From a virus: a stretch of 64,000 bases of DNA. The stretch is from positions 1-64,000 of IMG/VR virus record IMGVR_UViG_3300042988_001309. The stretch is one strand, 5' to 3'. Under the pieces are notes generated by a model. That model worked only from the letters and a program-made list of their open reading frames with translations. It searched no databases and had not been told where the DNA came from. The translations under genes and the position numbers were made by a program. This document shows, piece by piece, positions 1-64,000 of the stretch; the first letter of the stretch is position 1, and every line of letters starts with the position of its first letter.

Positions 1-2
1 TG

Positions 3-239
3 ACGCTCACGGGCCCGGCCTCGGGCGTCGTCATGCTCGACGCCGCCGACACCGCATCGTCGGGCTCGACGATGACGGCCAGCAATATCTACGGCTGCCT
101 CATCTACAACACGACCAAGGCCAGCCCGGTCGCCGATCAGGGTGTGTGCTTCGTCTACTTCGGCGGCGCCCAGTCGGTCACCAACGGCACGTTCACGATC
201 CAGTGGTCCACGAACGGCATCTGGCGGATCTCGGTCTGA
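3..239 (+). CDS. Partial (5'-truncated) virion structural / tail accessory protein
   Basis: Frame is open from the window start. The C-terminus LIY...YFGGAQSVTNGTFTIQWSTNGI resembles small phage structural proteins found next to fibre genes. Confidence 0.55.
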   Translation, partial: TLTGPASGVVMLDAADTASSGSTMTASNIYGCLIYNTTKASPVADQGVCFVYFGGAQSVTNGTFTIQWSTNGIWRISV

Positions 240-276
240 CCTATCGGGTCAACTGAGATTCACCTGGAGCTGAGCT

Positions 277-966
277 ATGGCCACGCAAGCGTCGGAGACC
301 TGGACGGGGTCCGACGGCGCTTCGTGGCCAGCCCAGTGGACTGTGGCCCTCGGCGGCGACGCCGGAGGCGCGGCCACCATCCAGTCCAACAAGGGCCGCT
401 TCTCCACGGGCTCGGGCTCGGCGTACAACGGCTACATCAACGCCCGCCTGGGTTCGATGTCCTCGCTCACCGACTGTGACGTGTACGTCGAGTGGACGCC
501 CAACGCCAACGCCGCCACAGAGTCCTATCTGGGCATCATCCTGCGGGGCTCCAACGACTGGCCGTCATGGAACCGACCGACGAGCGGCTATCAGGTCAAC
601 ATCGAGAACGGCGGCTCCAAGCTGGTGCTCATCACCAGTGGCTCCCCGACCGACCTGACGGCGTTCTCGTCCGACAGTTGGACCTCGGGCCAGACCTGGG
701 CGCTGCGCTTCCAGTGCATCGGCACCACCATCCGCTTCCGGGTCTGGAACACCTCGGGCGGCGAGCCCGGGACGTGGAAGGGGAGCGTCACCAACTCCTC
801 GGTCACCTCGGGTCGCTTCCAGATGTGGCTGGAGAACGGGAGCGGCGGGACCGACTGCTACCACGACTTCGACAACCTGGTGGTCACCGACACCCTGTCG
901 GGGCTGCCCGTCTACATGATGAACGCGGGCGTGAGGTTCTCCCCGCACTACGCCGGGAGGCTCTGA
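277..966 (+). CDS. Beta-sandwich (lectin/ConA-like) virion protein
   Basis: 229 aa, Trp/Ser/Gly-rich predicted beta strands, ending in FDNLVVT. GGAG RBS upstream. Confidence 0.5.
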   Translation: MATQASETWTGSDGASWPAQWTVALGGDAGGAATIQSNKGRFSTGSGSAYNGYINARLGSMSSLTDCDVYVEWTPNANAATESYLGIILRGSNDWPSWNRPTSGYQVNIENGGSKLVLITSGSPTDLTAFSSDSWTSGQTWALRFQCIGTTIRFRVWNTSGGEPGTWKGSVTNSSVTSGRFQMWLENGSGGTDCYHDFDNLVVTDTLSGLPVYMMNAGVRFSPHYAGRL

Positions 967-967
967 C

Positions 968-1465
968 ATGGCATCCACCGATGCGTCCCCGTGGCCGGTC
1001 AAGAACCAGGCGTTCCGGGTCACCTTCCCGATCTGGAAGAACGACTCGACCTTGATCACCGGAGCAACCGGGCTTGACTCGGAGGTCTCCAAGGACGGTG
1101 GCACGTTCGCCGACTGCACCAACGAGGCCACCGAGATTGCCACCAGCTCGGGGATCTATTACCTCGACCTCACCGCCAGCGAGATGAACGCCGACACCGT
1201 GGCCGTCATCGTCAAGTCGTCGAGCACGGGCGCGGTGACCACGGTGCTGACCCTCTACACCGTGTCGCTCACCGAGCCCACCGCGGCGCCGACGTGGCCA
1301 ACCGACATCGAGAAGGCCCTGGCATGGCTCGTTGCGCTCGCCCGCAACAAGGTCACCTCGACCTCGACGACGTTCACACTGCGCAACGACGCCGACAACG
1401 CCAACATCTCCACCGGCACCTTGTCCGATGACGGCTCGACCGCGACTCGCGGCGAGATGACCTGA
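968..1465 (+). CDS. Hypothetical virion structural protein
   Basis: 165 aa, beta-rich (EVSKDGGTF...SGIYYLDLTASEMNAD), directly adjacent to the previous gene. Confidence 0.5.
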   Translation: MASTDASPWPVKNQAFRVTFPIWKNDSTLITGATGLDSEVSKDGGTFADCTNEATEIATSSGIYYLDLTASEMNADTVAVIVKSSSTGAVTTVLTLYTVSLTEPTAAPTWPTDIEKALAWLVALARNKVTSTSTTFTLRNDADNANISTGTLSDDGSTATRGEMT

Positions 1466-1548
1466 CCCTGCACCGTTTCGCCCCGCCCGTGCGGGACCAT
1501 GGAGGGGCGGGATCGTGCGGGTCCCCCAATCAGGAGAGCGAGTAAACC

Positions 1549-1872
1549 ATGGCTGATTCAGTCGAGATGATCAACGAGATCGTCGCCGTCATCGACACCT
1601 ATCCCAAGGCGGCCGATGGCTCGGCCAAGGTCGAGGACGCCTCGGCGCTGGCCATCGCCTTCGTCGGCGTGGTCGCCCCCAAGTACCAGGTCGACATCGA
1701 CGCCCTCCAGGCCGACCGCGATATGTACCGCTCGCTGGCCGACCAGCGCGGCGACGAACTGACCGCCCTGCGCGCCGACGTGGACCAGCTCCGCTCGGTC
1801 GTCGCCCAGGTCATCGCCCAGCTCAACCTCGGCGACATCAACGCCGCCCAGGCCGTGCTGGCCACCGTCTGA
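1549..1872 (+). CDS. Hypothetical coiled-coil protein
   Basis: 107 aa, AGGAGA RBS, heptad-like C-terminal half. Confidence 0.55.
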   Translation: MADSVEMINEIVAVIDTYPKAADGSAKVEDASALAIAFVGVVAPKYQVDIDALQADRDMYRSLADQRGDELTALRADVDQLRSVVAQVIAQLNLGDINAAQAVLATV

Positions 1873-1884
1873 GGTTCATGAGCC

Positions 1885-2724
1885 GTGGCCGCCGTCACCG
1901 ATCTCTCCGACATGGTGAACCGCCTCACCGGCGGGAATAGCGGCACGCCCGAGAACATCTGGTTCTTCAAGTCGGCCCGTATCGCCGGGGCGGCGGCAAC
2001 GGCCCCGATCGCCGGACGCCCCCAGTCGCTGTGGAAGTTCGACGGCTTCCCCGGCCCCGGCTCCAACCCGACGACGGTCGCCATCCCCGACAACACCACC
2101 CAGGGCGGCCTGCTCCAGACCGACCCTGGTGGTGGTCGGGAGAAGTGGCTGGTCAACTTCTTCGCCACCGGCCTCGTCGCCGGGACCGTCATCTTGTACG
2201 ACCGCATCTTGCACATCGGCGGCCTGTCGGGGACCACGACCACCGCCCAGACCGTCGGCGGCACGCTCACCCGCTACACCGACGGCAAGGGCAACTTCGC
2301 CTTCGCCGAGATTTACACCGCGGTCGGCGCCACGGCCACGACGATCAAGCTGTCGAGCTACACCGACGACGCCGGGAACGCCTCCCAGGTCGGCCCCCTC
2401 GTCGTGTTCGGCGGGACCGGCTTCAACGAGGCCACCCGAGCGGTGTTCCTCCCGGTCGCCGCTGGGGACAACGGCATCCAGGCCATCGCCTCAGTGCAGG
2501 TGACCGCCACGACCGCCACGGCCGGGAACTTCGGGGTCACCATCGGCCATCCCCTCGCCTACGCCGTCATCGACGCCGCCGGGGTGGGCGGCTGGCGTGA
2601 CTTCACCACGGGTATGCCGGGCCTGCCGGAGGTGCAGACCGACGCCTGCCTGGCGATGCTGTGGATTCCCAACACCACCACCGCCCCCGAGATCACCGGC
2701 GCCGTCAGCTTCATCGAGGCCTGA
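1885..2724 (+). CDS. Virion structural protein, paralog A
   Basis: 279 aa. Shares DR(I/L)xHxGGLSGT, LTRYTxGxG, PxAAGDxG and GAVSFxE with the next gene. Confidence 0.6.
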   Translation: MAAVTDLSDMVNRLTGGNSGTPENIWFFKSARIAGAAATAPIAGRPQSLWKFDGFPGPGSNPTTVAIPDNTTQGGLLQTDPGGGREKWLVNFFATGLVAGTVILYDRILHIGGLSGTTTTAQTVGGTLTRYTDGKGNFAFAEIYTAVGATATTIKLSSYTDDAGNASQVGPLVVFGGTGFNEATRAVFLPVAAGDNGIQAIASVQVTATTATAGNFGVTIGHPLAYAVIDAAGVGGWRDFTTGMPGLPEVQTDACLAMLWIPNTTTAPEITGAVSFIEA

Positions 2725-2727
2725 CCC

Positions 2728-3543
2728 ATGGCCGCCATCACCGACTGGGCCGCCTACCAGGCTCTCTATCGCAACCCGATCTTCCCCATCCCCCTCACCA
2801 AGGGCCCGGTCACCACGATCGCCGGTCGGCCCTATGACCTGTTCACGGCGGCCGCCGTGGCGGGCACGGCACCAACGACCGCCGCGGTCCCGACCAACGC
2901 CACCACCGGGGCGCTCCCCATCCAGAACGGCGATACCGGCCAGCTCTGGGTGCCGGGGGCTCGGCTCTCGTCGAACGTGTCGGGCACGTTCATCTTGTGC
3001 GACCGGCTCTCCCACTCGGGCGGCCTGTCGGGCACCGGCACCGGCGTCGCCCAGACCACCAACCTGCCGACCGCTGCGCTCACCCGCTACACCTCGGGTG
3101 TCGGCGTCATGGCGATGATCACCGTCTACACCCAGATCGGCACCACCGCCCAGACCGTCACCGCCAGCTACACCGACCAGGACGGCAACACGGGTCAGAC
3201 CACGGCCGCCGTAGCGATCGGCGCCACCGGCTTTCGTGAAGCCAACCGGGCCATCTTCCTCCCGCTCGCCGCGGGCGACTCGGGCGTGCGGGCGGTGGCC
3301 TCGATCACCATCACCGGCGCCACCGGCACCGGCACCGCCGGGAACCTCGGCGTGACGCTGTTCAAGCCCCTGCTGGGGTTCGTGATCGAGCGACCGGGCG
3401 GGCAATACACCTACTCGTTGGTCGACAACGGCATGGCGGGCGGGATGCCGGAGATCGTCGACAACTCCTGCCTGTTCTGGATCGCCATCCCTGGCACGAC
3501 CTCGACCAGCTTCCACGGCGCCGTTTCGTTCGCGGAGTCCTGA
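2728..3543 (+). CDS. Virion structural protein, paralog B
   Basis: 271 aa tandem paralog of 1885..2724. Confidence 0.6.
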   Translation: MAAITDWAAYQALYRNPIFPIPLTKGPVTTIAGRPYDLFTAAAVAGTAPTTAAVPTNATTGALPIQNGDTGQLWVPGARLSSNVSGTFILCDRLSHSGGLSGTGTGVAQTTNLPTAALTRYTSGVGVMAMITVYTQIGTTAQTVTASYTDQDGNTGQTTAAVAIGATGFREANRAIFLPLAAGDSGVRAVASITITGATGTGTAGNLGVTLFKPLLGFVIERPGGQYTYSLVDNGMAGGMPEIVDNSCLFWIAIPGTTSTSFHGAVSFAES

Positions 3544-3546
3544 CCC

Positions 3547-6500
3547 ATGGCCCGCCGACTCTTTGACGGCGCGGCGGCGGAGGTTGGTTACCTCCCGGTC
3601 GAGCCGGTTTCCGTAACGGTCACGGTCACCCCGGCCGTCATCACGGCGACCGCCACGGTCCAGACGCCGTCCATCAACCCGATCACGGCCACCGCCACGG
3701 TCGACACCAGGGCTTCGGTCCTGCACATGATGGGCGCCTCGCCGCTGCCCACCCCTCGGGGAGCGTCAACGCGCGCGACGCGCATGTGGACGCTGCGCAT
3801 GTACGGCACGGCGTGGAGCGTCAACGCGACGGTCACCCCGGCGCTCATCACCGCCACCGGGACGGTTCAGGCCCCGTCCAAGACGGTCAGCCCCAACCCG
3901 GCCGCTGCCACGGCGACCGGCACGGTTCAGGCCCCGTCCAAGACGGTCAGCCCCAACCCGGCCGCTGCCACGGCGACCGGGACGGTCCAGACCCCGTCCA
4001 AGACGGTCAGCCCCAACCCGGCCGCTGCCACGGCGACCGGCACGGTTCAGGCCCCGTCCAAGACGGTCAGCCCCAACCCGGCCGCCGCCACCGCCACCGG
4101 GACCGTTCAGGCCCCGTCCAAGACGGTCAGCCCCAACCCGGCCGCTGCCACCGCCACCGGCACGGTTCAGGCCATCACCATCAACCGGACGGTCACCCCG
4201 GCGCTCATCACCGCCACCGGGACCGTGCAGGCACCGAGCATCTCGGCGTCCGGGACGGCGCTCCCAGCCCCGATCACGTTCCCCTCGGGGCTCTGCTACG
4301 ACGCCACGGTCTCGACCTCGACGAGCAACACGGTCACCCCGGCCGTCATCGCCTCGACGGCGACGATGTACCCGCCCTCGGTGAACAGCTCCGGCACGGC
4401 GCTGCCCTCGGCCGCCGCCGCCACCGGCACGGCCTACAACGCCGCCACCACGTCGTCCGGCAACGCCACCCCCGCCGCCGCCACCGCCACCGGGACCGTT
4501 CAGACCATCACCATCAACCGGACGGTCACCCCGGCGCTCATCACCGCCACCGGGACCGTGCAGGCCCCCTCGATCGCCGCCACGGGCACGGCCACCCCCG
4601 GGGCTGCCACCGGCACCGGGACCGTTCAGGCCATCACCCTCAACCGGACGGTCACGCCGACCACGATCACCGGCACCGGCGCGGCCTACGACGCCGCCAC
4701 CACGTCGTCCGGCAACGCCACGCCAACGACAATCACCGCCACCGGGACGGTCCAGACCCCATCCAAGACGGTCAGCCCCAACCCCTCGGCCATCGCCGCG
4801 ACCGGCGCGGTTCAAGCGCCGACGGCGAGTGGGGCCGTGGTGGTCACCCCGGCGCTCATCACGGCGACCGGCACGGTTGAGACCCCATCCAAGACGGTCA
4901 GCCCCAACCCCTCGACGGCCACTGCCGCGGGCACGGCCAACAACTCCACCGCCACCGCCACCGGCACGGCAACGCCCGCCGTCATCGCCGCCACCGGCGC
5001 TGTGCAGGCACCGACGGTCTCCGCCACGGCGACGGTCACCCCGGCGCTCATCACCGCCACTGGCGCTGGTTTCGACGCCACCCCCCGCACCTCGGGCACG
5101 GCCATCCCCGCCGCCATCGCCGCCAGCGGCGCGGTGCAGACCCCCTCCAAGACGGTCGCGCCCGCCCTCGCGACCATCGCCGCCACCGGGACCGTCCAGG
5201 CCCCCTCGATCACCGCCCCTGGCACCGCAACCCCGGCGCTCATCACTGCCACCGTGACCGTGCAGGCACCGAGCATCTCGGCCACCGGCACCTACAGCCC
5301 AGCCACCATCGCCGCAACGGCGACGGTGTTCACCCCGACGATCACCACCACCGCCAACGGCGTCGCCACCCCGGCCACCATCGCCGCGACGGCAACGGTC
5401 CAGACCCCATCCAAGACGGTCAGCCCCAACCCCTCGGCCATCGCCGCGACCGGCGCGGTCCAGGCCCCCTCGATCACCGCCACGGCCAACGCCGCCGCCC
5501 AGGCTGGGCTCGGCACCGGCACGGTGTACCAGCCCTCGATCGCCACCACCGCCACCGCGCTCCCAGCCGTCATCACGGCGACCGCCACGGTCGAGACGCC
5601 CGGCTTCGCCACCGGCGGCACGGTCAACCCTGCCACCATCGCCGCCACCGCCACGGTGTACGACCCGTCCAAGACGGTGGCCCCCAGTCCGTCCGCTGCC
5701 ACGGCGAGCGGGGCCATCGAGGCGCCGACGACCAGCTCCACGGGCAACGCCACGGCCGCCACGGCCACCGCCACCGGGACCGTGCAGGCCCCGACGCCAT
5801 CGGTCAGCCCGGCGCCGAACGACGCCACTGGTAATGGGGCCGTTCAGGCCCCAAGTATCTCAGCGTCCTGCACGATCACCCCGACCACCATCGCCGCCAG
5901 CGCCACGGTCTACGCACCGTCCACCGCCGTGGTGGCCAATGCGCTCGACGCCTCCGCCACCGGCACGGTCCAGGCGCCAGTGACGACCTCCTCGGGCATC
6001 GCCCCCGCCCAGCTCGCCACCGGCAACGCCACGGTCTACGCCCCCGCGATCATCGCCACCGGCAACGCCACGCCCTCGGCCGCCACCGGCACCGGCGCGG
6101 TCCAGACCCCGTCCAAGACGGTCAGCCCCAACCCGGACCCGGTGTTTGTTACGGGCGCGGTCCACGCCCCCGTAACAAACCTCACGGTCACCCCGGCCGT
6201 CATCACCGCGACCGCCGCAGTGCAACCCCCGGGCAAGACGGTCAGCCCCAACCCGGCCGCCGCCACCGCCACCGGGACGGTGTTCACCCCGACGATCCTG
6301 CTCGCCTCGACGGCACGCCCGGACACGATCACCGCCTCGGCCGCTGTGCTCACCCCGAGCTTCGACAACGCGGCAACAGTCACCCCAGCCACGTTCACGG
6401 CCAGCGCGGTCGCCTTCGATGCCACGACCGGCAACACGGTCACCCCTGCCACCATCACCGCCACCGGCGAGGTCCAAGCGCCCACGATCTCCGCCTCGGG

Positions 6501-6924
6501 CATCCCTCGCCCGGCGACGATCCAGACCACCGGCGTCGTCCTGAGCCCATCCACGTTGATCCGCGTCCACGTCGACTCCGCCACCGGCACCGGCGGAGTC
6601 GAGCCCCCCGGAACATCGGCCACAGCGATCATCCTCCCGCCCGTCATCGTCTCGGTGGCGACCATGTTCTCGCCGATCCCGGCGATCGCGGTCCATCCCG
6701 CAACGGTCACCGCCACCGGCGAGGCCATCCCGCCGCGCCACACGATGGACGTGACGATCCTGGGCGGCCGCCGCCGCGGCTATGGCGCCGGTGGGGCTGA
6801 CCAGACCCGACTCGCCACCTCGGGCAACCGGGGGAACGCCACCGGCGGGACCGAGCAGGCCCAGCTCGCCACCTCGGGCAACCGCGCCTACGTGGCCCCT
6901 CGCAATGAATCCGACCTCGCATAG
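3547..6924 (+). CDS. Thr/Ala/Pro-rich repeat fibre protein
   Basis: 1125 aa built of ~20-22-aa units such as TVSPNPAAATATGTVQAPSK and TVTPALITATGTVQAPSI. Confidence 0.7.
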   Translation: MARRLFDGAAAEVGYLPVEPVSVTVTVTPAVITATATVQTPSINPITATATVDTRASVLHMMGASPLPTPRGASTRATRMWTLRMYGTAWSVNATVTPALITATGTVQAPSKTVSPNPAAATATGTVQAPSKTVSPNPAAATATGTVQTPSKTVSPNPAAATATGTVQAPSKTVSPNPAAATATGTVQAPSKTVSPNPAAATATGTVQAITINRTVTPALITATGTVQAPSISASGTALPAPITFPSGLCYDATVSTSTSNTVTPAVIASTATMYPPSVNSSGTALPSAAAATGTAYNAATTSSGNATPAAATATGTVQTITINRTVTPALITATGTVQAPSIAATGTATPGAATGTGTVQAITLNRTVTPTTITGTGAAYDAATTSSGNATPTTITATGTVQTPSKTVSPNPSAIAATGAVQAPTASGAVVVTPALITATGTVETPSKTVSPNPSTATAAGTANNSTATATGTATPAVIAATGAVQAPTVSATATVTPALITATGAGFDATPRTSGTAIPAAIAASGAVQTPSKTVAPALATIAATGTVQAPSITAPGTATPALITATVTVQAPSISATGTYSPATIAATATVFTPTITTTANGVATPATIAATATVQTPSKTVSPNPSAIAATGAVQAPSITATANAAAQAGLGTGTVYQPSIATTATALPAVITATATVETPGFATGGTVNPATIAATATVYDPSKTVAPSPSAATASGAIEAPTTSSTGNATAATATATGTVQAPTPSVSPAPNDATGNGAVQAPSISASCTITPTTIAASATVYAPSTAVVANALDASATGTVQAPVTTSSGIAPAQLATGNATVYAPAIIATGNATPSAATGTGAVQTPSKTVSPNPDPVFVTGAVHAPVTNLTVTPAVITATAAVQPPGKTVSPNPAAATATGTVFTPTILLASTARPDTITASAAVLTPSFDNAATVTPATFTASAVAFDATTGNTVTPATITATGEVQAPTISASGIPRPATIQTTGVVLSPSTLIRVHVDSATGTGGVEPPGTSATAIILPPVIVSVATMFSPIPAIAVHPATVTATGEAIPPRHTMDVTILGGRRRGYGAGGADQTRLATSGNRGNATGGTEQAQLATSGNRAYVAPRNESDLA
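3859..4170 (+). repeat. Coding 60-bp tandem repeat, about 5 near-identical copies
   Basis: Unit GGCACGGTTCAGGCCCCGTCCAAGACGGTCAGCCCCAACCCGGCCGCTGCCACGGCGACC recurs in exact 60-nt register. Confidence 0.9.
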
Positions 6925-6933
6925 GAGCACGCC

Positions 6934-7281
6934 ATGAGCGACCTGGAAATCCCGATGAGCGAGTTCACGCTCAGCCGCGGCGACACCGCCCCGGCCATCG
7001 ACGCCTTCGTCACCGACGACGCGGGCGAGGCGATCGACCTCACCGGCGCCACCGGGGTGACGTTCTCGATGTGGTCGGTCGACGACCTCAACACGGCCGT
7101 CATCAATGCCGCCGGGGCCAGCGTCGTTGCACCTGGGACACTGGGCTTGATCCGCTACTCCTGGGCGGAGGGCGACACCGACACCCCCGGCAACTACCTC
7201 GGTCGGTTCGCCTTGACGCTCAACGGCGAGCGCATGAGCGTGCCCGGTGGGGGATGGGTGCTTATTCGCATCTCGCGATGA
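6934..7281 (+). CDS. BppU-N-like baseplate/Ig-like structural protein
   Basis: RGDTAPAI...AIDLTGAT.VTFSM...GLIRYSW..GDTDTPGNY.GRF pattern, AGGAG RBS. Confidence 0.6.
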   Translation: MSDLEIPMSEFTLSRGDTAPAIDAFVTDDAGEAIDLTGATGVTFSMWSVDDLNTAVINAAGASVVAPGTLGLIRYSWAEGDTDTPGNYLGRFALTLNGERMSVPGGGWVLIRISR

Positions 7282-7363
7282 AATCGTCACACCCCCTGGC
7301 TATGGTGTAGACATCTGGTAAAGTCGTATTGACCAGAGTGGCCAAGTTGAGAGGAGCAAGGCC

Positions 7364-8374
7364 ATGACAGAACAGAACGGTGCGGACATCCGCGCCATCA
7401 AAGAGAAGTGGGCACAGCCCCCGGCGCACATGGTGTCCAAGCTGCCCAAGGGCAAGAAAGACTCGGCGGCCAAGTCGAGCTGCGCCGTGTGCGGCGGCTA
7501 CCACGAAACGAACTGGGTCCACCTCGACTACATGGGCCACGCCGACGTGACGCTGGCGTTGCTCGATGTCGACCCGATGTGGTCGTGGGAGCCCACCGCC
7601 CTCGACGAGGTCGGCGCACCCGTCATCATCCGCAAGGGCGACCGCCTGGTCATGTGGGGCAAGCTCACCGTGCTCGGCAAGAGCGTGCTCGCGGTCGGGA
7701 CGTGCGAGGCCTCCAAGGGCGACCCCGAGAAGGAACTGATCGGCGACCTGCTGCGCAACGGCGCCATGCGGTTCGGCATCGGCACCGCCTTGTGGTCCAA
7801 GGGTGACCACGGCGCCGACCCCGCTGGTTCGGGCGCCTCGGGTGGCTACGAGGATCGCCCCGCTCGCGGCCGCACCAACGGCTCGCCCCAGCGCGCCAAC
7901 GGCTCTGGTGGCCAGAGCCGCCCGACTCAACCGGCTCAGCGCCCCGCCACCGATCGTCCGGCCGAGGCCCCGGCTCCCGCGGCTGGAGCCGATGCGCTGC
8001 CCGACGAACTGACGCTGCGCATCGCTGCGCTCCCCGACGATCTCCACGGCGCCATGAACGAGATGCTCGGCCAGCGCGGCCTGCTCGCCGGGCCCTACAC
8101 GGCCCAGAAGCTCAAGCTGGTCGAGCAACTCGTCGCGGCCCAGGAGCGCACCGCGGCGACCCGGGCGACCCTCATGGTTGACCCCGAGCGCTGGAGCGCG
8201 CTGCGCGATGTCGTCGGCCATCTCGACGGCCAGTTGCTCGACCTGCTGCGCGCCCGCGCCGCCGAGGCCGGGATCGACATCGACAGGCCGGGCACCGACG
8301 CCGCCGCCGACCGGCTGGAGACGCTTCTCGACGACGTGCTCGCCACGGGGGAGGAGGCCATGGAGCCGTTCTGA
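7364..8374 (+). CDS. Rad52/Sak-like single-strand annealing protein
   Basis: HLDYMGHADVT..LLDVDPMWSWEP...KELIGDLLRNGAMRFGIGTALWSK, followed by a disordered linker. GAGGAG RBS. Confidence 0.7.
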   Translation: MTEQNGADIRAIKEKWAQPPAHMVSKLPKGKKDSAAKSSCAVCGGYHETNWVHLDYMGHADVTLALLDVDPMWSWEPTALDEVGAPVIIRKGDRLVMWGKLTVLGKSVLAVGTCEASKGDPEKELIGDLLRNGAMRFGIGTALWSKGDHGADPAGSGASGGYEDRPARGRTNGSPQRANGSGGQSRPTQPAQRPATDRPAEAPAPAAGADALPDELTLRIAALPDDLHGAMNEMLGQRGLLAGPYTAQKLKLVEQLVAAQERTAATRATLMVDPERWSALRDVVGHLDGQLLDLLRARAAEAGIDIDRPGTDAAADRLETLLDDVLATGEEAMEPF

Positions 8375-8465
8375 CCTACCTGGGGATGGCCGCCCCGCTG
8401 TGGCCGCCCCGTGACTCAAGCGAGCGGGCCAACCCGGCCCCCTCCGACAACGGAAAGGACACGCC

Positions 8466-9149
8466 ATGTGGCGCCTGTTCACCTTGTCGCTGGCACTCCT
8501 CGCGTCGGCCACGCTGGCGCTCACAACCTGCGACGATCCCACCCTGACGGTCCGAACGACCGAGGCCTTCGCTGCGCCCGCCCTCATGGCGGACCCAGCC
8601 CCAACCACCACCCCTGCAACCACCCCACCACCGGCCCAGCCCATGTCGGCTCCGGTGGTGGGGGCCGCAGTCCCCGCCGAGGTCGAGGCGTACCTCCGGG
8701 CCTTGGCGGCCGCCAACGACCCCTGCCCGGAGCCCAACCCTGGCCCCGACGGCAAGTTCAGCCCCTCGCTCCCCTTCGACGCGGCCGTCATCGAGGCGTG
8801 CGTCCGCGACGTGTGGCCCGACGAGCTGGAGGGCCGAGCCCTCGCCATCGTGTTCGGCGAGGCCGACGGCTACACCAGCCGCCGGTTCAAGACCGGGCTG
8901 TGTCGTGAGTCGTGGGGCAACCCCAACGCCATCGGCCCCAAGAAAGAGCTGGGCGTGTTCCAGCTCCACCCCCAGCACTTCGGCCGCAAGGGGTTCGCCA
9001 CCAAGCTCGGCTACGTCAAGGCCGACGCCTACGACCCTCGCATCAACGCCGAGCTGGCCTACTACCTCTACCTCCACTCGGGCAACGGTCGCTCGGGCGG
9101 GTGGTTCCAGTGGACCTGCGCCAACCGGAGCTGGCCCAAGCGCGGGTAG
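8466..9149 (+). CDS. Secreted lytic transglycosylase (SLT/Rpf-like lysozyme fold)
   Basis: N-terminal signal peptide, Pro/Thr linker, CRESWGNPNA, LGVFQL, YDPRINAELAYYLY, GWFQWTC. Confidence 0.7.
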   Translation: MWRLFTLSLALLASATLALTTCDDPTLTVRTTEAFAAPALMADPAPTTTPATTPPPAQPMSAPVVGAAVPAEVEAYLRALAAANDPCPEPNPGPDGKFSPSLPFDAAVIEACVRDVWPDELEGRALAIVFGEADGYTSRRFKTGLCRESWGNPNAIGPKKELGVFQLHPQHFGRKGFATKLGYVKADAYDPRINAELAYYLYLHSGNGRSGGWFQWTCANRSWPKRG

Positions 9150-9295
9150 CGATACCAGTCAAGATGTCCATTATCAGTCCAGATAGTAAAGATTGCCTCC
9201 ATGTCAACAATCCACACTTGTGACCAGTTACGCTGGTTTGACAGGGGGAGGCCGCCCGAGGATCGCCCCCACCCCCGCTGGATGGAGCAACAGTC

Positions 9296-9676
9296 ATGGC
9301 CAAGAAGAACCCCTCGGCGCCGACGGCAGAGACCCGGCGCCGCGACTTCGGCAGGGCGGTGCAAGAGGCTCGCGCCGAGCGCGAGTGGAGCCAGGAGTAT
9401 CTGGGCAACCAGGTCGGCGCATCCCAGGCCGCGGTGGCCGCATGGGAGAAGGCCGTCAATGTGCCCGACCCCGAGACGGTGTTCCGGCTGGAGCGCACGC
9501 TCGGCCTGAGGGCCGGGGAGCTGAGCATCCACCTCGGCTTCCTGCCGCTCAACGCCCGCGATGTGAAGATCCCCAAGGCGGATGTCGTGGAGTCGATCCT
9601 GCGCGACCCCCGCCTTGGGGATGTCGAGCGCCGGGCGCTACTCGCCGCCTACCGCTCGCTCGCAAAGGGCGACTGA
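9296..9676 (+). CDS. XRE-family HTH regulator (candidate immunity repressor)
   Basis: FGRAVQEAR...WSQEYLG..VGASQAAVAAWEKA; lies upstream of the integrase. Confidence 0.8.
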   Translation: MAKKNPSAPTAETRRRDFGRAVQEARAEREWSQEYLGNQVGASQAAVAAWEKAVNVPDPETVFRLERTLGLRAGELSIHLGFLPLNARDVKIPKADVVESILRDPRLGDVERRALLAAYRSLAKGD

Positions 9677-9847
9677 GCCGATCATCTCGGCCGCCGCCCG
9701 CAACACTTTCGACCCACGGGGGGCGAGCCCCTCGTTGGTCTCCCATGCCGCCTTGGCCACCGAGGCGCAGACCAACAGCCTCTGCGCCTCGGTGATCAAT
9801 GCCCGCACTTCACCGCCCGCACCGAACACACCTGCGTGCATCCTCAT
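9638..9847 (-). CDS. Hypothetical protein
   Basis: 69 aa with an AAGGGAAAGG RBS-like sequence upstream; convergent with the repressor. Confidence 0.3.
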   Translation of the reverse strand: MRMHAGVFGAGGEVRALITEAQRLLVCASVAKAAWETNEGLAPRGSKVLRAAAEMIGSVALCERAVGGE

Positions 9848-10002
9848 TGCCTTTCCCTTGTGTTGCCGCCCCTAGGCCACAGGGCCTCCGCCATCAGTAT
9901 TAATCACACGCCAGGATGATTTCCAGGGGTATTAGGCAGATGTCCGTGGCTAGGGTCTCTGACCATGACCAGAGTGACTTGTGGCCACCGGGGGTGTGAG
10001 CA

Positions 10003-11115
10003 ATGGCCGTTGTGAAGCGCTCGGGCCGTTGGCAGGCCAGCTACCGAGGCCCTGATGGCCGGGAGCGCACCAAGACCTTCGACCTGCGCTCCGACGCCGA
10101 CCGCTGGGTCCGGGACCAACGCACTGCGCTCGACACCGGGACCTGGATCGACCCGTCATCGGCCAAGGTCACCTTCGGCGAGTTCGTCGAGACCTGGAAG
10201 GCCAGCCAGGTCTGGCGCGATGGGACCAGGGCCCTGGTCGACATGCACTTCAAGAACCACGTCCTGCCCACCTGGGAACACCGCCCCATCGGCTCGATCC
10301 GCCCGAGCGAGGCCCAGGCCTGGGTCAAGGGGCTGTCGACCAAGCTCGCCCCGAGCACGATCGAGGTGGTCGTGTCCTACGTGGGTCAGGCGTTCCGGGC
10401 CGCCATCGACGACCGGCTCATCGCCACCAGCCCGCTCACCAGGGTCAAGCTCCCCAAGCGGGAGCACCACGACATCGTGATCCTCACCGCCGCCCAGGTC
10501 GCCGCCATGGCCGCCCGCATCGACGAGCGCTACCGGGCCGTCATCGTCCTGGCCGCCGGGACCGGGATGCGCCAGGGCGAGCTGCTCGGGCTCACCATCG
10601 ACCGGGTCGACTGGCTGCGCAAGACGGTCCGCATCGACCGCCAGCTCTCCTCGGTGAAGGGCCACACGCCCGTCCTGGCCCCACCCAAGACCGCCAGGAG
10701 CGTGCGGACCATCCCAGTGGGCGACGTGGTGATCGAGGCGCTCAGCGCCCACCTGGCGGCCTTCCCGGCCGGAATCGAGGGGCTCATCTTCACCGGGAAG
10801 CGGGGCGACCCGATCCGGCGCTCGACATGGGGGCTCGCCTGGGACGCCCCAGCGCGCGCGATCGGGCTCCCCAAGGGGGTCGGCATCCACTGCCTGCGCC
10901 ACACCCACGCCAGCTTCCTGATCTCGGCCGGGTGCTCGGTCAAGGTGGTCCAGGAGCGCCTCGGCCACGCCACCGCGGCAGAGACCCTCGACACCTACTC
11001 GCACCTGTGGCCCGACGACGACGACCGGAGCCGCCAGGCTGTGGATAACGTCCTCGCCCCGATTCTCGGCCGCGGATCTCGCGGACAAGCCGCGGACAAG
11101 GCTGTGGACTGCTGA
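10003..11115 (+). CDS. int: Tyrosine recombinase / phage integrase
   Basis: N-terminal arm-binding domain (WQASYRGPDGRERTKTF). Catalytic motifs TGMRQGE, PKT, HCLRH, RLGH, DTYSH. Confidence 0.95.
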   Translation: MAVVKRSGRWQASYRGPDGRERTKTFDLRSDADRWVRDQRTALDTGTWIDPSSAKVTFGEFVETWKASQVWRDGTRALVDMHFKNHVLPTWEHRPIGSIRPSEAQAWVKGLSTKLAPSTIEVVVSYVGQAFRAAIDDRLIATSPLTRVKLPKREHHDIVILTAAQVAAMAARIDERYRAVIVLAAGTGMRQGELLGLTIDRVDWLRKTVRIDRQLSSVKGHTPVLAPPKTARSVRTIPVGDVVIEALSAHLAAFPAGIEGLIFTGKRGDPIRRSTWGLAWDAPARAIGLPKGVGIHCLRHTHASFLISAGCSVKVVQERLGHATAAETLDTYSHLWPDDDDRSRQAVDNVLAPILGRGSRGQAADKAVDC

Positions 11116-11327
11116 GGTGTTTGCCCTGGTCAGAGGCACAAATGACGGTGAGTCGGTCTGTAGGCGGGAGACAGTCCCCGGGGTTTCGGTCAACTGGGAT
11201 TACAAGTAGCGCACGTACCCTGACCTGGGGAAATGGCGGTTCCTGTCGGATCGTGTCGGATCGTGTCGGAAACCGTCCCGCGGACAAGCCGCGGACATAC
11301 AGCGTACAAACGCCCCTGTGGATAACG
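11039..11327. other. attP-like region
   Basis: 19-bp direct repeat CGCGGACAAGCCGCGGACA at 11080 and 11279; tandem TGTCGGATCG array at 11244-11270; imperfect inverted CCCTGGTCAG/CTGACCTGGG; located between int and the xis operon. Confidence 0.75.
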
Positions 11328-11329
11328 CC

Positions 11330-11710
11330 TCATTGACGAACGGCCGTGCGCACGAAGTGATACCCATCGGCCATCACGTCGCCCACCTTGGCCGTGCGGC
11401 TACACCGGACCTGATCCCCGCTGGGGTCGACCCCGCGGAGCACGACCATCACGAACGACCGGGCCCACTCCTCGCCGCCGATGAGGGGCTCCTCGGGGAG
11501 GCGGACCGGGATGCCGTCATGGTCCTGGAGCTTCCACATCCCCGGCCCGACGACTCGCAAGGCGTCCATGCCGAACAGCACCTCGACCTCGGTCGGTCGG
11601 GTGGCGGTGTTCCGGTGGGCCATCATCCGCCGGAGGTCGCCGATGACGTACCGGAGCCAGGCGTTCCAGTAGTGCCCCTCGTTCCCCATCATCGACGGCG
11701 GGAGCCTCAT
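11330..11710 (-). CDS. Hypothetical protein
   Basis: ATG at 11710 overlaps the upstream stop (ATGA); MRLPPSMMGNEGHYWNAW... Confidence 0.5.
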   Translation of the reverse strand: MRLPPSMMGNEGHYWNAWLRYVIGDLRRMMAHRNTATRPTEVEVLFGMDALRVVGPGMWKLQDHDGIPVRLPEEPLIGGEEWARSFVMVVLRGVDPSGDQVRCSRTAKVGDVMADGYHFVRTAVRQ

Positions 11711-11886
11711 GGCCTGATGCCCTGGGGCTCGGCCCACTGGCCGTTGGTCGGGCAGATGGGGCACCACAGCTCGTCGTCCGGCCCGAGCACGCGCGGACAC
11801 CCGCACGCCGGGCACGCCAGCCGCCGGGTGACCTCGGCCCGGATGTCGTCGATGATCATGCGCTCGACGCCGCTGGTGTCGCTCAC
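11707..11886 (-). CDS. Small zinc-finger protein
   Basis: 59 aa, absent from the ORF track. GTG start overlaps the xis stop; CPACGC...CPICP. Confidence 0.5.
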   Translation of the reverse strand: MSDTSGVERMIIDDIRAEVTRRLACPACGCPRVLGPDDELWCPICPTNGQWAEPQGIRP

Positions 11887-12083
11887 GAAGGCGTCCCGAG
11901 CTTGAGCATGGCGGGCTCGATGGCATCGACGTGGACCCGCCGGGCCCGGCCGATGGAGATCGACTCGATCACGCCGTCATGGACCCAGCGCTCGACCGTG
12001 CGCCGCGAGACGCTGAACGTCTCGGCGACCTCGTCGAGGGTGAGGTACGTGCGCTGGCTGGGAGGGTGCCGGAAGCTCCGCAT
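11883..12083 (-). CDS. xis: Excisionase / HTH_17 DNA-binding protein
   Basis: YLTLDEVAETFSVSRRTVERWVHDGVIESISIGRARRV. TAGAGT -10 box 7 nt before the ATG. Confidence 0.8.
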   Translation of the reverse strand: MRSFRHPPSQRTYLTLDEVAETFSVSRRTVERWVHDGVIESISIGRARRVHVDAIEPAMLKLGTPS

Positions 12084-12177
12084 GGCGGTGACTCTACCAG
12101 GGTCACTGGTGAAGCGCAGAGGATCGAGGGTCCAACCGTCCGCACCCGTGCCACTGGTGTCGCATACACTGTCACCC

Positions 12178-12405
12178 ATGCCCGCAAAGGTCACGCCCCG
12201 CCGCCCGCTCGGGCGCATCATCCGCGACTCCCGCTCGGCCTCGGGCCTGAGCCAGGCCGAGCTGGCCACCAAGCTCGGTGTCGGCCAGCAGGCGGTGAGC
12301 CAGTGGGAGACGGGCGCCACCATGCCCTCGCTCAAGAACCTGGTCGCCATGAGCCGGGTGCTCGACGTGGAGATCGACTACTTCACCGACGCCGTTCCCG
12401 CCTGA
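12178..12405 (+). CDS. XRE-family HTH regulator (Cro-like)
   Basis: LGRIIRDSR...GLSQAELATKLGVGQQAVSQWETG; divergent from xis. Confidence 0.85.
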   Translation: MPAKVTPRRPLGRIIRDSRSASGLSQAELATKLGVGQQAVSQWETGATMPSLKNLVAMSRVLDVEIDYFTDAVPA

Positions 12406-12418
12406 TCGACAAGGGTGG

Positions 12419-12446
12419 TTGACAAACACACGCGAAGGGCTAGATT
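12419..12446 (+). promoter_or_regulatory. SigA-type promoter for the replication operon
   Basis: TTGACA-16 nt-TAGATT, overlapped by an operator-like 18-mer at 12407. Confidence 0.6.
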
Positions 12447-12493
12447 CTCGACAGGGCCAACCAGAGGCTCTGGTAAAGAGAGGATGACCGACC

Positions 12494-13102
12494 GTGACCA
12501 TGACCGAGGAGACCCCAACGTGGGGCGTCGACCCGCTCGATGAGCTGGAGGAGTTCGCCTACGGCGACGACCGCGAGCCCGACGCCCAGCTCCCCACCAG
12601 CGCCATCGAGGCCAACGAGCTGCTCGGGCGGCGCAACCGCCTGGAGCGCAAGATGGCCGAGGACAAGGCCGTGGCCGAGGCGATGATCGCCAAGGCCCGC
12701 GAGTGGCTGACCGACCGGCTGACCGTGCGCGCCAACCAGATCGAGCGGGTCGACTGGGCCCTCAAGGGCTGGCACCGTGCGGTGCTGGACGAGGACCCGA
12801 GCCAGCTCACCATCAAGCTCCCCAACGGCGAGCTGACCGCCCGCAAGATCAGTGACGAGTGGGTCTACGACGAGGAGCCCTTCAAGGCCTGGGCCGAGGC
12901 GAACAACCACAAGGCCATGCTCCGGGTCACCACCGAGGTGGCCAAGACCGAGGCCAAGAAACGACTGGTGATCGGCACCGGCACGGTCGACAACACCACC
13001 CGCGTCGAGCGGTGCAAGGTCATGTGCGACGACGAGGTGGTCCCCGGGGTGGAGGTCGTGCGCCATCTCGACCGGAAGTTCAACGTCAAGGGCACGGCGT
13101 AG
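12494..13102 (+). CDS. Mu Gam-like host-nuclease inhibitor
   Basis: Long N-terminal coiled coil, TIKLPNGELTARK, C-terminal EVVPGVEV...F.VK. Confidence 0.7.
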   Translation: MTMTEETPTWGVDPLDELEEFAYGDDREPDAQLPTSAIEANELLGRRNRLERKMAEDKAVAEAMIAKAREWLTDRLTVRANQIERVDWALKGWHRAVLDEDPSQLTIKLPNGELTARKISDEWVYDEEPFKAWAEANNHKAMLRVTTEVAKTEAKKRLVIGTGTVDNTTRVERCKVMCDDEVVPGVEVVRHLDRKFNVKGTA

Positions 13103-13121
13103 AGTCGCGCTCCCTGGAAAT

Positions 13122-13153
13122 GCAAGAGCCGGGCCCCGAGACCCGGCTCTTGC
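13122..13153. terminator. Stem-loop after the gam-like gene
   Basis: 12-bp perfect stem GCAAGAGCCGGG/CCCGGCTCTTGC; no U-tract. Confidence 0.5.
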
Positions 13154-13237
13154 CCCACTTCCCAATGGATGCCAAACCCGGAGGTACTGACCAGTGCATT
13201 GTATCAGGACAACCGAGATGAACCAGCGGTGCGACTC

Positions 13238-14137
13238 ATGAGCATGAAGTTCATGAACTGGGTCTGGGACCACTCGCCCTACGAGGGCACGATGCTGGTC
13301 GTACATCTCGCTCTGGCCGACTGGTGCAACGACGACGGCCTGTCCCTGTACCCCAAGGTGAAGCAGATCGCCCTCAAGGCGCGCTGCACCGAGCGACGTG
13401 CTCAGCAGGTCCTCGCGCAGATGATCGAGGACGGGTTCCTGGTCCGCACCGCGTCCGGCGGCGGCCGGGGGAGGCCTGCCCAGTTCCGGCTCCTACGCCC
13501 GGAAACCCTGCAACAGGTTTCAGTGAAACCAGAAACGGTGAAGCCGGTTTCGGTGAAACCTGAGGCCGTAAAGGGTGAAATCCAGAGTCACGAAAGGGTG
13601 AAATCCAGCGCAGATACCTATATCCCTAATAAGGAACCATCAGTAGAACCACCATGTCCCTCGCCGACGGCTGCGCCATCAGCGGCGCCGATGATGCCAG
13701 AGGTGTCTGATGATGCCCGACGACTGGCCGACCTCATGGCCGACCTCATCGCCTCCCGCGACGGGGCGAAACGCCCGACGGTCACCCGGTCCTGGCTCAC
13801 GGCGATGGACCGCCTCATCCGCCTCGATGGCCGCGCTCCCGACCAGATCGAGCGCACGCTTCGCTGGCTCGACGCCGCCGCCGATCCGGTGAGCGAGTTC
13901 TGGCGACCCAACGTCCGATCCCCCGAGAAGCTCCGCGAGCGCTGGGACCAGATGCGCGAGCAACACGCCAGCCGACGGGCCGCCTCGCCCGCCAAGGCGA
14001 CCGGCGCGATGTCGGCACTGGAGGCCGCCGCGGAGCGCATGAGCGCCGGGACCATCCGGCCGCTGTTCGGCAACCAACCCACCCCCAATGACCCCACGAT
14101 CGTCGATGCCGAGTCGTGGGAGGAAGGCCCGGCATGA
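13238..14137 (+). CDS. Replication initiator (wHTH, lambda O/RepA-like)
   Basis: LVVHLALADWCNDDG...YPKVKQIA...CTERRAQQVL..M...GFL. C-terminal FWRPNVRSPEKLRERWDQM. Confidence 0.8.
   Translation: MSMKFMNWVWDHSPYEGTMLVVHLALADWCNDDGLSLYPKVKQIALKARCTERRAQQVLAQMIEDGFLVRTASGGGRGRPAQFRLLRPETLQQVSVKPETVKPVSVKPEAVKGEIQSHERVKSSADTYIPNKEPSVEPPCPSPTAAPSAAPMMPEVSDDARRLADLMADLIASRDGAKRPTVTRSWLTAMDRLIRLDGRAPDQIERTLRWLDAAADPVSEFWRPNVRSPEKLRERWDQMREQHASRRAASPAKATGAMSALEAAAERMSAGTIRPLFGNQPTPNDPTIVDAESWEEGPA
13500..13632 (+). repeat. Iteron-like origin within the initiator gene
   Basis: Repeated (G/A)GTGAA(A/G) units; AAAGGGTGAAATCCAG occurs twice; followed by an AT-richer tract. Confidence 0.65.
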
Positions 14138-14766
14138 GCCCCACCGAGATCCTGTCCGTCATGAAGCTGGTCAAGGCGACCTGGCCCAACTGGCGAGCCC
14201 CAGCCGACCCCGACGCCGCCGACGCTGCCCTCCAGGCCTGGAGCGCGCTGGTCGGCGACCTGCCCCTCGACGCCGTGGTTGCGTCGATCCTCGCCTACGC
14301 CGCCGAGGGCCATGAGTTCCCGCCTCCGGTCGGCGTCATCCGCAAGCGGGTGATCGAGGCGGCCGAGCGCTCGTCGGGCTCGATGGCCCCGACGGTGGAC
14401 CAGGCCTGGGAGGAGATCCGCATGTGCATCCGCTCGCACGGCATGTACCGGGTCCCCGGGCAGGACTTCGGCTTCTCGCACCCCGCCATCGCCGACGTGG
14501 TCCGCTCGATGGGCTGGCAGGAGCTGTGCATCAGCGAGAACTTCGACGTGGTCGACCGGGCTCACTTCCAGAAGCTCTACCCGAACGCCGTGGCCCGTCA
14601 TGCCGCCGACCCCCGGCCGCCCGAGGTCGCCGCCATCCTCGACACCTTGGCCGAGCGGTTCAAGCTCCCCGAACTGGACGGCCCCGTGCGTCGCCAGGAG
14701 GCGCTGCCGCCTTCCCCGCCCCGACCCACTACCCCCACCACCTACGGGCCTCTCCGGCTCGTTTAG
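14134..14766 (+). CDS. Replicative helicase loader/inhibitor (G39P-like)
   Basis: Overlaps the initiator stop. W..LVGDLP...EFPPPVGVIR...AWEEI...VVRSMGWQELC.SEN..VDRAHF pattern. Confidence 0.65.
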   Translation: MSPTEILSVMKLVKATWPNWRAPADPDAADAALQAWSALVGDLPLDAVVASILAYAAEGHEFPPPVGVIRKRVIEAAERSSGSMAPTVDQAWEEIRMCIRSHGMYRVPGQDFGFSHPAIADVVRSMGWQELCISENFDVVDRAHFQKLYPNAVARHAADPRPPEVAAILDTLAERFKLPELDGPVRRQEALPPSPPRPTTPTTYGPLRLV

Positions 14767-14809
14767 CGCCAACCCATACCAGAGCAACTGATCTAGACTC
14801 GGAGGACAG

Positions 14810-15193
14810 ATGAACGACCAACTCGACCTCTTTGCCGGGCCCACCGTGGCACCGGAGCCCAAGACCCTGGCCACTGCGCGCCGGGAGCGGGACGAGGCCG
14901 TCACGCGCATCGCCGACAAGGCCGCCCCGGCCTGGCGTGCGTACATGATCAAGACGGTGACCGCCATCGGCAAGCGCCGGGGCACGTTCACCACCGACGA
15001 CGTGTGGGACGTGGTCGACGCCGACCCGAACGCCCCGATGGTCCACGACCGCCGGGCGCTCGGGCCACTGATGCTCGGCCTGTCTCGCGAGGGCGTCGTC
15101 GAGCGCATCGGCTACGTGCAGTCGAGGCGCCGCCATGCAACACCCATCCCTGTCTGGGCTTGGGCCACCAACGATCAGCGGAGGACCGCATGA
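14810..15193 (+). CDS. Hypothetical protein (wHTH-like; N-terminal QLDLF clamp-type motif)
   Basis: GGAGG RBS; FTTDDVW...RALGPLM. Confidence 0.6.
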   Translation: MNDQLDLFAGPTVAPEPKTLATARRERDEAVTRIADKAAPAWRAYMIKTVTAIGKRRGTFTTDDVWDVVDADPNAPMVHDRRALGPLMLGLSREGVVERIGYVQSRRRHATPIPVWAWATNDQRRTA

Positions 15194-15477
15194 CGACCAT
15201 GACGACCACGATCGAGGCCGAGCTGGAACGCCTGTCGGCCATCGCCGATCCGATCGAGCGGGCGCGGGAGCTGGGCAAGCTCATCCCCACGTCCGAGGAC
15301 CTGCTCCGCCAGGTCCGCCTCGCTCGCGCTGCCGCGGTGGCCGAGGCCAACGTCGAGCACGGGCTGAGCTACCCGCGCATCGCGGAAGCCCTCGACATCA
15401 ACGAGTCCAACATCCAGCACCTCATCCAAACCGCTGGCGTCCGGCGTCGTGTCGGCCGCCCCCCTCGGAAGGGATAA
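15190..15477 (+). CDS. HTH DNA-binding protein
   Basis: GLSYPRIAEALDINESNIQHLI. Confidence 0.65.
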   Translation: MTTMTTTIEAELERLSAIADPIERARELGKLIPTSEDLLRQVRLARAAAVAEANVEHGLSYPRIAEALDINESNIQHLIQTAGVRRRVGRPPRKG

Positions 15478-15689
15478 CGACCATGAGCCACCAGGCCGTA
15501 GCCGTCATCGCCGAGTTGGTTGGTGGGGCTCATGACGGCCGGTGGCTGGAGATCGTTCCCAACTGCCGGATGATCATGATGCCCGACGCCAGCTCGTTCT
15601 CGACGGTGACCTACACCCCTCTCGGCCGGACCCGCACGGTGGGCAACACCACCGTGGTGATGTTCGGTCTTTCCGACCCGATGGCATCG

Positions 15690-15707
15690 GGTCAATAGGG
15701 CTTGACC
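15690..15707. promoter_or_regulatory. Operator GGTCAA-N6-TTGACC (perfect), overlapping a -35 box
   Basis: GGTCAATAGGGCTTGACC; TAGATT lies 18 nt downstream. Confidence 0.8.
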
Positions 15708-15737
15708 AGAACTACCGATGACGGTTAGATTCCACTC

Positions 15738-18074
15738 ATGACCACATCGACCTATGACCTCCAGGCCAGCGCCGGTGAGCTACTTGTCGCGTGCAAGGCG
15801 CTCACCGGCCTGGACCAGGATCACTGCACCGAGGAGAACGGCATCGGCTGGTCCGGCCCGGACTCCAACATCGGTCACCAGCTCGCCGCCGTTCCCGCCG
15901 ATCGCTGGACGGCCGCCATGGCCCGCTGCGCATGGGAGATCCTGCGCAAGTACAAGAACACCCAGCTCCCGGTGTTCGGCATCAACTGGGAGGGCTTCGT
16001 CGAGCCCCCGGCCGATCTCAGCGCCCTCGTCGGGCGCACCGACGCCTGGAAGCTGAGCCGCCCCAAGGTGGTCCCGACCCTGACGCTGGAGGGCCGCACC
16101 TTGGTGCTCAAGGCCCCCTACGACCCTGAGCGAGTCGGCGCTGCCCGCTCGATCCCGGGCCGCCGCTGGAACGGTGACCGCAAGGTCGACGAGTTCCCCC
16201 TCACCTCCGCCCAGGCCGTCATCGCGCTGGCCACCAAGTACGGCATCGACATCTCGCCCGAGGTGGTCGCCCTCGGTGAGTCGTTCACCGCCGCCGCTGC
16301 GGCCCCGCTGGCCGATCACGTCACGGTCGACGACGACGGCCGCCTGGCCATTCGGGCCGACATCATCCGAGACGACGCCAACGTGCGAGCCACGTTCCGC
16401 GCCGCGGTCCCCGGTGTGCGCTGGGACGGCAACGGCAAGCGCTGGGTGGTTCCCGAGACCATGGTCGTCCAGGCCTACGACTGGGCCACCGCTCGCAAGC
16501 TGCGCATCTCGGCCGCCGCCACCGACCGGGCCGAGGCCGCTCGGGCCAAGCGGGCCTTCCTGGCCGACGCCAGCCGAGCCCTCGACGCCGAGGAGATCGA
16601 GGTCCCCGGCATGGCCCCCGGGATGCGCCTGATGCCCTACCAGCGCGCCGGTGTCCGCTACGCCCTGTCGGTGCGCCGGGCACTCATCGGCGACGCCATG
16701 GGGCTCGGCAAGACCCTCCAGGCCCTCGCCGCAACTGCGGTTGACAACGCCTTCCCGGTGGTGATCGTCGCCAAGAACACCCTCAAGTTCAACTGGCGGG
16801 CCGAGATCACCAAGTTCTTCCCCGGCTGGAACGTCGAGGTCGTCTCGGGCACCAAGCGTGCGGCGCTGCCCGCCGCCGACGCCTACATCGTCAACTACGA
16901 CATCCTCGCCGACCGGGCCGAGGACCTGATCGCCGTGGGCCCCAAGGCTCTGGTGGTCGACGAGAGCCACTACATCAAGAACAGCGGCACTCAGTCCAAG
17001 CCGGTGCGCCGCACCCAGGCCGCCCTGGAGCTGGCCAAGGTGGTGCGCGACACCAAGGGCCTGGTGCTGCTGCTGTCGGGCACCCCGGTGGTGAACCGGC
17101 CGATCGAGTTGATCAACCAGCTCAAGGCGCTCGGTTGCCTCAACGCCTTCGGCGGGACCTCGGGCTTCAAGCGCCGCTACTGCGGGGCGAGCTACAACGC
17201 CTTCGGCGCCACGTACAACGGCTCGTCGAACGAGGTCGAGCTGCACGAACTGCTGCGCCAGACGTGCATGATCCGCCGCAAGAAACAAGACGTGCTCACC
17301 GAGCTGCCCGACCGCCGTCATGCCGAGGTGTGGTTGGAGCTGAGCGACAAGGCCATCGGCAAGTACCGCGAGGTCGAGGCCGACGTGGTCGGGTTCCTGG
17401 CCATGCGAGCCCGGGAGCTGGCCGAGGCCGCCGGAGAGGACGGCGACGCCGCCGCCTGGCAGGCCGCCATCCGGGCCGAGGCCGCCATGCACCTGGTGCG
17501 CATCGCCGCACTCAAGCGGGCCGCCATGCAAGCCAAGTTGACGATGGCCCTGGAGTGGATCGACGACTTCCTCGCCGAGGACGACGGGAGCAAGATCATC
17601 CTGTTCGCCGAGCACATCGAGGCCGTGGAGACGCTGGCCGAGCGCTACGCCGACAACGGTGCGGTGAAGGTGCGCGGCGGGGTCAAGCCCGAGGATCGCC
17701 AGCGGGCGGTGGATGCCTTCCAGAACAACCCGGCGACCCGAGTGTTCGTCGCCAACTTTGAGGCGGGCAAAGAGGGGCTCACCCTCACCGCCGCCAGCGA
17801 CGTGGCCTTCCTCCAGCTCGGCTGGACCCCAGGCGGCCACGACCAGGCGATCGACCGGGCCTACGGCCGGGTCAACGACCCCCACGGCGCCACCGGCTGG
17901 TATCTGATGGCCGCCGACACCATCGACGCCGACATCTGGGAGCTGCTCGCCGAGAAGCGGGCCGTGGTGGACGCCGTGGTCGATGGCGACATCGCCGAGG
18001 ACCCGTCATCGGGCGGGTCGGTCCTCGGGGACCTGGTGGTCAAGCTGGCCAAGCGGGGGATGGAGCGGGCATGA
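15738..18074 (+). CDS. SNF2-family helicase/ATPase with HARP-like N-terminal repeats
   Basis: DAMGLGKT, VVDESH, LSGTP, GKEGLTL, QAIDRAYGR; two PGxRWxG units upstream. Confidence 0.9.
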   Translation: MTTSTYDLQASAGELLVACKALTGLDQDHCTEENGIGWSGPDSNIGHQLAAVPADRWTAAMARCAWEILRKYKNTQLPVFGINWEGFVEPPADLSALVGRTDAWKLSRPKVVPTLTLEGRTLVLKAPYDPERVGAARSIPGRRWNGDRKVDEFPLTSAQAVIALATKYGIDISPEVVALGESFTAAAAAPLADHVTVDDDGRLAIRADIIRDDANVRATFRAAVPGVRWDGNGKRWVVPETMVVQAYDWATARKLRISAAATDRAEAARAKRAFLADASRALDAEEIEVPGMAPGMRLMPYQRAGVRYALSVRRALIGDAMGLGKTLQALAATAVDNAFPVVIVAKNTLKFNWRAEITKFFPGWNVEVVSGTKRAALPAADAYIVNYDILADRAEDLIAVGPKALVVDESHYIKNSGTQSKPVRRTQAALELAKVVRDTKGLVLLLSGTPVVNRPIELINQLKALGCLNAFGGTSGFKRRYCGASYNAFGATYNGSSNEVELHELLRQTCMIRRKKQDVLTELPDRRHAEVWLELSDKAIGKYREVEADVVGFLAMRARELAEAAGEDGDAAAWQAAIRAEAAMHLVRIAALKRAAMQAKLTMALEWIDDFLAEDDGSKIILFAEHIEAVETLAERYADNGAVKVRGGVKPEDRQRAVDAFQNNPATRVFVANFEAGKEGLTLTAASDVAFLQLGWTPGGHDQAIDRAYGRVNDPHGATGWYLMAADTIDADIWELLAEKRAVVDAVVDGDIAEDPSSGGSVLGDLVVKLAKRGMERA

Positions 18075-18622
18075 CCATCCACTTCACCGGCGACCTGCAC
18101 ATCGGCCACAAGGGCATCTTGCGGCTGACCAACCGGGGCTACACGACGATGGTCGACATGGTCGAGGCCATCAACGCCGCCTGGCGCCAGACGGTGGCCC
18201 CCAACGACGACGTGTACGTGCTCGGCGATTTCGGGTTCGGCCCATCGAGCTACCTCGCCCCGATCTTCGACGCCCTGCCCGGCCGTAAGCACCTGATCAT
18301 CGGCAACCACGACGAGCAGAACCCCGCCGTGCTCAAGCTGCCCTGGGCCTCGATGGCGCACTACCGCAAGGTCCGCCTCGACGGCCGCCGGATCATCTTG
18401 AGCCACTACCCGTTCACCACCTGGGATGGGGCCCACCGCGGCTACCTCCACCTCCACGGCCACAGCCATGGGACCCTCCTCGACAAGCGGCCCGGCCGCA
18501 TGGACGTGGGGGTCGACGCCCTCGGCCGGTTCGCCCCGATCACCTTCGACGACGTGGTCACCGTGCTCGATGCCGAGGCCTACGTCCCGATCGACCACCA
18601 CCGACAAGAGGGAGCCGCATGA
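18071..18622 (+). CDS. Calcineurin-like metallophosphoesterase
   Basis: DLH, LGD, GNHD, HYP, HGHSH, DVGVD motifs. Confidence 0.9.
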   Translation: MTIHFTGDLHIGHKGILRLTNRGYTTMVDMVEAINAAWRQTVAPNDDVYVLGDFGFGPSSYLAPIFDALPGRKHLIIGNHDEQNPAVLKLPWASMAHYRKVRLDGRRIILSHYPFTTWDGAHRGYLHLHGHSHGTLLDKRPGRMDVGVDALGRFAPITFDDVVTVLDAEAYVPIDHHRQEGAA

Positions 18623-18915
18623 CGAAGGCAAAGGTCCGCCCCGAGATCCGTGGGCTCGTCGAGCCCACCCTGGCCGAACGCTCCGACGAGCCCCTGGTGC
18701 TCATGGGCATCAAGTGCCTCGCCTGCGGTGGCGACCTGCTGCCCATGTTTGAAGCCCCGGGCACCCCGCACATCGTGACCAAGGTCGTGCTGGCCTGCTC
18801 GACCAGGGGCTGCGCCGGAGCGTGGATGGCCACGCTGTCGTTGCGCGCCCTCAAGCCCCACGAAGTCGAGCGCCTCGCCAGCGAGGCCCGAGCGCAACTG
18901 GCGTTGCGCGTATAG
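18619..18915 (+). CDS. Zinc-ribbon hypothetical protein
   Basis: CLAC...CSTRGC; ATGA coupling. Confidence 0.5.
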   Translation: MTKAKVRPEIRGLVEPTLAERSDEPLVLMGIKCLACGGDLLPMFEAPGTPHIVTKVVLACSTRGCAGAWMATLSLRALKPHEVERLASEARAQLALRV

Positions 18916-18954
18916 GGTCTAGCTGACTTGACCGCCCAACCCTGTGGAGCGCCC

Positions 18955-19230
18955 GTGAGCACGACCGAGAAGAAACCGCCGCCCAAGGCCGTCATGGACC
19001 GCCTGGCCAAGGTTGCCGACATGCTGGAACGCAACCGCGCCAAGACCGAGGAGCTGGTGCGCGAGCGCGACAACATCCTGGCCGACACCTACCTGACCTA
19101 CGACGTGGACATGCCGACGCTGGCCGAGGTCGGCAGGGTCAAGAAACAGTGGGTCCACAAGGTGGTCTCCGACCGACGCACGGCGCTCGACCAACTGGCG
19201 ACCATCCGCAAGAACCTGAACAAAGACTGA
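18955..19230 (+). CDS. HTH-like hypothetical protein
   Basis: DMPTLAEVGRVKKQWVHKVV; operator site immediately upstream. Confidence 0.5.
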   Translation: MSTTEKKPPPKAVMDRLAKVADMLERNRAKTEELVRERDNILADTYLTYDVDMPTLAEVGRVKKQWVHKVVSDRRTALDQLATIRKNLNKD

Positions 19231-19233
19231 GCC

Positions 19234-19473
19234 GTGGCCGAGCCGACCATCGAGGTCGGCATCGAGACAACGCCCGATGGGCGCCACCTCGTCTTTGTCA
19301 TCTGGGAGCACGACGCCGGAGGGTGCCGTCATTGGCTCACCCCCCAGGGTGCGGCCGATGTGGCCGGGGCCCTGCTGGAGTCCGCGATCACCGCCGACAA
19401 GCTCGACGAGGAGTCCGATGCCGAGGAGAAGGCTCGGAGGGTGGCTTGGCCTCCACCCAGGAAGGCCAAGTAA
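19234..19473 (+). CDS. Hypothetical protein
   Basis: 79 aa with typical codon usage. Confidence 0.5.
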   Translation: MAEPTIEVGIETTPDGRHLVFVIWEHDAGGCRHWLTPQGAADVAGALLESAITADKLDEESDAEEKARRVAWPPPRKAK

Positions 19474-19510
19474 ATCCCACTTGACCTGATTCAGCATCGG
19501 TGGCTAGAAT
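19469..19510 (+). promoter_or_regulatory. Operator/promoter for the DUF2786 operon
   Basis: AGTAAATCCCACTTGACC-N18-TAGAAT, 6 nt before the ATG. Confidence 0.7.
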
Positions 19511-19516
19511 CGCCTC

Positions 19517-20290
19517 ATGACCCCTGAACCCCTGCTGTTTCGCATCCGGGCGCTCCTGGCCAACGCCGAGGACCCTGGCAACCCACCCGAGGCCCAGAAG
19601 TCCTATCTGGCCAAGGCCAGCGAGTTGATGGCCAAGTACGCCATCGACGAGGCCCTGCTGGCCGGATCGGCCCCGATCGACCCCGGCGCCATGGAGGCCC
19701 GGATCATCAAGCTCCGCAAGGGCCCCTACCTCGGGGCCAACCTGGTTCTGCTCTCGGCCATCTGCTCGGTCCACAACGTGCGCACCGTGCGCTGGCCGGT
19801 CATGGCGGGGGAGACCCGCGTCGAGCTGTTCGGCTTCGCCAGCGACGTGGCCTTCGCCGAGCGGCTCTACACCTCCTGCCTGCTCCAGGCCAACACCGAG
19901 CTGGCCGGGCCCGAGATCGCCGCCCGCATGGCCGCCGAGTGCTCGCACGGCGCCCACAAGGTCGCCTGGCGCAACGCCTTCATCAAGGGCTTCACCACCG
20001 AGATCCTGGACCGCCTGATCGAGGCCAAGCGCAACGCCGAGGCCGCCGCCAAGGCCGAGACGGTCGCCGCCGGTGGCACCAGCACCTCGGTCGCCCTCGC
20101 CCTGGTCGACCGGACCAAGGCCGTGGACGCCGAGTATCGCCGCCGCCATCCGTACCTGCGCTCCGGCGGCGGCTCGCTCGGCGGGTCCGGCCGGGGCTCG
20201 GGCTCCTCGATGGGGCGCCAGGCCGGACGCCGGGCCGACATCGGCAACAAGCGGGTGGCCAGCCGCCCGGCGATCGGGGCAGGTTCTTGA
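19517..20290 (+). CDS. DUF2786-domain protein
   Basis: RIRALLANAE...EA...LAKASELMAKYAID N-terminus; G/R-rich C-terminus. Confidence 0.8.
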   Translation: MTPEPLLFRIRALLANAEDPGNPPEAQKSYLAKASELMAKYAIDEALLAGSAPIDPGAMEARIIKLRKGPYLGANLVLLSAICSVHNVRTVRWPVMAGETRVELFGFASDVAFAERLYTSCLLQANTELAGPEIAARMAAECSHGAHKVAWRNAFIKGFTTEILDRLIEAKRNAEAAAKAETVAAGGTSTSVALALVDRTKAVDAEYRRRHPYLRSGGGSLGGSGRGSGSSMGRQAGRRADIGNKRVASRPAIGAGS

Positions 20291-20446
20291 TGGATCAAGT
20301 ATCAGGACAACCGAGCTTGACTAGCGTGCGAGCGGTGGCCTTCGGGGCGGCCGGGATCTTGGTCCTGGCCATCGTGATCGGCCTCATCGCTTGGTCGCTG
20401 CTCAACGAGTTCTACCAAGCGCAAGACGAGTCGTGGGAGGACGACA

Positions 20447-21052
20447 ATGACAACTACTACTGACCAGGCCAACCTGGTGGCACTGGCGGCACGCCAGCTC
20501 AAGGAAGCCACAGTGGCCGAGAGCGGGCCGGGCGACATCCGCCCGATGATGCACGGCTTCAACGCCGAGGGGGAGTCGATCGGCCTGGTCGTCATCCCCA
20601 CCAAGGGGCACCCGGTCGAGTGGGTCGCCTACGCCGTGGCCGTGCTCAACCCGGCCACGATCCACTTCATCGTCGAGACCTACATGACCACCGTGGACAT
20701 CGACTCGCTCGATGCCGACGGGACGCCGCCGCCGGTGGGCGACTTGTCTCAGCGGTTCGCCGACGGCGATGGCGCGGTGGCCGAGGCCGTCGTGGTCACC
20801 TCGCTGGTCGATGGCGTGGTCTCGACCCGGTCCATGCGCTACAGCTACGACGGCTCCACGGTCTGCTGGGGCGAGGAATCGTCCGGCACCGACTACGCCG
20901 GGATCGTCCCCCAGTTCCTGACCACCACCCGCAAGTTCTACGAGGACTCGCCCGAGGTGGCCCGACGGGCCGCCATGGTCATCATGGAGAACGGGGGAGC
21001 GGTGGCCATCTCCCGCGAGCGCATGGCGGAGATCGGACTCACCGATGCCTGA
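20447..21052 (+). CDS. Hypothetical protein
   Basis: 201 aa, GGAGG RBS. Confidence 0.6.
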   Translation: MTTTTDQANLVALAARQLKEATVAESGPGDIRPMMHGFNAEGESIGLVVIPTKGHPVEWVAYAVAVLNPATIHFIVETYMTTVDIDSLDADGTPPPVGDLSQRFADGDGAVAEAVVVTSLVDGVVSTRSMRYSYDGSTVCWGEESSGTDYAGIVPQFLTTTRKFYEDSPEVARRAAMVIMENGGAVAISRERMAEIGLTDA

Positions 21053-21214
21053 GCCGATCCGCGAACCCATCACCGAGACCGAGGCCGCATCGACACTGGC
21101 CGCCTGGGCCCTGTCCAACCGGCCCGAGGCCGACGAGGTCTGCCGCCTGGCCGCCTCGGTGATCCTGCTGCACCGCAAGCTCGCCCAACTCGCACAACCA
21201 ACGGGAGCCACCGT

Positions 21215-21820
21215 ATGACCAAGCCCAACTACAGCCATATCACCGTCCTGCTGGATCGCTCCGGCTCGATGAACGCCATCAAGTCCGACATGGAGGGCGG
21301 CCTGGCCACCTTCATCGCCGAACAGAAACTCGTCCCCGGCGAGGCCACCTTCTCGCTGTGCCAGTTCGATGACCGCTACGAGCAGGTGCTCTGGTTCACC
21401 CCGCTTGACATGGTCGAGAAGGTCACCTTGGAGCCCCGAGGGATGACGGCGCTGCTCGACGCCATGGTGCGCTCGATCACCGAGACCGGCGCTCGCCTCG
21501 CCGCCATGGCCGAGGACGAGCGACCCGAGCACGTCCTGTTCGTGGTGATCACCGACGGGCTGGAGAACGCCTCGACCATCTCCACCCGGGACCAGGTCAA
21601 GGACCTCGTCGAGCGCCAGACCAACACCTACGGCTGGACGTTCCAGTACCTCGGGGCGAACCAGGACGCCGTCATGGTCGGCCAGTCCATGGGCTTCACC
21701 AACACCGCCAACTACGCCGCCAACGCTCAGTCGGTCAACGCCAGCTACGCCGGGCTCTCGGCGTCGGCGACCCTGCTGCGCTCCACCGGCACCTACACCG
21801 GCGTCGCGGACACCAACTGA
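21215..21820 (+). CDS. von Willebrand factor A domain protein
   Basis: MIDAS motifs LLDRSGSM, GMTALLDA, ITDGLENAS; also FQYLGANQDA. Confidence 0.9.
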   Translation: MTKPNYSHITVLLDRSGSMNAIKSDMEGGLATFIAEQKLVPGEATFSLCQFDDRYEQVLWFTPLDMVEKVTLEPRGMTALLDAMVRSITETGARLAAMAEDERPEHVLFVVITDGLENASTISTRDQVKDLVERQTNTYGWTFQYLGANQDAVMVGQSMGFTNTANYAANAQSVNASYAGLSASATLLRSTGTYTGVADTN

Positions 21821-22107
21821 TGCCCGAGCAGGCCGGGGAGACGCCGGGCTGGACGGCCGTGATCGGCCCCCAGTTCCGACGACTGATCCAAGTCGAGGCC
21901 CTCGGCCTGCCCGAGGACACCCCAGTGCCCGTCATGCGCGAGCTGGTGACGCTGGCGCTGGTCACCTTGGCCCATGAGTTCGGGCTCGACCAGGACGTGG
22001 ACCTGCTCTCCAAGGTCCGCGACCGCCAGTGGAAACAGCTCGACGAGGTGATCGCCCTCCCCGGCGTGCTCGACATGGTGCGCTCGCTGCTCAAGGACAT
22101 GGCATGA
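21820..22107 (+). CDS. Hypothetical protein
   Basis: Translationally coupled on both sides. Confidence 0.5.
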   Translation: MPEQAGETPGWTAVIGPQFRRLIQVEALGLPEDTPVPVMRELVTLALVTLAHEFGLDQDVDLLSKVRDRQWKQLDEVIALPGVLDMVRSLLKDMA

Positions 22108-22661
22108 AGCTGCGCAAGGACCACGACCCCCAGGCCGAACGGCTCTACGACGCCGAGGACGCCTGGAGCGACGACGAACGCATCGTGCGGTTCACCTCAC
22201 TGGACTCCACCCTCGACTACGCCGCCGCCATCGTCGAGAGCGAGTTCTGGCGGTTCAACTTCGCCGTGGTCGCCGGGGTCTGGGCCACCCACCCCGAGCG
22301 AGACCACAACGTGCCCGCCATGGCGCTGCACGACCCCGACCTGGAGGAGGGCGTCATCAAGCTGGTGCTGCCCCCATGGGCGTGGCGCCAAGACGTGGTG
22401 CTCCACGAACTGGCCCACATCGCCCACCAACTGAGCGCCTTCCGAGGGCGGGGGGCCAGCCACGGGCGCGAGTACGCCGCCGTGCTGCTCGCCCTCATCC
22501 GCTTCGCCATGGGCGACGACACCGCCGAACGCCTCGGGCGCCAGTTCGAACGCCGTGGCGTCGAGGTGTCCGCCGCCCTGCACTTCACCCGCTACCGCGA
22601 GACCGCCCCCGCCGCCGTCGACCGGCTCAATGGGGCCATCGCCTTGAAAGGATCATTGTGA
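22104..22661 (+). CDS. Zinc metallopeptidase (HExxH; TIGR04338/SprT-like)
   Basis: Q..RLYDAE, LPPWA...VVLHELAH...HGREY. Confidence 0.75.
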   Translation: MKLRKDHDPQAERLYDAEDAWSDDERIVRFTSLDSTLDYAAAIVESEFWRFNFAVVAGVWATHPERDHNVPAMALHDPDLEEGVIKLVLPPWAWRQDVVLHELAHIAHQLSAFRGRGASHGREYAAVLLALIRFAMGDDTAERLGRQFERRGVEVSAALHFTRYRETAPAAVDRLNGAIALKGSL

Positions 22662-23096
22662 GCGGCCGCACCTTCCCCGTTGGGGAGCCACTGAGAGAGC
22701 GCACCACCGGCCGGGTCGGCACCGTGGTGCGCCAAGAGCTGTTCAAGCCCGAGATGGCGATCCGCCTCAACGGCGAGATGCTCGATCTGGTCGTCGAGGA
22801 CGAGGACACCTGGGGCTGGGAACCACTGCTGGGGAACGGCTGATGGGCGCCTTCCTGCTCCGTGGCTCGCTCTACTTCTCGGCCGCCCAGGTCGCCGACG
22901 ACCGAGGGCACCGAGGGCTGGCCGCCGTCATCTTCCTCGGCGGCATGGTCATCGAGATCGCCGTGATCCAGACCCACCGGGAGAACCAGCGCCTGCGCCG
23001 CCGGGCTCGACGACTGCTCGATGCGATGGCCGCCGAACAGGCCGCCGAGGACGAGCGCCGCCGCACCGTGTGGCGCTCCGGCCCGAGGGTCCTGCC

Positions 23097-23459
23097 ATGA
23101 GCATCGCCAAGGTCCCCGGCCGCCGCCCGATGTCCGAGGCACAGATCCAGGGGCGCCTCATGGCCAAGCTGCGGTGGTCGCGCTGGCGTGTCGTCCACTT
23201 CCGCCCGGCCGTCATGCGCTCCGGGAAGTGGGCCACCCCGTATGAGGGCGACGGCGGCTTCCCCGACATCATCGCTGCCCGCTACGGCGAGGCGCTGGCG
23301 CTGGAGGTCAAAGGCCCCCGCACCCCGATCCAGCCCGGCCAGCCCGAGTGGATCGAGCTGTTCGACTCGGTCCCCGGCATGGAGGCCCAGTTCGTGTACG
23401 AGGCCGACCTCCCCGCCATCGAGGAGCGCATCGCCCGACCCCCCATCACGCCGTCGTGA
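23097..23459 (+). CDS. VRR-NUC domain nuclease
   Basis: SEAQIQ...GFPDII...LEVK...Q.EW. Confidence 0.8.
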   Translation: MSIAKVPGRRPMSEAQIQGRLMAKLRWSRWRVVHFRPAVMRSGKWATPYEGDGGFPDIIAARYGEALALEVKGPRTPIQPGQPEWIELFDSVPGMEAQFVYEADLPAIEERIARPPITPS

Positions 23460-23568
23460 GCCCGCAACTCATGGTCGGGCTCTACGCCGCCGCCCCGATC
23501 GTCGGCGGGCTCGCCGCCTACCTGATCCCGCTCGACCTGCGCGAGCGCCTACGTCGCTGGAGGAAGCG

Positions 23569-23886
23569 ATGAAGCCCCTGCCCCCCAAGCCGCCCCTGGA
23601 GCCCGGCACTGCCGCCGAGGCCTACAACGCCGAGCGCCGCCGACTGCTGCGCCGTGCGTTCGCTCTGGTGGACACCATCGGGCTCACCGATGACGAGCGC
23701 CGAGAGCTGGCCATGATGGTCGGCACCCACGGCGCCTCTGGCCCGGTGTCGTGGGCCGCACTGAGCATCGCCGACCTGGAACAGCTCATCGAGCGTCTGG
23801 TCGGCTACGAGCAGGTGAGCGTCCTGCTGGCCATGCGGATCATCCGCCAGCCCGCCGCCGAGGCCCCCGCCCGTCATGTCGGATGA
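23569..23886 (+). CDS. Hypothetical protein
   Basis: GGAGG RBS; helical, GLTDDERRELA. Confidence 0.45.
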   Translation: MKPLPPKPPLEPGTAAEAYNAERRRLLRRAFALVDTIGLTDDERRELAMMVGTHGASGPVSWAALSIADLEQLIERLVGYEQVSVLLAMRIIRQPAAEAPARHVG

Positions 23887-24565
23887 GCCCTTCGCCATCG
23901 AGCGGGTCGGCGAGGTCAAGCGCGACACGTACCACGCCCAGCACCGCGACTGGTATCGCAAGGCCCTGCTGCGCCGCCAGCTCCTGGCCTTCGCCATGCC
24001 CGGCGCGGTCTACGTCCCCTTCATCGGTGACGGCGACCTGGCCGTAGAGCTGTACGCCGACCGCCCCATCGCCGGAGCTGACATCGAGCCCGACCGGGTC
24101 GCCACCGCCCGCACCCGGCTCCCCAAGGCCCGCATCATCACCGCCGACTGCAACCTGTGGCCGTTCCCCGGCCTGCGCACCCCGATCGCCGTGGCCGACT
24201 TCGACGCCTGGGACTACCCGTACCACGCCTGGCGGGCCTTCGCCGAGGGCGCCGTCATGGCCGACACGGTCGTGGTGTTCTTCACCGACGCCCAGCGGAT
24301 GCCCATGCAACGCCACGGCATCTGGACCGAGCCCGACGGCACCCGCATGGTCGCTCAGCTCCCCACCGACAACCCGAGTCGCCGCGGTGGCGGCAAGCCC
24401 GACGTGGCCAAGATCCGTCGCCCGTTCAACGCCTGGTTCACCGAGCACCTGCGGCCGTGGTTCTTCGCCGAGTGCGACCGCATCGGCTACGAGGCCGGGG
24501 TGATCCGCCACTACCCGGTGCGCACCACCGCCTACTGGGGAGCGGTGATCACGCGTGCGAGCTAA
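23876..24565 (+). CDS. Class I SAM-dependent methyltransferase-like protein
   Basis: YVPFIGDGDL, GADIE, TADC, ADFDAW motifs in Rossmann order. Confidence 0.5.
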   Translation: MSDEPFAIERVGEVKRDTYHAQHRDWYRKALLRRQLLAFAMPGAVYVPFIGDGDLAVELYADRPIAGADIEPDRVATARTRLPKARIITADCNLWPFPGLRTPIAVADFDAWDYPYHAWRAFAEGAVMADTVVVFFTDAQRMPMQRHGIWTEPDGTRMVAQLPTDNPSRRGGGKPDVAKIRRPFNAWFTEHLRPWFFAECDRIGYEAGVIRHYPVRTTAYWGAVITRAS

Positions 24566-24649
24566 CCAGATCCACCACTTGTCACCCGCAACACTGGTAA
24601 CGTGTACGCATCGGGGTCTTGGCCCCGTATGTGAGACCGGGAGGGTCTG

Positions 24650-25416
24650 ATGATGTTGAGCGCCATGCTCTTTCGATGGCACGACGGGACGTTGACCGTC
24701 GGCTGGACAACGCTGGTGGCCGTCATCGTCATCTGGGTGGTGCTGCGTTCCCTCATCGGCCAGACCGTGAGGAAGCGGGAGACCTGGTTCGGCAATGCGT
24801 TCGCCGAGGCCCGAGCCCGCCAGAGCGCCGCCCGGCGAGCGAGCAAGACCAACTGACCATCCGTGGCCGCCAAGACCAAGAGCCCCGCCAAGGCCAAAGG
24901 CGACCACACCCCCGGCCCGAACGGCTGCCCCAGCGGCCGCCTCCTGGTCAACGGGAAGGCCTGGTGTCCCGAGCACGCCCCCCGGACCGCCCACCGCAAC
25001 TGCTCCCACACCCACACCCACTCCACGCCGGACGGCGCCGTGCGCTGCGCCTGGTGTTGGACCGAGATCGGAGAGAACTGACCAATGGCCCCCGATGAGC
25101 CTGACGACGGCACCGACTGGCGCGCCGCCTACTTCGCCCTCCTCATCACCATGAACGAGATCGTCACCGTGCTGCGCATGGAGGTCCGCCGCCTGGAGGC
25201 CGTAGCTGGAGCGCCGACATGAGCGCCCCGGTGCGCCGCGTGATGTTGATCAAGAACGGCAAGAGCGACCACGTCGTCCACAAGGTCCAGGTCGACCTCA
25301 AAGAGGGCTCGATCAAGACCCGCTGCCAGAAGATCGGCCGCCCGATGACCCTCGACCCGAACAACCCCGGCGACGCCGCCATCTTGGCCGCCGCCCAGAC
25401 CTGCCCGCACTGCTGA
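24650..25416 (+). other. Cluster of small hypothetical genes (24650-24856 membrane; 24863-25081 and 25219-25416 Cys-rich)
   Basis: Short + strand ORFs with typical codon usage. Confidence 0.45.
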
Positions 25417-25444
25417 CCCACCCAACCCAACCAGGAGGAACCCC

Positions 25445-25990
25445 ATGGCCAAGACGGCCGTCATCGAGCCCAGCCCATCGGTGCTCAAAGCCAAGCTCAC
25501 CAAGACCACCCGCAACCTCGACGAGGCGCGCGAGACCATCTCCCAGCTCCGCGCCGAGCTGGACCGGGTCAACGACACCAACGCCGGACTGTTCGACAGT
25601 TGCCATGACCGCGACGGTCAGATCGCCGAGTTGAAGGCCAAGATCGGCGATCTGGAGGCCGCCGAGGCCGCCGCCGCCGCCAAGGCTGCCGCCGCCCGCG
25701 CCAAGCCCGTCGTCGGCAAGAACGCCTGCCCGACGTGCGGTGTGAGCCGCGGCGTGGCCGACCGGGCCGTGGAGTTGCAGGTCCAGAACAACCGCCTCAA
25801 CCGCGAGTACCGCCAGATGGCGGCCGACCTCGGCGTGGCCAAGGCTGACGCCCGCATCGCCGCCCTGGCCGCCTCGGATGCCCAGGCATCGCTCCAGCGC
25901 AAGGTGAGCCGCCAGAAATCGGCCATCAAGACGCTGGAGGCCAAGCTCGCCCGCCGCGGCGAGTCCCCCTACGCCGAGGACGCCCAGTGA
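25445..25990 (+). CDS. Coiled-coil protein with a CxxC motif
   Basis: AGGAGG RBS; heptad repeats. Confidence 0.6.
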   Translation: MAKTAVIEPSPSVLKAKLTKTTRNLDEARETISQLRAELDRVNDTNAGLFDSCHDRDGQIAELKAKIGDLEAAEAAAAAKAAAARAKPVVGKNACPTCGVSRGVADRAVELQVQNNRLNREYRQMAADLGVAKADARIAALAASDAQASLQRKVSRQKSAIKTLEAKLARRGESPYAEDAQ

Positions 25991-26310
25991 GGCGCGCCGG
26001 AGGGGTCGCCCTCATCCTCCTCGCCGTCATCGTCGCCGTGGCCGTGATCATCGGCGGCTATCAGCTCGGCTGGTGGCTGGAGAAGGACTCGGTGAACCGC
26101 CGGGCCCGCATCAACCAGGACAGCTACAACCGCCAGAACGCCCTCGTCGAGCAGGTCCTCGACGACATCTCTGAGGCCCAGGACCCGAACCTGCCCGCCG
26201 CCCAGCGCGCCGCCATCGTCGACCAGGTCTGTGACTCGGCCGCCAAGCTCACCGGCTCGATCGAGCTGCCCCTGAGCGCCCAGAACTTCATCAACCAGGA
26301 GTGCCAGTGA
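25987..26310 (+). CDS. Membrane-anchored protein
   Basis: N-terminal TM helix; two Cys. Confidence 0.65.
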   Translation: MRRAGGVALILLAVIVAVAVIIGGYQLGWWLEKDSVNRRARINQDSYNRQNALVEQVLDDISEAQDPNLPAAQRAAIVDQVCDSAAKLTGSIELPLSAQNFINQECQ

Positions 26311-26900
26311 AGAACATCCGCAAACCCCTCGCCGTGCTCGCCGTCATCGCCGTGGGCATGGTCCTGACCGCCGCTGGCTGCTCGGAGTCAAAGACCTCCA
26401 GCTCGGCCCGTAACGAGTCCAACGTGGCCGCCACCCAGCTCGACCAGTTCCTCAAGGCCCAGCCGGTCCCGATGTTCAACTGGAGCCAGCTCCGCCAGAA
26501 CCTCATCGAGATCGAGACGGCCCAGGCCAACACGACGGCCACGACGAGCTTCATGTTCCTCCAGTCCGGCGCCGGGGCCACCGGCCCGCTGGTGCATTGG
26601 TGCCCCTCGATCGGCTTCCCGATCCCGGCCACCTACCAGCTCACCGCCCCCGAGGGCGCGGCGTACCGCCAGAACTACGACGACCTCGTCCTGCCCCAGC
26701 TTGAGTCGACCGGCGTCTACACCGGCGACACCACCGGCACCTACGTCATGTGTGTCGGCGCCGACGGCAAGGCCTTCGCCTTCTACCACGAAGGCTTCGT
26801 GAGCACCGTCACCGGCCCCGCCCACTGGGATACGGCCAAGGGCGAGATCGTCATGGACGGCTCCAGCTCGGCCACGTTCACGGCGGCAGGCAAGAAATGA
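26307..26900 (+). CDS. Lipoprotein
   Basis: Signal peptide with lipobox TAAG-C; WCPSIGFPIPATYQLT.P, GVYTG...GTYVMC. Confidence 0.7.
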   Translation: MKNIRKPLAVLAVIAVGMVLTAAGCSESKTSSSARNESNVAATQLDQFLKAQPVPMFNWSQLRQNLIEIETAQANTTATTSFMFLQSGAGATGPLVHWCPSIGFPIPATYQLTAPEGAAYRQNYDDLVLPQLESTGVYTGDTTGTYVMCVGADGKAFAFYHEGFVSTVTGPAHWDTAKGEIVMDGSSSATFTAAGKK

Positions 26901-29900
26901 ACGTCGAGCCGATCGGCTCCGCGGTGTTCAGCGACGGGGCCCTCATGGCCCCGATCGTGGACATCGTGCTGGTGGACGGCCAGATCATCATGGTCGCCCA
27001 CACCCACGGCCCGATCTCCGCACAGCGCCTCGACGAGGTGCGGGTCCACGGGGCCGACGGCTCGCACATCTGCACCGCCAGCGTCGACACCGATATCGCC
27101 GAGGCGATACCCGAGGGCGACTGCCTGACCCTCTACATCCCGCTGGTGCTCGGCTCCACGGTCGGGATGCAGACCGGCAAGGTCTGGGAGCGGGTCGACA
27201 TGAACACCATGGGGCCCAAGTCGTGAGGCGCCGTCGTCGCTACCGGAGCGAGTCGGTCCTCGACCGTTGGTCACTGCTGTGCAAGGTCAACGACCGCTGG
27301 CACGTCTACGTCCCCACCGACGAGGCCCACACGGTGACCACCCGCCCCGTGCGTTGGTCGAGCCCCCGCGATCTCATCCGCTTCCCACTGCACTGGTGGT
27401 GGGTCAGGAGGTACTGGTGACCATCCCCAACACCTGCTCGCACTGCGGCGAGATGCTCGGCCGCCCGGCCGTCATCCAGACCCGGGATGGCATCGAGACC
27501 TACCTGTGCTCGGCCTGCTGGGTCCAGTGCTCCTGTGAGTACGACGACCCCGACGAGTGCCTCATCCACGGCACCCGCAAGCCGTCCGAGCCCGAGCCCG
27601 AGCCCGAGCCCGAGACCATCGAGTGCCACGGCGACGTGTCCGCCGGGGGAGTGTTCCGCTACCCCCAGCCGTCATGGCGCCCGCCTGACGGCGATCACTC
27701 CTACCGAGGGACCGGCCGGAGTGGCCCGGACGGCATGGTGTGGGACCCCTGCAACGTCTGCGGCGAGGCCTACGAGGCCGCCACCCACGGCACGGCGTGG
27801 CGCACCTGCTCGTACTGCGGCTCGATCCACCCGGCCGACCTGCTCGCCCGCACCGACGTGGTCCGAGTCGAGTGGGCCGACCTCAAGTACGGCTGGCCCC
27901 ACAAGCTCTACATCGACCTGCCCAAGGGCGATCGGGCCAAGTTCTACACCGCCCACTTCATGGACTTCCCCCAGCTCATCGAGCCGTTCAACGCCGCCTT
28001 CCGCCACTGCGGCTACGAGTTCGACCTGGTGATCGTCGATGACCAAGCCCGCCTCATGTACCGGAGTACCTGGTGAAGAACCAACTGCTCGGCGAGCGCA
28101 TCGTGATCAACGACGTGCATGACGACACCCACGTCCTGGTGACCTGCCGCGAGTGCGGCGCGGCCGTCATGAGCCCGGACATCCATGAGGCCTGGCACAC
28201 CCGCATCGACCCGCCTCGCATGGACCTGCTCAACTACGACACCGACCTGCTGCTCAAGCTGTCCGAGGCGCTGTACCACATCCCCCACCAGGTCACCCTC
28301 GACGCCAACAAACGGGCCTGGTTCGCCGCCCGCTTCATCGAGCTGCTGCGCGCCAACCCCGAGACGGTCTACGCCGTCGTGCGCGAGGTGGGCGGCCCGT
28401 TCGCCGAGCTGGCCCGCATCGGCGCCCTGTGTGTCGCCATCGAGCGCGCCGTGGCCCAGGAGGTCGACGGGGTCCCGATCCCGGCGACGCCGACCACCGA
28501 GGTGAACCACTGGCACGCCGTGCGTGACGCCACCCGTGACGCCGTGACACTGGCGCACAAGATCGTGGCGGTGTCGTCGTGACCGGCTCGATCATCGGAC
28601 GCCAAGCCCAGCCCCACCGCTGCGCCCACCCGACCGCCCTCACCTCCGGCTATCGGTTCGGGGACGTGTGGCAGTGCAACGACTGCGGGGCCACCTGGGT
28701 CGGGCGCAACTGCACCGACCGGGGCTTCATGCTGCCGGTGTTCACCCGCGAGACCTGGGGCGAGCGCCGCAAGCGCCTCAAGGCCGCTCGCAAGGCGGCC
28801 AAGTCGTGAGACGCCTGCTCGTCGCTCCGCTGACCGCTGCCCTGATGCTCCTCGCCCCGGGGTGCGGCCCGTCATGCCCCGGCGGCCGAGTCGTGCAGGA
28901 CCCACCGACCATGGTCCCCCAGATGCGCTGCTCCACCGTGGGCAAGACCACACGGTGCTGGACCCAGATGACCTGGGTGCCCCGCTACCACTGTGAGCGC
29001 GACCAGTGAGCGAGTCCAAGGCCTGCCAGTGCGACAACTGCGGCAAGGTCGAGACCCTCCACCCGAGGGACTTCGTCCACCCGAGGGGCTGGGTCTTTGT
29101 GTCCGGCCTGCCCGAGGGCCGCCGCGATTTCTGCACCCCCGGCTGCCTGCGCGTGTGGGCGGCCCAATCCCCGGGAGCCCTGACCCAGTGAGCGGACCCA
29201 AGATCGACTTCGACGCCATGCTCGCCGAGCACGCCGATCGCTCTGGCGACAACTTCGACATCGGTGACGACACCACCTGGGAGGGTCCCGACATCTGGTG
29301 CCGAGCCCACAACGAGGGCCAGTGGTGCTGCGTCGATGCGCTCCTGGCCGCCGGGTACACGATCGTGCCCCCGAGCGAGGAGACGCCGTCATGAGCGACA
29401 TGGCGCTCGGCATCTGCATGGGCCTGTGGCTCGGCGCCCTCGTCACGATCCTGATCGGCGGCATCATGGCCGACCACATGGTGCGAGCCCTGGAGAAGGT
29501 CCCGGAGCGGGTCACCACCGAACGCCTGCGCCGCCGCCCGCATCGCCACCGCTGGTGCGCCTGGACCATGATCGACCACCCGACCGAGGGCCGGGTCTAC
29601 TTCGCCAAGTGCGCCTGGAGCGAGATCGGCGCCGCCCGCGAGGTGCTGCGCGACGAGGCTCGCTGGCGGGTCGAGCACAACATGCCCCCACAGGAGGCCC
29701 GTCATGGCGCTCGCTGACATCGCCGACCCCGAGGACGTGGGCGGGAACTGCACCCTCGGCATCACCGAGTCCGAACTGCGCGAGGCCCTCGGCGAGGACT
29801 ACGACCACTTCACCGCCTGGATGATGGGCCAGACCGGCGCCATCTGTGAGGGCGTGCGTTGGGACTGGCTCAAGCGGGAGTACGTGCCCTCTGGCTGCGG

Positions 29901-29964
29901 CCCGCACGGCTACGTGGTCTACCGCTCCGACTTCGTGCGCTACGTCCAGGGGCGCCGCCGCTGA
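26897..29964 (+). other. Run of about 11 translationally coupled small hypothetical genes, many Cys-rich
   Basis: ATGA/GTGA overlaps at 26897, 27223, 27417, 28073, 28579, 28806, 29006, 29188, 29391; frequent CxxC pairs. Confidence 0.55.
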
Positions 29965-30275
29965 TGGGCGGCCAAGGCCGTCGTGAGCGGCGAGCCGCTG
30001 CGTCCATCTCTGCCGACGGCTGGACGTGTCACTACTGCCGCGCCCTCGACATCCCCCGCGACAAGCTCACCGTGGACCACATCATCCCCAAGGCGCTCGG
30101 TGGCCCCAACGCCAAGTGGAACCGGGTCCTGTGCTGCCAACGGTGCAACGTCCGCAAGAGCGACCAGACCTACGAGGAGTTCACCGGCAAGGACCAGCTC
30201 CCGGTCCAGTGCTGGCGCCACGCCCGCACCACGGCCGAGTTCCTGCTGTTCGCCGATCTGCATCGCCTGGACTGA
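29964..30275 (+). CDS. HNH endonuclease
   Basis: CHYC...TVDHIIPK..GG.N...N....CQRCN; near the terminase genes. Confidence 0.9.
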   Translation: MGGQGRRERRAAASISADGWTCHYCRALDIPRDKLTVDHIIPKALGGPNAKWNRVLCCQRCNVRKSDQTYEEFTGKDQLPVQCWRHARTTAEFLLFADLHRLD

Positions 30276-30335
30276 TCAGGTCAACCGAGCCTGACCATCC
30301 GCCCCAGCCGTCATCGCCCCGACTGGAGTAGCCCC

Positions 30336-30611
30336 ATGGCGATCCGCACCTTCCGCAAGCGCCCGATCCTCATCGAGGTGGTCCGCTGGACCGGCGACAA
30401 CCTGGCCGAGTTGGTCGAGTGGGCGGGCGCCCGCAACCTGAGCTACCGCACCGACGCCAACGGCCAGCCGCACCTGCGCGTCAAGGTCCACGCCGAGGAG
30501 GACTGGTGCAACTGCCCGGTCGGCCACTACGTGGCCCGAGGGGTCTACGGCGAGTTCTACCCGATCCGGGAGGACATCTTGCACGCCACCTACGACGAGG
30601 TCGACGCCTAG
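30336..30611 (+). CDS. Conserved phage hypothetical protein
   Basis: FRKRPI.IE...W.GDN...G.Y...G..GEFYP...DI...TY. Confidence 0.7.
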   Translation: MAIRTFRKRPILIEVVRWTGDNLAELVEWAGARNLSYRTDANGQPHLRVKVHAEEDWCNCPVGHYVARGVYGEFYPIREDILHATYDEVDA

Positions 30612-30695
30612 CGGGGTCCTTGAACACCGTCCCCCACAGCGACCAGACTGACTGATACCTACCAGAGATGGTGGTGTGAGAAGCGAGGTGCAGTA

Positions 30696-31304
30696 GTGGA
30701 ACGCGACGAGCTGGAACTTGAGGACCCCCTGGAGGGCCTGGAGCCACCCACCGACGCCTGGGGCGCCCCGGACATGAGCGGGCTCACCCCCGTCAAGGCC
30801 ACCCACCCGAGGGCCGACTGGGTCCGCTTCGATCGCAACCGGCGCAAGCGCTACTTGGACCTGCGCTCCTCCGGCGTGCCGCACTCCCAGGCCGCCAAGA
30901 TGGTCGGGGTCGGGCGCAACACCATCTGGCGCCACGCCAAGGTCGACCCGTTCTTCGCCGAGGCCGTCAAGCGGGCCGAGGCCAGCGCCGTGGAGATCGT
31001 CGAGGACGCCCTGTTCCAAGCGGCCAGCTCCGGCAACGTCACCGCCATGGTGTTCTACCTGGAGCGCCGGGACCCCGCCCGCTGGGGCAAGCCGGAGAAC
31101 CGAGGAGTGGTCATCAACGCCACCGCCACTGCGGTGACCGGAGCCCCGGCCAGCGACCCCGAGCGGGTCGACGTGGGCTCGCTCGATCCCCTGGAGCTGC
31201 GCCGCCGGGCCCTGGCCCTGCTCCATGAGGCGGCCGCCGAGCACGACGAGCTGACCTTCGGCGGGGCGATCATCGACACCACCGGCGTCGAGGTGGCGTC
31301 GTGA
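30696..31304 (+). CDS. terS: Terminase small subunit
   Basis: HTH (QAAKMVGVGRNTIWRH), VEDALFQAA.SGNVTAMVFYLERR.P.RWG; upstream of TerL. Confidence 0.75.
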   Translation: MERDELELEDPLEGLEPPTDAWGAPDMSGLTPVKATHPRADWVRFDRNRRKRYLDLRSSGVPHSQAAKMVGVGRNTIWRHAKVDPFFAEAVKRAEASAVEIVEDALFQAASSGNVTAMVFYLERRDPARWGKPENRGVVINATATAVTGAPASDPERVDVGSLDPLELRRRALALLHEAAAEHDELTFGGAIIDTTGVEVAS

Positions 31305-31495
31305 GCACCCTGGCCTGGACGGCGCTCTACTACGCCGCCGGACCCTGGCGGGAGTTCGTGCTCACCGTGCTGTCCATCACCTTGCTGGTTCTGCTCGACA
31401 CGACCGGGCGCATCGAGCGGTTCATGGCCAAGGTGGCCTGGCTGCTCGCGCCGCTGGCTGGCAAGTACCGCCACGGTCTGCACCCCCGCAAGTGA
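31301..31495 (+). CDS. Small membrane protein
   Basis: 64 aa, hydrophobic, GTGA-coupled to TerS and TerL. Confidence 0.45.
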   Translation: MSTLAWTALYYAAGPWREFVLTVLSITLLVLLDTTGRIERFMAKVAWLLAPLAGKYRHGLHPRK

Positions 31496-33012
31496 GCGTC
31501 CTGCTCCTGGGGCGGGACCAGCTCGCCGTCATGGAGCGGCGCCTGGAGGTCGAGACCGATCCCGACCGCATCCTGCTGCTCACCGAGACCATCCGCCGGG
31601 AGCGGGCCATTGCCTCGCCGGTGGCGTTCGCCGTTCACGTCACCCGAGGGCTCGCCTCGCCGTACATCCCCTACGAGTGGGTCCGCTACCTCAACAGCCA
31701 CCTGGTCGCCCTGGAGCAACGCAACATCGAGCTGCTCCTGATCGAGGCCCCGGTCCGTCATGGCAAGAGCGAGCTGGTGAGCGTCTACTTCCCGGCGTGG
31801 TATCTGGGCCGCAACCCGGACCATCGGGTGATCCTGGGCGGCCACAACGAGACGTTCGCCTCCCGGTTCGGGCGCCGGACCAGGAACCTGCTGCGCCAGT
31901 GGGGACCGAGCCTGTTCGGGGTGTCGGTGTCGGGGGAGCGCTTCGCCGCCAAGGACTGGAACCTCGGTGGCGTCTGGCGGGGCGGCATGGTGTCCACCGG
32001 CGTGGGCAACCCGCCGACCGGCGCCGGTGGCAACCTGATCGTGCTCGACGACCCGGTCAAGTCCTACGCCGAGGCCTATTCGCCGACCAAGCGGGAACAG
32101 CTCTACGAGTGGTGGCGTGAGGACATCCGCTCACGTTTCGAGCCCGGCGCGGTGTGCGTGATCGTCATGAGCCGCCGTCATGAGGACGACCTGTCGGGCC
32201 GGATCAAGACCGCCGAGCTGGAGGCCCGAGGGGAGATCATCGACGGGCCCCGTGACCGCTGGACGATCCTGCGCCTGCCCGGCCGGGCCGAGGCCAACGA
32301 TCCGCTCGGTCGAGCCCCCGGTGAGGCGCTGTGCCCCGAGCGCTACCCGCTCGACTCGTTGCTCAAGCTGGAGCGTTCGATGGGCCCGGTGGCCTTCTCG
32401 GCGATGATCCAGAACGCCCCGGCCCCGGCCGAGGGTCTGTTGTTCAAGATCAACGACTGGCGCTACGCCAAGGCCGCCCCGGCGGGCATCAACTGGGTGC
32501 GTTGGTGGGACCTCGCCAGCTCGGACCCCTCGGTGTCGTCATCGTCGGACCCGGACTGGACCGTGGGCGTGCTGGTGGGCCGCGACGACAACGGGGTGAT
32601 CTGGATCGCCGATGTGGAGCGGTTCCGCCTGGAGCCCGCCGCCCGCGAGAAGCGCATCCGCCTCATCGCCGAGAACGACCTGGCCCGTGGCGTGAAGCGT
32701 CAGGCGCTGCCCCAGGACCCCGGCGAGGGCAAGACGACCGGCCGTCATTACATCGCCAACGTGTTCGGCCCGCTCGGGGTGTACGCCAAGGCCTACCCGG
32801 TGAAGGGCTCCAAGGGAGAGCGCGCTGGCCCCTACGCCGGACAACAGGGCGCCAACAACGTGGTGCTGGTGATCGCGGGGTGGAACGAGGTGTTCACCAA
32901 AGAGCACCGGGACTTCCCCAACGGCTCGCACGACGACCAGGTGGACGCCGCCGCCATGGGGGTGCAGGACGTGCTCGGTCTGCTCGGTGGTCGAGCCCGC
33001 CTGGTGCTCTGA
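31492..33012 (+). CDS. terL: Terminase large subunit
   Basis: Walker A APVRHGKS, Walker B LIVLDDP, nuclease WDLA...DWTVG, FPNGSHDDQVDA. Confidence 0.95.
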   Translation: MSVLLLGRDQLAVMERRLEVETDPDRILLLTETIRRERAIASPVAFAVHVTRGLASPYIPYEWVRYLNSHLVALEQRNIELLLIEAPVRHGKSELVSVYFPAWYLGRNPDHRVILGGHNETFASRFGRRTRNLLRQWGPSLFGVSVSGERFAAKDWNLGGVWRGGMVSTGVGNPPTGAGGNLIVLDDPVKSYAEAYSPTKREQLYEWWREDIRSRFEPGAVCVIVMSRRHEDDLSGRIKTAELEARGEIIDGPRDRWTILRLPGRAEANDPLGRAPGEALCPERYPLDSLLKLERSMGPVAFSAMIQNAPAPAEGLLFKINDWRYAKAAPAGINWVRWWDLASSDPSVSSSSDPDWTVGVLVGRDDNGVIWIADVERFRLEPAAREKRIRLIAENDLARGVKRQALPQDPGEGKTTGRHYIANVFGPLGVYAKAYPVKGSKGERAGPYAGQQGANNVVLVIAGWNEVFTKEHRDFPNGSHDDQVDAAAMGVQDVLGLLGGRARLVL

Positions 33013-33026
33013 CCCTCCGAGGGTCT

Positions 33027-33057
33027 GGTCAAGCCGACTTGACTCGTCGGTTATAAT
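33027..33057 (+). promoter_or_regulatory. Operator plus consensus -10 box after terL
   Basis: GGTCAAGCCGACTTGACT followed by TATAAT. Confidence 0.7.
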
Positions 33058-33098
33058 GGAACCAGGACGGGGGACCGCCCCGTCGAGAGGAGTTCCAG

Positions 33099-33452
33099 AT
33101 GCCAGCCCAGACCAAGCCCAGGACCACGGTGATCACGGTCGCCGAGTTACAGCCCGGCGATACGTTCCGCCTGATCGAGTCGAGCGTGACGGTCGATGCC
33201 TTCGGCACCGGCGCTCGCGCTGCACAGGAGAAGGTGTTGGTGGGCCGGTGCGAGTCGGCGACGTTGGTGGACAACGACGACAGCTACTACGTGACGTGCC
33301 CCGACGCGGGCCCTCGCGTCCGGCTCGACTTCCAGCTCGTCCGCCAGCTCGACGACGAGGCGCGCCGGGTCGCCATCGGCCGCCACCCGCTGGTGGTCCC
33401 CACCCGCACCCGTTACCTGCGCCCCACCGACCTGGTGACCAAGGTCCTGTGA
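33099..33452 (+). CDS. Hypothetical protein
   Basis: TATAAT at 33052 and GAGGAG RBS. Confidence 0.6.
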   Translation: MPAQTKPRTTVITVAELQPGDTFRLIESSVTVDAFGTGARAAQEKVLVGRCESATLVDNDDSYYVTCPDAGPRVRLDFQLVRQLDDEARRVAIGRHPLVVPTRTRYLRPTDLVTKVL

Positions 33453-33470
33453 AGTCCCATCAGAGAATCT

Positions 33471-33488
33471 GGTCAAAGTGACTTGACC
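33471..33488. promoter_or_regulatory. Operator GGTCAA-N6-TTGACC (perfect), overlapping a -35 box
   Basis: GGTCAAAGTGACTTGACC. Confidence 0.8.
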
Positions 33489-33554
33489 CGTAATCTAACC
33501 CGTGACTATGGTTTGGCCACGGGGCACTTCCCACCCCAACCCGAGAGGAGCAAC

Positions 33555-34016
33555 ATGAACCCGACCATCACCCGCTGGAGCTTCGACTCCGACTGCGGCC
33601 ACCTGGCCATCGACCTGAGCGACGAGGTGTTCGGCCACATCGGCCGCTACCGGCTCTCCACCAAGGCCCTCCGCCACACCGGCCGCTGGACCCGCGTCAG
33701 TCGCGACGCCACCCGCACCATCTATAACCCCGAGCTGATCGACATCCTCGATCGCATCGTGTCGGCCCACCCGGTGGCCAACCTGGTCGCCGCCGACTCG
33801 ACGCTCACCGCCCTCGCCGTGGCCTACCCGCCCGAGACCTTCGACGCCGTGGACGCCGCCCTCGCCGCCGAGGAAGCCGCCGAGGCCGCTGCTCGCATGG
33901 CCGACGCCATCGACGAGGCCGACTTCGCCCTCGCTGCCGAGGAAGCCGCCGACCCCGCCTGGGCCGCCGAGGCCGCCGAGGTCGCCGCTGCTCAAGCTGC
34001 CGAACCCACCGCCTGA
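33555..34016 (+). CDS. Hypothetical protein with an acidic Ala/Glu/Asp tail
   Basis: TTGACC-N18-TATGGT promoter, GAGGAG RBS. Confidence 0.65.
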   Translation: MNPTITRWSFDSDCGHLAIDLSDEVFGHIGRYRLSTKALRHTGRWTRVSRDATRTIYNPELIDILDRIVSAHPVANLVAADSTLTALAVAYPPETFDAVDAALAAEEAAEAAARMADAIDEADFALAAEEAADPAWAAEAAEVAAAQAAEPTA

Positions 34017-34033
34017 CCCCAACGGAACGTCCC

Positions 34034-34390
34034 ATGCCTCACGTAACTGATCAACCGAGCTTGACCAGCCTTGTCGAACCAGCCCGGCTCAAGCTGGCCA
34101 TGCACCGGGTCCTGGTCGAGGCCGTGCGGGAGGTCGACGATGCCCGCCAACGCATCGTCGCCCTCGCCGACGACCTGGCCGATCAACCCGCCGACGCCGA
34201 CCTGCGCGCCGCCGCTGCGCTCGACGAGGCCGCCGCCCAGTTGGCCCTGTGGTCACTGCGCCGCCTCGCCGCCCAGCGCCTGCTCGCCATCTGGCCCAAC
34301 GTGATCGACACCCTCAACATGGACGACCCTGCCAGCGGGGTCGCCTGGGTCATCGAGCGCCTGCTCGCCGCCAAGGCGGTGACCCGATGA
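34034..34390 (+). CDS. Hypothetical helical protein
   Basis: Coupled to the next gene; operator site within its 5' end. Confidence 0.5.
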   Translation: MPHVTDQPSLTSLVEPARLKLAMHRVLVEAVREVDDARQRIVALADDLADQPADADLRAAAALDEAAAQLALWSLRRLAAQRLLAIWPNVIDTLNMDDPASGVAWVIERLLAAKAVTR

Positions 34391-35580
34391 GCGACACCCA
34401 CATTCGCCGAGAGGTCGACGCCATCATCGCCGAGGCCAACCGTAAGGACGGCTGGACGGTCAAGCGCAACAAGGCCTCCATCACCCTGCTCGGCCCCGAC
34501 GGCGTCCGAGTCGTCATGGCCCTCACCCCGAGCGACTGGCGCTCGATCCGCAACACCCGCGCCTACCTGCGCCGGGCTGGCTTCTACGGCCCGTGCAATG
34601 CCCGCGACGCCGAGGTTGTCGACGTGGATCTCGTCGTCCCCGCCATCACCGACCAGGCCGAGGCCCTCGGCATGAGCCCGATCGACTACGTCGCCGACAT
34701 GGCCTCCCACAACGTGGTCGTCGGCAACGAGCACATGGTCGCCAAGGTCATCGAGACCCAGATCCTCGACCACGCCTACCTCGACCCCCTCACCATGCGC
34801 GCCGAGGAAGCCGCCGCCAAGCGGCGCGCCGAGCGCACCCCCGAACCCGATCCCATCACCTCACCGGAGGAACCCGTGTCCATGCCCATCCCCACCGAGC
34901 CCACCCCCACCCTGAGAGACGCCCTGCTCGCCCACGTCAACACCGCCGGGCACCCGGTCACCATCGACGACGCCGTGGCTCTGTTCCCCGACAACCCGCC
35001 CGCCTCGGTCGGCTCGACCCTCAACTACCTGGCCCGCACCAACCAGCTCCGCCGGATCGGCCGGGGCCTGTACGTGTCGCTGGACGCCCCCGAGCTGCCT
35101 CTCACCACCCGCGAGCGGGGCGCCGCCCGCAAGGTCATGGTCGCCCTGCGCGACGCCGACGGGCCCCTCATGGCCGAGGAGCTGGCGACGGCCACCGGGC
35201 TCACCCGGGACAAGGTCATGCGAGCCACCAACTACCTGGTCAACCTCGGCCAGATCCGCCGCCTCATCACCGGGATGTTTGAGTTCGTCGAGACCACCGG
35301 CCACATCGAGCACGACGGTGTCGTGGCCCACCAGTTCACCGAGCCCGAGGCGCCGGTGGCCACCGTGACCCAGATCCACCCGGCCGCCATGGCCCACCCC
35401 GCCTTCGGAGCCCCCGAGGCCGTCATCGAGCCCGAGGCCAAGGCCCCGGTGAGCGCCAGCGACGCCCTGGCCCTGCTGGAACTGATCGTGCCCTCCGGCT
35501 CGATCAAGATCACCCACCTCGGCCTGGTCAACGACTGGGTCGCCGCCACCCAGAACCTGCTCAACGCCCTGGCCCAATGA
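34387..35580 (+). CDS. HicA-like domain fused to tandem winged-HTH domains
   Basis: GWTVKR...GPDG..V....TPSDWRSIRN.RA.LRRAG; L.RIGRGLY; second wHTH. Confidence 0.6.
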   Translation: MSDTHIRREVDAIIAEANRKDGWTVKRNKASITLLGPDGVRVVMALTPSDWRSIRNTRAYLRRAGFYGPCNARDAEVVDVDLVVPAITDQAEALGMSPIDYVADMASHNVVVGNEHMVAKVIETQILDHAYLDPLTMRAEEAAAKRRAERTPEPDPITSPEEPVSMPIPTEPTPTLRDALLAHVNTAGHPVTIDDAVALFPDNPPASVGSTLNYLARTNQLRRIGRGLYVSLDAPELPLTTRERGAARKVMVALRDADGPLMAEELATATGLTRDKVMRATNYLVNLGQIRRLITGMFEFVETTGHIEHDGVVAHQFTEPEAPVATVTQIHPAAMAHPAFGAPEAVIEPEAKAPVSASDALALLELIVPSGSIKITHLGLVNDWVAATQNLLNALAQ

Positions 35581-36043
35581 CCGCCACCGCCGTGCCCCTG
35601 CCGGGCATGGAGCCGGAGTTCGTGCGCTGGAAGGGCCGGGTCTACCGAGTCAAGGGGACCTGGCCCGACGGCTCCATCAGTCTCTGGGGCCCCATCGACG
35701 ACCCCCACGCCCGCTACCGCGCCGCCAAGCCCGACGACGTGCGCCCCGCCAAAGAACCCGCCACCCGACCCTCCAAGACCGCAAGGACCCTCTCATGATC
35801 CTCGACCTCACCCCCGCCAACTTCGTCGTCTCCCACGACGGCCTGTCGGCCCTCAACCCCCTCCACATCACCCGCCTCACCGTGGAGTCCGACAAGATGA
35901 ACCGGGTCGGCGGTGGCTACCTGGTGCGCGCCTACCTGACCCCGGCCAGCGTGAGCGAGTTGAAGTTCGTGCCCCACACCCTCGGCGTGTTCGACACCGA
36001 GGACAAGGCACGCGACTACCTCGACGAACTGCTCGGAGCGTGA
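35577..36043 (+). other. Two small hypothetical genes (35577-35798, 35795-36043)
   Basis: ATGA-coupled ORFs. Confidence 0.5.
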
Positions 36044-36046
36044 ACC

Positions 36047-36580
36047 GTGGGCGTCATCGTCACCCAGAACGCCTACGAGCACCACATCGACGGCCAGCTC
36101 CACGCCCTGCGGGTCCGCTCCCGCGGGGCGCTGGGGGAGTGGAGCCCCGATGTCACCTACGGCCCGCCCGAGTGGGCCCTCGACGCCGCCTGTGCCGGGC
36201 GGGTCGACCCCGACGATCTGGTGCTCAACACCCTGCTCGGCCAGCCCGGCCAACGTACCCAGCTCTACAAGATGGCCCAGTGCGCCAAGGACTACTGCGC
36301 CCGCTGCCCGGTGACCATCGACTGTGAGCGCCACGGGGCCCGTCATGGCGACGCCGGGCTCTACGGCGGACGCATCCGCCGGGTCCCGGTGGACACTGCG
36401 GCATCGCTGGCGCTCTATCGCCGCCGCCTGGGCGAGGCGTGCGATCCCGACGACGGCCAGAACGCTCGACGCATCGAGACCGACGAGATGATGGCCCTCG
36501 TCGATGCCAAGCCGGGCGTGCCCCGCCCGCACCGCCGGGTAGCGATGCCCGAGGACGAGTCCATCCCCCTGGCACAATGA
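36047..36580 (+). CDS. whiB: WhiB-family Fe-S transcription factor
   Basis: W..DAAC...AKDYCARCPVTIDC...GLYGG. Confidence 0.75.
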   Translation: MGVIVTQNAYEHHIDGQLHALRVRSRGALGEWSPDVTYGPPEWALDAACAGRVDPDDLVLNTLLGQPGQRTQLYKMAQCAKDYCARCPVTIDCERHGARHGDAGLYGGRIRRVPVDTAASLALYRRRLGEACDPDDGQNARRIETDEMMALVDAKPGVPRPHRRVAMPEDESIPLAQ

Positions 36581-36587
36581 CCAGTCC

Positions 36588-37079
36588 ATGACGGCGCCCC
36601 CGGGCTTCAACCCTTGGCTCGATCTGCTGGAGCAGGCCGACGGCGACCTCGCCGCCATCGACCCCGGCGCGGCGGCCGCGGCCATGCTGGAGATCATCAC
36701 CGCCGGGGCGAACCCCGAGCGGCTCCTGGCCGAGGCCCGCGTGGCGTGGTCGGTGGCTCAAGGCGACGAGACCCCGAGGCCCGCCACCCGGGGTCTCACC
36801 CGCCTGGTCCGCTCGATCCCCGACCCCCTCGGCCCGGCCCCGGCCCGCCGCCTGCTCGACCGCATCACCGAGACCCGGGCCGTCATGCGCCAGCTCCTGC
36901 TCCAGCTCGACGCCCTCGCCGCCCCGCTCGACGACTGGATCACCGGCGACCCGGCCACGGCCAGCGATGAGCTGGAGGCCCTTGACCTCATCGACGAGCG
37001 CTCGTTCCTGGAGGGCAAGATCGCCGAGGCCGCCGCCCCCGCCCTGGCCGAGCTTGAACGTCTGATCGCCCTGCTGTAG
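36588..37079 (+). CDS. Hypothetical helical protein
   Basis: 163 aa with typical codon usage. Confidence 0.55.
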   Translation: MTAPPGFNPWLDLLEQADGDLAAIDPGAAAAAMLEIITAGANPERLLAEARVAWSVAQGDETPRPATRGLTRLVRSIPDPLGPAPARRLLDRITETRAVMRQLLLQLDALAAPLDDWITGDPATASDELEALDLIDERSFLEGKIAEAAAPALAELERLIALL

Positions 37080-37127
37080 TCCCGACGATCATCTGCGCCA
37101 CTGGTAAATCGCACCTACCCTGGTGGC

Positions 37128-37406
37128 ATGGTGCAGGACCGGGGTGCTGACCCCAACGACCTGCCCGAGGACAACGTCAAGACCACGTCACGCGAGCCAT
37201 TCATGGTCCGCTTCGCCGTGGCCTTCTCCGACGCTGACCGACGGGCATCACTGGCGATCATGGCGCTGTTCGCCGCCGTCATCGCCTTGGCCACCGGCGG
37301 CTTCCTCATCAGTCCACCCGTAGGCGCGTTCTGTCTCGCCGCCGGGCTCGGACTGGTCGCCCTGGCGTTCGGCCGCACCGACACCGAACCCGAGGAGGGT
37401 GACTGA
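37128..37406 (+). CDS. Small two-TM protein preceding the portal gene
   Basis: Two hydrophobic helices; its stop overlaps the portal start. Confidence 0.65.
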   Translation: MVQDRGADPNDLPEDNVKTTSREPFMVRFAVAFSDADRRASLAIMALFAAVIALATGGFLISPPVGAFCLAAGLGLVALAFGRTDTEPEEGD

Positions 37407-39061
37407 TGGGCTTTGGCCAGTCCCGCAAAGCACGTAGCTCGACCGTGCCGACCTCCACCCAACGTCCCAGCCCGTACCCGGTCATGCCCGGCCGCGCGGG
37501 CCAGCCCTACCGCGACTCCTGGGACATGAACCGGGCCGTCGACTACGGCCTCAACAGGTCCATCTGGGTGTACCGGGCCATCAACGCCATCGCCACCAAC
37601 CAGGCCCGCCTGCCCATGGTGGCCCGCAAGGGCGACTGGATCGCCGGGCCCGAGCTGCGCGTCGGCGCCACCCGCGACATTCTCAAGCTCCTCAACTACC
37701 AGGCCAACCCCAACGAGCACGCCACGGCGATCTTCCGCAAGCGGCTCACCCAGATCCTGCTGCTCAACCGCCAGGGCGTCATGATCGAGATCATCCGCGA
37801 CCGGGCCGGACGGCCGCTCGCGCTCTACATCCTGCCCCCGGGCTACACCCACCCGATCCCCGACGAGCGCACCTTCGTGTCGGGCTTCCGGGTCTGGTTC
37901 CCCGGCAAGAGCTTCGTGGACCTCCCGCCCGAGAACGTCATCTGGATCAGGGAACCGCACCCCACCGACCCCTACCTGGGCATCACCCCGCTGGAGGCGG
38001 CCGGAATCAACGTCGAGATGGACTACTACAGCCGTCTCTACAACCGGAACTTCCTGGCCAACGACATGCGCCCCGGCGGCATCTTGGTGCTCAAGGGCCA
38101 CATGGACGACGCGGATGCCGACGAGCTGCGCCGCCGGTTCTCCGGCTACGGGCCCGGCTACGCCGGTGCTGGGCGCCTCACCGCCATCGAGTCCGACCAG
38201 GGCGCCGACTTCGTCGACACCGGCGCTGCCCCGCGCGACGGCCACTACCTCCAGCTCGACCGGCTCACCCGCGAGTCGATCCTGCTGGCCTTCGGCGTGC
38301 CCGAGTCGATCGCCGGGAACGCCAGCGGCCGCACCTTCGCCAACGCCGATGCCGAGAAGGAAATCTTCTGGCAAGAGACGATGCTCCCGCACCTCGACAT
38401 GATCGCCCGAGGCTTCGACCGGCTCATCGACGACGACCCCGAGCACTTCGCCAGCTACGACTTCACCTCGGTGCCGATCCTGGAGCGCTACAAGCGCGAG
38501 GCGGCCGCCGCCCTCAAGGGCGAGCACGATGCCGGGCTCATCAGTGTGGACGAGTACCGGGAAGGCACTGGACGCAAGGCCGTGGGCCACAGCAAGCTCT
38601 ACATCGGTCAGGGCCAGACCGCCGTCATCGACGTGGCCAAGCCCTTCCAACCGCTGGAGGACCCCGCCGCTGGCGCCGGTGGCGAGGACCCGATGGCGGG
38701 CCTGGGCGCCCCCGCTGAACCCTTCGGAGCACCGGACTCCGCTGGTGCCGGGGAACTGCCAGGGTCGCCCTCCGCGTCGTTGCCCGGCGACGGGGGGGAC
38801 CCCATGGGCCCCACCCCCCAGCCCGAGCAGGACCCCGCCGGGGCCGATGCGCCGCCGTCATCGCCGGACCCCTACTGGTCCCAGGTGGCGACCGAGGCCG
38901 CCAACCCGGCCCCCGGCACGCCCGAGTGGTGGGCCGCCTACGACTCGATGTTTGAGCGCGACGAGGCCAAGAGCTTGGAGCCCATCCCGGTGCGCCAGCT
39001 CAAGGCCGCGCCCGTGCTCCCCGCCCCGAGGGAGGATCTGTGGACGACGCTGCCTGGGTAG
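37406..39061 (+). CDS. Portal protein (HK97-like)
   Basis: WVYRAINAIA, LLNYQANP, YLGITPLEAA, N..F.N...PGGIL, ILLAFGVP, VDEYR; Pro/Gly-rich tail. Confidence 0.92.
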   Translation: MGFGQSRKARSSTVPTSTQRPSPYPVMPGRAGQPYRDSWDMNRAVDYGLNRSIWVYRAINAIATNQARLPMVARKGDWIAGPELRVGATRDILKLLNYQANPNEHATAIFRKRLTQILLLNRQGVMIEIIRDRAGRPLALYILPPGYTHPIPDERTFVSGFRVWFPGKSFVDLPPENVIWIREPHPTDPYLGITPLEAAGINVEMDYYSRLYNRNFLANDMRPGGILVLKGHMDDADADELRRRFSGYGPGYAGAGRLTAIESDQGADFVDTGAAPRDGHYLQLDRLTRESILLAFGVPESIAGNASGRTFANADAEKEIFWQETMLPHLDMIARGFDRLIDDDPEHFASYDFTSVPILERYKREAAAALKGEHDAGLISVDEYREGTGRKAVGHSKLYIGQGQTAVIDVAKPFQPLEDPAAGAGGEDPMAGLGAPAEPFGAPDSAGAGELPGSPSASLPGDGGDPMGPTPQPEQDPAGADAPPSSPDPYWSQVATEAANPAPGTPEWWAAYDSMFERDEAKSLEPIPVRQLKAAPVLPAPREDLWTTLPG

Positions 39062-42000
39062 AGGACTGGGAACGGCGAGCCCAGCTCTATGAGGCGTCGC
39101 TCGCCAAGATCATCCGGGCCCATCTGACCCGCCAAGAGCGCGTCGTCATCGAGAAGCTCGGTGGCGCCAAGACCCGCCAGCGCTACGACCGTCACCTGGA
39201 GGCCAAGGCCCGGTTCGGCAACTCCGGCACGGCTCAGCTCACCCCGGCCCGCCTGGCCAGCTTGATGGCCTCTGCCGCTGTGCCCGGCCGCCCCGGCGCC
39301 GCGGCGCGAGCCACCCTCACCCGGTTTGGCGTGAACTGGCAGACCGGCAAGCCCCTCGCCGGTGGCGCCCCCTCGACGCCCGCCCCGAGCGCCCCGAGCG
39401 CACCGAACACCCCGAGCGTGCCCTCGGCACCGAGCGGCCCGCCGCCATCGCCGCTCAAGATGGTCACCACGCTGATGGGCAACTTCGCGCCCGGCACGCC
39501 GCCCTCCCCGTTGGGGAATGGCGTGATCCCGAACGCCCCCCAGTCGGTCCACAACAACGCCGACATCGCTGCCAAGGCCACCGGCTACGCGCCCGGCACC
39601 AACGGCTACGACCTCGCCTACTACGCCTACCTCGACGCGGCCATGGACCATGCCCGAGGCCTGTTCAAGGTCGACCCCACCACCCATGACTTCACCGCCT
39701 CCGAACTGGCCGTCCTCGACGCGGTCGCCACCCACGCCGTCCAGAACCGCATCGCCGCCGGTGCACCATCGCTGGCGATGATCTCCCGCAACCACTTCCC
39801 CCATGCGTTCCCGTTGGCGCCGACGAGCGCCAACCCCAACCCGCCGCTCAATGCCCCCAACACCCCGAGTGCTCCCGCCGCGCCGACGCCGCCCCCAGTG
39901 CCGTCATCGCCCACGCCGCTGGCCAACCCCGGCACGCCGACCATCGTGTTCCAGAACCCGCTGCCCATCGAGCTGCCCGGCGCGATCTATGCCAACGCCA
40001 CCAACTACTTCGGGGCCAACCTCATCAACGCCTCGCCGCCCGTGGGTGCCGCGAACCCCTATCGGGCCTTCCCGAGCCAGATGGCCTATGCCACCTACGT
40101 GGTCGGCGCCATCGAGTCGATCCAGCGCAACGGCTTCCAGGTCGATCCGGCCACCGGCGACTACGACCCGGCCGACTTCGCCAAGTTCGACGCCGACGGG
40201 GCTCACGCCACGTTCACCTACTACAAGTTCGGCACCCCGCCGCCGCTCATGGTGTCGGCCTCGCTGTGGCCGACCGGCGCCCACAGCCCCGGCGTCTCGA
40301 TCACCACCACCGGCGTTGCGGTGGGTGCCCCGTCATCGCCCCCGCCACCCCCGCCGGTACTCATGGTCCCCTCGCCGATCGGCATGGTCGCCGCGGGCTC
40401 CCCGGTCTCCCCGCTGCTCGGTGGTGGCCAGCTCCCGGCGATGCCCCAGTCCATCCATGACGCCGCCAACCGTCGAGCGTTGAGCGTCGGTCTCTCTCCT
40501 GGCTTCCAGCCCGGCACCAACGGCTACGACCTCGCCTACTACGCCTACATCGACGCCGTGTACGTCCAGGCGTCCCCGATCATGGGCCAGTCCCAGGTCC
40601 ACCTCGACCCCAACACCGGGGACTTCACCCCCGCCGACCTGGTGCTGCTCGACAACGTCGCCTCCAGCGTGGTGGCCAGCACCATGATTGCCGGAGTCCC
40701 CAGCTCCACCATGGTCCAGCGGGGCAACATCCCCGCCAACTTCGCCAACGGTGCCACCCCCTCGCTCAACGCCCCCAACACCCCGAGCCCGTCATCGGGC
40801 GCCGGTGTACCCCAGGGCCCCTCGATCTCCGCCACGGTCGGCACCCCGACCCCCGCCTTCGGTGGTCCTCCGACCCCTCCGGCCGGGCCGATGCCGTACC
40901 CCGACATCCACGATGTCCCCGACCTCCCCGACCCGCCGGACACCACCCCGGTCCCCGACGACCAGATCGTGCCCACCGTGTCCGGGCTCGACGAGCTGGT
41001 GGCCATGGGCCCGATCCCGCGGGCCAAGTCGCTGGCTGCCACCGTGCAGGCCCACCGGATGCGGATGCGGGCCTGGATCGGTGGCGACCCGATGCGCCAG
41101 GACCTGGCCGACGCCGCCGCCATGTGGATCGGCGACTACCAGCTCCCCATGCGCGAGTACCAGGAGATCCGCTCGTCGGCCGACTACCTGGCCAAGAAAC
41201 CCCGGGGCATGAAGGGCGGCCGCCTGGCCATGCGCCACGCCGCCACGTTGATGGCCGCCGCGGCCACCGGGCCCGTCATCCCCCGCATGTACCGGGGGAT
41301 CACCGTGACCTCCAGCGACCTGACCAACATGACCAAGCCGGGCTACCGCTTCACCGGCTCCCTCGACGCCTACTCGCTCAACCGGGACCGGGCGCTGGCG
41401 TTCGGGAACCTGCGCTCCACCAGCGGCTACGGCGGTGGCAACAACCTGGTGATCATCGAGATCGACGGCGGCCACGGCGTGCCGGTCAGCCCCTTGTCGC
41501 ACGCCACCGGCGCGGTGAGCTACCTCGACGCCGAGGAGATCCTGTCGTCGGGTGTGTGGGAGACCGTGTCGTCCTCGACCGCGTCCGAGACCCCGATGAC
41601 CATGGTGCGCGACGGCATGACCCCCGGATCGAGCCCTCGGACGGTCACCACCATCCGGGTCCGCCAGATCGTGCGCGGCTACGACCCGGTCACCGGCGAC
41701 GAGATCCCCGTCATTGCCCCCGCTGCCGCCACCAAGGCCGCCCGGCGCGACTACCCCGAGATCATTCCGCACGAACCGATGTACCCGAAACCCAGCGACT
41801 TCACCCCCGACCAGGAGGCGATGAACCTGCTGGTGTGGGTGGACGACGGCATCGAGCTGCCCGAGGTCAAGGGCATCCACCTGCCCGGCATCTTCGACGT
41901 GGCTGCGTTCGCCAAGCGACTCATCGACGACGCCCTCGACTGGCTCAAGCTCATGTACGGCGACTGGGGGAGCGCCACGGCCCGTCATCTCGGCGCCGCC

Positions 42001-44598
42001 GACTGGAACCCCCGCGACCCCGCCGTGGTGCAGGCCATCGAGAACCAGGCCGAGCGGATGCGCGGCGTGGCCGAGACCACCTACAAGCTCATCGAACAGC
42101 GCATCGCCGAGGCCGAGGCCGAGGACCTCCCGATGCCCGACATCGTCGACCGGGTCGCCGCCGACTTCGCCCGCCAGCGCGAGACCCGTGCCGAGACGAT
42201 CGCGGTGACCGAGGTCTCCGCGGCGGCCAACACCGCCAGCTTCCTGGCCGCCAACCAGATCCCTGGCGCCACGCTCACCAAGACGTGGTGGACGATGCAG
42301 GACGAGCGGGTCCGCCCCGCCCACCGCCACGCCCATGGCCAGGTGGCCGACGTGATGGAGCCCTTCGTCGTCGGTGGCGTGCCGATGATGTTCCCCCACG
42401 ACCCGTCCGCCCCGCTGCACCTGATCATCAACTGCCGGTGCCGGATCATCTGGAAGCCGGTGTACGTGATGACCGGAGCGACCGCTCCCAACCCGGCGCT
42501 GGCCAAGGCGTGGTCCAGCCGTCATGGCCAGTCCAAGGCCCGCTTCGGCAACCGGGGCGGGGCTCAGCTCACCCCGGTGGCCCTTGCCCGGCTCCTGGCC
42601 TCGGCGGCCACCCCCGGCAAGCCCGGCGCCGCCGCCCGCGCCACCCTCACCCGGTTCGGGGCCCGTGTCCCCGCCCCGGCGCCGGTGCCGACCCCGGGAG
42701 GCTCGCTCGACGCCGTCAAGGCCCGCATCGCCGCTCTCCACGCCTCCGGGCCCCAGGCTTCGTGGTTCGGGGCGCAACGGCTGCGCAACCAGATCGACCC
42801 CAACGACCCGGCCAGCCGGGAACGAGCCGTGCAGGCCACCATCGACGTGATGCTGGGCCGAGGCCAACTCGACTACGACCGGATCATGACCGACGACGGC
42901 CTCAACGCCATCCGGGACCTCATCGACAAGCGCCTGGCCGGACAACCGCCCAAGGGCCGCATCGGCGCGATCGTCGAGGAGACCTTGAACCGGCGCATGG
43001 GCGCCGCGCTGCGCGACGTGGACCCCGACGAGGTCGCCTCGATGATGGCCAGCCGCTACCTGCCCACCCAGGGCGACTGGGACGACAAGGCCATCCGCCA
43101 GCGCGACCGTGACTACGCCGCCGCGGCTGCCCGTCATGTCCTGGCCGACTACCTGACCCGCACCACGTCGAACTGGCCGCCCGCTCCGGCCGGGATGGAC
43201 GACACCCGCCGGGACCTGATCCGCGACTCGATGACCGCAGGCCTGCGCGGCACCAACGAGCCCGGCATCGCCGCCGTGCTCGCCCAGGCCCCCAGCCCCC
43301 GGGCCATGGCCAACGAGGCCGAGATCAACGCCATCGGCTCCGCCATCATCGACGCCGCCCTGTCCGACAAGGTCACCGACCAGGCCGCCCTCGACGCCGC
43401 CTACGACGCCGCCTCGACGGCCCACCACGCCTCGATGCGAGCCCTGGCCGTCCACGACGACGCCTACGCCACCTCGGCCGCCGCTGCCGTCATCGCCTCG
43501 TCCAACTCGATGGGGCTCCCCGACCCGCCGGTGACCGGCTGGGTGGCCATCGACACCAAGGTGGACAAGCGCCGAGGGGCGATCACCCTCATCTGGGGCA
43601 ACGGTGGGGACACCTTGTCGATGCGGATCACCGCCCACGGCAACATCCACGCCCGCTACACCTCCGCCGGTGGGGTCGAGCGTGACGCCAGCCCGGCCAT
43701 CTCCGACCAGGCCGCCTACGACGCCCTCGCCCAGGCCTCGGCCGACCTCCAGACCATGCGGGCCGCCTACGACGCCAGGGGCATGTACGGCATCCGCCGG
43801 GTCGAGCGCGACGCCATCTTCGACGCCCTCGGCCAGATCCGCCCGTTCGCCAAGGGCCGCACCCCCCTCGTCGCCACCGACAACACGCCCATCGCCCACA
43901 ACTTCGGCAGGGGCCACGGCGCCCCGCCGCCGGACCAGACGGTGATCGACGCCCTCACCTGGGCCACCGACTACTACCCGAGCGACTGGGTCGACGCCGG
44001 TGACGCCAACGGCCCGGTGTACGGGATGGGCTTCGACCGGCGCGGGTTCTTCACCCAGGTCCCCGACCCGAGCGGCAAGATGGTGCCCGTCATCATCGCC
44101 AGTCGGTCGGACCCGAGCCCGCTGGTGGAAGGTGGCGGCACCCCCGAGTTCAACGAGACCATGGCCCATGAGTACGGGCACTACATGGAGATGGTGATCC
44201 CCGGCCTGACCGACGCCGAATACGCCCTGTGGTATCGCCGCACCAACGGCGGCGAGGGGGCCATCTCGATGAACGAGGCCGAGGGGGTCCCCGCTCAACT
44301 CCAGGCCATGGGCATGGGCTATGGGCCCGAGGAGATCACCGCCCCCGACGAGTTCCTCTACGCCTACATGGGCAAGATTTACCCTGGCGGCACCCAGACG
44401 AACCGGGAGATGTTCACCATGGCGATCGAGTCGCTCGTCGGTGGCCGCGGCGGCAAGCTCCCCGACGGCTCCCGGCCCAAGAGCTTCGTCCAGGGCGACC
44501 GGGACATGGCCAACTGGCTCGTCGGCCTGCTGGCCACGCTCAACCTCGGACCGGGCAACACCGCCACCACCTCGACCACTGCCGGAGCGCCGTCATGA
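39040..44598 (+). CDS. Polyvalent MuF (gp7-like) minor head protein with ADP-ribosyltransferase-like and zincin domains
   Basis: MuF motifs RAETIAVTE, KTW...D.RVRPAH, INCRC (~41870-42460); YRG..S..EE (41290-41540); HEYGH (44167). Confidence 0.85.
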   Translation: MDDAAWVEDWERRAQLYEASLAKIIRAHLTRQERVVIEKLGGAKTRQRYDRHLEAKARFGNSGTAQLTPARLASLMASAAVPGRPGAAARATLTRFGVNWQTGKPLAGGAPSTPAPSAPSAPNTPSVPSAPSGPPPSPLKMVTTLMGNFAPGTPPSPLGNGVIPNAPQSVHNNADIAAKATGYAPGTNGYDLAYYAYLDAAMDHARGLFKVDPTTHDFTASELAVLDAVATHAVQNRIAAGAPSLAMISRNHFPHAFPLAPTSANPNPPLNAPNTPSAPAAPTPPPVPSSPTPLANPGTPTIVFQNPLPIELPGAIYANATNYFGANLINASPPVGAANPYRAFPSQMAYATYVVGAIESIQRNGFQVDPATGDYDPADFAKFDADGAHATFTYYKFGTPPPLMVSASLWPTGAHSPGVSITTTGVAVGAPSSPPPPPPVLMVPSPIGMVAAGSPVSPLLGGGQLPAMPQSIHDAANRRALSVGLSPGFQPGTNGYDLAYYAYIDAVYVQASPIMGQSQVHLDPNTGDFTPADLVLLDNVASSVVASTMIAGVPSSTMVQRGNIPANFANGATPSLNAPNTPSPSSGAGVPQGPSISATVGTPTPAFGGPPTPPAGPMPYPDIHDVPDLPDPPDTTPVPDDQIVPTVSGLDELVAMGPIPRAKSLAATVQAHRMRMRAWIGGDPMRQDLADAAAMWIGDYQLPMREYQEIRSSADYLAKKPRGMKGGRLAMRHAATLMAAAATGPVIPRMYRGITVTSSDLTNMTKPGYRFTGSLDAYSLNRDRALAFGNLRSTSGYGGGNNLVIIEIDGGHGVPVSPLSHATGAVSYLDAEEILSSGVWETVSSSTASETPMTMVRDGMTPGSSPRTVTTIRVRQIVRGYDPVTGDEIPVIAPAAATKAARRDYPEIIPHEPMYPKPSDFTPDQEAMNLLVWVDDGIELPEVKGIHLPGIFDVAAFAKRLIDDALDWLKLMYGDWGSATARHLGAADWNPRDPAVVQAIENQAERMRGVAETTYKLIEQRIAEAEAEDLPMPDIVDRVAADFARQRETRAETIAVTEVSAAANTASFLAANQIPGATLTKTWWTMQDERVRPAHRHAHGQVADVMEPFVVGGVPMMFPHDPSAPLHLIINCRCRIIWKPVYVMTGATAPNPALAKAWSSRHGQSKARFGNRGGAQLTPVALARLLASAATPGKPGAAARATLTRFGARVPAPAPVPTPGGSLDAVKARIAALHASGPQASWFGAQRLRNQIDPNDPASRERAVQATIDVMLGRGQLDYDRIMTDDGLNAIRDLIDKRLAGQPPKGRIGAIVEETLNRRMGAALRDVDPDEVASMMASRYLPTQGDWDDKAIRQRDRDYAAAAARHVLADYLTRTTSNWPPAPAGMDDTRRDLIRDSMTAGLRGTNEPGIAAVLAQAPSPRAMANEAEINAIGSAIIDAALSDKVTDQAALDAAYDAASTAHHASMRALAVHDDAYATSAAAAVIASSNSMGLPDPPVTGWVAIDTKVDKRRGAITLIWGNGGDTLSMRITAHGNIHARYTSAGGVERDASPAISDQAAYDALAQASADLQTMRAAYDARGMYGIRRVERDAIFDALGQIRPFAKGRTPLVATDNTPIAHNFGRGHGAPPPDQTVIDALTWATDYYPSDWVDAGDANGPVYGMGFDRRGFFTQVPDPSGKMVPVIIASRSDPSPLVEGGGTPEFNETMAHEYGHYMEMVIPGLTDAEYALWYRRTNGGEGAISMNEAEGVPAQLQAMGMGYGPEEITAPDEFLYAYMGKIYPGGTQTNREMFTMAIESLVGGRGGKLPDGSRPKSFVQGDRDMANWLVGLLATLNLGPGNTATTSTTAGAPS

Positions 44599-44900
44599 GG
44601 AAGCTCAAGGTCAACGACAACGCCGGGCATTGGATCGCGGTCGTCGACCTCGACGGCCAGCTCACCTGGTCCTACGCCCTGCCGGAGATCGGCGAGTACC
44701 ACCAGGAACTGATCGAGTGGGGCCGCCCGTGCGCGTGGGGGGAGCGCACCGTGGCCGCCACCGACGTGCCCGGCGAGCCCGGCTTCATCCCGGCGATCTA
44801 TGAGGCCCTCGGCTGGCGCCCCTACATCGCCGAGGCGGTGGGGGACTGGTCGGGCTCGATGCCCGATCCCGGCGACCTCCCCGACGGCGCGGTGCCCTGA
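44595..44900 (+). CDS. Small acidic protein, candidate immunity protein
   Basis: ATGA-coupled to the MuF polyprotein; 101 aa. Confidence 0.55.
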   Translation: MRKLKVNDNAGHWIAVVDLDGQLTWSYALPEIGEYHQELIEWGRPCAWGERTVAATDVPGEPGFIPAIYEALGWRPYIAEAVGDWSGSMPDPGDLPDGAVP

Positions 44901-44942
44901 CCGTCACCAGGTCAACCCGGCATCATCGGCAACGATGGTGGC

Positions 44943-47900
44943 ATGGCGTTCGTGTGGAGATGGGCCCCCGGTGAAGTGAAGGCCACGGTGGCAGGGACGG
45001 CCAACCGTTTCGGCAACCTCGGTGGCTCCCAGATCAACGCCGCCAAACTCGTCTCGCTGGTGACCCGAGCCGCTGTGCCCGGCCGCCCCGGCGCCGCGGC
45101 GCGAGCCACCCTCACCCGGTTCGGCTACGACGCCGCTGGCAACCCACTGTCGGGGCAAGGGCCCACGGTCGCCCAGATGGCCGCGGCGGCCAACGTCCCC
45201 GGCCCCAACGTCCCCAACGCCCCGAGCCCGTCATCGCCCAACGCCCCTGGTGCGCCCTCGACCCCGAACGCACCCAGCGCCCCCTCTGCGCCGTTGCCGC
45301 CCCCCCAGCCGACGGCGCCGAACGCCCCCGGCCCGGTGTCGTCCTCCACGCCTGGGCCGGGGGCACCTTCCGCCGCTGCGCTGCCAGCGATGCCCTCGGT
45401 GCCCGGCTCGGTGGCCGGTGCGAACACGGTGCCCGTGCTCGACGCCAACGGCTCACCCCGCCCCGTCATGACGGTCGACAAGGTCGACGACTTCCCGACC
45501 TCCAACGCCATCGTCGACTCCTCGATCATCCTGTCCGACGCCCTCACCGAGGTGGTGACCACCATGGGTGGCACCTACGGCGACGACACCCCCGAGAACT
45601 ACACGGCGGTCAACGCCTTCGTGACCGAGGCCGCCCAGACCCTGGTGGACCTCGACCTGGCCGCCAACTTCGACGCCGGGCTCGGCGCCAACCACCGCCC
45701 CTGGCCCACGGCCGACCAGCTCTACACCGCCGTCACCCGTGGCTACCAGGCGGCCTGGCAGTCGGTGGCCAAGCTCCACGGCGACACCCCGAGCGACCAG
45801 AGCACGACCGACGAGGTGCTCACCCCCGGGCCGGGATGGCACTCGCCGATGACCGGCCGGGACTACCCCGGGATGCCCGCCGACGTGCCCCTGCCCGACT
45901 ACTTCGACAACGTCACCATGGGGCCCGAGCCCACCTTGCCGAGCGGCTCCCCGCGGCCCCCGCTGCGCCTCCCCGATCCCAATCTGCCCCAACGGCCGAC
46001 CGTCATCGTCAACCAGGACGGCCGCCTGTTCAGCCTCATGGCCTCGATCTCCTCGGCGTTCCGCACCACCTACGGCAAGGACTCCCCGGAGCGCCGCATC
46101 GCCATCGGCGCGTTCCTGGCCGAGACCTCCCAGAGCGCCACCGACTTCGGCTTCAAGCCCACGGGCTGGGGCTCGTTCGCCAACGGCAAGAGCCCGACCG
46201 ACGAACAGCTCATGGTCATCGCCGACCGGGGCCGCCGCTCGGCGTTCCAGTCGGTCGCCGACTTCCACGACGCCCAGCTCGCCCCCGCGGCCGTCACCGA
46301 GCGCGACGACATCTATCTGCCCGACCGGGGCGAGCAGACGATCAAGGTCAACTCGCTCACCGACGTGGTCGACGACGCCACGCTGCCCTACGTTGAGATC
46401 CCGCCGAGCTGGGGCAACGGCGGCCCGGGAGCCGCCAAGAGGCCCTCCGACGCCGAGCTGGCGTGGAAGTTCTCCCTCGACTACGGCGCCCCCGGAACGG
46501 TCGCTCAGCGCCTCGCCTACAACACCTGGGCCGTGTGGGCCTCCAAGTGGCGACGCAACGACCCCGCCAAGTACCGGGTCCTGGCGATGTCGACGGCCGA
46601 GGCCCAAGGCATCGAGGAGAACGCCCGGTTCGACATGGTGACCAGGGTCCTGGCCCACCCCTCGACCGAGGCCATCGCCGTGCCCGGCTCGCGTTCGGTG
46701 CAAGACACCGAGCACCGCGAGTGGGTCGAGCTGCCCGCTGGCGCCGGAGCCCCCGACCCCAGGGCCAACCCGGGCAAGACCTACACCGCCGCCGGACTGC
46801 GCGATGGGTCGGACCCCTACGTCCCCCGCCCGGTCGGGCTGGCCCGCTCGGGGAGCGCGTTCGACAAGCTCATCGACAACCCCATCGACGCCGAGTGGAT
46901 GACCAGCCACGGCTATCCACCCGACCCGGTGCTCCTCGCCGTGGCCCAGTCGGCGTGGGCCGATGCGGTGAACGAGCGGACCTTCTACGCCGAGCGCAGG
47001 GGCTACTCCGTCATCCCCTCGATCAACACCATCGTCCTCGACGCCGAGACCGACATCGCTCGACGCCTGGCCGACGCCCAGTGGTCGCGCACCCAGGACC
47101 CGCCGGTGCCGATCAACCTCGGCTGGGGAGACGGTGTCAAGGACGACGACTACTCGGTGCTCACCGACCCGTACCTGTTCGGGCCCAACGGCCGCACCGG
47201 CGCCAAGAACCTGTGGGACCTCAACTTCGACGCCTGGGAGAAGATGGGCGGGGACCGTAGCTCCGTCATCGCCCGGAGCACCCAGCTCATCGCCGACCAC
47301 AAGTACGCGCCCGACGACGTGACCCCGCTGCTGCGCACCGACTTCCGGCGCGGCTCACCGGCGATCGACATCCCCCACGACTACCTCGACGCCTACCTCA
47401 AGACCGGCGGCATGGACGTGGCCCGCCGGGACCGCTCGGTGCTCGCCCAGAACGACCAGTTCGCCATGCTCTCGTTCACCCCCGACTCGGCCTATGCCCA
47501 GTGGATTGCCGTGGACATCGCCAAGCGCCGCGTCGACGGCGAGGCGACCCGTCATGACGACATGATCCAGGCCCGCATCGACGACGCCACGGCCCAGGAC
47601 CTGATCGCCTTCGCCCAGGGGCTCGCCGGTGTCGATGTCAGCGACCCGACCGCCCCCCAGTACCCGGCCGGGCGCGACACCTACATCGTGGCCCTGGCCG
47701 CCATGGGCAACCAGTTCGACCAGCTCCCCAAGATCATCTCCGGCAACGACATCGACGCCGCCAAGGCCGCCGCCGTGACCGCCGTCAAGGCCGCCTCGAT
47801 GGCGCAGTTGCCTGGCCTGGAAGCCGCCCTCGCCTTCGCCAAGTCCGGCGACCCCAACGACGACTACGGCTGGGCCGACCTCGACGCCGAGTACCAGGCG

Positions 47901-50900
47901 ATCAAGATGGCCATCGGCCCCGCCGCGGCACGCGCCTACCTCGCCGGTGGGCTCTCCCTGGTCGCTCAGGAAGGCAACACGCTCGCCCAGCCGCGCGACA
48001 ACGCCCGCGGCGTGCTGGCCCGTGTCCTGGAAGCGCGTGACGCCCAGACCCCGCTCGACCCGACGCTCATCTCCGCCCTGCTGGCCGTCAACCCCGAGCT
48101 GCTCCCGATCCAGTACCGGCCGGTGGTGCGCCAGCCTCGGGTCACCCTCAACCTCGTCGGCGACCCGCTGCCGCCGGTGAAGGTGGGCCTCCCCATCGGT
48201 GGGCCCGACCCGGCATCGCTGATGCCGTCACTCGACGTGACGCTCCCACCGCCGGTGGCGCTCCCCGCCGCCGACGCCGACCTCTCGATCCCTGCCGGGC
48301 CTGATCTGACCGGCACGCCGCCGGTGCAGATGTTGGCCGAGATCGAGGTGGGCAACCGCATGGCCCACGCCAACGGCGAGCCCCGGCCGTGGCTGATGGA
48401 GAGGGCGGCCAGCGCTCTGGCCAACGCCATCGAGGGCTACGTCTGGGAGACCTGGGACGGTGGGCCGGGAAGCGCCCACGACCAGAAGTTCAACACCCAA
48501 CAGGTCGACGTGCCCGCCGGTGAGGCCGTCATCCGCCTGCTGTCGAGGGACGTGACCAACTTCGGGATGGTCACCGACGTGGCCCGCCAGAGTGCCACGG
48601 CCGAGATCGTCGGCAAGATGGTCGACTCCTGGAACGGCGACCAATACAGCTTCCGCTACGGGTCCAACAAGCCCCCCACGGGCCTGTCCGGTCCGGCCAT
48701 GGCCGACGTGGCCATCAACCTCGTCAACAAGTTGCTCGGCGACCCCGGCCCTGACGCCAACCCCGAGCCCGGCCGCCCGAACCGTGGCTGGGTGGGCCGC
48801 GCCGACTCCAACATGCGCATGATGATGGCCCTCGCCATGGTCCCCAAGGTCCGCGACGACGGGACGATCTCCGGGCGGGGCGAGCGCCTGGTGTTCCAGG
48901 CCCTCGACACGATCTCCAAGGCCCAGCTCAACGAGCTGGGCGGCCGCTACGACCTCACCAAGCTGTCGATGCCCTCGATCGACCAGCTCCGCGGCATGAA
49001 GTTCTTTCGCCCGGTGGCGGCCACCTACCAGCGGGCCGTGCTCAACGGCGACGACCCGATCGCCGCGGTCGACGCCCTCATCGACAACATCGGGCCGCTC
49101 AACCTCGCCGTCACGGGGTCCACCAGCTACGACTCGCCGACCCAGAAACTGCGCTTCCACGACCTGATGCAGCAGGCCGGGAACGGCATCGTGCGCGCTG
49201 CGCTCCCGCCGCACAGTTCGGCGCCGGGCACCGGCGCCAACAAGTGGCGCTTCGTCATGACCGGCGACCTCTACGTCGAGCTGGGAGTCGACATCGGCGA
49301 CCCCCAGGCGACCACGATCGAGTTCACCATGGCCTGGAACGCCGCCATGGCCAAGCTCGACGAGTACGACAAGAAGTACCCCGGCATCAAGGACAGCCCC
49401 GAGGCGTTCACCTCGGCCCGGTTGTCGGGCGCCCGCAAGGCGATGCTCAACGCCGCCAAGAAAGAATGGGACGCCCTCCAGAACGGCTCGCGCAAGCCGC
49501 TCAAGCTCACCGACTACTCGGCGGTGCCGAGGGCCAAGTCGCCCGACCCGGCGCTCGATCCCCAGCTGGCGATCATCGCCCCCGGCTCCGGCCCGGTCGT
49601 CGTCCCCTACTGGCTCGACGCCAAACAGCTCCCCAACACCAAGGCCTACTTCGACGCCCGAGGCGCCGCTGGGGACCGGGGCCGCAAGGTGGCTGGCCGC
49701 GAGGTGTCCGGGGCGCTCGACGCCCGCTACGCCAACGACCCGGCGGGACGGGCCGACCTCGACGACCTGATCGGCGCGGTCACCGTCGGGCTCCCCGGCG
49801 ACAAGGTCGGCGATGTCACCTTGGCCGCCTACTCGGCCGCCGCCAACCCGGCCGCCATCCACCCCCTCGACGCCGCCTACAACGCCGCGGCCGAGATGGT
49901 CATGACCTACAAGCTCGACCGTGCCACGGCCGACGTGAACAGCCAGGGCGACCTGCCCGGCCTCAACGACATCGAGTCGGCGATCTCCGACGACGGCAAC
50001 CGGGCCGTCATCTCGGCGATCTATCGGGCCCAGATCAACGCCAACGCCCGCCCGGTGGTCAACACCCTCGTCGCCGCCCAGACCCTGGTGCGCCACGGGC
50101 AGATGAACCAGAGCGAATACGACTCCCTGGTGAACGTGGTGCAGTCCACCTACCGCCAGCGAGCCATGGCGTCCTCGTTCGCCGCCGCCCGAGCCCGCAT
50201 CGGGGCGATCAACACCGCCACCTACAGCGGCATCGCCTACGACGACCCGGCAGTGGCTCACGCCATGGCCAAGGTCGCCGAGTTCGACATCGTCGCCGAC
50301 ATCCCCGACGAGTCCAAGGTGGTGGCCACCAACGCCGCCATCGCCGTCATCGCCGCCGCCGACATCTTGAACCCCGGCTGGGAGTTCGACGACGACCTCA
50401 AGGGCCAGGTCTGGAACGCCGCCACCGACGCCGCCAACGCCGCCCATGAGCTGCGCTCCAACGGCGAGCCGACCTCGATGGTGTTCAACCCCGACGGGGC
50501 GCTCACCTTCCTCGGCTACGGCGACCGGGCCCCCGAGCAGATCCTCGACGGGACGGTCCACCACGTCCTGGCCCGGCGCTCCAGCCACGTCATGGACGTG
50601 CCGGTGGCGCTCGACTCGCACGTCAACAACGGCGCCTACTACGTGGACGACCCACTCGGCGTGCTGGCCGACGAGGCGCTCGACGAGACGATCAAGAACA
50701 TGGAGCGGGGCCTGCCGGGCTCCAAGCTGGCGGCCAACATCTTGCGCGACGACGGGGGAGCGGTCTACGACGGCCTGCTCCAGGCGATCTATCTGGCCCA
50801 GGGCTACAGCGTCGAGCCCGACATCATCTCCGAGTCCGAGTGGAACCTCGACGTGCAGAGCGAGTTCGGCTTCGCCCGCGGCGTGGGCCCGGCCGACTCC

Positions 50901-51485
50901 GGCGGTGAGCAATGGGGCGACGTGATCCCCGACCACCCGGCCGACCAGTACCGCACCGGCATCTGGCGTGGTGGCAACTCGGGGATGTCGGCCTACGGCG
51001 CTGGCGTCTACATGGCCATCGGCGTGCAGACGGGAGCCGCGGCCGTTGCCGACATGGCGAGCCGGGTGTCGACGGCTCGGACCTATTCGGGGAGTTCCAA
51101 CACCTACAACTTCTCGACGCCCACCGCGGCGGCAACGGCGGCGGCCGACTACAAGGCCCGCAACCCGCACGCCTCGGTGACGGTGAGGGGGCTCCGGGTC
51201 GAGGTCAGCGACCAGCGCGTCATCCGGGGCACGATCAAGCGTGACGCCCGCCTGGTCCCCGGCGGTCAGGACCAAGCCGAGGTGCTCGGCAAACAGCTCC
51301 AGGCCATGTTGCGCAAGGACCCCCGCTACAAGGACAACGACGCCCTCATCTCCGCTGTCGGCAACCCCGGCATCGCCGCCCCGCTGTATGGCTACGACGG
51401 CTACAAGGCCAACGACGGCGCCGACTACTTCGTGCTCCACAACCGTGGGGCGATCCGCATCGTCGACAACGACATTAAGGTTTGA
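44943..51485 (+). CDS. 2180-aa polyvalent protein with a C-terminal ART-like domain
   Basis: Shared leader at the N-terminus. C-terminal ARG...YGAGVYMA...A.TY...GYDGY...YFVLHNRGAI. Confidence 0.75.
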   Translation: MAFVWRWAPGEVKATVAGTANRFGNLGGSQINAAKLVSLVTRAAVPGRPGAAARATLTRFGYDAAGNPLSGQGPTVAQMAAAANVPGPNVPNAPSPSSPNAPGAPSTPNAPSAPSAPLPPPQPTAPNAPGPVSSSTPGPGAPSAAALPAMPSVPGSVAGANTVPVLDANGSPRPVMTVDKVDDFPTSNAIVDSSIILSDALTEVVTTMGGTYGDDTPENYTAVNAFVTEAAQTLVDLDLAANFDAGLGANHRPWPTADQLYTAVTRGYQAAWQSVAKLHGDTPSDQSTTDEVLTPGPGWHSPMTGRDYPGMPADVPLPDYFDNVTMGPEPTLPSGSPRPPLRLPDPNLPQRPTVIVNQDGRLFSLMASISSAFRTTYGKDSPERRIAIGAFLAETSQSATDFGFKPTGWGSFANGKSPTDEQLMVIADRGRRSAFQSVADFHDAQLAPAAVTERDDIYLPDRGEQTIKVNSLTDVVDDATLPYVEIPPSWGNGGPGAAKRPSDAELAWKFSLDYGAPGTVAQRLAYNTWAVWASKWRRNDPAKYRVLAMSTAEAQGIEENARFDMVTRVLAHPSTEAIAVPGSRSVQDTEHREWVELPAGAGAPDPRANPGKTYTAAGLRDGSDPYVPRPVGLARSGSAFDKLIDNPIDAEWMTSHGYPPDPVLLAVAQSAWADAVNERTFYAERRGYSVIPSINTIVLDAETDIARRLADAQWSRTQDPPVPINLGWGDGVKDDDYSVLTDPYLFGPNGRTGAKNLWDLNFDAWEKMGGDRSSVIARSTQLIADHKYAPDDVTPLLRTDFRRGSPAIDIPHDYLDAYLKTGGMDVARRDRSVLAQNDQFAMLSFTPDSAYAQWIAVDIAKRRVDGEATRHDDMIQARIDDATAQDLIAFAQGLAGVDVSDPTAPQYPAGRDTYIVALAAMGNQFDQLPKIISGNDIDAAKAAAVTAVKAASMAQLPGLEAALAFAKSGDPNDDYGWADLDAEYQAIKMAIGPAAARAYLAGGLSLVAQEGNTLAQPRDNARGVLARVLEARDAQTPLDPTLISALLAVNPELLPIQYRPVVRQPRVTLNLVGDPLPPVKVGLPIGGPDPASLMPSLDVTLPPPVALPAADADLSIPAGPDLTGTPPVQMLAEIEVGNRMAHANGEPRPWLMERAASALANAIEGYVWETWDGGPGSAHDQKFNTQQVDVPAGEAVIRLLSRDVTNFGMVTDVARQSATAEIVGKMVDSWNGDQYSFRYGSNKPPTGLSGPAMADVAINLVNKLLGDPGPDANPEPGRPNRGWVGRADSNMRMMMALAMVPKVRDDGTISGRGERLVFQALDTISKAQLNELGGRYDLTKLSMPSIDQLRGMKFFRPVAATYQRAVLNGDDPIAAVDALIDNIGPLNLAVTGSTSYDSPTQKLRFHDLMQQAGNGIVRAALPPHSSAPGTGANKWRFVMTGDLYVELGVDIGDPQATTIEFTMAWNAAMAKLDEYDKKYPGIKDSPEAFTSARLSGARKAMLNAAKKEWDALQNGSRKPLKLTDYSAVPRAKSPDPALDPQLAIIAPGSGPVVVPYWLDAKQLPNTKAYFDARGAAGDRGRKVAGREVSGALDARYANDPAGRADLDDLIGAVTVGLPGDKVGDVTLAAYSAAANPAAIHPLDAAYNAAAEMVMTYKLDRATADVNSQGDLPGLNDIESAISDDGNRAVISAIYRAQINANARPVVNTLVAAQTLVRHGQMNQSEYDSLVNVVQSTYRQRAMASSFAAARARIGAINTATYSGIAYDDPAVAHAMAKVAEFDIVADIPDESKVVATNAAIAVIAAADILNPGWEFDDDLKGQVWNAATDAANAAHELRSNGEPTSMVFNPDGALTFLGYGDRAPEQILDGTVHHVLARRSSHVMDVPVALDSHVNNGAYYVDDPLGVLADEALDETIKNMERGLPGSKLAANILRDDGGAVYDGLLQAIYLAQGYSVEPDIISESEWNLDVQSEFGFARGVGPADSGGEQWGDVIPDHPADQYRTGIWRGGNSGMSAYGAGVYMAIGVQTGAAAVADMASRVSTARTYSGSSNTYNFSTPTAAATAAADYKARNPHASVTVRGLRVEVSDQRVIRGTIKRDARLVPGGQDQAEVLGKQLQAMLRKDPRYKDNDALISAVGNPGIAAPLYGYDGYKANDGADYFVLHNRGAIRIVDNDIKV

Positions 51486-51490
51486 GCCCC

Positions 51491-51886
51491 ATGATCGACG
51501 CACAGGCCCGCATCGCTTTCGGCCAGCGCCTCGACGAGGCCGCCAAGTGGCCGCCGCTGTGCTTCCACTTCGCCGGGTCGCCGTCATCGTTCATCGGCCC
51601 TCGGGTCAACCTCGACGAGGGGACCATGACCGAGGACCTCGCCGCCGAGGTGGAGGCCGCCGAGCTGTACGCCCAGACGTGGACGGGCACCTACGAACAG
51701 TTCCTCCACGACGTGTGGCGTCCGGCGTTCGACGAGTGGATGGACCTCAACGAGGCCGCCATCGAGGAACGGGCGCACGCCTACCGGCTCGCCGACGGCA
51801 AGCTCGACGACGAGGAGCGAGCGGCGCCGCTGGTGCGCCTCGATCGGCCGGGGCCCGTCATCGACCCCGACGACGAACTGTTCTGA
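51491..51886 (+). CDS. Small acidic protein, candidate immunity protein
   Basis: Starts just after the stop of the giant ORF; Asp/Glu-rich. Confidence 0.55.
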   Translation: MIDAQARIAFGQRLDEAAKWPPLCFHFAGSPSSFIGPRVNLDEGTMTEDLAAEVEAAELYAQTWTGTYEQFLHDVWRPAFDEWMDLNEAAIEERAHAYRLADGKLDDEERAAPLVRLDRPGPVIDPDDELF

Positions 51887-51893
51887 GACGCGC

Positions 51894-51936
51894 AACAGGC
51901 CGACTCCGAGAGGTGCGCGCTCCGGGTCGGCCTGTT
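51894..51936. terminator. Stem-loop between the convergent gene and tRNA
   Basis: 11-bp stem AACAGGCCGAC/GTCGGCCTGTT. Confidence 0.6.
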
Positions 51937-51970
51937 ACTGGGCGGCCCCGGGGGGACGGGACACTGCCAG

Positions 51971-52046
51971 TGGCACCGACCGGATTTGAACCGGCGACCT
52001 CCTGGTTATGAGCCAGGCGAGCACATCCGAACTGCTCCACGGTGCG
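51971..52046 (-). tRNA. tRNA-Met(CAT), initiator-like
   Basis: Cloverleaf CGCACCG-TG-GAGC..GCTC-G-CCTGG CTCATAA CCAGG-AGGTC-GCCGG TTCAAAT CCGGT-CGGTGCC-A. C1:C72 mismatch, A11:U24 pair, CCA not encoded. Confidence 0.9.
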
Positions 52047-52071
52047 GGGTGCATCATGCCACAGAGGTTCT

Positions 52072-52089
52072 GGTCAAGGTGACTTGACC
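52072..52089. promoter_or_regulatory. Operator GGTCAA-N6-TTGACC (perfect) between the divergent tRNA and gene cassette
   Basis: GGTCAAGGTGACTTGACC. Confidence 0.8.
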
Positions 52090-52119
52090 TAGAGGGATAC
52101 CAGTCATTATGGTGACCTC

Positions 52120-55100
52120 ATGACCACTTCCCAGAACCTCACCCCAGACACCAAGGTCGAGATCATGTTGATCGACGACGGCTACTACGGGGCCGCCGAC
52201 GTGACGCTGGGCTCGCTCGATGCCTATCTGGACCTCCTCGCCATCAACGACCAACTCCTCCTCGCCCTCAACGACGGCCTCGGCCGCCATGAGTGGGTCC
52301 CGACCGAGCCGCTGGAGGCCCGCTCGGTGACCGTGGACGTGTGCATCAACGGCTGGGTCACCTGTGGCGGCAAGATCACCCTCGCCCGGGTCGTCGAGCT
52401 GGCCGCCGACCGCGGTGGCGCCGCCGATGCCCTCGCCGCCGCCGCTGCCGAGCTGCTCGACAGCCTCCCCGCTGAACGGCGCCAGTCATGAAGTCCAAGG
52501 ACATCGAGGCCATCATCGGCCAGACCCGCATCATCCAGCCCCCCAACTCGACCTGGAAGCCGCCCACCATCGGGCGCATCCTCGGGGTCGGCTACGACGC
52601 CGGGAACGGCTGGACCCGCTACGAGCCGCGCAAGCGCCCCGGCGCTCGGGGCATCTTGGTCGAGGTGCCCGACACCGGCTTCCACATCCCGGCGGACGAG
52701 CGCAACGCGCGGAGCCTGGACGGCCGCACCCGCAAAGAGGTCGTGCCCCCCGCCCACGTTCTGGCCGTGGACCCCGACACGTTCTGGGCCGAGCTGGACG
52801 CCCAGACCGAGCGCCAGCGGGCTCAGATGGACGCCGACAAGCGCTACATCCAGGACCTCGACGACGCCATGGAGCCCATCGTCGTCGCGCTGGCCGGGCT
52901 CGACATCGTGGCCTCACCCCAGGGCTACAACTCGCGCCTGACCATTTACCTGGACGCCGACAAGGCTCGCACCCTCGCCGACATCATCGCCCGAGGTCTG
53001 GCGGCCCAGTCGTGACCGAGGTGATCTCCGAGCTGGAGCGGGTCCGCAACCAGCGCAATATGTACCTGGAGATCGGCGAGCGGGCCATGCGCGAGCGTGA
53101 CGCCGCCCAGGCCGTCATCGCCGAGGTCCGCAAGCTCCACCGCCGCATCGACCGGGTCCACAACGACGAGCCCGAGTCGGTGTGCGCCGTGTGTCGCGAG
53201 GAGTGGCCGTGCGACACGATCGCCCTGCTGCCCCCGATCGAGGGCGACGACGATGAGTGAGACAAACGCCGACCACGTCCAGCGGGCTAGATCGGTTTAC
53301 GTTGCCGACTGCTGTCCCTCATGTGCGTCGGTTGAACACCTCGCCTCGATTGTGTCGGCTCCTGGGGTGGTGGACCTCGACCCCGCACACACCGCCGAGA
53401 TCCTGACGTGGCTAGTGGAACTAGGGCGTCTATCGATCGCCACCAAGTACACGACTGCGTGGGCGGCGTGGAGCAAGTTGTGGGATCACATCGACACCTG
53501 CCCGCCCCATGTGGCCGAAGCACTCAGGAAGGTGACGTCATGAGCGCCTTCGATCAGTTCGTCGCCGAGGCGCAACGGTTCGCTGGGCTCAGCGAGCAGA
53601 GGATTCGCGCCATGTTCTACAGCGAGGCCGAGGTCTACGCCACGCTCGCGCTCGTCAACGCCACCCTGGCCGTGGCGCACAAGGACGAGGCGCCCTGATG
53701 GCCGACGACATCGAGTGGGAGTACGAGAAGGCGATCCGGCGGGCCGAGGCCACCCACGACTCCGACCGCGCCCTGGAGCTGTCAATCGGCCTTGCGCAGT
53801 ATCGAACGATGTTCAAACCGGGAGGACCAAGCGATGGCTGAGTGTCGACCCATGCCCGCCAGGCAGACCTGGCTGTACGGCCCCGGCTATGTCCGGTTCC
53901 GGTCGCACGCCTATCACCGCCAGCTCAAGCGGGCGCGCACCTGGAAGATGCGCAGGAGGGCACGATGACCCACCGAGACGACCTTGAAGCCGTGTTACTC
54001 GCCCTACCGAGGGCAACAGCGAAACACTCAGCCGACGCGGTGATCGAGTTCTACCGCAACCCCGAGCGCCTCATGGCCCTGATCCGCGAGGTCCGCGGCC
54101 CGGTCGAGGAAGTGTTCTCGTCGGGGGTCAACCTCTGGTCGAGCAAGTTCTTCACCACCCACCTGCCCGATGACCGCGCCACATTGCTCGCCCGACGTTG
54201 GATGGAGGGGACATGAGCGACACGGAAGTCCAATACGGCCGCCGCCTCGACTGCGCCATGAACGGCTGCAACCCGCCACACGGCGACGACGGCACCACCT
54301 ACGCGTGGCCCGAGACCTGGGGCGAGCCCGATGTGACCGAGCCGCTCCCGATCAACAACCACGCCGCCGTGTGGGTGAAGCGGACCATCGTCATCAGTGA
54401 CTGGGAGGAAGCGTGAGCGCCGATCACCGCATCCATGTCACCGGCTGGGACGACGGCCCGGTGTACGAGCTGGAGTGCCTCCACGGCCCCGACGAGTTCG
54501 TCCCGTACTACGAGCGACCCTCCGGCCCGTGCCGGTGCATCGAGGACTTCCCACCGGGCTGCACGATGTGCCTGCCGGTCGAGAACGACGACGACCCGGA
54601 CCACTACGGCTGTGAGAACTACGGCGAGGCCAACACCCTCGGCCCAGAGTGCCAGACCAACCCCGGAGCGCCCGGCGAGTGCTGGCTGACCGACTTCTGG
54701 AACGAGCTGGGCACCGAGAACATCCACGGCGTCATGCACGGCCCCCCGCCGTGGGACATGGTCACCGAGGTCTCCGCCGACGAGTACCCCGAGATGGGTC
54801 AAGACCCCGAGCAGGCCAAGGCCCGCCTCGACACGGCTGCGTCGTGAACCTCTGCCCGTCATGGGTCGGCCCCTACATCACCCCGAGCGAAAGGAAAGTT
54901 GACATGACCGATGGAGCCCACCTGGGCCTCACTGCCGAGGCCTCCCTCGATGCCGTGCTGGGAAACGCGCGCCCGAAAGAGAACAGTGGGATGAACCCCG
55001 TGGAGATGCGCGACTACCTGATGAGCCAGAACCAGCCTGATGGCTACTCCGGCACCGCCGCCTACTGCGCGCGTCTCCTGCTGGAGGCGTTCCTCACCGA

Positions 55101-55326
55101 GCCCACACTGGCTCGCCTGCCCGGCGACGACGTGTGGGACCACTCCGATGGTTTCGAGAACCGCAAGCTCGTCACCAAGGGCCTGTGGAGCACGCTGAAA
55201 GAGCGGGGCTCGGAGATCGCCGAGCTGGACCTCACCGGCTTCATGTGGGGCTGGGCCGTCAATGCCGCCCGGTTCTGCGTCGAGCTGGAGCCCGTGGCGA
55301 ACCCGGCGATCATCACTGTCACCTGA
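52120..55326 (+). other. Cassette of about 11 small coupled hypothetical genes (e.g. 52120-52491, 52488-53015, 53012-53260, 54413-54847, 54904-55326)
   Basis: Own promoter TTGACC-N18-TATGGT; ATGA/GTGA overlaps; several Cys-rich products. Confidence 0.6.
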
Positions 55327-55374
55327 GCCCGCCCATCAGAGTCATCGAGGTTGACCTGGTGCGATGATGGCGTC

Positions 55375-55665
55375 ATGCGGATCACCCTCGGGGCAGGACT
55401 GGAAGTGAAGGCCGGACCGCAAGGCGGGGCCGACCGCAACCGTGGGGGCGCCGAGCAACTGCGCCGCTACTGGACGGTCGGGCCCGGCGCGGCCCGTATC
55501 CGCTGGGGCACTCCCGGCGACTGGACGCGCTGCGTCCGCCAGCTCACCGAGCACATGGGCCCTCGCGCCCGTGGCTACTGCCAGCTCCGTCATATCGAGG
55601 CCACCGGCGTCGGGACCGGCTCCAAGCTGAACCCCGGCCGCCGCAAGGGCCGCAAGCGCGCGTGA
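55375..55665 (+). CDS. Small head-module protein (Cys/His motif)
   Basis: LRRYW..G.GAARIRWGTPGDWTRCVRQL...GYCQLRH..ATG, a motif I associate with actinophage head-morphogenesis proteins. Confidence 0.6.
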   Translation: MRITLGAGLEVKAGPQGGADRNRGGAEQLRRYWTVGPGAARIRWGTPGDWTRCVRQLTEHMGPRARGYCQLRHIEATGVGTGSKLNPGRRKGRKRA

Positions 55666-55666
55666 C

Positions 55667-58600
55667 ATGACCGCCGACCAGGGCCGCATCTTGGCCATGG
55701 CGATCCTGCTGGAGGGCGCGATCCGAGACGCTCCTGCCCTCCCCGGCAAGGGTCCGCTCGCCTCGATCGCCGAGGTCTACAACCGCCTGCTCGCCGACCC
55801 CTCCGATCGCTACGGCGGCCCGGCGTTGATCGAGTTCGTGCTCGACGCCGCCCGCCGTCATGGCGCTGCGGTGCCCGGCGGTGAGGGCAAGTCGATCGAG
55901 CAGAGGTTCGGCAACCGGGGCGGCAAGCTCACCCCCGACGGCCTGCTGCGCCTCACCTCCACCGCCCTGCTCCCCAACGACCGAGGCCGAGCGGCACGGG
56001 CCACCCTCACCCGCTTCACCGGCCGGGGCAAGCTCGACCTCCCCGACGGTGATCGCCGCCAGGTCGACCACGCCCAAGCCTCGACGCTGTTCAACCGTGA
56101 GCGCCAGCGCAACCTGTTCGGCGCCCAGGCGGGCCATCTGTCGGCCGTGGAGATCGGCAAGCGGTTCACCCTGCCCGAGTCGTTCAAGGCCCGCGCCATC
56201 GGGGACCTGATCGCCCAGGACCCCTCCCGCGGCACCGAGTACGGCGGGACCGGCCGGTATCAAGACGGCTTCTACAGCGGCAACTGGAGCGTCGTGCTCG
56301 CCAACGCCCAGCGGCTCGACCCGAGCCTGGACGAGCGCTCCCCGGTCGGTGACGTGCTCGCCGCCTCCCAGCCGCCCGCCATCGGCTTCAACAACCCCGA
56401 ACAGGACCCCGCCTCGATCGCGCTGGCCGCCCGCCTCGCTGCCTCCGCCGACCCCGACGCCGAGCGCCGGGCATGGGCCACCGAGCAGGGCTGGACCGCC
56501 GAGGCCGGATACGTCGCCGCCCTCCAGGGCTGGTGGATCAACGACAGTTCCTCCCCGTGGGCCCAAGCGATGACGCTGGCCGCCGCTCAACGTCTCGGCG
56601 ACCCGAGCGACATGGCCCGCTCGCTCAGTCACCTCCAGGCCAAGGCCGCCGAGTGGGAGCCCGGCACGCTGGTCGGCCAGGACATCCTCGACTCCGCCGA
56701 GGGCCCGGCGCTGCGCCAGGCCGTCATGGCCATCTATGACCACACCCAGGCCCGCCTCGCCGACTACGGGCTCCGGCCCGACGACCTGATCGAGCTGTAC
56801 CGAGGGATCGGCCCCGACAACGAGATCCGCACCGGCGACACCGCCATCGCCGACCCGCTCACGTCGTGGTCGTCGAACCCCGCCGTGGCGTTGTCGTTCA
56901 CCAAGGTCCGCCGCGGCGGATCGGTGCTCAGCGGCTCGGTGCCCGCCCGCTCGATCCTCATGCTCATCACCGACGCCACCGGCTACGGCGGGCTCCACTA
57001 CGCGAAGTGGGAATGGCACCTCGACTCCCAAGAGGAGTTCGTGACCCTCGGTGGCCCGGTGAACGTGACGGTGACCAGGACCCAGGACCCGGTCGGGCTC
57101 CTGCACGGGTCGACCCCGGTCGAGTCGGTGATCGCCCGAGGTCCCGGCTTCAAGTCGGCCCGGCGCGAGGTGTACGTGGACGGCGACAACTGGATGCACG
57201 TCGTGCGCTCCGCCATGCCGTCATCGGGCATGAAGGCCCGGTTCGGCAACGCCGGGACGGCCAAGCTGTCCGCCGCTCGCCTCGCCAGCTTGATGGAGCG
57301 AGCCCCGACGAGCCCCCAGGCGCGAGCCACGCTCACCCGGTTCGGGATCGACTGGCATCGCCCGGCCGCTCCGGCCGCTCCGGCCAAGAACCCCGCCGTG
57401 CCGGAGCGCCTTGTCCTCGGCGTGCCCGGCTGGGACCAACAGTTCACCGCCCACCCCGAGGCGATCGAGCCGGTAATGCTGGCGCTGGAGGCCGAGGACC
57501 GCCTGCGCGCCTACGCCGCCAACGTCGGCACGGTCACCGACCGCTGGTCGGGCCGCTCCGAGGACTATCGGACCACCATCTTCAACAACGCCCAGTCGTT
57601 GCAGGCCGTCATGAAAGCGACGGTCAACGACCCGGACAACATGCCGGTCGATGTGGATTGGACCTCCGAGACCGTCGACATCGCCCACCAGACATGGGTC
57701 GACGCTCGCCCGTTCACCGACTGGTCCGTTCATGGCCCCGAGGACCGTTCGGCGTGGCTGCTCGCCGCGGCCAAGCGCCGGGTCTCGGGCGAGGACTGGG
57801 GCGTGGCGGTGACCAACGTGGCCCGCCGCCTGGCCGACGGCACGGCCCCCGAGGACACCTACGACCCCAACGACCAAGACGCCAACCAGCGGGCCGGGGT
57901 GACGAGGTACGACCCGTTCCTCGATCTCCAGCACGGCTGGGCGCTCTACAACGGTCTGCGCGACCCGGCGGTGACGACCCCCTCGCCCACCCCGCTGTAT
58001 CGGGGCATGTCGTTCACCCCTGACGGCAAGGCCATCGCCGTCGGGGACCGGATCGACATCGCCGCCGCCTCGTTCTCCCTGTCGAGCGACGTGGCCGACT
58101 CGTTCGCCCTCGACCGCAACTTCGACGAGGAATCTCAGGTCGCCACCGATGACGAATCCCTCGCCGCCACCGATCGGATGCGAGCCGAGCACTACCCCAA
58201 CGCGTCGCGCGTCGTGTACGTCGCCGCCCCCGGCACCCCGGGCTTCGATGCCACCAGCTTCTCGGTGCGCGGCGAGCAGGAGTGGCTCGTTGGCGGCACG
58301 TTCACCGTGACCGCCATCGACGAGGGCGACCGCGTCCGCTACATCCACATCGCCCCCGCTGCCACCAAGGCCGCACGCCGGTGGCGGATGGACCCCACCG
58401 ACTTGCCCGCCGATCTGGACTGGCCGGTGCGGCCGTCATCGGGGATGAAGGCCCGTTTCGGCAACGCCCACTCCGCCAAGCTCACCCCGGCCCGCCTGGC
58501 CAGCCTGCTGTCGCGTGCGGCCACCAGCCCCCAGGCGCGAGCCACGCTCACCCGGTTCGGCGTGGATTGGCGCACCGGCGCCATCGCCAACCCACCGGCC

Positions 58601-60544
58601 CCCCGGGTGCCTCGCCGCACGCTTCCCCGTCCGGCCCGTGACGGCAAGTGGCACCTCGTCGGCAACGTCGATGTCCGGGCCCTGCCCACCGACCCGGCCG
58701 ACACCTGGCGGGTGTCGTGTGAGCGTTGTGGCGGCACCGGCTACGTCACCAGCGGCAACGCCGCCCACGGCACGATCTGCTACCGCTGTGGCAGTGGGGG
58801 GGACGAGCCCGCCGTGCCCGTCAACACCGCCACCTCGCCGCTGCCCCCCAAGCTGCTCACCTGGGACGGGGTCGAGCTGCTCGACCAGCACCGCGCCCAA
58901 GTCGCCGCCGACGAGCAGGCCCGCAACGAGGCCCGCAAGGCCGAGTTCGTCCGCAAGCTCACCGTGTTCGACAACGCCGTCATGGCCGACCCCGAGTTCG
59001 GGTCTCGCATGGCCCGCCTGCGCTACCTCGACGACATGGCCCAAGGGGCAACGACCGAGCCCCCATCGGCATCACTGGCCATCGTGCGCCACGACGCCGT
59101 GGCCGACGCCGACGTGGGCAACACGTTCGACCTGACCCCGCACCGCGCCGAGCTGGCCCGAGCGTTCGACGCCGCCGAGGCCTACACCGCCCGGGTCTAC
59201 CCCGAGCTGGCCGCCGAGGTCGGCATCGGGCCGGAACGCTCCGGCCGAGCCCCGAGCCCCAAACAGGTGTCGTACCTGCGCAACCTGCTGCGCCGCTCGG
59301 GCATCAACCCCGCCGAGGCCGACACGGTCGACGACTCGACCATCGCATCGGCGCTCATCGACGCGCTCAACGAGGGCGACACCCGCCGGGCCCGCTACCT
59401 CCTCGACGCCTCAGCCCCGCCGTCATCGGAGCTGGGTCCAGTGCTCGACGCCCTGCTCGCCCGCCACCAGTTCGACCCCGACGCCGAGGAGGCTCCGCTC
59501 CCGGGGCTCAACCCTGACCGCGTGGTCGGCGACATCGGCCGCTCGCTTCTCGACCAGGGCTTCGCGCTACCCGACCAGCTCGCCGCCCGGCCAGCGAACG
59601 ATCCGGTGACCTCGATCGGGCTCGACGGCGCACTGTTCTCCGGCATCCGCGACGAGGGCGAGGCGTCCACGTTCGGGGAACTGCTCACCGCCTGGGCGCG
59701 CTTGCGCGAGCAACGAGCCGCCGACGAGGTCTGGCAGGGCACGCGGGACATCCTCGACGAGCAGGACGCCCTGGCCGACGCGGCCCGGCGCACCGGGGCG
59801 CCTTACCCCGAGGCCGAGATCGCCCGCCTCGGGGATCGACTGCGCGCTCGGGAGGCCGAGCTGACTGCCCAGGCCGAGGCCAAGTACCGCATCGGGCCCA
59901 GCCTGGGTTACGCCGTCATGATGCAAGACGCCTGGAGCGAGACCACCGCCGGTGACCGTTCGGCGGCCATGATCACCGCCGCCGCCAACCAGTTCCCGAA
60001 CCCGACGATGACCGAGGGGCTTCAAGCGTTCCGGCAGTTCCAACCCGGCTTGGCCGCATCTGCCGAGACGATCGTCAACGGCCCAGAGGCCCCGGCGATC
60101 GGCGCGTTCATGGCGACCACCTACGCCGCCACCCAACGGTTCCTCGCCGACAACGGCTTCCCCCCGGGCTCGACGGTGACGCTGTATCGAGGGGTCTCGA
60201 CCGGCGCCGACCAGGTGGGTGGGGAGGTGTTGGTCAACCCGCTCTCATCGTTCACCACCGACCGCTCCATCGCCGAACGGTTCTCGCGTGTCGACTGGGG
60301 CCTGGAGGGCCAAGGCGGGGTGATCACCGCCCAGGTGCCGGTCGAGCGGATCTTCTCGATCGCCGGGATCGGCCCCGGCCACCTCGCCAGCCGGGAAGTG
60401 GTGGTGCTCGGGGGACGGCTCCCGGCATCGGCCGATCTGACCTTCCGGCCGACCTACAAGGGCCTGGGCGGGCCGTCATACATCGACGCCGACAGCGACT
60501 GGCTGCGCGTGGCGGCCCGGTTGATCGCCTCCGCCAGCGCCTGA
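55667..60544 (+). CDS. 1625-aa polyprotein with three ADP-ribosyltransferase-like domains
   Basis: LYRG..SWS..QEE (56798-57040); LYRG..SFS..EQE (57998-58285); LYRG..SFT..SRE (60185-60400); CxxCGGTG zinc finger. Confidence 0.8.
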   Translation: MTADQGRILAMAILLEGAIRDAPALPGKGPLASIAEVYNRLLADPSDRYGGPALIEFVLDAARRHGAAVPGGEGKSIEQRFGNRGGKLTPDGLLRLTSTALLPNDRGRAARATLTRFTGRGKLDLPDGDRRQVDHAQASTLFNRERQRNLFGAQAGHLSAVEIGKRFTLPESFKARAIGDLIAQDPSRGTEYGGTGRYQDGFYSGNWSVVLANAQRLDPSLDERSPVGDVLAASQPPAIGFNNPEQDPASIALAARLAASADPDAERRAWATEQGWTAEAGYVAALQGWWINDSSSPWAQAMTLAAAQRLGDPSDMARSLSHLQAKAAEWEPGTLVGQDILDSAEGPALRQAVMAIYDHTQARLADYGLRPDDLIELYRGIGPDNEIRTGDTAIADPLTSWSSNPAVALSFTKVRRGGSVLSGSVPARSILMLITDATGYGGLHYAKWEWHLDSQEEFVTLGGPVNVTVTRTQDPVGLLHGSTPVESVIARGPGFKSARREVYVDGDNWMHVVRSAMPSSGMKARFGNAGTAKLSAARLASLMERAPTSPQARATLTRFGIDWHRPAAPAAPAKNPAVPERLVLGVPGWDQQFTAHPEAIEPVMLALEAEDRLRAYAANVGTVTDRWSGRSEDYRTTIFNNAQSLQAVMKATVNDPDNMPVDVDWTSETVDIAHQTWVDARPFTDWSVHGPEDRSAWLLAAAKRRVSGEDWGVAVTNVARRLADGTAPEDTYDPNDQDANQRAGVTRYDPFLDLQHGWALYNGLRDPAVTTPSPTPLYRGMSFTPDGKAIAVGDRIDIAAASFSLSSDVADSFALDRNFDEESQVATDDESLAATDRMRAEHYPNASRVVYVAAPGTPGFDATSFSVRGEQEWLVGGTFTVTAIDEGDRVRYIHIAPAATKAARRWRMDPTDLPADLDWPVRPSSGMKARFGNAHSAKLTPARLASLLSRAATSPQARATLTRFGVDWRTGAIANPPAPRVPRRTLPRPARDGKWHLVGNVDVRALPTDPADTWRVSCERCGGTGYVTSGNAAHGTICYRCGSGGDEPAVPVNTATSPLPPKLLTWDGVELLDQHRAQVAADEQARNEARKAEFVRKLTVFDNAVMADPEFGSRMARLRYLDDMAQGATTEPPSASLAIVRHDAVADADVGNTFDLTPHRAELARAFDAAEAYTARVYPELAAEVGIGPERSGRAPSPKQVSYLRNLLRRSGINPAEADTVDDSTIASALIDALNEGDTRRARYLLDASAPPSSELGPVLDALLARHQFDPDAEEAPLPGLNPDRVVGDIGRSLLDQGFALPDQLAARPANDPVTSIGLDGALFSGIRDEGEASTFGELLTAWARLREQRAADEVWQGTRDILDEQDALADAARRTGAPYPEAEIARLGDRLRAREAELTAQAEAKYRIGPSLGYAVMMQDAWSETTAGDRSAAMITAAANQFPNPTMTEGLQAFRQFQPGLAASAETIVNGPEAPAIGAFMATTYAATQRFLADNGFPPGSTVTLYRGVSTGADQVGGEVLVNPLSSFTTDRSIAERFSRVDWGLEGQGGVITAQVPVERIFSIAGIGPGHLASREVVVLGGRLPASADLTFRPTYKGLGGPSYIDADSDWLRVAARLIASASA

Positions 60545-60772
60545 CCATCCCCCCTCACCGCCAGCGTGGCCACCACGCTTGGTAGCGTGAAAGGATCAGC
60601 ACACCTGGTAACGATCAGGCAGAGTGGTCGTGGCTCGGTCGTCCGGGCACGCTGCACGCTCCGATCCGCTTCCTCGGGCTCGCCGTCGGGAGCGTCACCT
60701 TTGACGCCCCGGTGCCCGATCCGATTCCGATCCGCCCCAAACAGCTCGCGCTGTTCGACGACGAGGTGAGCG

Positions 60773-63700
60773 ATGACCCTGGAGTTCAAGAGCGCCCAGA
60801 GCCTGACCGCCGTAGACGCAAACCAGGGGATCGCTGAGGCGATCGTCTCGGTCACCAACATCGTCGACCACGTCGGCGACAAGATCATCCCCGGCGCCTA
60901 CGCCGAGACCCTCAAGACCCGTCGCCCCAAGGTCTGCTGGAACCACAAGTGGGACAACACCGTGGGCAAGGTGCTGGAGATCGTCGAGTTGATGCCCGGC
61001 GATCCACGCCTGCCCGACAAGCTCAAGACGATCGGGGCCGGGGCGCTCAAGGTCAAGGTGCAGTTCAACCTCAACTCCACCCGAGGCCGCGATGCCTGGG
61101 AGGACGTGAAGTTCTACGGCGAGGAGGGCGAGTGGTCGATCGGCTACGACGTGAACGGCCCGACGGGCAAGAGCCGCAACGTCGGGGGAGTGCGGGAACT
61201 GCACCAGATCAACCTGTTCGAAGTCAGCCCCGTACCGTTCGGCGCCGCCCCGCTCACCGGAACCCTCGCCCTCAAGAGCCTCGGCGCACCGAGCGCACCT
61301 GAGGCCGTCATGGGCCGGGTCCCGTTCGACAACGCCGTGAAGGCCTACGGCGCCGGTGCCCAGCTCTCCGCCGGTGGACGAGCCCGCCTCACCGCACGGG
61401 CCGCCCTGCCCGGTCGCGAGGGGGCCGCGGCGCGAGCGACGCTCACCCGGTTCCTCGGCGGCGGCAAGCCCGAGGCGCCACGCCCGGCGGCTCAGCCGAC
61501 CCATTTCATGCCCCCGGACGCCCCGACGTTTCGCTTCCCCGAGAGCATCGACAACCTGCTCGCCGCCGGACCAGACGCCCTGTCGAGGGCCGCGTGGGCG
61601 CCCGTGGAATGGGACGAGACCGAGGACCCCTACTCCTACGAGAGCCGGTACATCATCGGCGGGCCCGACTCCGTCGTGACGCTCACCCCGGACCCCGGTC
61701 AGGGGCGGGCCTTCCTGTCAATCCCCGGCAACGACAGCCTGGAGATCAGGACCGTCGGCGATTTCGAGAAGGCCTACACGGCCATCGACCGCGGCTTCGT
61801 CGGCAAGCTGGAACTGCGGGATCTCTCGGCTCGCAACATCGCCGTCCTCATCGAGGACAACATCCGCGAGTCCGTCAATGCCGATGGGCGCCGGTCCGCC
61901 ACGGTCGACGGCGCCCCGGGGTTCGGCCTGGTGTTCACCCCCGACGGCCTGAACGTGGTCACTCCTGACGGGGCCGTGAAGCGGGTCAATGAGGTCGACG
62001 ACCTGCGCTTCGTCCTCGGCAAGCCCCCCTATCCGCACACCAGCCTCACCGGCTCCACCCCCAAGCCGAGGGGGACGACCTACGTGGTCCCGGCGGGGCG
62101 CATCCCCCGGAACCTGGGGGCGATGACGACCTCCGAACAGTACGAGGACATGGATCGCTACAACGCCTTCGTGGCGGCCGGTGGCGAGGGGCGCACCTGG
62201 ATTCCCACCGTCCGCGACTACCCCGACCCTGGAGGTCACGTCATGAACTGGCCGAAATCCGCCGAGCCCGTCATGGACCCGCTCGTCGCCGACTACCTCG
62301 ATCTGACCGGCAAGGCGTGGACCCGGGGCGGGAAGCTGTCCGACGCGGGTCGAGCCAAGCTGGTGGCACGCGCCGCTGTCCCCGGCAAGGAAGGCGCCGC
62401 CGCCCGCGCGACGTTGACCCGCTACCTCGGCGGCGACAAAGAGGCGGCCGGACGGATGATCCAAGCGCACCGTTCCGGCGACAAGCTGCCCGACGCCGCG
62501 GCGACGGCCAAGATGCCGTCGCGTCGCGAACGGCGCCTCATCGAGGCCGCCACCAACGGTGACAAGGAAGCGGTAGCCGCGTTGCGCGACATGGGTCTCG
62601 AAACCGACGGCCTGCCCGGCTACGGCTTCCAGCGCCCCGAGATCGCCGAAGGACTCGCCAGCGTGGAGCGCGCCGGGTTCGCCCCGTTCGTCCGTCAATG
62701 GAGTCGGGCGACCGGCAAACCGCAAACGGCCAGCGAGATTTACGGCATCCCCCGAGAGTTTCGCGACCCGCCCCCTGGCTATTCGACGAGGCAGGAATGG
62801 ACCGATGCTGTCGGCAGGGGTGTCCGCGGCGGCGACGGCACGGCGGCCAAGCCGTTCCTGGTGAGCGGTGATCTCCCCCCGGAAGAACGGCAACGACTGT
62901 TCAACGCCCTCGCCGACTCGTCCGCGGACGGGGTGCGTGGCGTCGCGATCGGGGACCCCGAACTTGGTGTCTCCGACCCGAAACTCACCGAACGTGCCCG
63001 CGCTCGGGCGGGGAATGACCTGCTGTCGTCGGCGTTCACCACCGCGAAACTCGACGAGTTCCACGCCGACTTCGACGGACGCAAAGACCTGTCCGACGCG
63101 ATTCAATCCGGCACCGGCAGTCAACGCGACCCGTACATCACCGACAACCCCGAAGCGGCCGCCATGGCGATCGGCAAAGGCAGGTTCGTCGAGCTGCAAC
63201 AGCCCGACGAACTGGCGACCATGATCGACGTGATCGCCGACTGGGTGAACGAGGCCAAGGCCAAGGGTGAGAAGGCCCCGACCTACGACCTGTGCCGGGC
63301 CATGGTCAAGGGCACCAACCTGTTCTGCATCGAGTCCAAGGGCATCCCCCGCATCAAGATGCCCCAGCTCTCTGGCATCCCGACGCCGGGCTCTCCGGCC
63401 GACTCGTTGCCCAAGCGGCCCAACGGCGAGGTCGACCTCGTCCCGTTGTTCCTCCAGCACCTGGCGTCCAAGGGCATCCGCTCCCAGCGCACCTCGGTGA
63501 AGGCCAGCCACCTGCGCGCCAGCCAGAACGAGCTGAACGGCGGCAAGGTGTCCGGCATGGTCCAGTCCATGGCCGCGGGCAAGCTCCCGCCGGGCTCGAT
63601 CATCTCGACGACCGACAACTACGTGGTCGACGGGCATCACCGCTGGGCGGCCACCATCGGCACCTCGATCAAACAGGGCGACGATCTCATGGTCGACACC

Positions 63701-63931
63701 GACCAGATCGACGCCCCGATCCTCCAGGTGCTCGCCCTGGCCAACCTCTACGCCGTGGAGATGGGCATCCCGCCCGCCGGGGCCGATGCCCCCGTGCCCC
63801 AGGCCAAGCGCTTCCGCCGTCATGGGTCGCTGCGCAAGAGCCGCGACTCCGCTCCGCCGTGCATCGGATGCGGGGACGAGCCCGACCCGATCGCCCAGTA
63901 CGTGGCCCTCAAGGCCAACCGCCCCCACTGA
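60773..63931 (+). CDS. HK97-type prohead protease fused to cargo regions and a C-terminal ParB/Srx-like domain
   Basis: VDHVGDKIIPGAY, WNH, WSIGY, LFEVSPVPFGA; C-terminal LRASQ...YVVDGHHRWAA. Confidence 0.85.
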   Translation: MTLEFKSAQSLTAVDANQGIAEAIVSVTNIVDHVGDKIIPGAYAETLKTRRPKVCWNHKWDNTVGKVLEIVELMPGDPRLPDKLKTIGAGALKVKVQFNLNSTRGRDAWEDVKFYGEEGEWSIGYDVNGPTGKSRNVGGVRELHQINLFEVSPVPFGAAPLTGTLALKSLGAPSAPEAVMGRVPFDNAVKAYGAGAQLSAGGRARLTARAALPGREGAAARATLTRFLGGGKPEAPRPAAQPTHFMPPDAPTFRFPESIDNLLAAGPDALSRAAWAPVEWDETEDPYSYESRYIIGGPDSVVTLTPDPGQGRAFLSIPGNDSLEIRTVGDFEKAYTAIDRGFVGKLELRDLSARNIAVLIEDNIRESVNADGRRSATVDGAPGFGLVFTPDGLNVVTPDGAVKRVNEVDDLRFVLGKPPYPHTSLTGSTPKPRGTTYVVPAGRIPRNLGAMTTSEQYEDMDRYNAFVAAGGEGRTWIPTVRDYPDPGGHVMNWPKSAEPVMDPLVADYLDLTGKAWTRGGKLSDAGRAKLVARAAVPGKEGAAARATLTRYLGGDKEAAGRMIQAHRSGDKLPDAAATAKMPSRRERRLIEAATNGDKEAVAALRDMGLETDGLPGYGFQRPEIAEGLASVERAGFAPFVRQWSRATGKPQTASEIYGIPREFRDPPPGYSTRQEWTDAVGRGVRGGDGTAAKPFLVSGDLPPEERQRLFNALADSSADGVRGVAIGDPELGVSDPKLTERARARAGNDLLSSAFTTAKLDEFHADFDGRKDLSDAIQSGTGSQRDPYITDNPEAAAMAIGKGRFVELQQPDELATMIDVIADWVNEAKAKGEKAPTYDLCRAMVKGTNLFCIESKGIPRIKMPQLSGIPTPGSPADSLPKRPNGEVDLVPLFLQHLASKGIRSQRTSVKASHLRASQNELNGGKVSGMVQSMAAGKLPPGSIISTTDNYVVDGHHRWAATIGTSIKQGDDLMVDTDQIDAPILQVLALANLYAVEMGIPPAGADAPVPQAKRFRRHGSLRKSRDSAPPCIGCGDEPDPIAQYVALKANRPH

Positions 63932-63944
63932 GGAGGAACAGACC

Positions 63945-64000
63945 ATGATCATCGAACCCATCGACGCTGCCACGGGTAGCTACGAGGACACCCTGGCATC
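63945..64000 (+). CDS. Partial gene, truncated by the window end
   Basis: GAGGAGG RBS then ATG; frame open to the end. Confidence 0.5.
   Translation, partial: MIIEPIDAATGSYEDTLA

Follow-up and report, generated by a model that had tools for sequence, protein, structure and literature searches.

Candidate lysine cleavage sites at module boundaries of giant head proteins in an actinophage with an HK97-type prohead protease

The head module of a 94-kb, high-GC actinophage genome encodes four giant multi-enzyme proteins with lysine residues at their module edges. These lysines match the predicted sites in the major capsid protein (MCP) of the phage's own prohead protease, and the polyproteins are thus probably cut. 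Processing of the cargo polyproteins by this protease into separate injected effectors is the best reading of the sequences, and we hold it with moderate confidence. The same process had been proposed in an initial annotation of the DNA. The identity of the protease, the sites in the MCP and the placement at module edges support the proposal, whereas the dipeptide K-[ASG] alone and the low lysine content do not.

The window is the whole stretch of 64,000 nucleotides; a megablast search with the region found no match among GenBank phages. The MuF domain, the S78 protease, one ART domain supported by a profile and three ART-like modules recognized at the motif level are all encoded between the portal and MCP genes. 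The four cargo proteins comprise 6,709 residues in total (~6,700 aa of 'polyvalent' cargo), about one fifth of the genome, and the S78 prohead protease is the N-terminal domain of one of them. Polypeptides with at least two effector domains are thus encoded among the virion genes, as in the polyvalent proteins delimited by Iyer et al. 2017. The following features were identified:

37406..39061, + strand: portal protein, 551 aa (PF04860, E=3.6e-41)
39040..44598, + strand: 1852-aa MuF polyvalent protein (PF04233 at residues 1046-1137)
44943..51485, + strand: 2180-aa protein, no known family
55351..55665, + strand: 104-aa ORF (BLASTP match to the L008 protease fusion)
55667..60544, + strand: 1625-aa protein, three times leader plus ART-like module (DRAT, PF07357, at residues 1486-1584)
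60773..63931, + strand: 1052-aa protease polyvalent protein (PF04586, E=1.8e-12; phrog_80, E=3.7e-25)
63942..64000 in the window, + strand: scaffold-like ORF, ~351 aa, extending beyond the window end (genome 63942-64997)
Genome 65186-66508, outside the window: MCP (phrog_10, E=4.5e-54; HK97 gp5 chains, E ~1e-50)

Profile matches and conserved His and Ser residues identify the protease domain as a true S78 protease of the HK97 type, as the initial annotation had assumed. PF04586 matches residues 21-162 with 48.2 bits, above the curated threshold (cut-off 21). When the S78 core (60791-61276) is aligned with HK97 gp4 and the proteases of three actinophages, its residues H58, S122 and K168 are invariant. 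The columns of H58 and S122 hold H65 and S114 of HK97 gp4, which we take to be its catalytic pair. The core is closed by K168/SLGA (a slash marks a candidate scissile bond), and HK97 gp4 has a lysine at the aligned position. A K/S closing the core is common to this phage, P0011, Gordonia phage ChisanaKitsune, IMG/VR relatives and HK97 gp4. The protease protein is arranged as K6/S, S78 core, K168/SLGA, a 22-aa spacer, K190/leader 7 and a 300-aa module, followed in its C-terminal part by K514/leader 8, another module and a ParB-like region with the motif DGHHRW at 63629-63646.

Lysine sites of the same kind were found outside the window in the MCP, namely K97/SLGA, K139/SLGG and K147/D. The MCP is a close homologue of HK97 gp5 with a delta domain. 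Its alignment with gp5 starts at residue 164, and the N-terminal extension amounts to 147 residues ahead of K147, which agrees with a delta-domain MCP taken as a gp5 homologue with ~100-150 aa ahead of the RR..IRDL N-arm or the start of the P-domain. K97-x-L-G and K147 are invariant in nine MCPs that share just 33-37% identity, and K147 is located at most five alignment columns from K103/S104, the cleavage site of HK97 gp5 (PMC10275583). K97 and K147 are predicted to be the candidate sites for cleavage of the delta domain.

A sharper candidate site motif emerges from the sequences, consisting of (hydrophobic)-E-x-K followed by S, A or G, plus K/SL. In the head proteins 15 of 19 E-x-K are followed by A, S or G, compared to 12 of 28 elsewhere in the phage, and the density of E-x-K-[ASG] is 1.86 per 1000 residues in head proteins versus 0.67 in the others (p=0.007). 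The tripeptide K-S-L occurs seven times in head proteins and once elsewhere (p=0.0016). One of the seven is the candidate site K522/SLEPIP of the portal (codon 38969), where a cut would shorten the C-terminus by 29 aa. The stricter E-x-K-[ASG] form accounts for only seven sites in the giants, and the internal leader sites S-G-M-K/A, G-Q-S-K/A, N-A-V-K/A and L-T-G-K/A deviate from it. The scaffold-like ORF carries K/SLPGG, E-T-K/SLSA, E-A-K/A and E-A-K/S and is weakly similar, in collinear order, to the C-terminal portion of the protease fusions of relatives (E=0.017).

The motif recurs in the protease-scaffold fusions of related actinophages, where E-x-K is followed by A, S or G in 7/7, 8/8, 8/8 and 8/9 cases and E-x-K/[SA] is positioned in poorly conserved linkers between modules. 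The 104-aa ORF consists of a 20-aa N-terminal peptide ending in L-E-V-K20/A (codon 55408) and a 'WGTPGDxxRC' domain, which in relatives resides inside the protease-scaffold fusion behind the same E-A-K/A site. Its BLASTP alignment with the L008 protease fusion (E=2e-21, 55% identity) begins at EVKA/EAKA. Judged by its sequence, the free-standing ORF at 55351-55665 is a module that was moved at an E-x-K/[AS] site with L-E-V-K/A kept. The giant proteins upstream of the protease in relatives contain no E-x-K-[ASG] at all, which indicates that cargo processing is not general in this clade. These proteins have no similarity to the giants of this phage and no internal repeats.

Several module edges are those of a 45-aa leader (ARFGN...ARATLTRFG), of which the 94-kb genome contains exactly eight copies:

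39208..39330, + strand: leader copy 1
42538-42660: leader copy 2
44982-45125: leader copy 3
55892-56017: leader copy 4
57236-57346: leader copy 5
58451-58561: leader copy 6
61343-61453: leader copy 7
62315-62425: leader copy 8

In a profile search covering 1.84 billion representatives, P0011 and P0012 were the only proteins outside this phage with a leader homologue; P0010 and P0013 were discarded as repeat-driven false matches. A word-indexed search returned only the leader itself. Back-translated ARATLTRF patterns gave no match in IMG/VR, chance matches only in GTDB genomes and, among the matches listed, only chance ones in JGI metagenomes. P0012, an independent relative, shows the order ParB-like domain, L-D-A-K/A, leader and kinase-like domain.

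The K/[AS] of the leader looks more like a cut site than like a structural residue, because its register shifts in two copies and disorder is predicted ahead of the hairpin. The two shifted copies read K-SIEQ-RFGN and K-ATVAGTAN-RFGN, with RFGN constant. In the AF2 model, residues 1-8, which contain K/A, have a pLDDT below 50 (predicted disorder), and residues 19-29 and 34-45 form the two helices of a helix-turn-helix with a pLDDT of about 90. These properties speak against an alternative in which the polyproteins enter and leave the capsid uncut. The Lys plus small residue would then serve the function or structure of the leader and the ART tail, where it could make a basic contact with DNA or capsid or cap a helix at its N-terminus. 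The three N-terminal-most leaders, in which E-x-K/[AS] follows peptides of 13-75 aa in a propeptide-like pattern, are likewise poorly explained by this alternative, as is the same motif at the MCP delta-domain sites and the C-terminal edge of the protease in many relatives. On the other hand, leaders and ART modules are paralogous, so that a conserved Lys may have been inherited rather than repeatedly selected, and the motif is lacking in the giant proteins of relatives. In P0011 the corresponding positions ahead of the leaders read K-P and K-N. Together with the D behind K147, the best-supported MCP site, they show that the residue after the lysine need not be small. Intact packaging has a precedent in the N4 vRNAP, a large virion protein that is packaged unprocessed (PMC5512222). 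Overall we regard it as unlikely for the giants studied here.

Under the favored reading of cleavage by the prohead protease, the leader is most likely a capsid-loading tag, located where HK97 gp4 has its capsid-targeting segment. An hhalign comparison of the leader profile with the C-terminal 61 aa of HK97 gp4 revealed no similarity, and the relation is therefore positional only. Complex prediction of leader and MCP gave no support, a result that is not evidence for or against binding. A CTS of the T4 type is a short N-terminal tag that is cleaved at its C-terminal end; in the leader, the candidate Lys site is upstream and no consistent Lys-small site is found downstream. The leader may resemble a CTS in function, yet it is not one.

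The cargo proteins are built from modules separated by such sites. The 1852-aa protein harbors a propeptide, K56/leader 1, a Pro-rich repeat region, K663/ART-like module and K899/45-aa Trp tail, followed in its second part by K944/MuF core, K1166/leader 2 and a helical region with a HEYGH zincin motif (44167-44181). The match to phrog_2662 starts exactly at residue 944. The site K663/SLAAT, ahead of the ART-like module, had been overlooked in the initial annotation. In the 2180-aa protein a 13-aa propeptide ending in G-E-V-K13/A precedes leader 3, a Pro-rich linker and ~2000 aa of cargo. The 1625-aa protein contains K75/S, K496/SARR, K523/A, K901/AARR, K928/A and K1598/G, and each of its ART modules is followed by a 27-aa Trp-containing tail (57155-57235, 58370-58450 and 60461-60541). 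Only the third unit of this protein matches DRAT (25.4 bits, cut-off 25). YRG and the terminal Lys are invariant in an alignment of all four ART-like modules; the other three are supported by YRG, S-x-S and E motifs only and share 17-28% identity with the DRAT-matching unit. PDB sequence searches with three ART-like pieces returned nothing or spurious DARPin matches, and homologues of the second ART unit were not found. An AF2 model of the ART-like module and tail of the MuF protein, calculated from a four-row alignment, was unusable (mean pLDDT 42).

Putative zincin and DdrB-type ParB hub domains are suggested by the HEYGH and DGHHRW motifs and by the function-unknown families phrog_33618 and phrog_2859, with no Pfam match. 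The HEYGH motif raises the question whether the polyproteins are processed at a different stage or by an enzyme other than the prohead protease, candidates being this zincin-like metallopeptidase of the MuF protein and, after ejection, host proteases. Metallopeptidase-mediated processing of polyvalent proteins was indeed predicted by Iyer et al. 2017 (PMC5512222). However, the zincin assignment stems from the motif alone, the motif is present in just one of the four polyproteins, and the match to the MCP delta-domain and protease-edge sites would be left unexplained. Processing of this kind is considered improbable.

The distribution of lysines was analyzed over all four giants. Each of the 17 Lys sites in the initial annotation coincides with the first base of an in-frame Lys codon and has the flanks given there; 16 belong to the portal or to one of the giants, and site 55408 belongs to the separate 104-aa ORF. 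The giants are Lys-poor, as had been noted (1.6-4.8% K), but this was rejected as a special property, since the Lys content of the remaining proteome is likewise low (2.6% genome-wide) and thus reflects a G+C effect. K-[ASG] is not enriched in the giants (54 of 177 Lys, 0.305 versus 0.293 expected), and 39 of its occurrences were absent from the earlier list. The dipeptide alone has no predictive power, but its placement at module edges is borne out. Ten edge windows were set without regard to Lys. Eight of them are the 12 residues ahead of each leader, and the other two are the end of the Pfam S78 match and the point where the portal-MuF PHROG match begins. All ten are occupied by K-[ASG], compared to 1.1 expected, and none of 200,000 permutations reached ten. 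As the leaders are paralogues, the ten windows do not represent ten independent events. The notion of selection bias, whereby 54 K-[ASG] in 6,709 residues would always place some near any boundary, agrees with the chance frequency of the dipeptide and the 39 unlisted sites but is very improbable, being largely refuted already by this test, with paralogue non-independence as the only residual doubt, and being contradicted by conservation of the motif in unrelated relatives and the MCP.

In the mechanism proposed here, the S78 protease would cut after Lys in exposed linkers inside the procapsid, with hydrophobic-(E or small)-x-K followed by S, A or G as the favored context and D tolerated. It would take off the delta domain of the MCP, release itself at K168/SLG, trim short N-terminal propeptides at K13, K20, K56 and K75, and split the polyproteins into ~13 pieces, with ~18 predicted scissile bonds. 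Eight of the pieces would consist of the 45-aa helix-turn-helix leader, a Pro-rich linker and an effector. The others would be the MuF core, one ART-like module and the short Trp-containing tails freed from the ART modules. The idea that each product begins with the shared leader would apply to only eight of the ~13 predicted products. The products would then be ejected into the host. A joint reading that combines a portable loading tag on eight modules, ~13 intracapsid products and tail removal from four ART-like toxins is possible but tentative. In this joint reading, loss of the 27-45-aa Trp tails would be a zymogen-like activation of the ART-like toxins that is confined to the capsid.

To our knowledge, autoprocessing by an embedded metallopeptidase is the sole published proposal for how polyvalent proteins are loaded and activated. 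The genome described here offers an alternative whose ~18 predicted bonds can each be examined singly, and which combines a recognizable site motif of an HK97-type protease with a putative loading tag that occurs repeatedly. If true, it would extend the specificity and substrate range of S78 proteases, make available a naturally modular combination of tag and cleavage site with which proteins could be loaded into HK97-type shells, and represent a dsDNA phage with a real polyprotein strategy for its injected arsenal.

The system shares with HK97 gp4/gp5 the S78 fold family with conserved His and Ser, a homologous MCP whose N-terminus forms a delta domain, Lys at P1 followed by 'SLG', the Lys closing the protease core and the position of the segment behind this core, which is capsid-targeting in HK97. 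GFP fused to a segment of gp4 becomes encapsidated by HK97 (PMC11626933). In contrast to HK97, a 1052-aa cargo polyprotein here begins with the protease domain, four giants contain candidate sites, and no sequence similarity between the leader and the gp4 tail could be detected. Protease family and specificity differ from those of T4-like phages, whose prohead proteases have Glu at P1. The T4 tag comprises 10-20 aa and is removed, whereas the 45-aa leader follows the candidate cut and seemingly remains on the cargo; moreover, a single polypeptide holds several tagged modules, which makes the cargo polycistronic at the level of the protein. With the T4 capsid-targeting system (IPI-III and the ADP-ribosyltransferase Alt, cut by gp21) and the SPN3US/phiKZ ejection proteins, the proposed system shares effectors, an ART among them, that enter the prohead by means of a peptide tag, are cut by the prohead protease and leave with the DNA; for T4 CTS/Alt and the ejection proteins of SPN3US, cleavage by the phage's own prohead protease is documented (PMC7411985). 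With the polyvalent proteins (Iyer 2017) and MuF polymorphic toxins (Jamet 2017) the giants share the joining of several effectors in one polypeptide, the position among late or head genes and the hub domains MuF and ART, plus a putative zincin-like peptidase and a putative ParB-like domain, the latter two at the motif level here (PMC5512222). For the polyvalent proteins, Iyer, Burroughs, Anand, de Souza and Aravind 2017 predict processing by the embedded metallopeptidase and describe neither a reiterated leader nor Lys sites. In the Dar system of P1, a transferable N-terminal signal of DarB sends very large anti-host proteins into the capsid (PMC9024508), but the proteins are unrelated, there is one signal per protein, and module dissection is not reported. 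The theme of packaged, protease-processed ejection proteins is already known, and the present case would add a variant to it.

The region holding the Lys sites is a head-assembly module. It lies on a single 94,093-bp contig (70% G+C), the first 64 kb of which form the window and the + strand of which holds nearly all genes:

37406-39061: portal (PF04860)
39040-44598: 1852-aa MuF protein
44943-51485: 2180-aa protein without family
between the 2180-aa and 1625-aa protein genes: several small ORFs
55667-60544: 1625-aa protein with one DRAT-like ART match
60773-63931: 1052-aa protein, first 170 residues a Peptidase S78 prohead protease
genome 63942-64997, past the window: scaffold-like ORF
genome 65186-66508, past the window: major capsid protein (MCP; phrog_10, E=4.5e-54; HK97 gp5 chains, E about 1e-50)

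Among cultured phages, the Gordonia myophages in the genus Chidieberevirus are closest (protease identity about 45%), and nucleotide comparison with GenBank phages gave zero matches to the region. The MuF polyprotein ORF starts within the last 22 nt of the portal ORF, in a different frame (39040-39061). The first part of PHROG 2662, a 'portal' profile of 717 positions, matches the portal and its last part the MuF core; as the profile spans both, portal and MuF are a single fused protein in some relatives. Past the window, a 565-aa ORF (genome 67783-69480; L002:4783-6480 in the remainder of this genome) matches phrog_850 'RNA-binding protein' (E=2.6e-45).

The initial annotation attributed 17 module-edge sites with Lys before Ala, Ser or Gly (K-[ASG]) to polyprotein processing by the prohead protease. 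Each coordinate marks where an in-frame Lys codon starts, and the flanking residues are as reported; site 55408 belongs to a separate 104-aa ORF. The proteins are Lys-poor as described (2.6% on average), but not specifically so, the remaining proteome having 2.62%. The dipeptide is not enriched overall: 54 of the 177 Lys residues in the four giant proteins (MuF, 2180-aa, 1625-aa and 1052-aa protease proteins) precede Ala, Ser or Gly, a frequency of 0.305 vs 0.293 expected by chance, compared with 0.301 for R-[ASG]. Since the frequency is at chance and 39 K-[ASG] sites were absent from the original list, the dipeptide alone predicts nothing.

The non-random feature is the position of these sites. 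Edge windows were defined as the 12 residues upstream of the invariant ARATLTR anchor in each of eight copies of a 45-aa leader (ARFGN...ARATLTRFG), with two more, one where the Pfam protease domain ends and one where the portal-MuF PHROG match starts. The predicted boundary enrichment was found, with K-[ASG] in 10/10 windows vs 1.1 by random placement and 0 of 200,000 permutations reaching 10; as the leaders are paralogues (pairwise identity 44-73%), the ten edge events are not independent and paralogy inflates these statistics. In two leaders K-[AS] is displaced by 4 and 8 residues from the conserved RFGN, which is not expected of a structural residue.

Two longer motifs are more discriminating. 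K-S-L occurs seven times in seven head proteins (8,052 aa) vs a single occurrence in the remaining 17,911 aa (p=0.0016):

K-S-L sites in head proteins
portal tail: 1
K663, ahead of the ART-like module of the MuF protein: 1 (overlooked initially)
protease core end: 1
scaffold-like ORF: 2
MCP delta domain: 2

E-x-K is followed by Ala, Ser or Gly in 15/19 cases in head proteins vs 12/28 elsewhere, giving E-x-K-[ASG] densities of 1.86 vs 0.67 per 1000 residues (p=0.007). The four giants hold seven such sites, including K944 at the MuF core start, K6 at the protease N-terminus, and K56, K13 and K75, immediately upstream of the three N-terminal-most leaders. Internal leader sites lack Glu at P3.

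Alignment of the protease domain to HK97 gp4 showed that His58, Ser122 and Lys168 are invariant. Lys168 ends the conserved core in our phage (LALK|SLGA, the bar marking the candidate cut), HK97 (AAMK|SVDG), Gordonia (VSVK|SAQ) and IMG/VR relatives (LEVK|A); LSVK|SGE stands at the equivalent position in P0011, the only further protease protein to carry leaders. The MCP, outside the window, carries similar Lys sites as anticipated: K97 (K|SLG) and K147 are invariant among nine proteins of only 33-37% identity. In an alignment including HK97 gp5, K147 falls within 5 columns of K103|S104, the established maturation cleavage bond of HK97 (PMC10275583), and lies 27-29 residues from the conserved downstream RR..IRDL motif vs 26 for HK97 K103. 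The following residue is Ser in seven relatives and Asp in ours and two others; thus Lys at P1 is constant, whereas a small P1' residue is preferred but not required. Cleavage very probably does take place at the Lys sites of the MCP and the protease edge.

In eight IMG/VR actinophage contigs with proteases 45-49% identical to ours, the protease is joined in one polypeptide to modules resembling cargo, with a C-terminal region that is scaffold-like. In the fusions of loci L004-L010, E-x-K|[SA] sites lie between all modules, and the linkers are poorly conserved except for a reiterated hydrophobic-E-x-K|[SA] (LEVK|A, LERK|A, VELK|A, VEHK|S, VLEAK|S). E-x-K is followed by Ala, Ser or Gly in 7/7, 8/8, 8/8 and 8/9 cases in the relatives' fusions and in 3/3 to 4/6 in their MCPs, with almost zero E-x-K-[ASG] in other ORFs of these loci; none was found in the large proteins adjoining the relatives' proteases. 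A 'WGTPGDxxRC' domain embedded in these fusions is a free-standing ORF in our phage (55351-55665), which keeps a 20-aa N-terminal peptide ending L-E-V-K|A. As its BLASTP alignment begins exactly at this retained site (E=2e-21), modules have been exchanged at E-x-K sites. Fusion ORFs of L004-L010 (about 9900-12200) contain modules with two H-x-T-L motifs or a GGHxExxE...REWQEETG box, which by these motifs look like 2H-phosphoesterase-like and NUDIX-like domains, respectively. In one IMG/VR relative (L011:9950-13555) the protease ORF has 1201 aa, with a long Cys-starting insert (CADEATEILTERGW...) right after the conserved KPKGVF that looks like an intein inside the protease core.

The genome contains exactly eight leaders, confined to the four giants, one of them directly behind the protease core, 22 residues past K168. 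An AF2 model from the eight copies predicted a helix-turn-helix with confidence (pLDDT about 90; helices at 19-29 and 34-45) and disorder in the first eight residues, K|A included. Downstream of each leader come a linker rich in Pro and Ala and, after it, the cargo. Across the eight copies, the leader lacks a consistent Lys-small site on its C-terminal side, so that cleavage ahead of the leader would yield a single product of tag, linker and effector. The GFP-loading segment of HK97 gp4 is reportedly its C-terminal part, as described by Duda et al. 2013. A gp4 segment is sufficient to load GFP into capsids (PMC11626933). As the leader has zero detectable sequence similarity to the gp4 tail, it is from position and architecture that we infer a possible role as capsid-loading tag. 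Besides this phage, the extremely rare leader family occurs in 2 of 1.84 billion representative proteins, and none was found in IMG/VR, GTDB genomes or the scanned portion of JGI metagenomes. P0011 combines the protease with two tandem leaders preceded by K-P and K-N, although there the one K|S at the edge of the protease would be enough. The second, P0012 (642 aa, metagenomic), consists of a ParB-like domain (DGHHRW), L-D-A-K|A, the leader and a kinase-like domain. The latter has a P-loop (GLPGSGKST) and resembles zeta toxins, in a second lineage using the leader.

Four ART-like modules, three resting on motifs only, are 17-28% identical and share an invariant Lys just past the last conserved block, followed by a Trp-containing tail of 27-45 aa (57155-57235, 58370-58450, 41737-41871 and 60461-60541). 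The tails have a common D-x-D-x-W..V / P-S-S-G pattern (YVDGDNWMHVV, PADLDWPV, YIDADSDWLRV, LLVWVDDG), and the 29-aa portal tail after K522 (38972-39058) ends similarly in PREDLWTTLPG; these tails may serve for docking or inhibition. In the 1625-aa protein, unit three has a zinc-ribbon-like CxxCGG...CxxCGSGG (58718-58800) shortly after its leader. Downstream of leader 1 (39208-41028), the MuF protein has many AP(N/S)TPS-type repeats and resembles the first 350 aa of the 2180-aa protein (44982-46000) weakly but repeatedly (24-31% identity), which suggests shared repeat modules.

The most likely explanation of the sequence evidence is that the phage makes its ejected effectors as polyproteins, which the prohead protease would cut during head maturation. 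Cleavage before the leaders is probable, and use of all 17 listed sites is much less so. By type, the four giants are 'polyvalent proteins' in the sense of Iyer et al. 2017, who proposed for this class processing by an embedded zincin peptidase (PMC5512222). Such a peptidase may contribute here, as one of the four giants has an HEYGH motif. Processing by the prohead protease would resemble the T4 CTS/gp21 system and the ejection proteins of SPN3US/phiKZ (PMC7411985) in yielding protease-processed, ejected effectors. In contrast to these systems, the protease here is of the HK97 type with Lys at P1, several tagged modules are present per polypeptide and the tag is predicted to stay on the product.

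Follow-up and report, generated by a model that had tools for sequence, protein, structure and literature searches.

Distribution of the tag across the head module

Polyvalent phage proteins are recognised by disparate domains joined in one polypeptide that is encoded among the portal–terminase head genes. How these giant proteins enter the capsid and are divided into enzymes is a question for which a header that marks their modules would be a handle readable from the sequence. Does the peptide tag that recurs in the present locus act as such a header? The source is an uncultured, high-GC phage with a virus record of 94,093 bp, and the window (the whole stretch of DNA analysed) comprises 64,000 nucleotides. 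All tag-bearing genes lie downstream of the portal gene and upstream of the capsid gene, and the four carriers combine disparate domains in this setting in the manner of polyvalent proteins. They are those that the original prediction had named, namely a Phage_Mu_F protein of 1852 aa, two proteins of 2180 and 1625 aa, the latter with a DRAT-like ADP-ribosyltransferase (ART) domain, and a Peptidase_S78 protein of 1052 aa. The gene layout is as follows:

37406–39061, + strand: portal gene, 551 aa (PHROG portal families, E 5e-53; 43–45% identity to Gordonia phage portals)
39040–44598, + strand: P0001, polyvalent MuF protein, 1852 aa
44943–51485, + strand: P0002, 2180 aa, with a single N-terminal tag and no family match in the remaining ~2100 residues
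55667–60544, + strand: P0003, 1625 aa, with three tags, one ahead of each cargo unit
60773–63931, + strand: P0004, prohead protease polyprotein, 1052 aa
63945–64000, + strand: start of P0013, an acidic scaffold-like gene that ends at 64997 of the record
65186–66508 of the record: HK97-type major capsid gene, downstream of P0013

The six-frame translation of the window, as well as the whole record, was searched with the invariant core ARATLTR[FY] as a regular expression and with an HMM derived from the copies. Each search gave eight matches and none besides in the window, and eight were found in the whole record with E values of 1e-21 to 1e-28 each. There was no ninth tag in the 94,093 bp; the next-best HMM matches were antisense shadows (E > 0.002). 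Eight copies had been predicted, and all eight start coordinates correspond to the Lys that precedes each copy:

39205–39330, + strand: copy 1, Lys56 plus residues 57–96 of the MuF protein (HMM E 1.4e-27)
42535–42660, + strand: copy 2, Lys1166 plus 1167–1206 of the MuF protein, between the MuF domain (directly upstream) and the HExxH region
44979–45125, + strand: copy 3, Lys13 plus 14–60 of the 2180-aa protein (N-terminal)
55889–56023, + strand: copy 4, Lys75 plus 76–117 of the 1625-aa protein
57233–57346, + strand: copy 5, short-loop form, Lys523 plus 524–559 of the 1625-aa protein, ahead of the second cargo unit
58448–58561, + strand: copy 6, short-loop form, Lys928 plus 929–964 of the 1625-aa protein, ahead of the third cargo unit
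61340–61462, + strand: copy 7, variant without RFGN, Lys190 plus 191–227 of the protease protein, ~25 residues past the S78 domain
62312–62434, + strand: copy 8, variant without RFGN, Lys514 plus 515–551 of the protease protein

The tag was N-terminal in one protein (14–60), near-N-terminal in two (57–96 and 76–117) and internal in the other five of the eight copies. The proposal that each copy begins a new cargo region was borne out, as the tag is the sole similarity among the four carriers by BLASTP and phmmer and a Pro-rich linker follows six of the eight copies. Many internal junctions of the giant proteins carry no tag.

Cargo domains of the carrier proteins

The domains observed between the portal and capsid genes were MuF, DRAT-like ART and S78 protease, all assigned by Pfam, together with a ParB-like domain assigned through a homologue (P0009) and an HExxH motif. 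They are located as follows:

42175–42450, + strand: MuF domain, residues 1046–1137 of P0001 (Pfam PF04233, E 6.7e-12; PHROG head morphogenesis, 1e-30)
44167–44181, + strand: HEYGH, the sole HExxH motif in the four proteins, with no Pfam match
60122–60418, + strand: DRAT-like ART domain, residues 1486–1584 of P0003 (Pfam PF07357, 25.4 bits with the cut-off at 25)
60833–61258, + strand: Peptidase_S78 catalytic domain, residues 21–162 of P0004 (Pfam PF04586, E 1.8e-12)
63278–63676, + strand: ParB-like domain, residues 836–968 of P0004, with the motif DGHHRW (33% identical to the P0009 N-terminal domain, E 2e-16; PHROG 2859)
63893–63928, + strand: extreme C-terminal tail of the protease, common to the C-terminus of the next gene

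The order in P0001 is tag, repeated N-terminal domains, ART-like region, MuF, tag and HExxH region, and in P0004 it is S78 domain, tag, a 280-aa unit, tag, a unit with the ParB-like domain and the C-terminal tail. ART-like, zincin and ParB-like cargo had been predicted, and these identities held in part. One ART passes the Pfam cut-off, and the second is its paralogue, given that the first and third units of the 1625-aa protein are paralogous (phmmer E 2e-14). A putative zincin is indicated by the single HExxH motif, and the ParB-like assignment by DGHHRW, a PHROG of unrecognised function and the P0009 homologue. None of the Pfam-registered LPD domains of polyvalent proteins (PMC5512222) was matched in the carriers.

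Since the 2180-aa and 1625-aa proteins have neither a MuF nor a protease domain, the tag is the sole candidate entry signal in both. The protease also ends in a 12-residue tail that is common to its scaffold-like neighbour P0013, conserved in relatives and distinct from the tag. This tail is a more classical targeting signal than the tag, whose copies in the S78 protease, at residues 191–227 and 515–551 of 1052, lie away from its extreme C-terminal end.

A proposed cargo header for loading into the procapsid

A role of the tag as a capsid-loading label is plausible from the sequence. In the reading that we prefer, with a probability of about 0.45, it would be a portable cargo header that recruits the giant proteins into the procapsid, the cargo then leaving with the DNA. 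The header would consist of a P1 Lys for the S78 prohead protease, a short R-F-G-N-x-G turn, which is degenerate in the two copies on the protease, and a strongly basic helix-turn-helix that runs to ARATLTR[FY]. In the four head-module polyproteins it would stand at the N-terminal boundary of the enzyme modules, tethered by a flexible Pro-rich linker. All copies would most likely bind one common partner within the assembling procapsid, for which the candidates are the acidic scaffold-like protein beside the protease and the delta-like scaffolding domain at the N-terminus of the capsid protein. The giant proteins would be recruited in this way, and the modules would still be addressed once the protease had cut at the Lys ahead of each header. 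The ADP-ribosyltransferases, the ParB-like domain, the HExxH domain and other cargo would finally leave with the DNA. The sequence data show the number and placement of the copies, their conservation at the peptide level, predicted fold, charge, rarity and head-module context, and the Lys at the junctions and at the capsid maturation columns, whereas cleavage at that Lys, the binding partner of the tag, encapsidation and ejection are what we infer.

The earlier interpretation of the motif as a shared address tag stood in so far as the motif is real, is selected at the peptide level, matches no known domain and occurs in the head module, where it lies at the boundaries between modules and follows a Lys that suits the expected specificity of the protease. 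It was weakened by the separate C-terminal tail of the protease and by untagged protease–cargo fusions in relatives. Also counted against loading were the untagged junctions and the expected retention of the tag on the cargo, whereas the T4 targeting sequence is removed. As a single tag per polyprotein would be sufficient for loading, the eight copies need another reason.

Other carriers and related phages

A homologue search across 1.84 billion representative proteins identified two further carriers only; the tag is rare. P0009 is a ParB-like/tag/Zeta-kinase protein. P0008 is an S78 protease from an independent lineage with two tandem tag copies right behind its catalytic domain, and this matching post-S78 place was counted in support of loading. 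The restriction of the tag to head-module or polyvalent genes, which an HMM search had been proposed to examine, holds wherever the context is visible. In relatives with 46–49% identical proteases, the cargo (2H-phosphoesterase-like or Nudix-like) is fused directly to the protease with no tag.

The cultured Gordonia phages GMA6 and Chidiebere are related to this phage (portal and capsid about 41–46% identical) and have a leader, with the core V-R-D-x-E-[YF]-W-G-x-P-x-G-T-P-I, that occurs on their head-module ART toxin as well as on the large protein next to it. A third copy was located inside GMA6 gp14 and another within a mycobacteriophage MuF–protease fusion. Like the tag, this leader opens effector modules, comes a short distance after a Lys and is followed by a linker that is basic or rich in Pro; unlike the tag, it lacks a helical hairpin and is present only two or three times in each genome, and the two sequences are unrelated (hhalign probability 0.04). 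These analogous leaders on Gordonia ART toxins and on the mycobacteriophage fusion were likewise counted in support of loading.

It is conceivable, although we hold this only tentatively, that this actinophage group uses lineage-specific, interchangeable zip-code peptides coupled to a Lys-specific prohead protease, so that the tag would recruit the modules (and the protease's passengers) to a single procapsid receptor and would also mark the cut points. If so, any domain behind the tag would be injected cargo, the capsid-delivered effector repertoires could be read from the sequence, and phage heads would be programmable protein-delivery vehicles. If the preferred cargo-header reading is true, injected effectors such as ADP-ribosyltransferases, nucleases and kinases could be predicted from genomes, and the tag would be a candidate for loading foreign proteins into HK97-type capsids. 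The phage is uncultured and its tag very rare, but cultured phages of Gordonia and Mycobacterium have the analogous leader, which brings the idea within reach of laboratory tests.

Conservation and predicted fold of the tag

The tag copies share 46–80% pairwise DNA identity and use different codons at 25–50% of their identical residues, which indicates selection on the tag peptide. Judged from their sequences, the copies are old. ARATLTR is invariant across the copies and its Arg is never replaced by Lys, which points to one specific partner. The alignment of the copies confirmed that RFGN, as had been noted, is missing from both protease copies. The tag is 36–47 residues long and carries a net charge of +5 to +6, with acidic residues almost absent. 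AlphaFold2 on the tag alignment (pLDDT 77, and >90 over the hairpin) predicted a short turn followed by a helix-turn-helix, with helices at 17–27 and 32–43 joined by a 4-residue Pro-Gly turn. The original prediction knew of no description of the motif, and comparisons gave no family for it: Pfam at E ≤ 10 returned nothing except one chance match in one copy, and no matching entry was found in PHROG or the PDB. Fold searches with the tag model gave generic helical hairpins only (best Z 3.5). The Rho_N model PF07498, found in 12 of 14 control genomes, had no match in this genome at E ≤ 10. The header patterns NPxH..GRF and GHxFxGNQ were missing from the six frames of the 94-kb genome, chance matches aside, and a Gilgamesh-type header HMM gave nothing better than E 0.4. 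A K-[AG]-R-F resemblance alone remains between the tag and the NPxH..GRF and GHxFxGNQ headers.

The strong positive charge and the two predicted short helices around a Pro-Gly turn would also suit a small non-specific DNA-binding module (helix-extended-helix-like) that tethers the released enzymes to the packaged genome, with which they would then leave, or keeps them on DNA within the infected cell. The presence of one tag for each cargo unit is in keeping with tethering of the single units, and a function after scaffold removal would make sense because the mature cargo would keep its tag after the candidate cleavage. Polyvalent proteins are known to contain DNA-binding domains of the Rho-N/SAP type, if rarely (PMC5512222). 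We nevertheless regard this explanation as unlikely, given the lack of a Pfam family and of Rho_N in the searches above, as well as the generic nature of the fold matches. The strictly invariant Arg and two Thr suggest a specific protein partner over phosphate contacts, and entry of the 2180-aa and 1625-aa proteins into the procapsid, ahead of DNA packaging, cannot be due to DNA binding alone.

The conserved Lys and candidate cleavage

Lys precedes every tag copy (8/8) and three foreign copies, is followed by Ala in 6/8, and is rare in the carriers (1.6–4.8% of residues). Its position fits the expected specificity of a Lys-specific HK97-type S78 protease. The HK97 capsid protein is cleaved at K103/S104 (PMC10275583), and the capsid protein here is a homologue of HK97 gp5 (E 7e-50) with three Lys columns in its N-terminal region that are conserved across the phage group. 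The P4–P1 residues at the capsid columns (L-E-V-K, G-Q-A-K) are similar to those ahead of the tag (L-E-A-K, G-E-V-K, G-Q-S-K). A candidate self-cleavage site was located directly past the protease domain, in a column conserved in relatives:

61274–61279, + strand: Lys168/Ser169 (L-K/S-L-G)

In 8/8 copies the conserved Lys lies on the N-terminal side of the tag, whereas a Lys 8–11 residues downstream is present in 4/8 only. A candidate cut N-terminal to the tag would leave the tag on the cargo.

The Lys ahead of all eight copies and the three foreign ones, the location of the tag at junctions and the resemblance to the capsid maturation columns could alternatively mean that the tag serves the prohead protease only, for docking or recognition, in which case it would present the Lys junction for cleavage and have no loading role. 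Two copies lie on the protease polyprotein itself, where self-processing would be needed. However, the tag is missing from the conserved capsid sites, from the site that directly follows the protease domain and from several other K/[ASG] junctions, as well as from relatives that share the protease family and the Lys columns, and forty conserved residues are long for a cleavage signal; we consider docking as the only role rather improbable. Tag–tag binding, by which the anchored proteins (MuF at the portal, the protease through its C-terminal tail) would bring in the anchor-less giants as a multivalent internal body, could draw on eight copies over two anchored and two anchor-less proteins, on the direct tandem in P0008 and on the frequent pairing of helical hairpins into four-helix bundles, yet it is very doubtful, as self-association is disfavoured when both partners carry a charge of +5 to +6.

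Comparison with known targeting systems

T4 internal proteins IPI-III and Alt carry a capsid targeting sequence (CTS), and P1 DarB has an N-terminal 30-residue packaging signal (PMC7411985, PMC9024508). As in these systems, a short peptide occurs here on unrelated proteins that would be internal to the head and injected, including an ADP-ribosyltransferase, with a link to the prohead protease, and its position in the 2180-aa protein (residues 14–60) is N-terminal as in the T4 proteins and DarB. The T4 CTS differs in its length of about 10–20 residues and in being cut off at its C-terminal side, whereas the tag is a predicted folded basic hairpin that is repeated internally, occurs on the protease itself and has its conserved Lys N-terminally. 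The protease families also differ (S78 HK97-type here, gp21 in T4), and the P1 Dar proteins, unlike the tag carriers, have no consensus common to them.

The carriers resemble the polyvalent proteins described by Iyer, Burroughs, Anand, de Souza and Aravind (2017) as giant multi-domain head-module proteins with MuF, ART, HExxH and ParB-like parts, for which processing by zincin-like peptidases was proposed; the sections of that account covered here (PMC5512222) do not mention a repeated inter-module tag.

The HK97 system is similar to the present one in its S78 protease, in a capsid protein with an N-terminal scaffolding-type domain and in a non-catalytic peptide common to head proteins. The HK97 gp4 protease has a C-terminal capsid-targeting tail, reportedly the subject of a paper by Duda in 2013, and tails common to protease and scaffold are found in lambda C/Nu3 and herpesvirus UL26/UL26.5. 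The gp4 tail is C-terminal and the tag internal; here, a separate C-terminal tail is common to the protease and its scaffold-like neighbour. The P22 scaffolding protein has a coat-binding helix-turn-helix at its C-terminus. Neither this element nor the encapsulin cargo-loading peptides gave a sequence match, or a significant fold match among those listed, to the tag, which is N-terminal or internal and not C-terminal. The likeness to P22 lies in a small basic helix-turn-helix, predicted in the case of the tag, and that to the encapsulin peptides in a short peptide with a flexible linker, through which the tag could dock cargo inside an HK97-fold shell.

Organisation of the head module

The virus record spans 94,093 bp at ~70% G+C with a completeness rated at 94%, and the window represents its first 64 kb. 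Nearly all of the genes are located on the + strand. In the head module, the large terminase is followed by the portal, P0001 (the 1852-aa MuF protein), P0002 (2180 aa), five small genes, P0003 (1625 aa), P0004 (the 1052-aa S78 prohead protease), P0013 and the HK97-type major capsid gene. All tag carriers of this phage lie between the portal and capsid genes.

Features of the head module
31492-33012, large terminase
37406-39061, portal, with 43-45% identity to Gordonia phage portals
about 63945, true start of P0013, an acidic, scaffold-like protein of 350 aa encoded between P0004 and the HK97-type major capsid gene

The major capsid protein matched HK97 gp5 structures (E 7e-50) and carries an extra N-terminal region of ~100-150 residues, at the place of the HK97 scaffolding (delta) domain. 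For the scaffold-like protein, AlphaFold2 run without an alignment reached a pLDDT of 40 and was uninformative. A gene for a WhiB-like regulator was observed between the terminase and the portal (36047-36580). At least two paralogous ~90-residue domains, 46% identical (E 4e-21), occur in the N-terminal portion of P0001 (39480-40800); Pro-rich linkers separate them, and they gave no family match.

Conservation of the tag

The tag is a basic peptide of ~40 residues found in P0001 (copies 1-2), P0002 (copy 3), P0003 (copies 4-6) and P0004 (copies 7-8). These eight were the only matches, in the window and in the whole genome, to a regular expression for the invariant core and to an HMM built from the copies, and the positions originally given for them were all correct. 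The alignment starts with Lys followed by Ala or Ser, continues with R-F-G-N-x-G (for which both protease copies have [YW]-G/T) and Q/K-L-[TS], and then enters a hydrophobic helix, a Pro-Gly turn that is shortened in two copies, and the invariant core ARATLTR[FY].

Pairwise nucleotide identity between copies was 46-80%, with many synonymous differences, and of the residues on which two copies agree, one quarter to one half are encoded by different codons. These values rule out a DNA repeat or a recent duplication, and the coding sequences therefore indicate that the tag is a selected peptide. When P0001-P0004 were compared by BLASTP and phmmer, similarity between proteins was confined to the tag, which shows that a single module was retained in otherwise differing surroundings; units 1 and 3 of P0003 were the only paralogous cargo among the four proteins. 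Internal translation starts at the Met-Lys preceding copies 5 and 6 were considered and rejected, as no Shine-Dalgarno-like sequence lies upstream. The heptamer CCGTCAT, encoding Pro-Ser-Ser, occurs just upstream of the same two copies (57215-57222 and 58433-58440).

Occurrence of the tag outside this phage

Searches of Pfam, PHROGs and PDB sequence profiles matched the tag to no known domain, the Rho_N model found nothing, and the ESM Atlas gave no usable match. A profile search of 1.84 billion representative proteins recovered two carriers beyond the proteins of this phage, together with P0007, a repeat protein whose match was spurious. The first carrier, P0008, is an 837-aa S78 protease with two tandem tag copies directly behind the catalytic domain. 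The second, P0009, consists of a ParB-like domain (33% identical to that of P0004), a tag and a Zeta-toxin-type kinase. Both are singletons from Logan contigs of 3-5 kb. Pattern and tblastn searches of IMG/VR, GTDB genomes and JGI metagenomes, tblastn against cultured phages, and word-index searches identified nothing further. The Gordonia phage Chidiebere lacks the tag, as do eight IMG/VR loci whose proteases are 46-49% identical. The 40-residue hairpin is a rare variant. Separately, the third unit of P0003 (59237-59420) and P0008 (residues 283-344) have in common a ~60-residue module (K-Q..L-L-R-x-S-G..S-A-L-I-D-A-L-N) with 48% identity.

Predicted structure of the tag

AlphaFold2, supplied with the eight-copy alignment, predicted a short extended N-terminal part, a helix (17-27), a four-residue turn and a second helix (32-43), with a mean pLDDT of 77 and values >90 across the hairpin. 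Fold searches returned only generic helical hairpins (best Z 3.5), and a match to the phi29 scaffold was discarded as not significant (Foldseek E ~10). With no more than three acidic residues among its 36-47, the tag carries a net charge of +5 to +6, and a tether to DNA is one possible reading of it, although an unlikely one. Neither Arg of the core is replaced by Lys in any of 11 copies from three lineages. Behind six of the eight copies lies a Pro-rich stretch, in which 4-8 of 30 residues are Pro vs ~2.5 expected. We infer that the tag is a small folded module on a leash, which recognises one specific partner.

Relation to the prohead protease

HK97 gp5 is cleaved at K103/S104 (PMC10275583). 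The N-terminal capsid region of this phage group contains three conserved Lys columns, all of which are candidate maturation sites (a slash marks the putative scissile bond).

Conserved Lys columns of the capsid protein
residue 97, K/S-L-G
residue 139, K/S-L-G
residue 147, L-E-V-K/D, equivalent to the HK97 site in the register of 1OHG

In P0004, L-K/S-L-G occurs immediately behind the catalytic domain, and eight related proteases, like P0008, also have Lys in this column. Lys is scarce in the four giant proteins (1.6-4.8%) yet stands ahead of every tag copy, and the preceding residues (L-E-A-K, G-E-V-K, G-Q-S-K) are like those ahead of the capsid sites, which makes cleavage after these Lys plausible. 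Following such cleavage, the tag would remain at the N-terminus of each released unit. Pure docking to the protease is rated as slightly less probable than the DNA tether.

The terminal 12 residues of P0004 recur, with 7 of 10 positions identical, precisely at the C-terminal end of the protein encoded next, and nowhere else in the genome. The consensus is [AQ]-Y-[VS]-A-L-K-A-x-x-P-H, followed by the stop codon.

Shared C-terminal tail
window 63893-63928, protease
record 64962-64994 (L009:1962-1994), next gene

In lambda, herpesviruses and HK97, capsid binding classically relies on an extreme C-terminal tail that protease and scaffold have in common, and the tail observed here is probably the capsid-binding tail of both proteins. 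The proteases of relatives end in a related tail (..D-E-V-K-A-A-L-A..). According to the alignments, relatives also attach 2H-phosphoesterase-like or Nudix-like domains directly to the protease, with no tag.

Tagless fusions behind S78
L011-L014 ~10700-11300; L015-L017 ~10800-11200, 2H-phosphoesterase-like region (two H-x-T-L motifs) in one group, Nudix-box region in another

The giant head protein of two relatives (L015:650-1650 and the same region of L016) contains three copies of an acidic motif, D-T-V-x-L-x-x-D-E-V-x-D-x-L, which resemble the C-terminal tail of their own protease, each match being weak alone.

Proposed function of the tag

The tag is a genuine, selected motif that none of the libraries searched describes, and it is linked with both the protease and the polyvalent proteins of the head module. 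P0002 and P0003 have neither a MuF nor a protease domain, so the tag is the sole feature that they have in common with proteins of known head-entry route. In P0002 it is located at the very N-terminus, as in the T4 internal proteins and Alt, and in P1 DarB (PMC7411985, PMC9024508). The original prediction, in which the tag loads cleaved effectors into the head or pilots their ejection, is partly supported: the separate C-terminal tail, the untagged fusions of the relatives, and the fact that a single tag would suffice to bring each protein in speak against a simple reading of this kind. We favour a cargo header that would unite a protease junction and a module binding one common partner in the procapsid, at a probability of about 0.45. 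Association of tags with one another is the least probable alternative. As a cargo header, the tag would belong to the known class of capsid-targeting or processing signals on polyvalent proteins, and would not represent a new category.

Analogous leaders in other phages

In the Gordonia phages GMA6 and Chidiebere, the capsid and portal proteins are ~41-46% identical to those of this phage. In both relatives, a ~30-residue N-terminal leader is common to the head-module ART toxin and the adjacent ~1000-aa protein, and GMA6 gp14 contains a third, internal copy. Its core, V-R-D-x-E-[YF]-W-G-x-P-x-G-T-P-I, precedes a basic linker. The leader gave no Pfam match and was present in 18 phage records, including that of the Mycobacterium phage GodPhather, where it lies within a protein of 1682 aa named 'capsid maturation protease and MuF-like fusion protein'.

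Gordonia-type leader copies
L022: 4393-4520, 5580-5650, 6888-7010
L019: 5075-5165, 6154-6240
L024: 3990-4075

Homology between the tag and this leader was rejected by hhalign, the sequences being unrelated, and homology to the NPxH..GRF header was not demonstrable; apart from chance matches, neither the NPxH..GRF pattern nor Gly-rich header types are present in this genome. The header principle seems to recur with different peptides.

Gp48 of Streptomyces phage Gilgamesh (L023:3979-17853) is a hypothetical protein of 4624 aa, whose gene is flanked by those for a portal-MuF fusion and for a protease carrying the annotation 'hydrolase'. In the window, two ART-like regions are followed by junctions (41734-41790 and 58367-58420) that read T-K/A-A-R-R, then W/Y and Pro; by eye, they resemble the start of the header at the gp48 N-terminus, L-E-V-K/A-A-R-R-K-W-N-P..G-R-F, a likeness that was not significant in an HMM test. 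The C-terminus of gp48 is homologous to that of the window's MuF protein.
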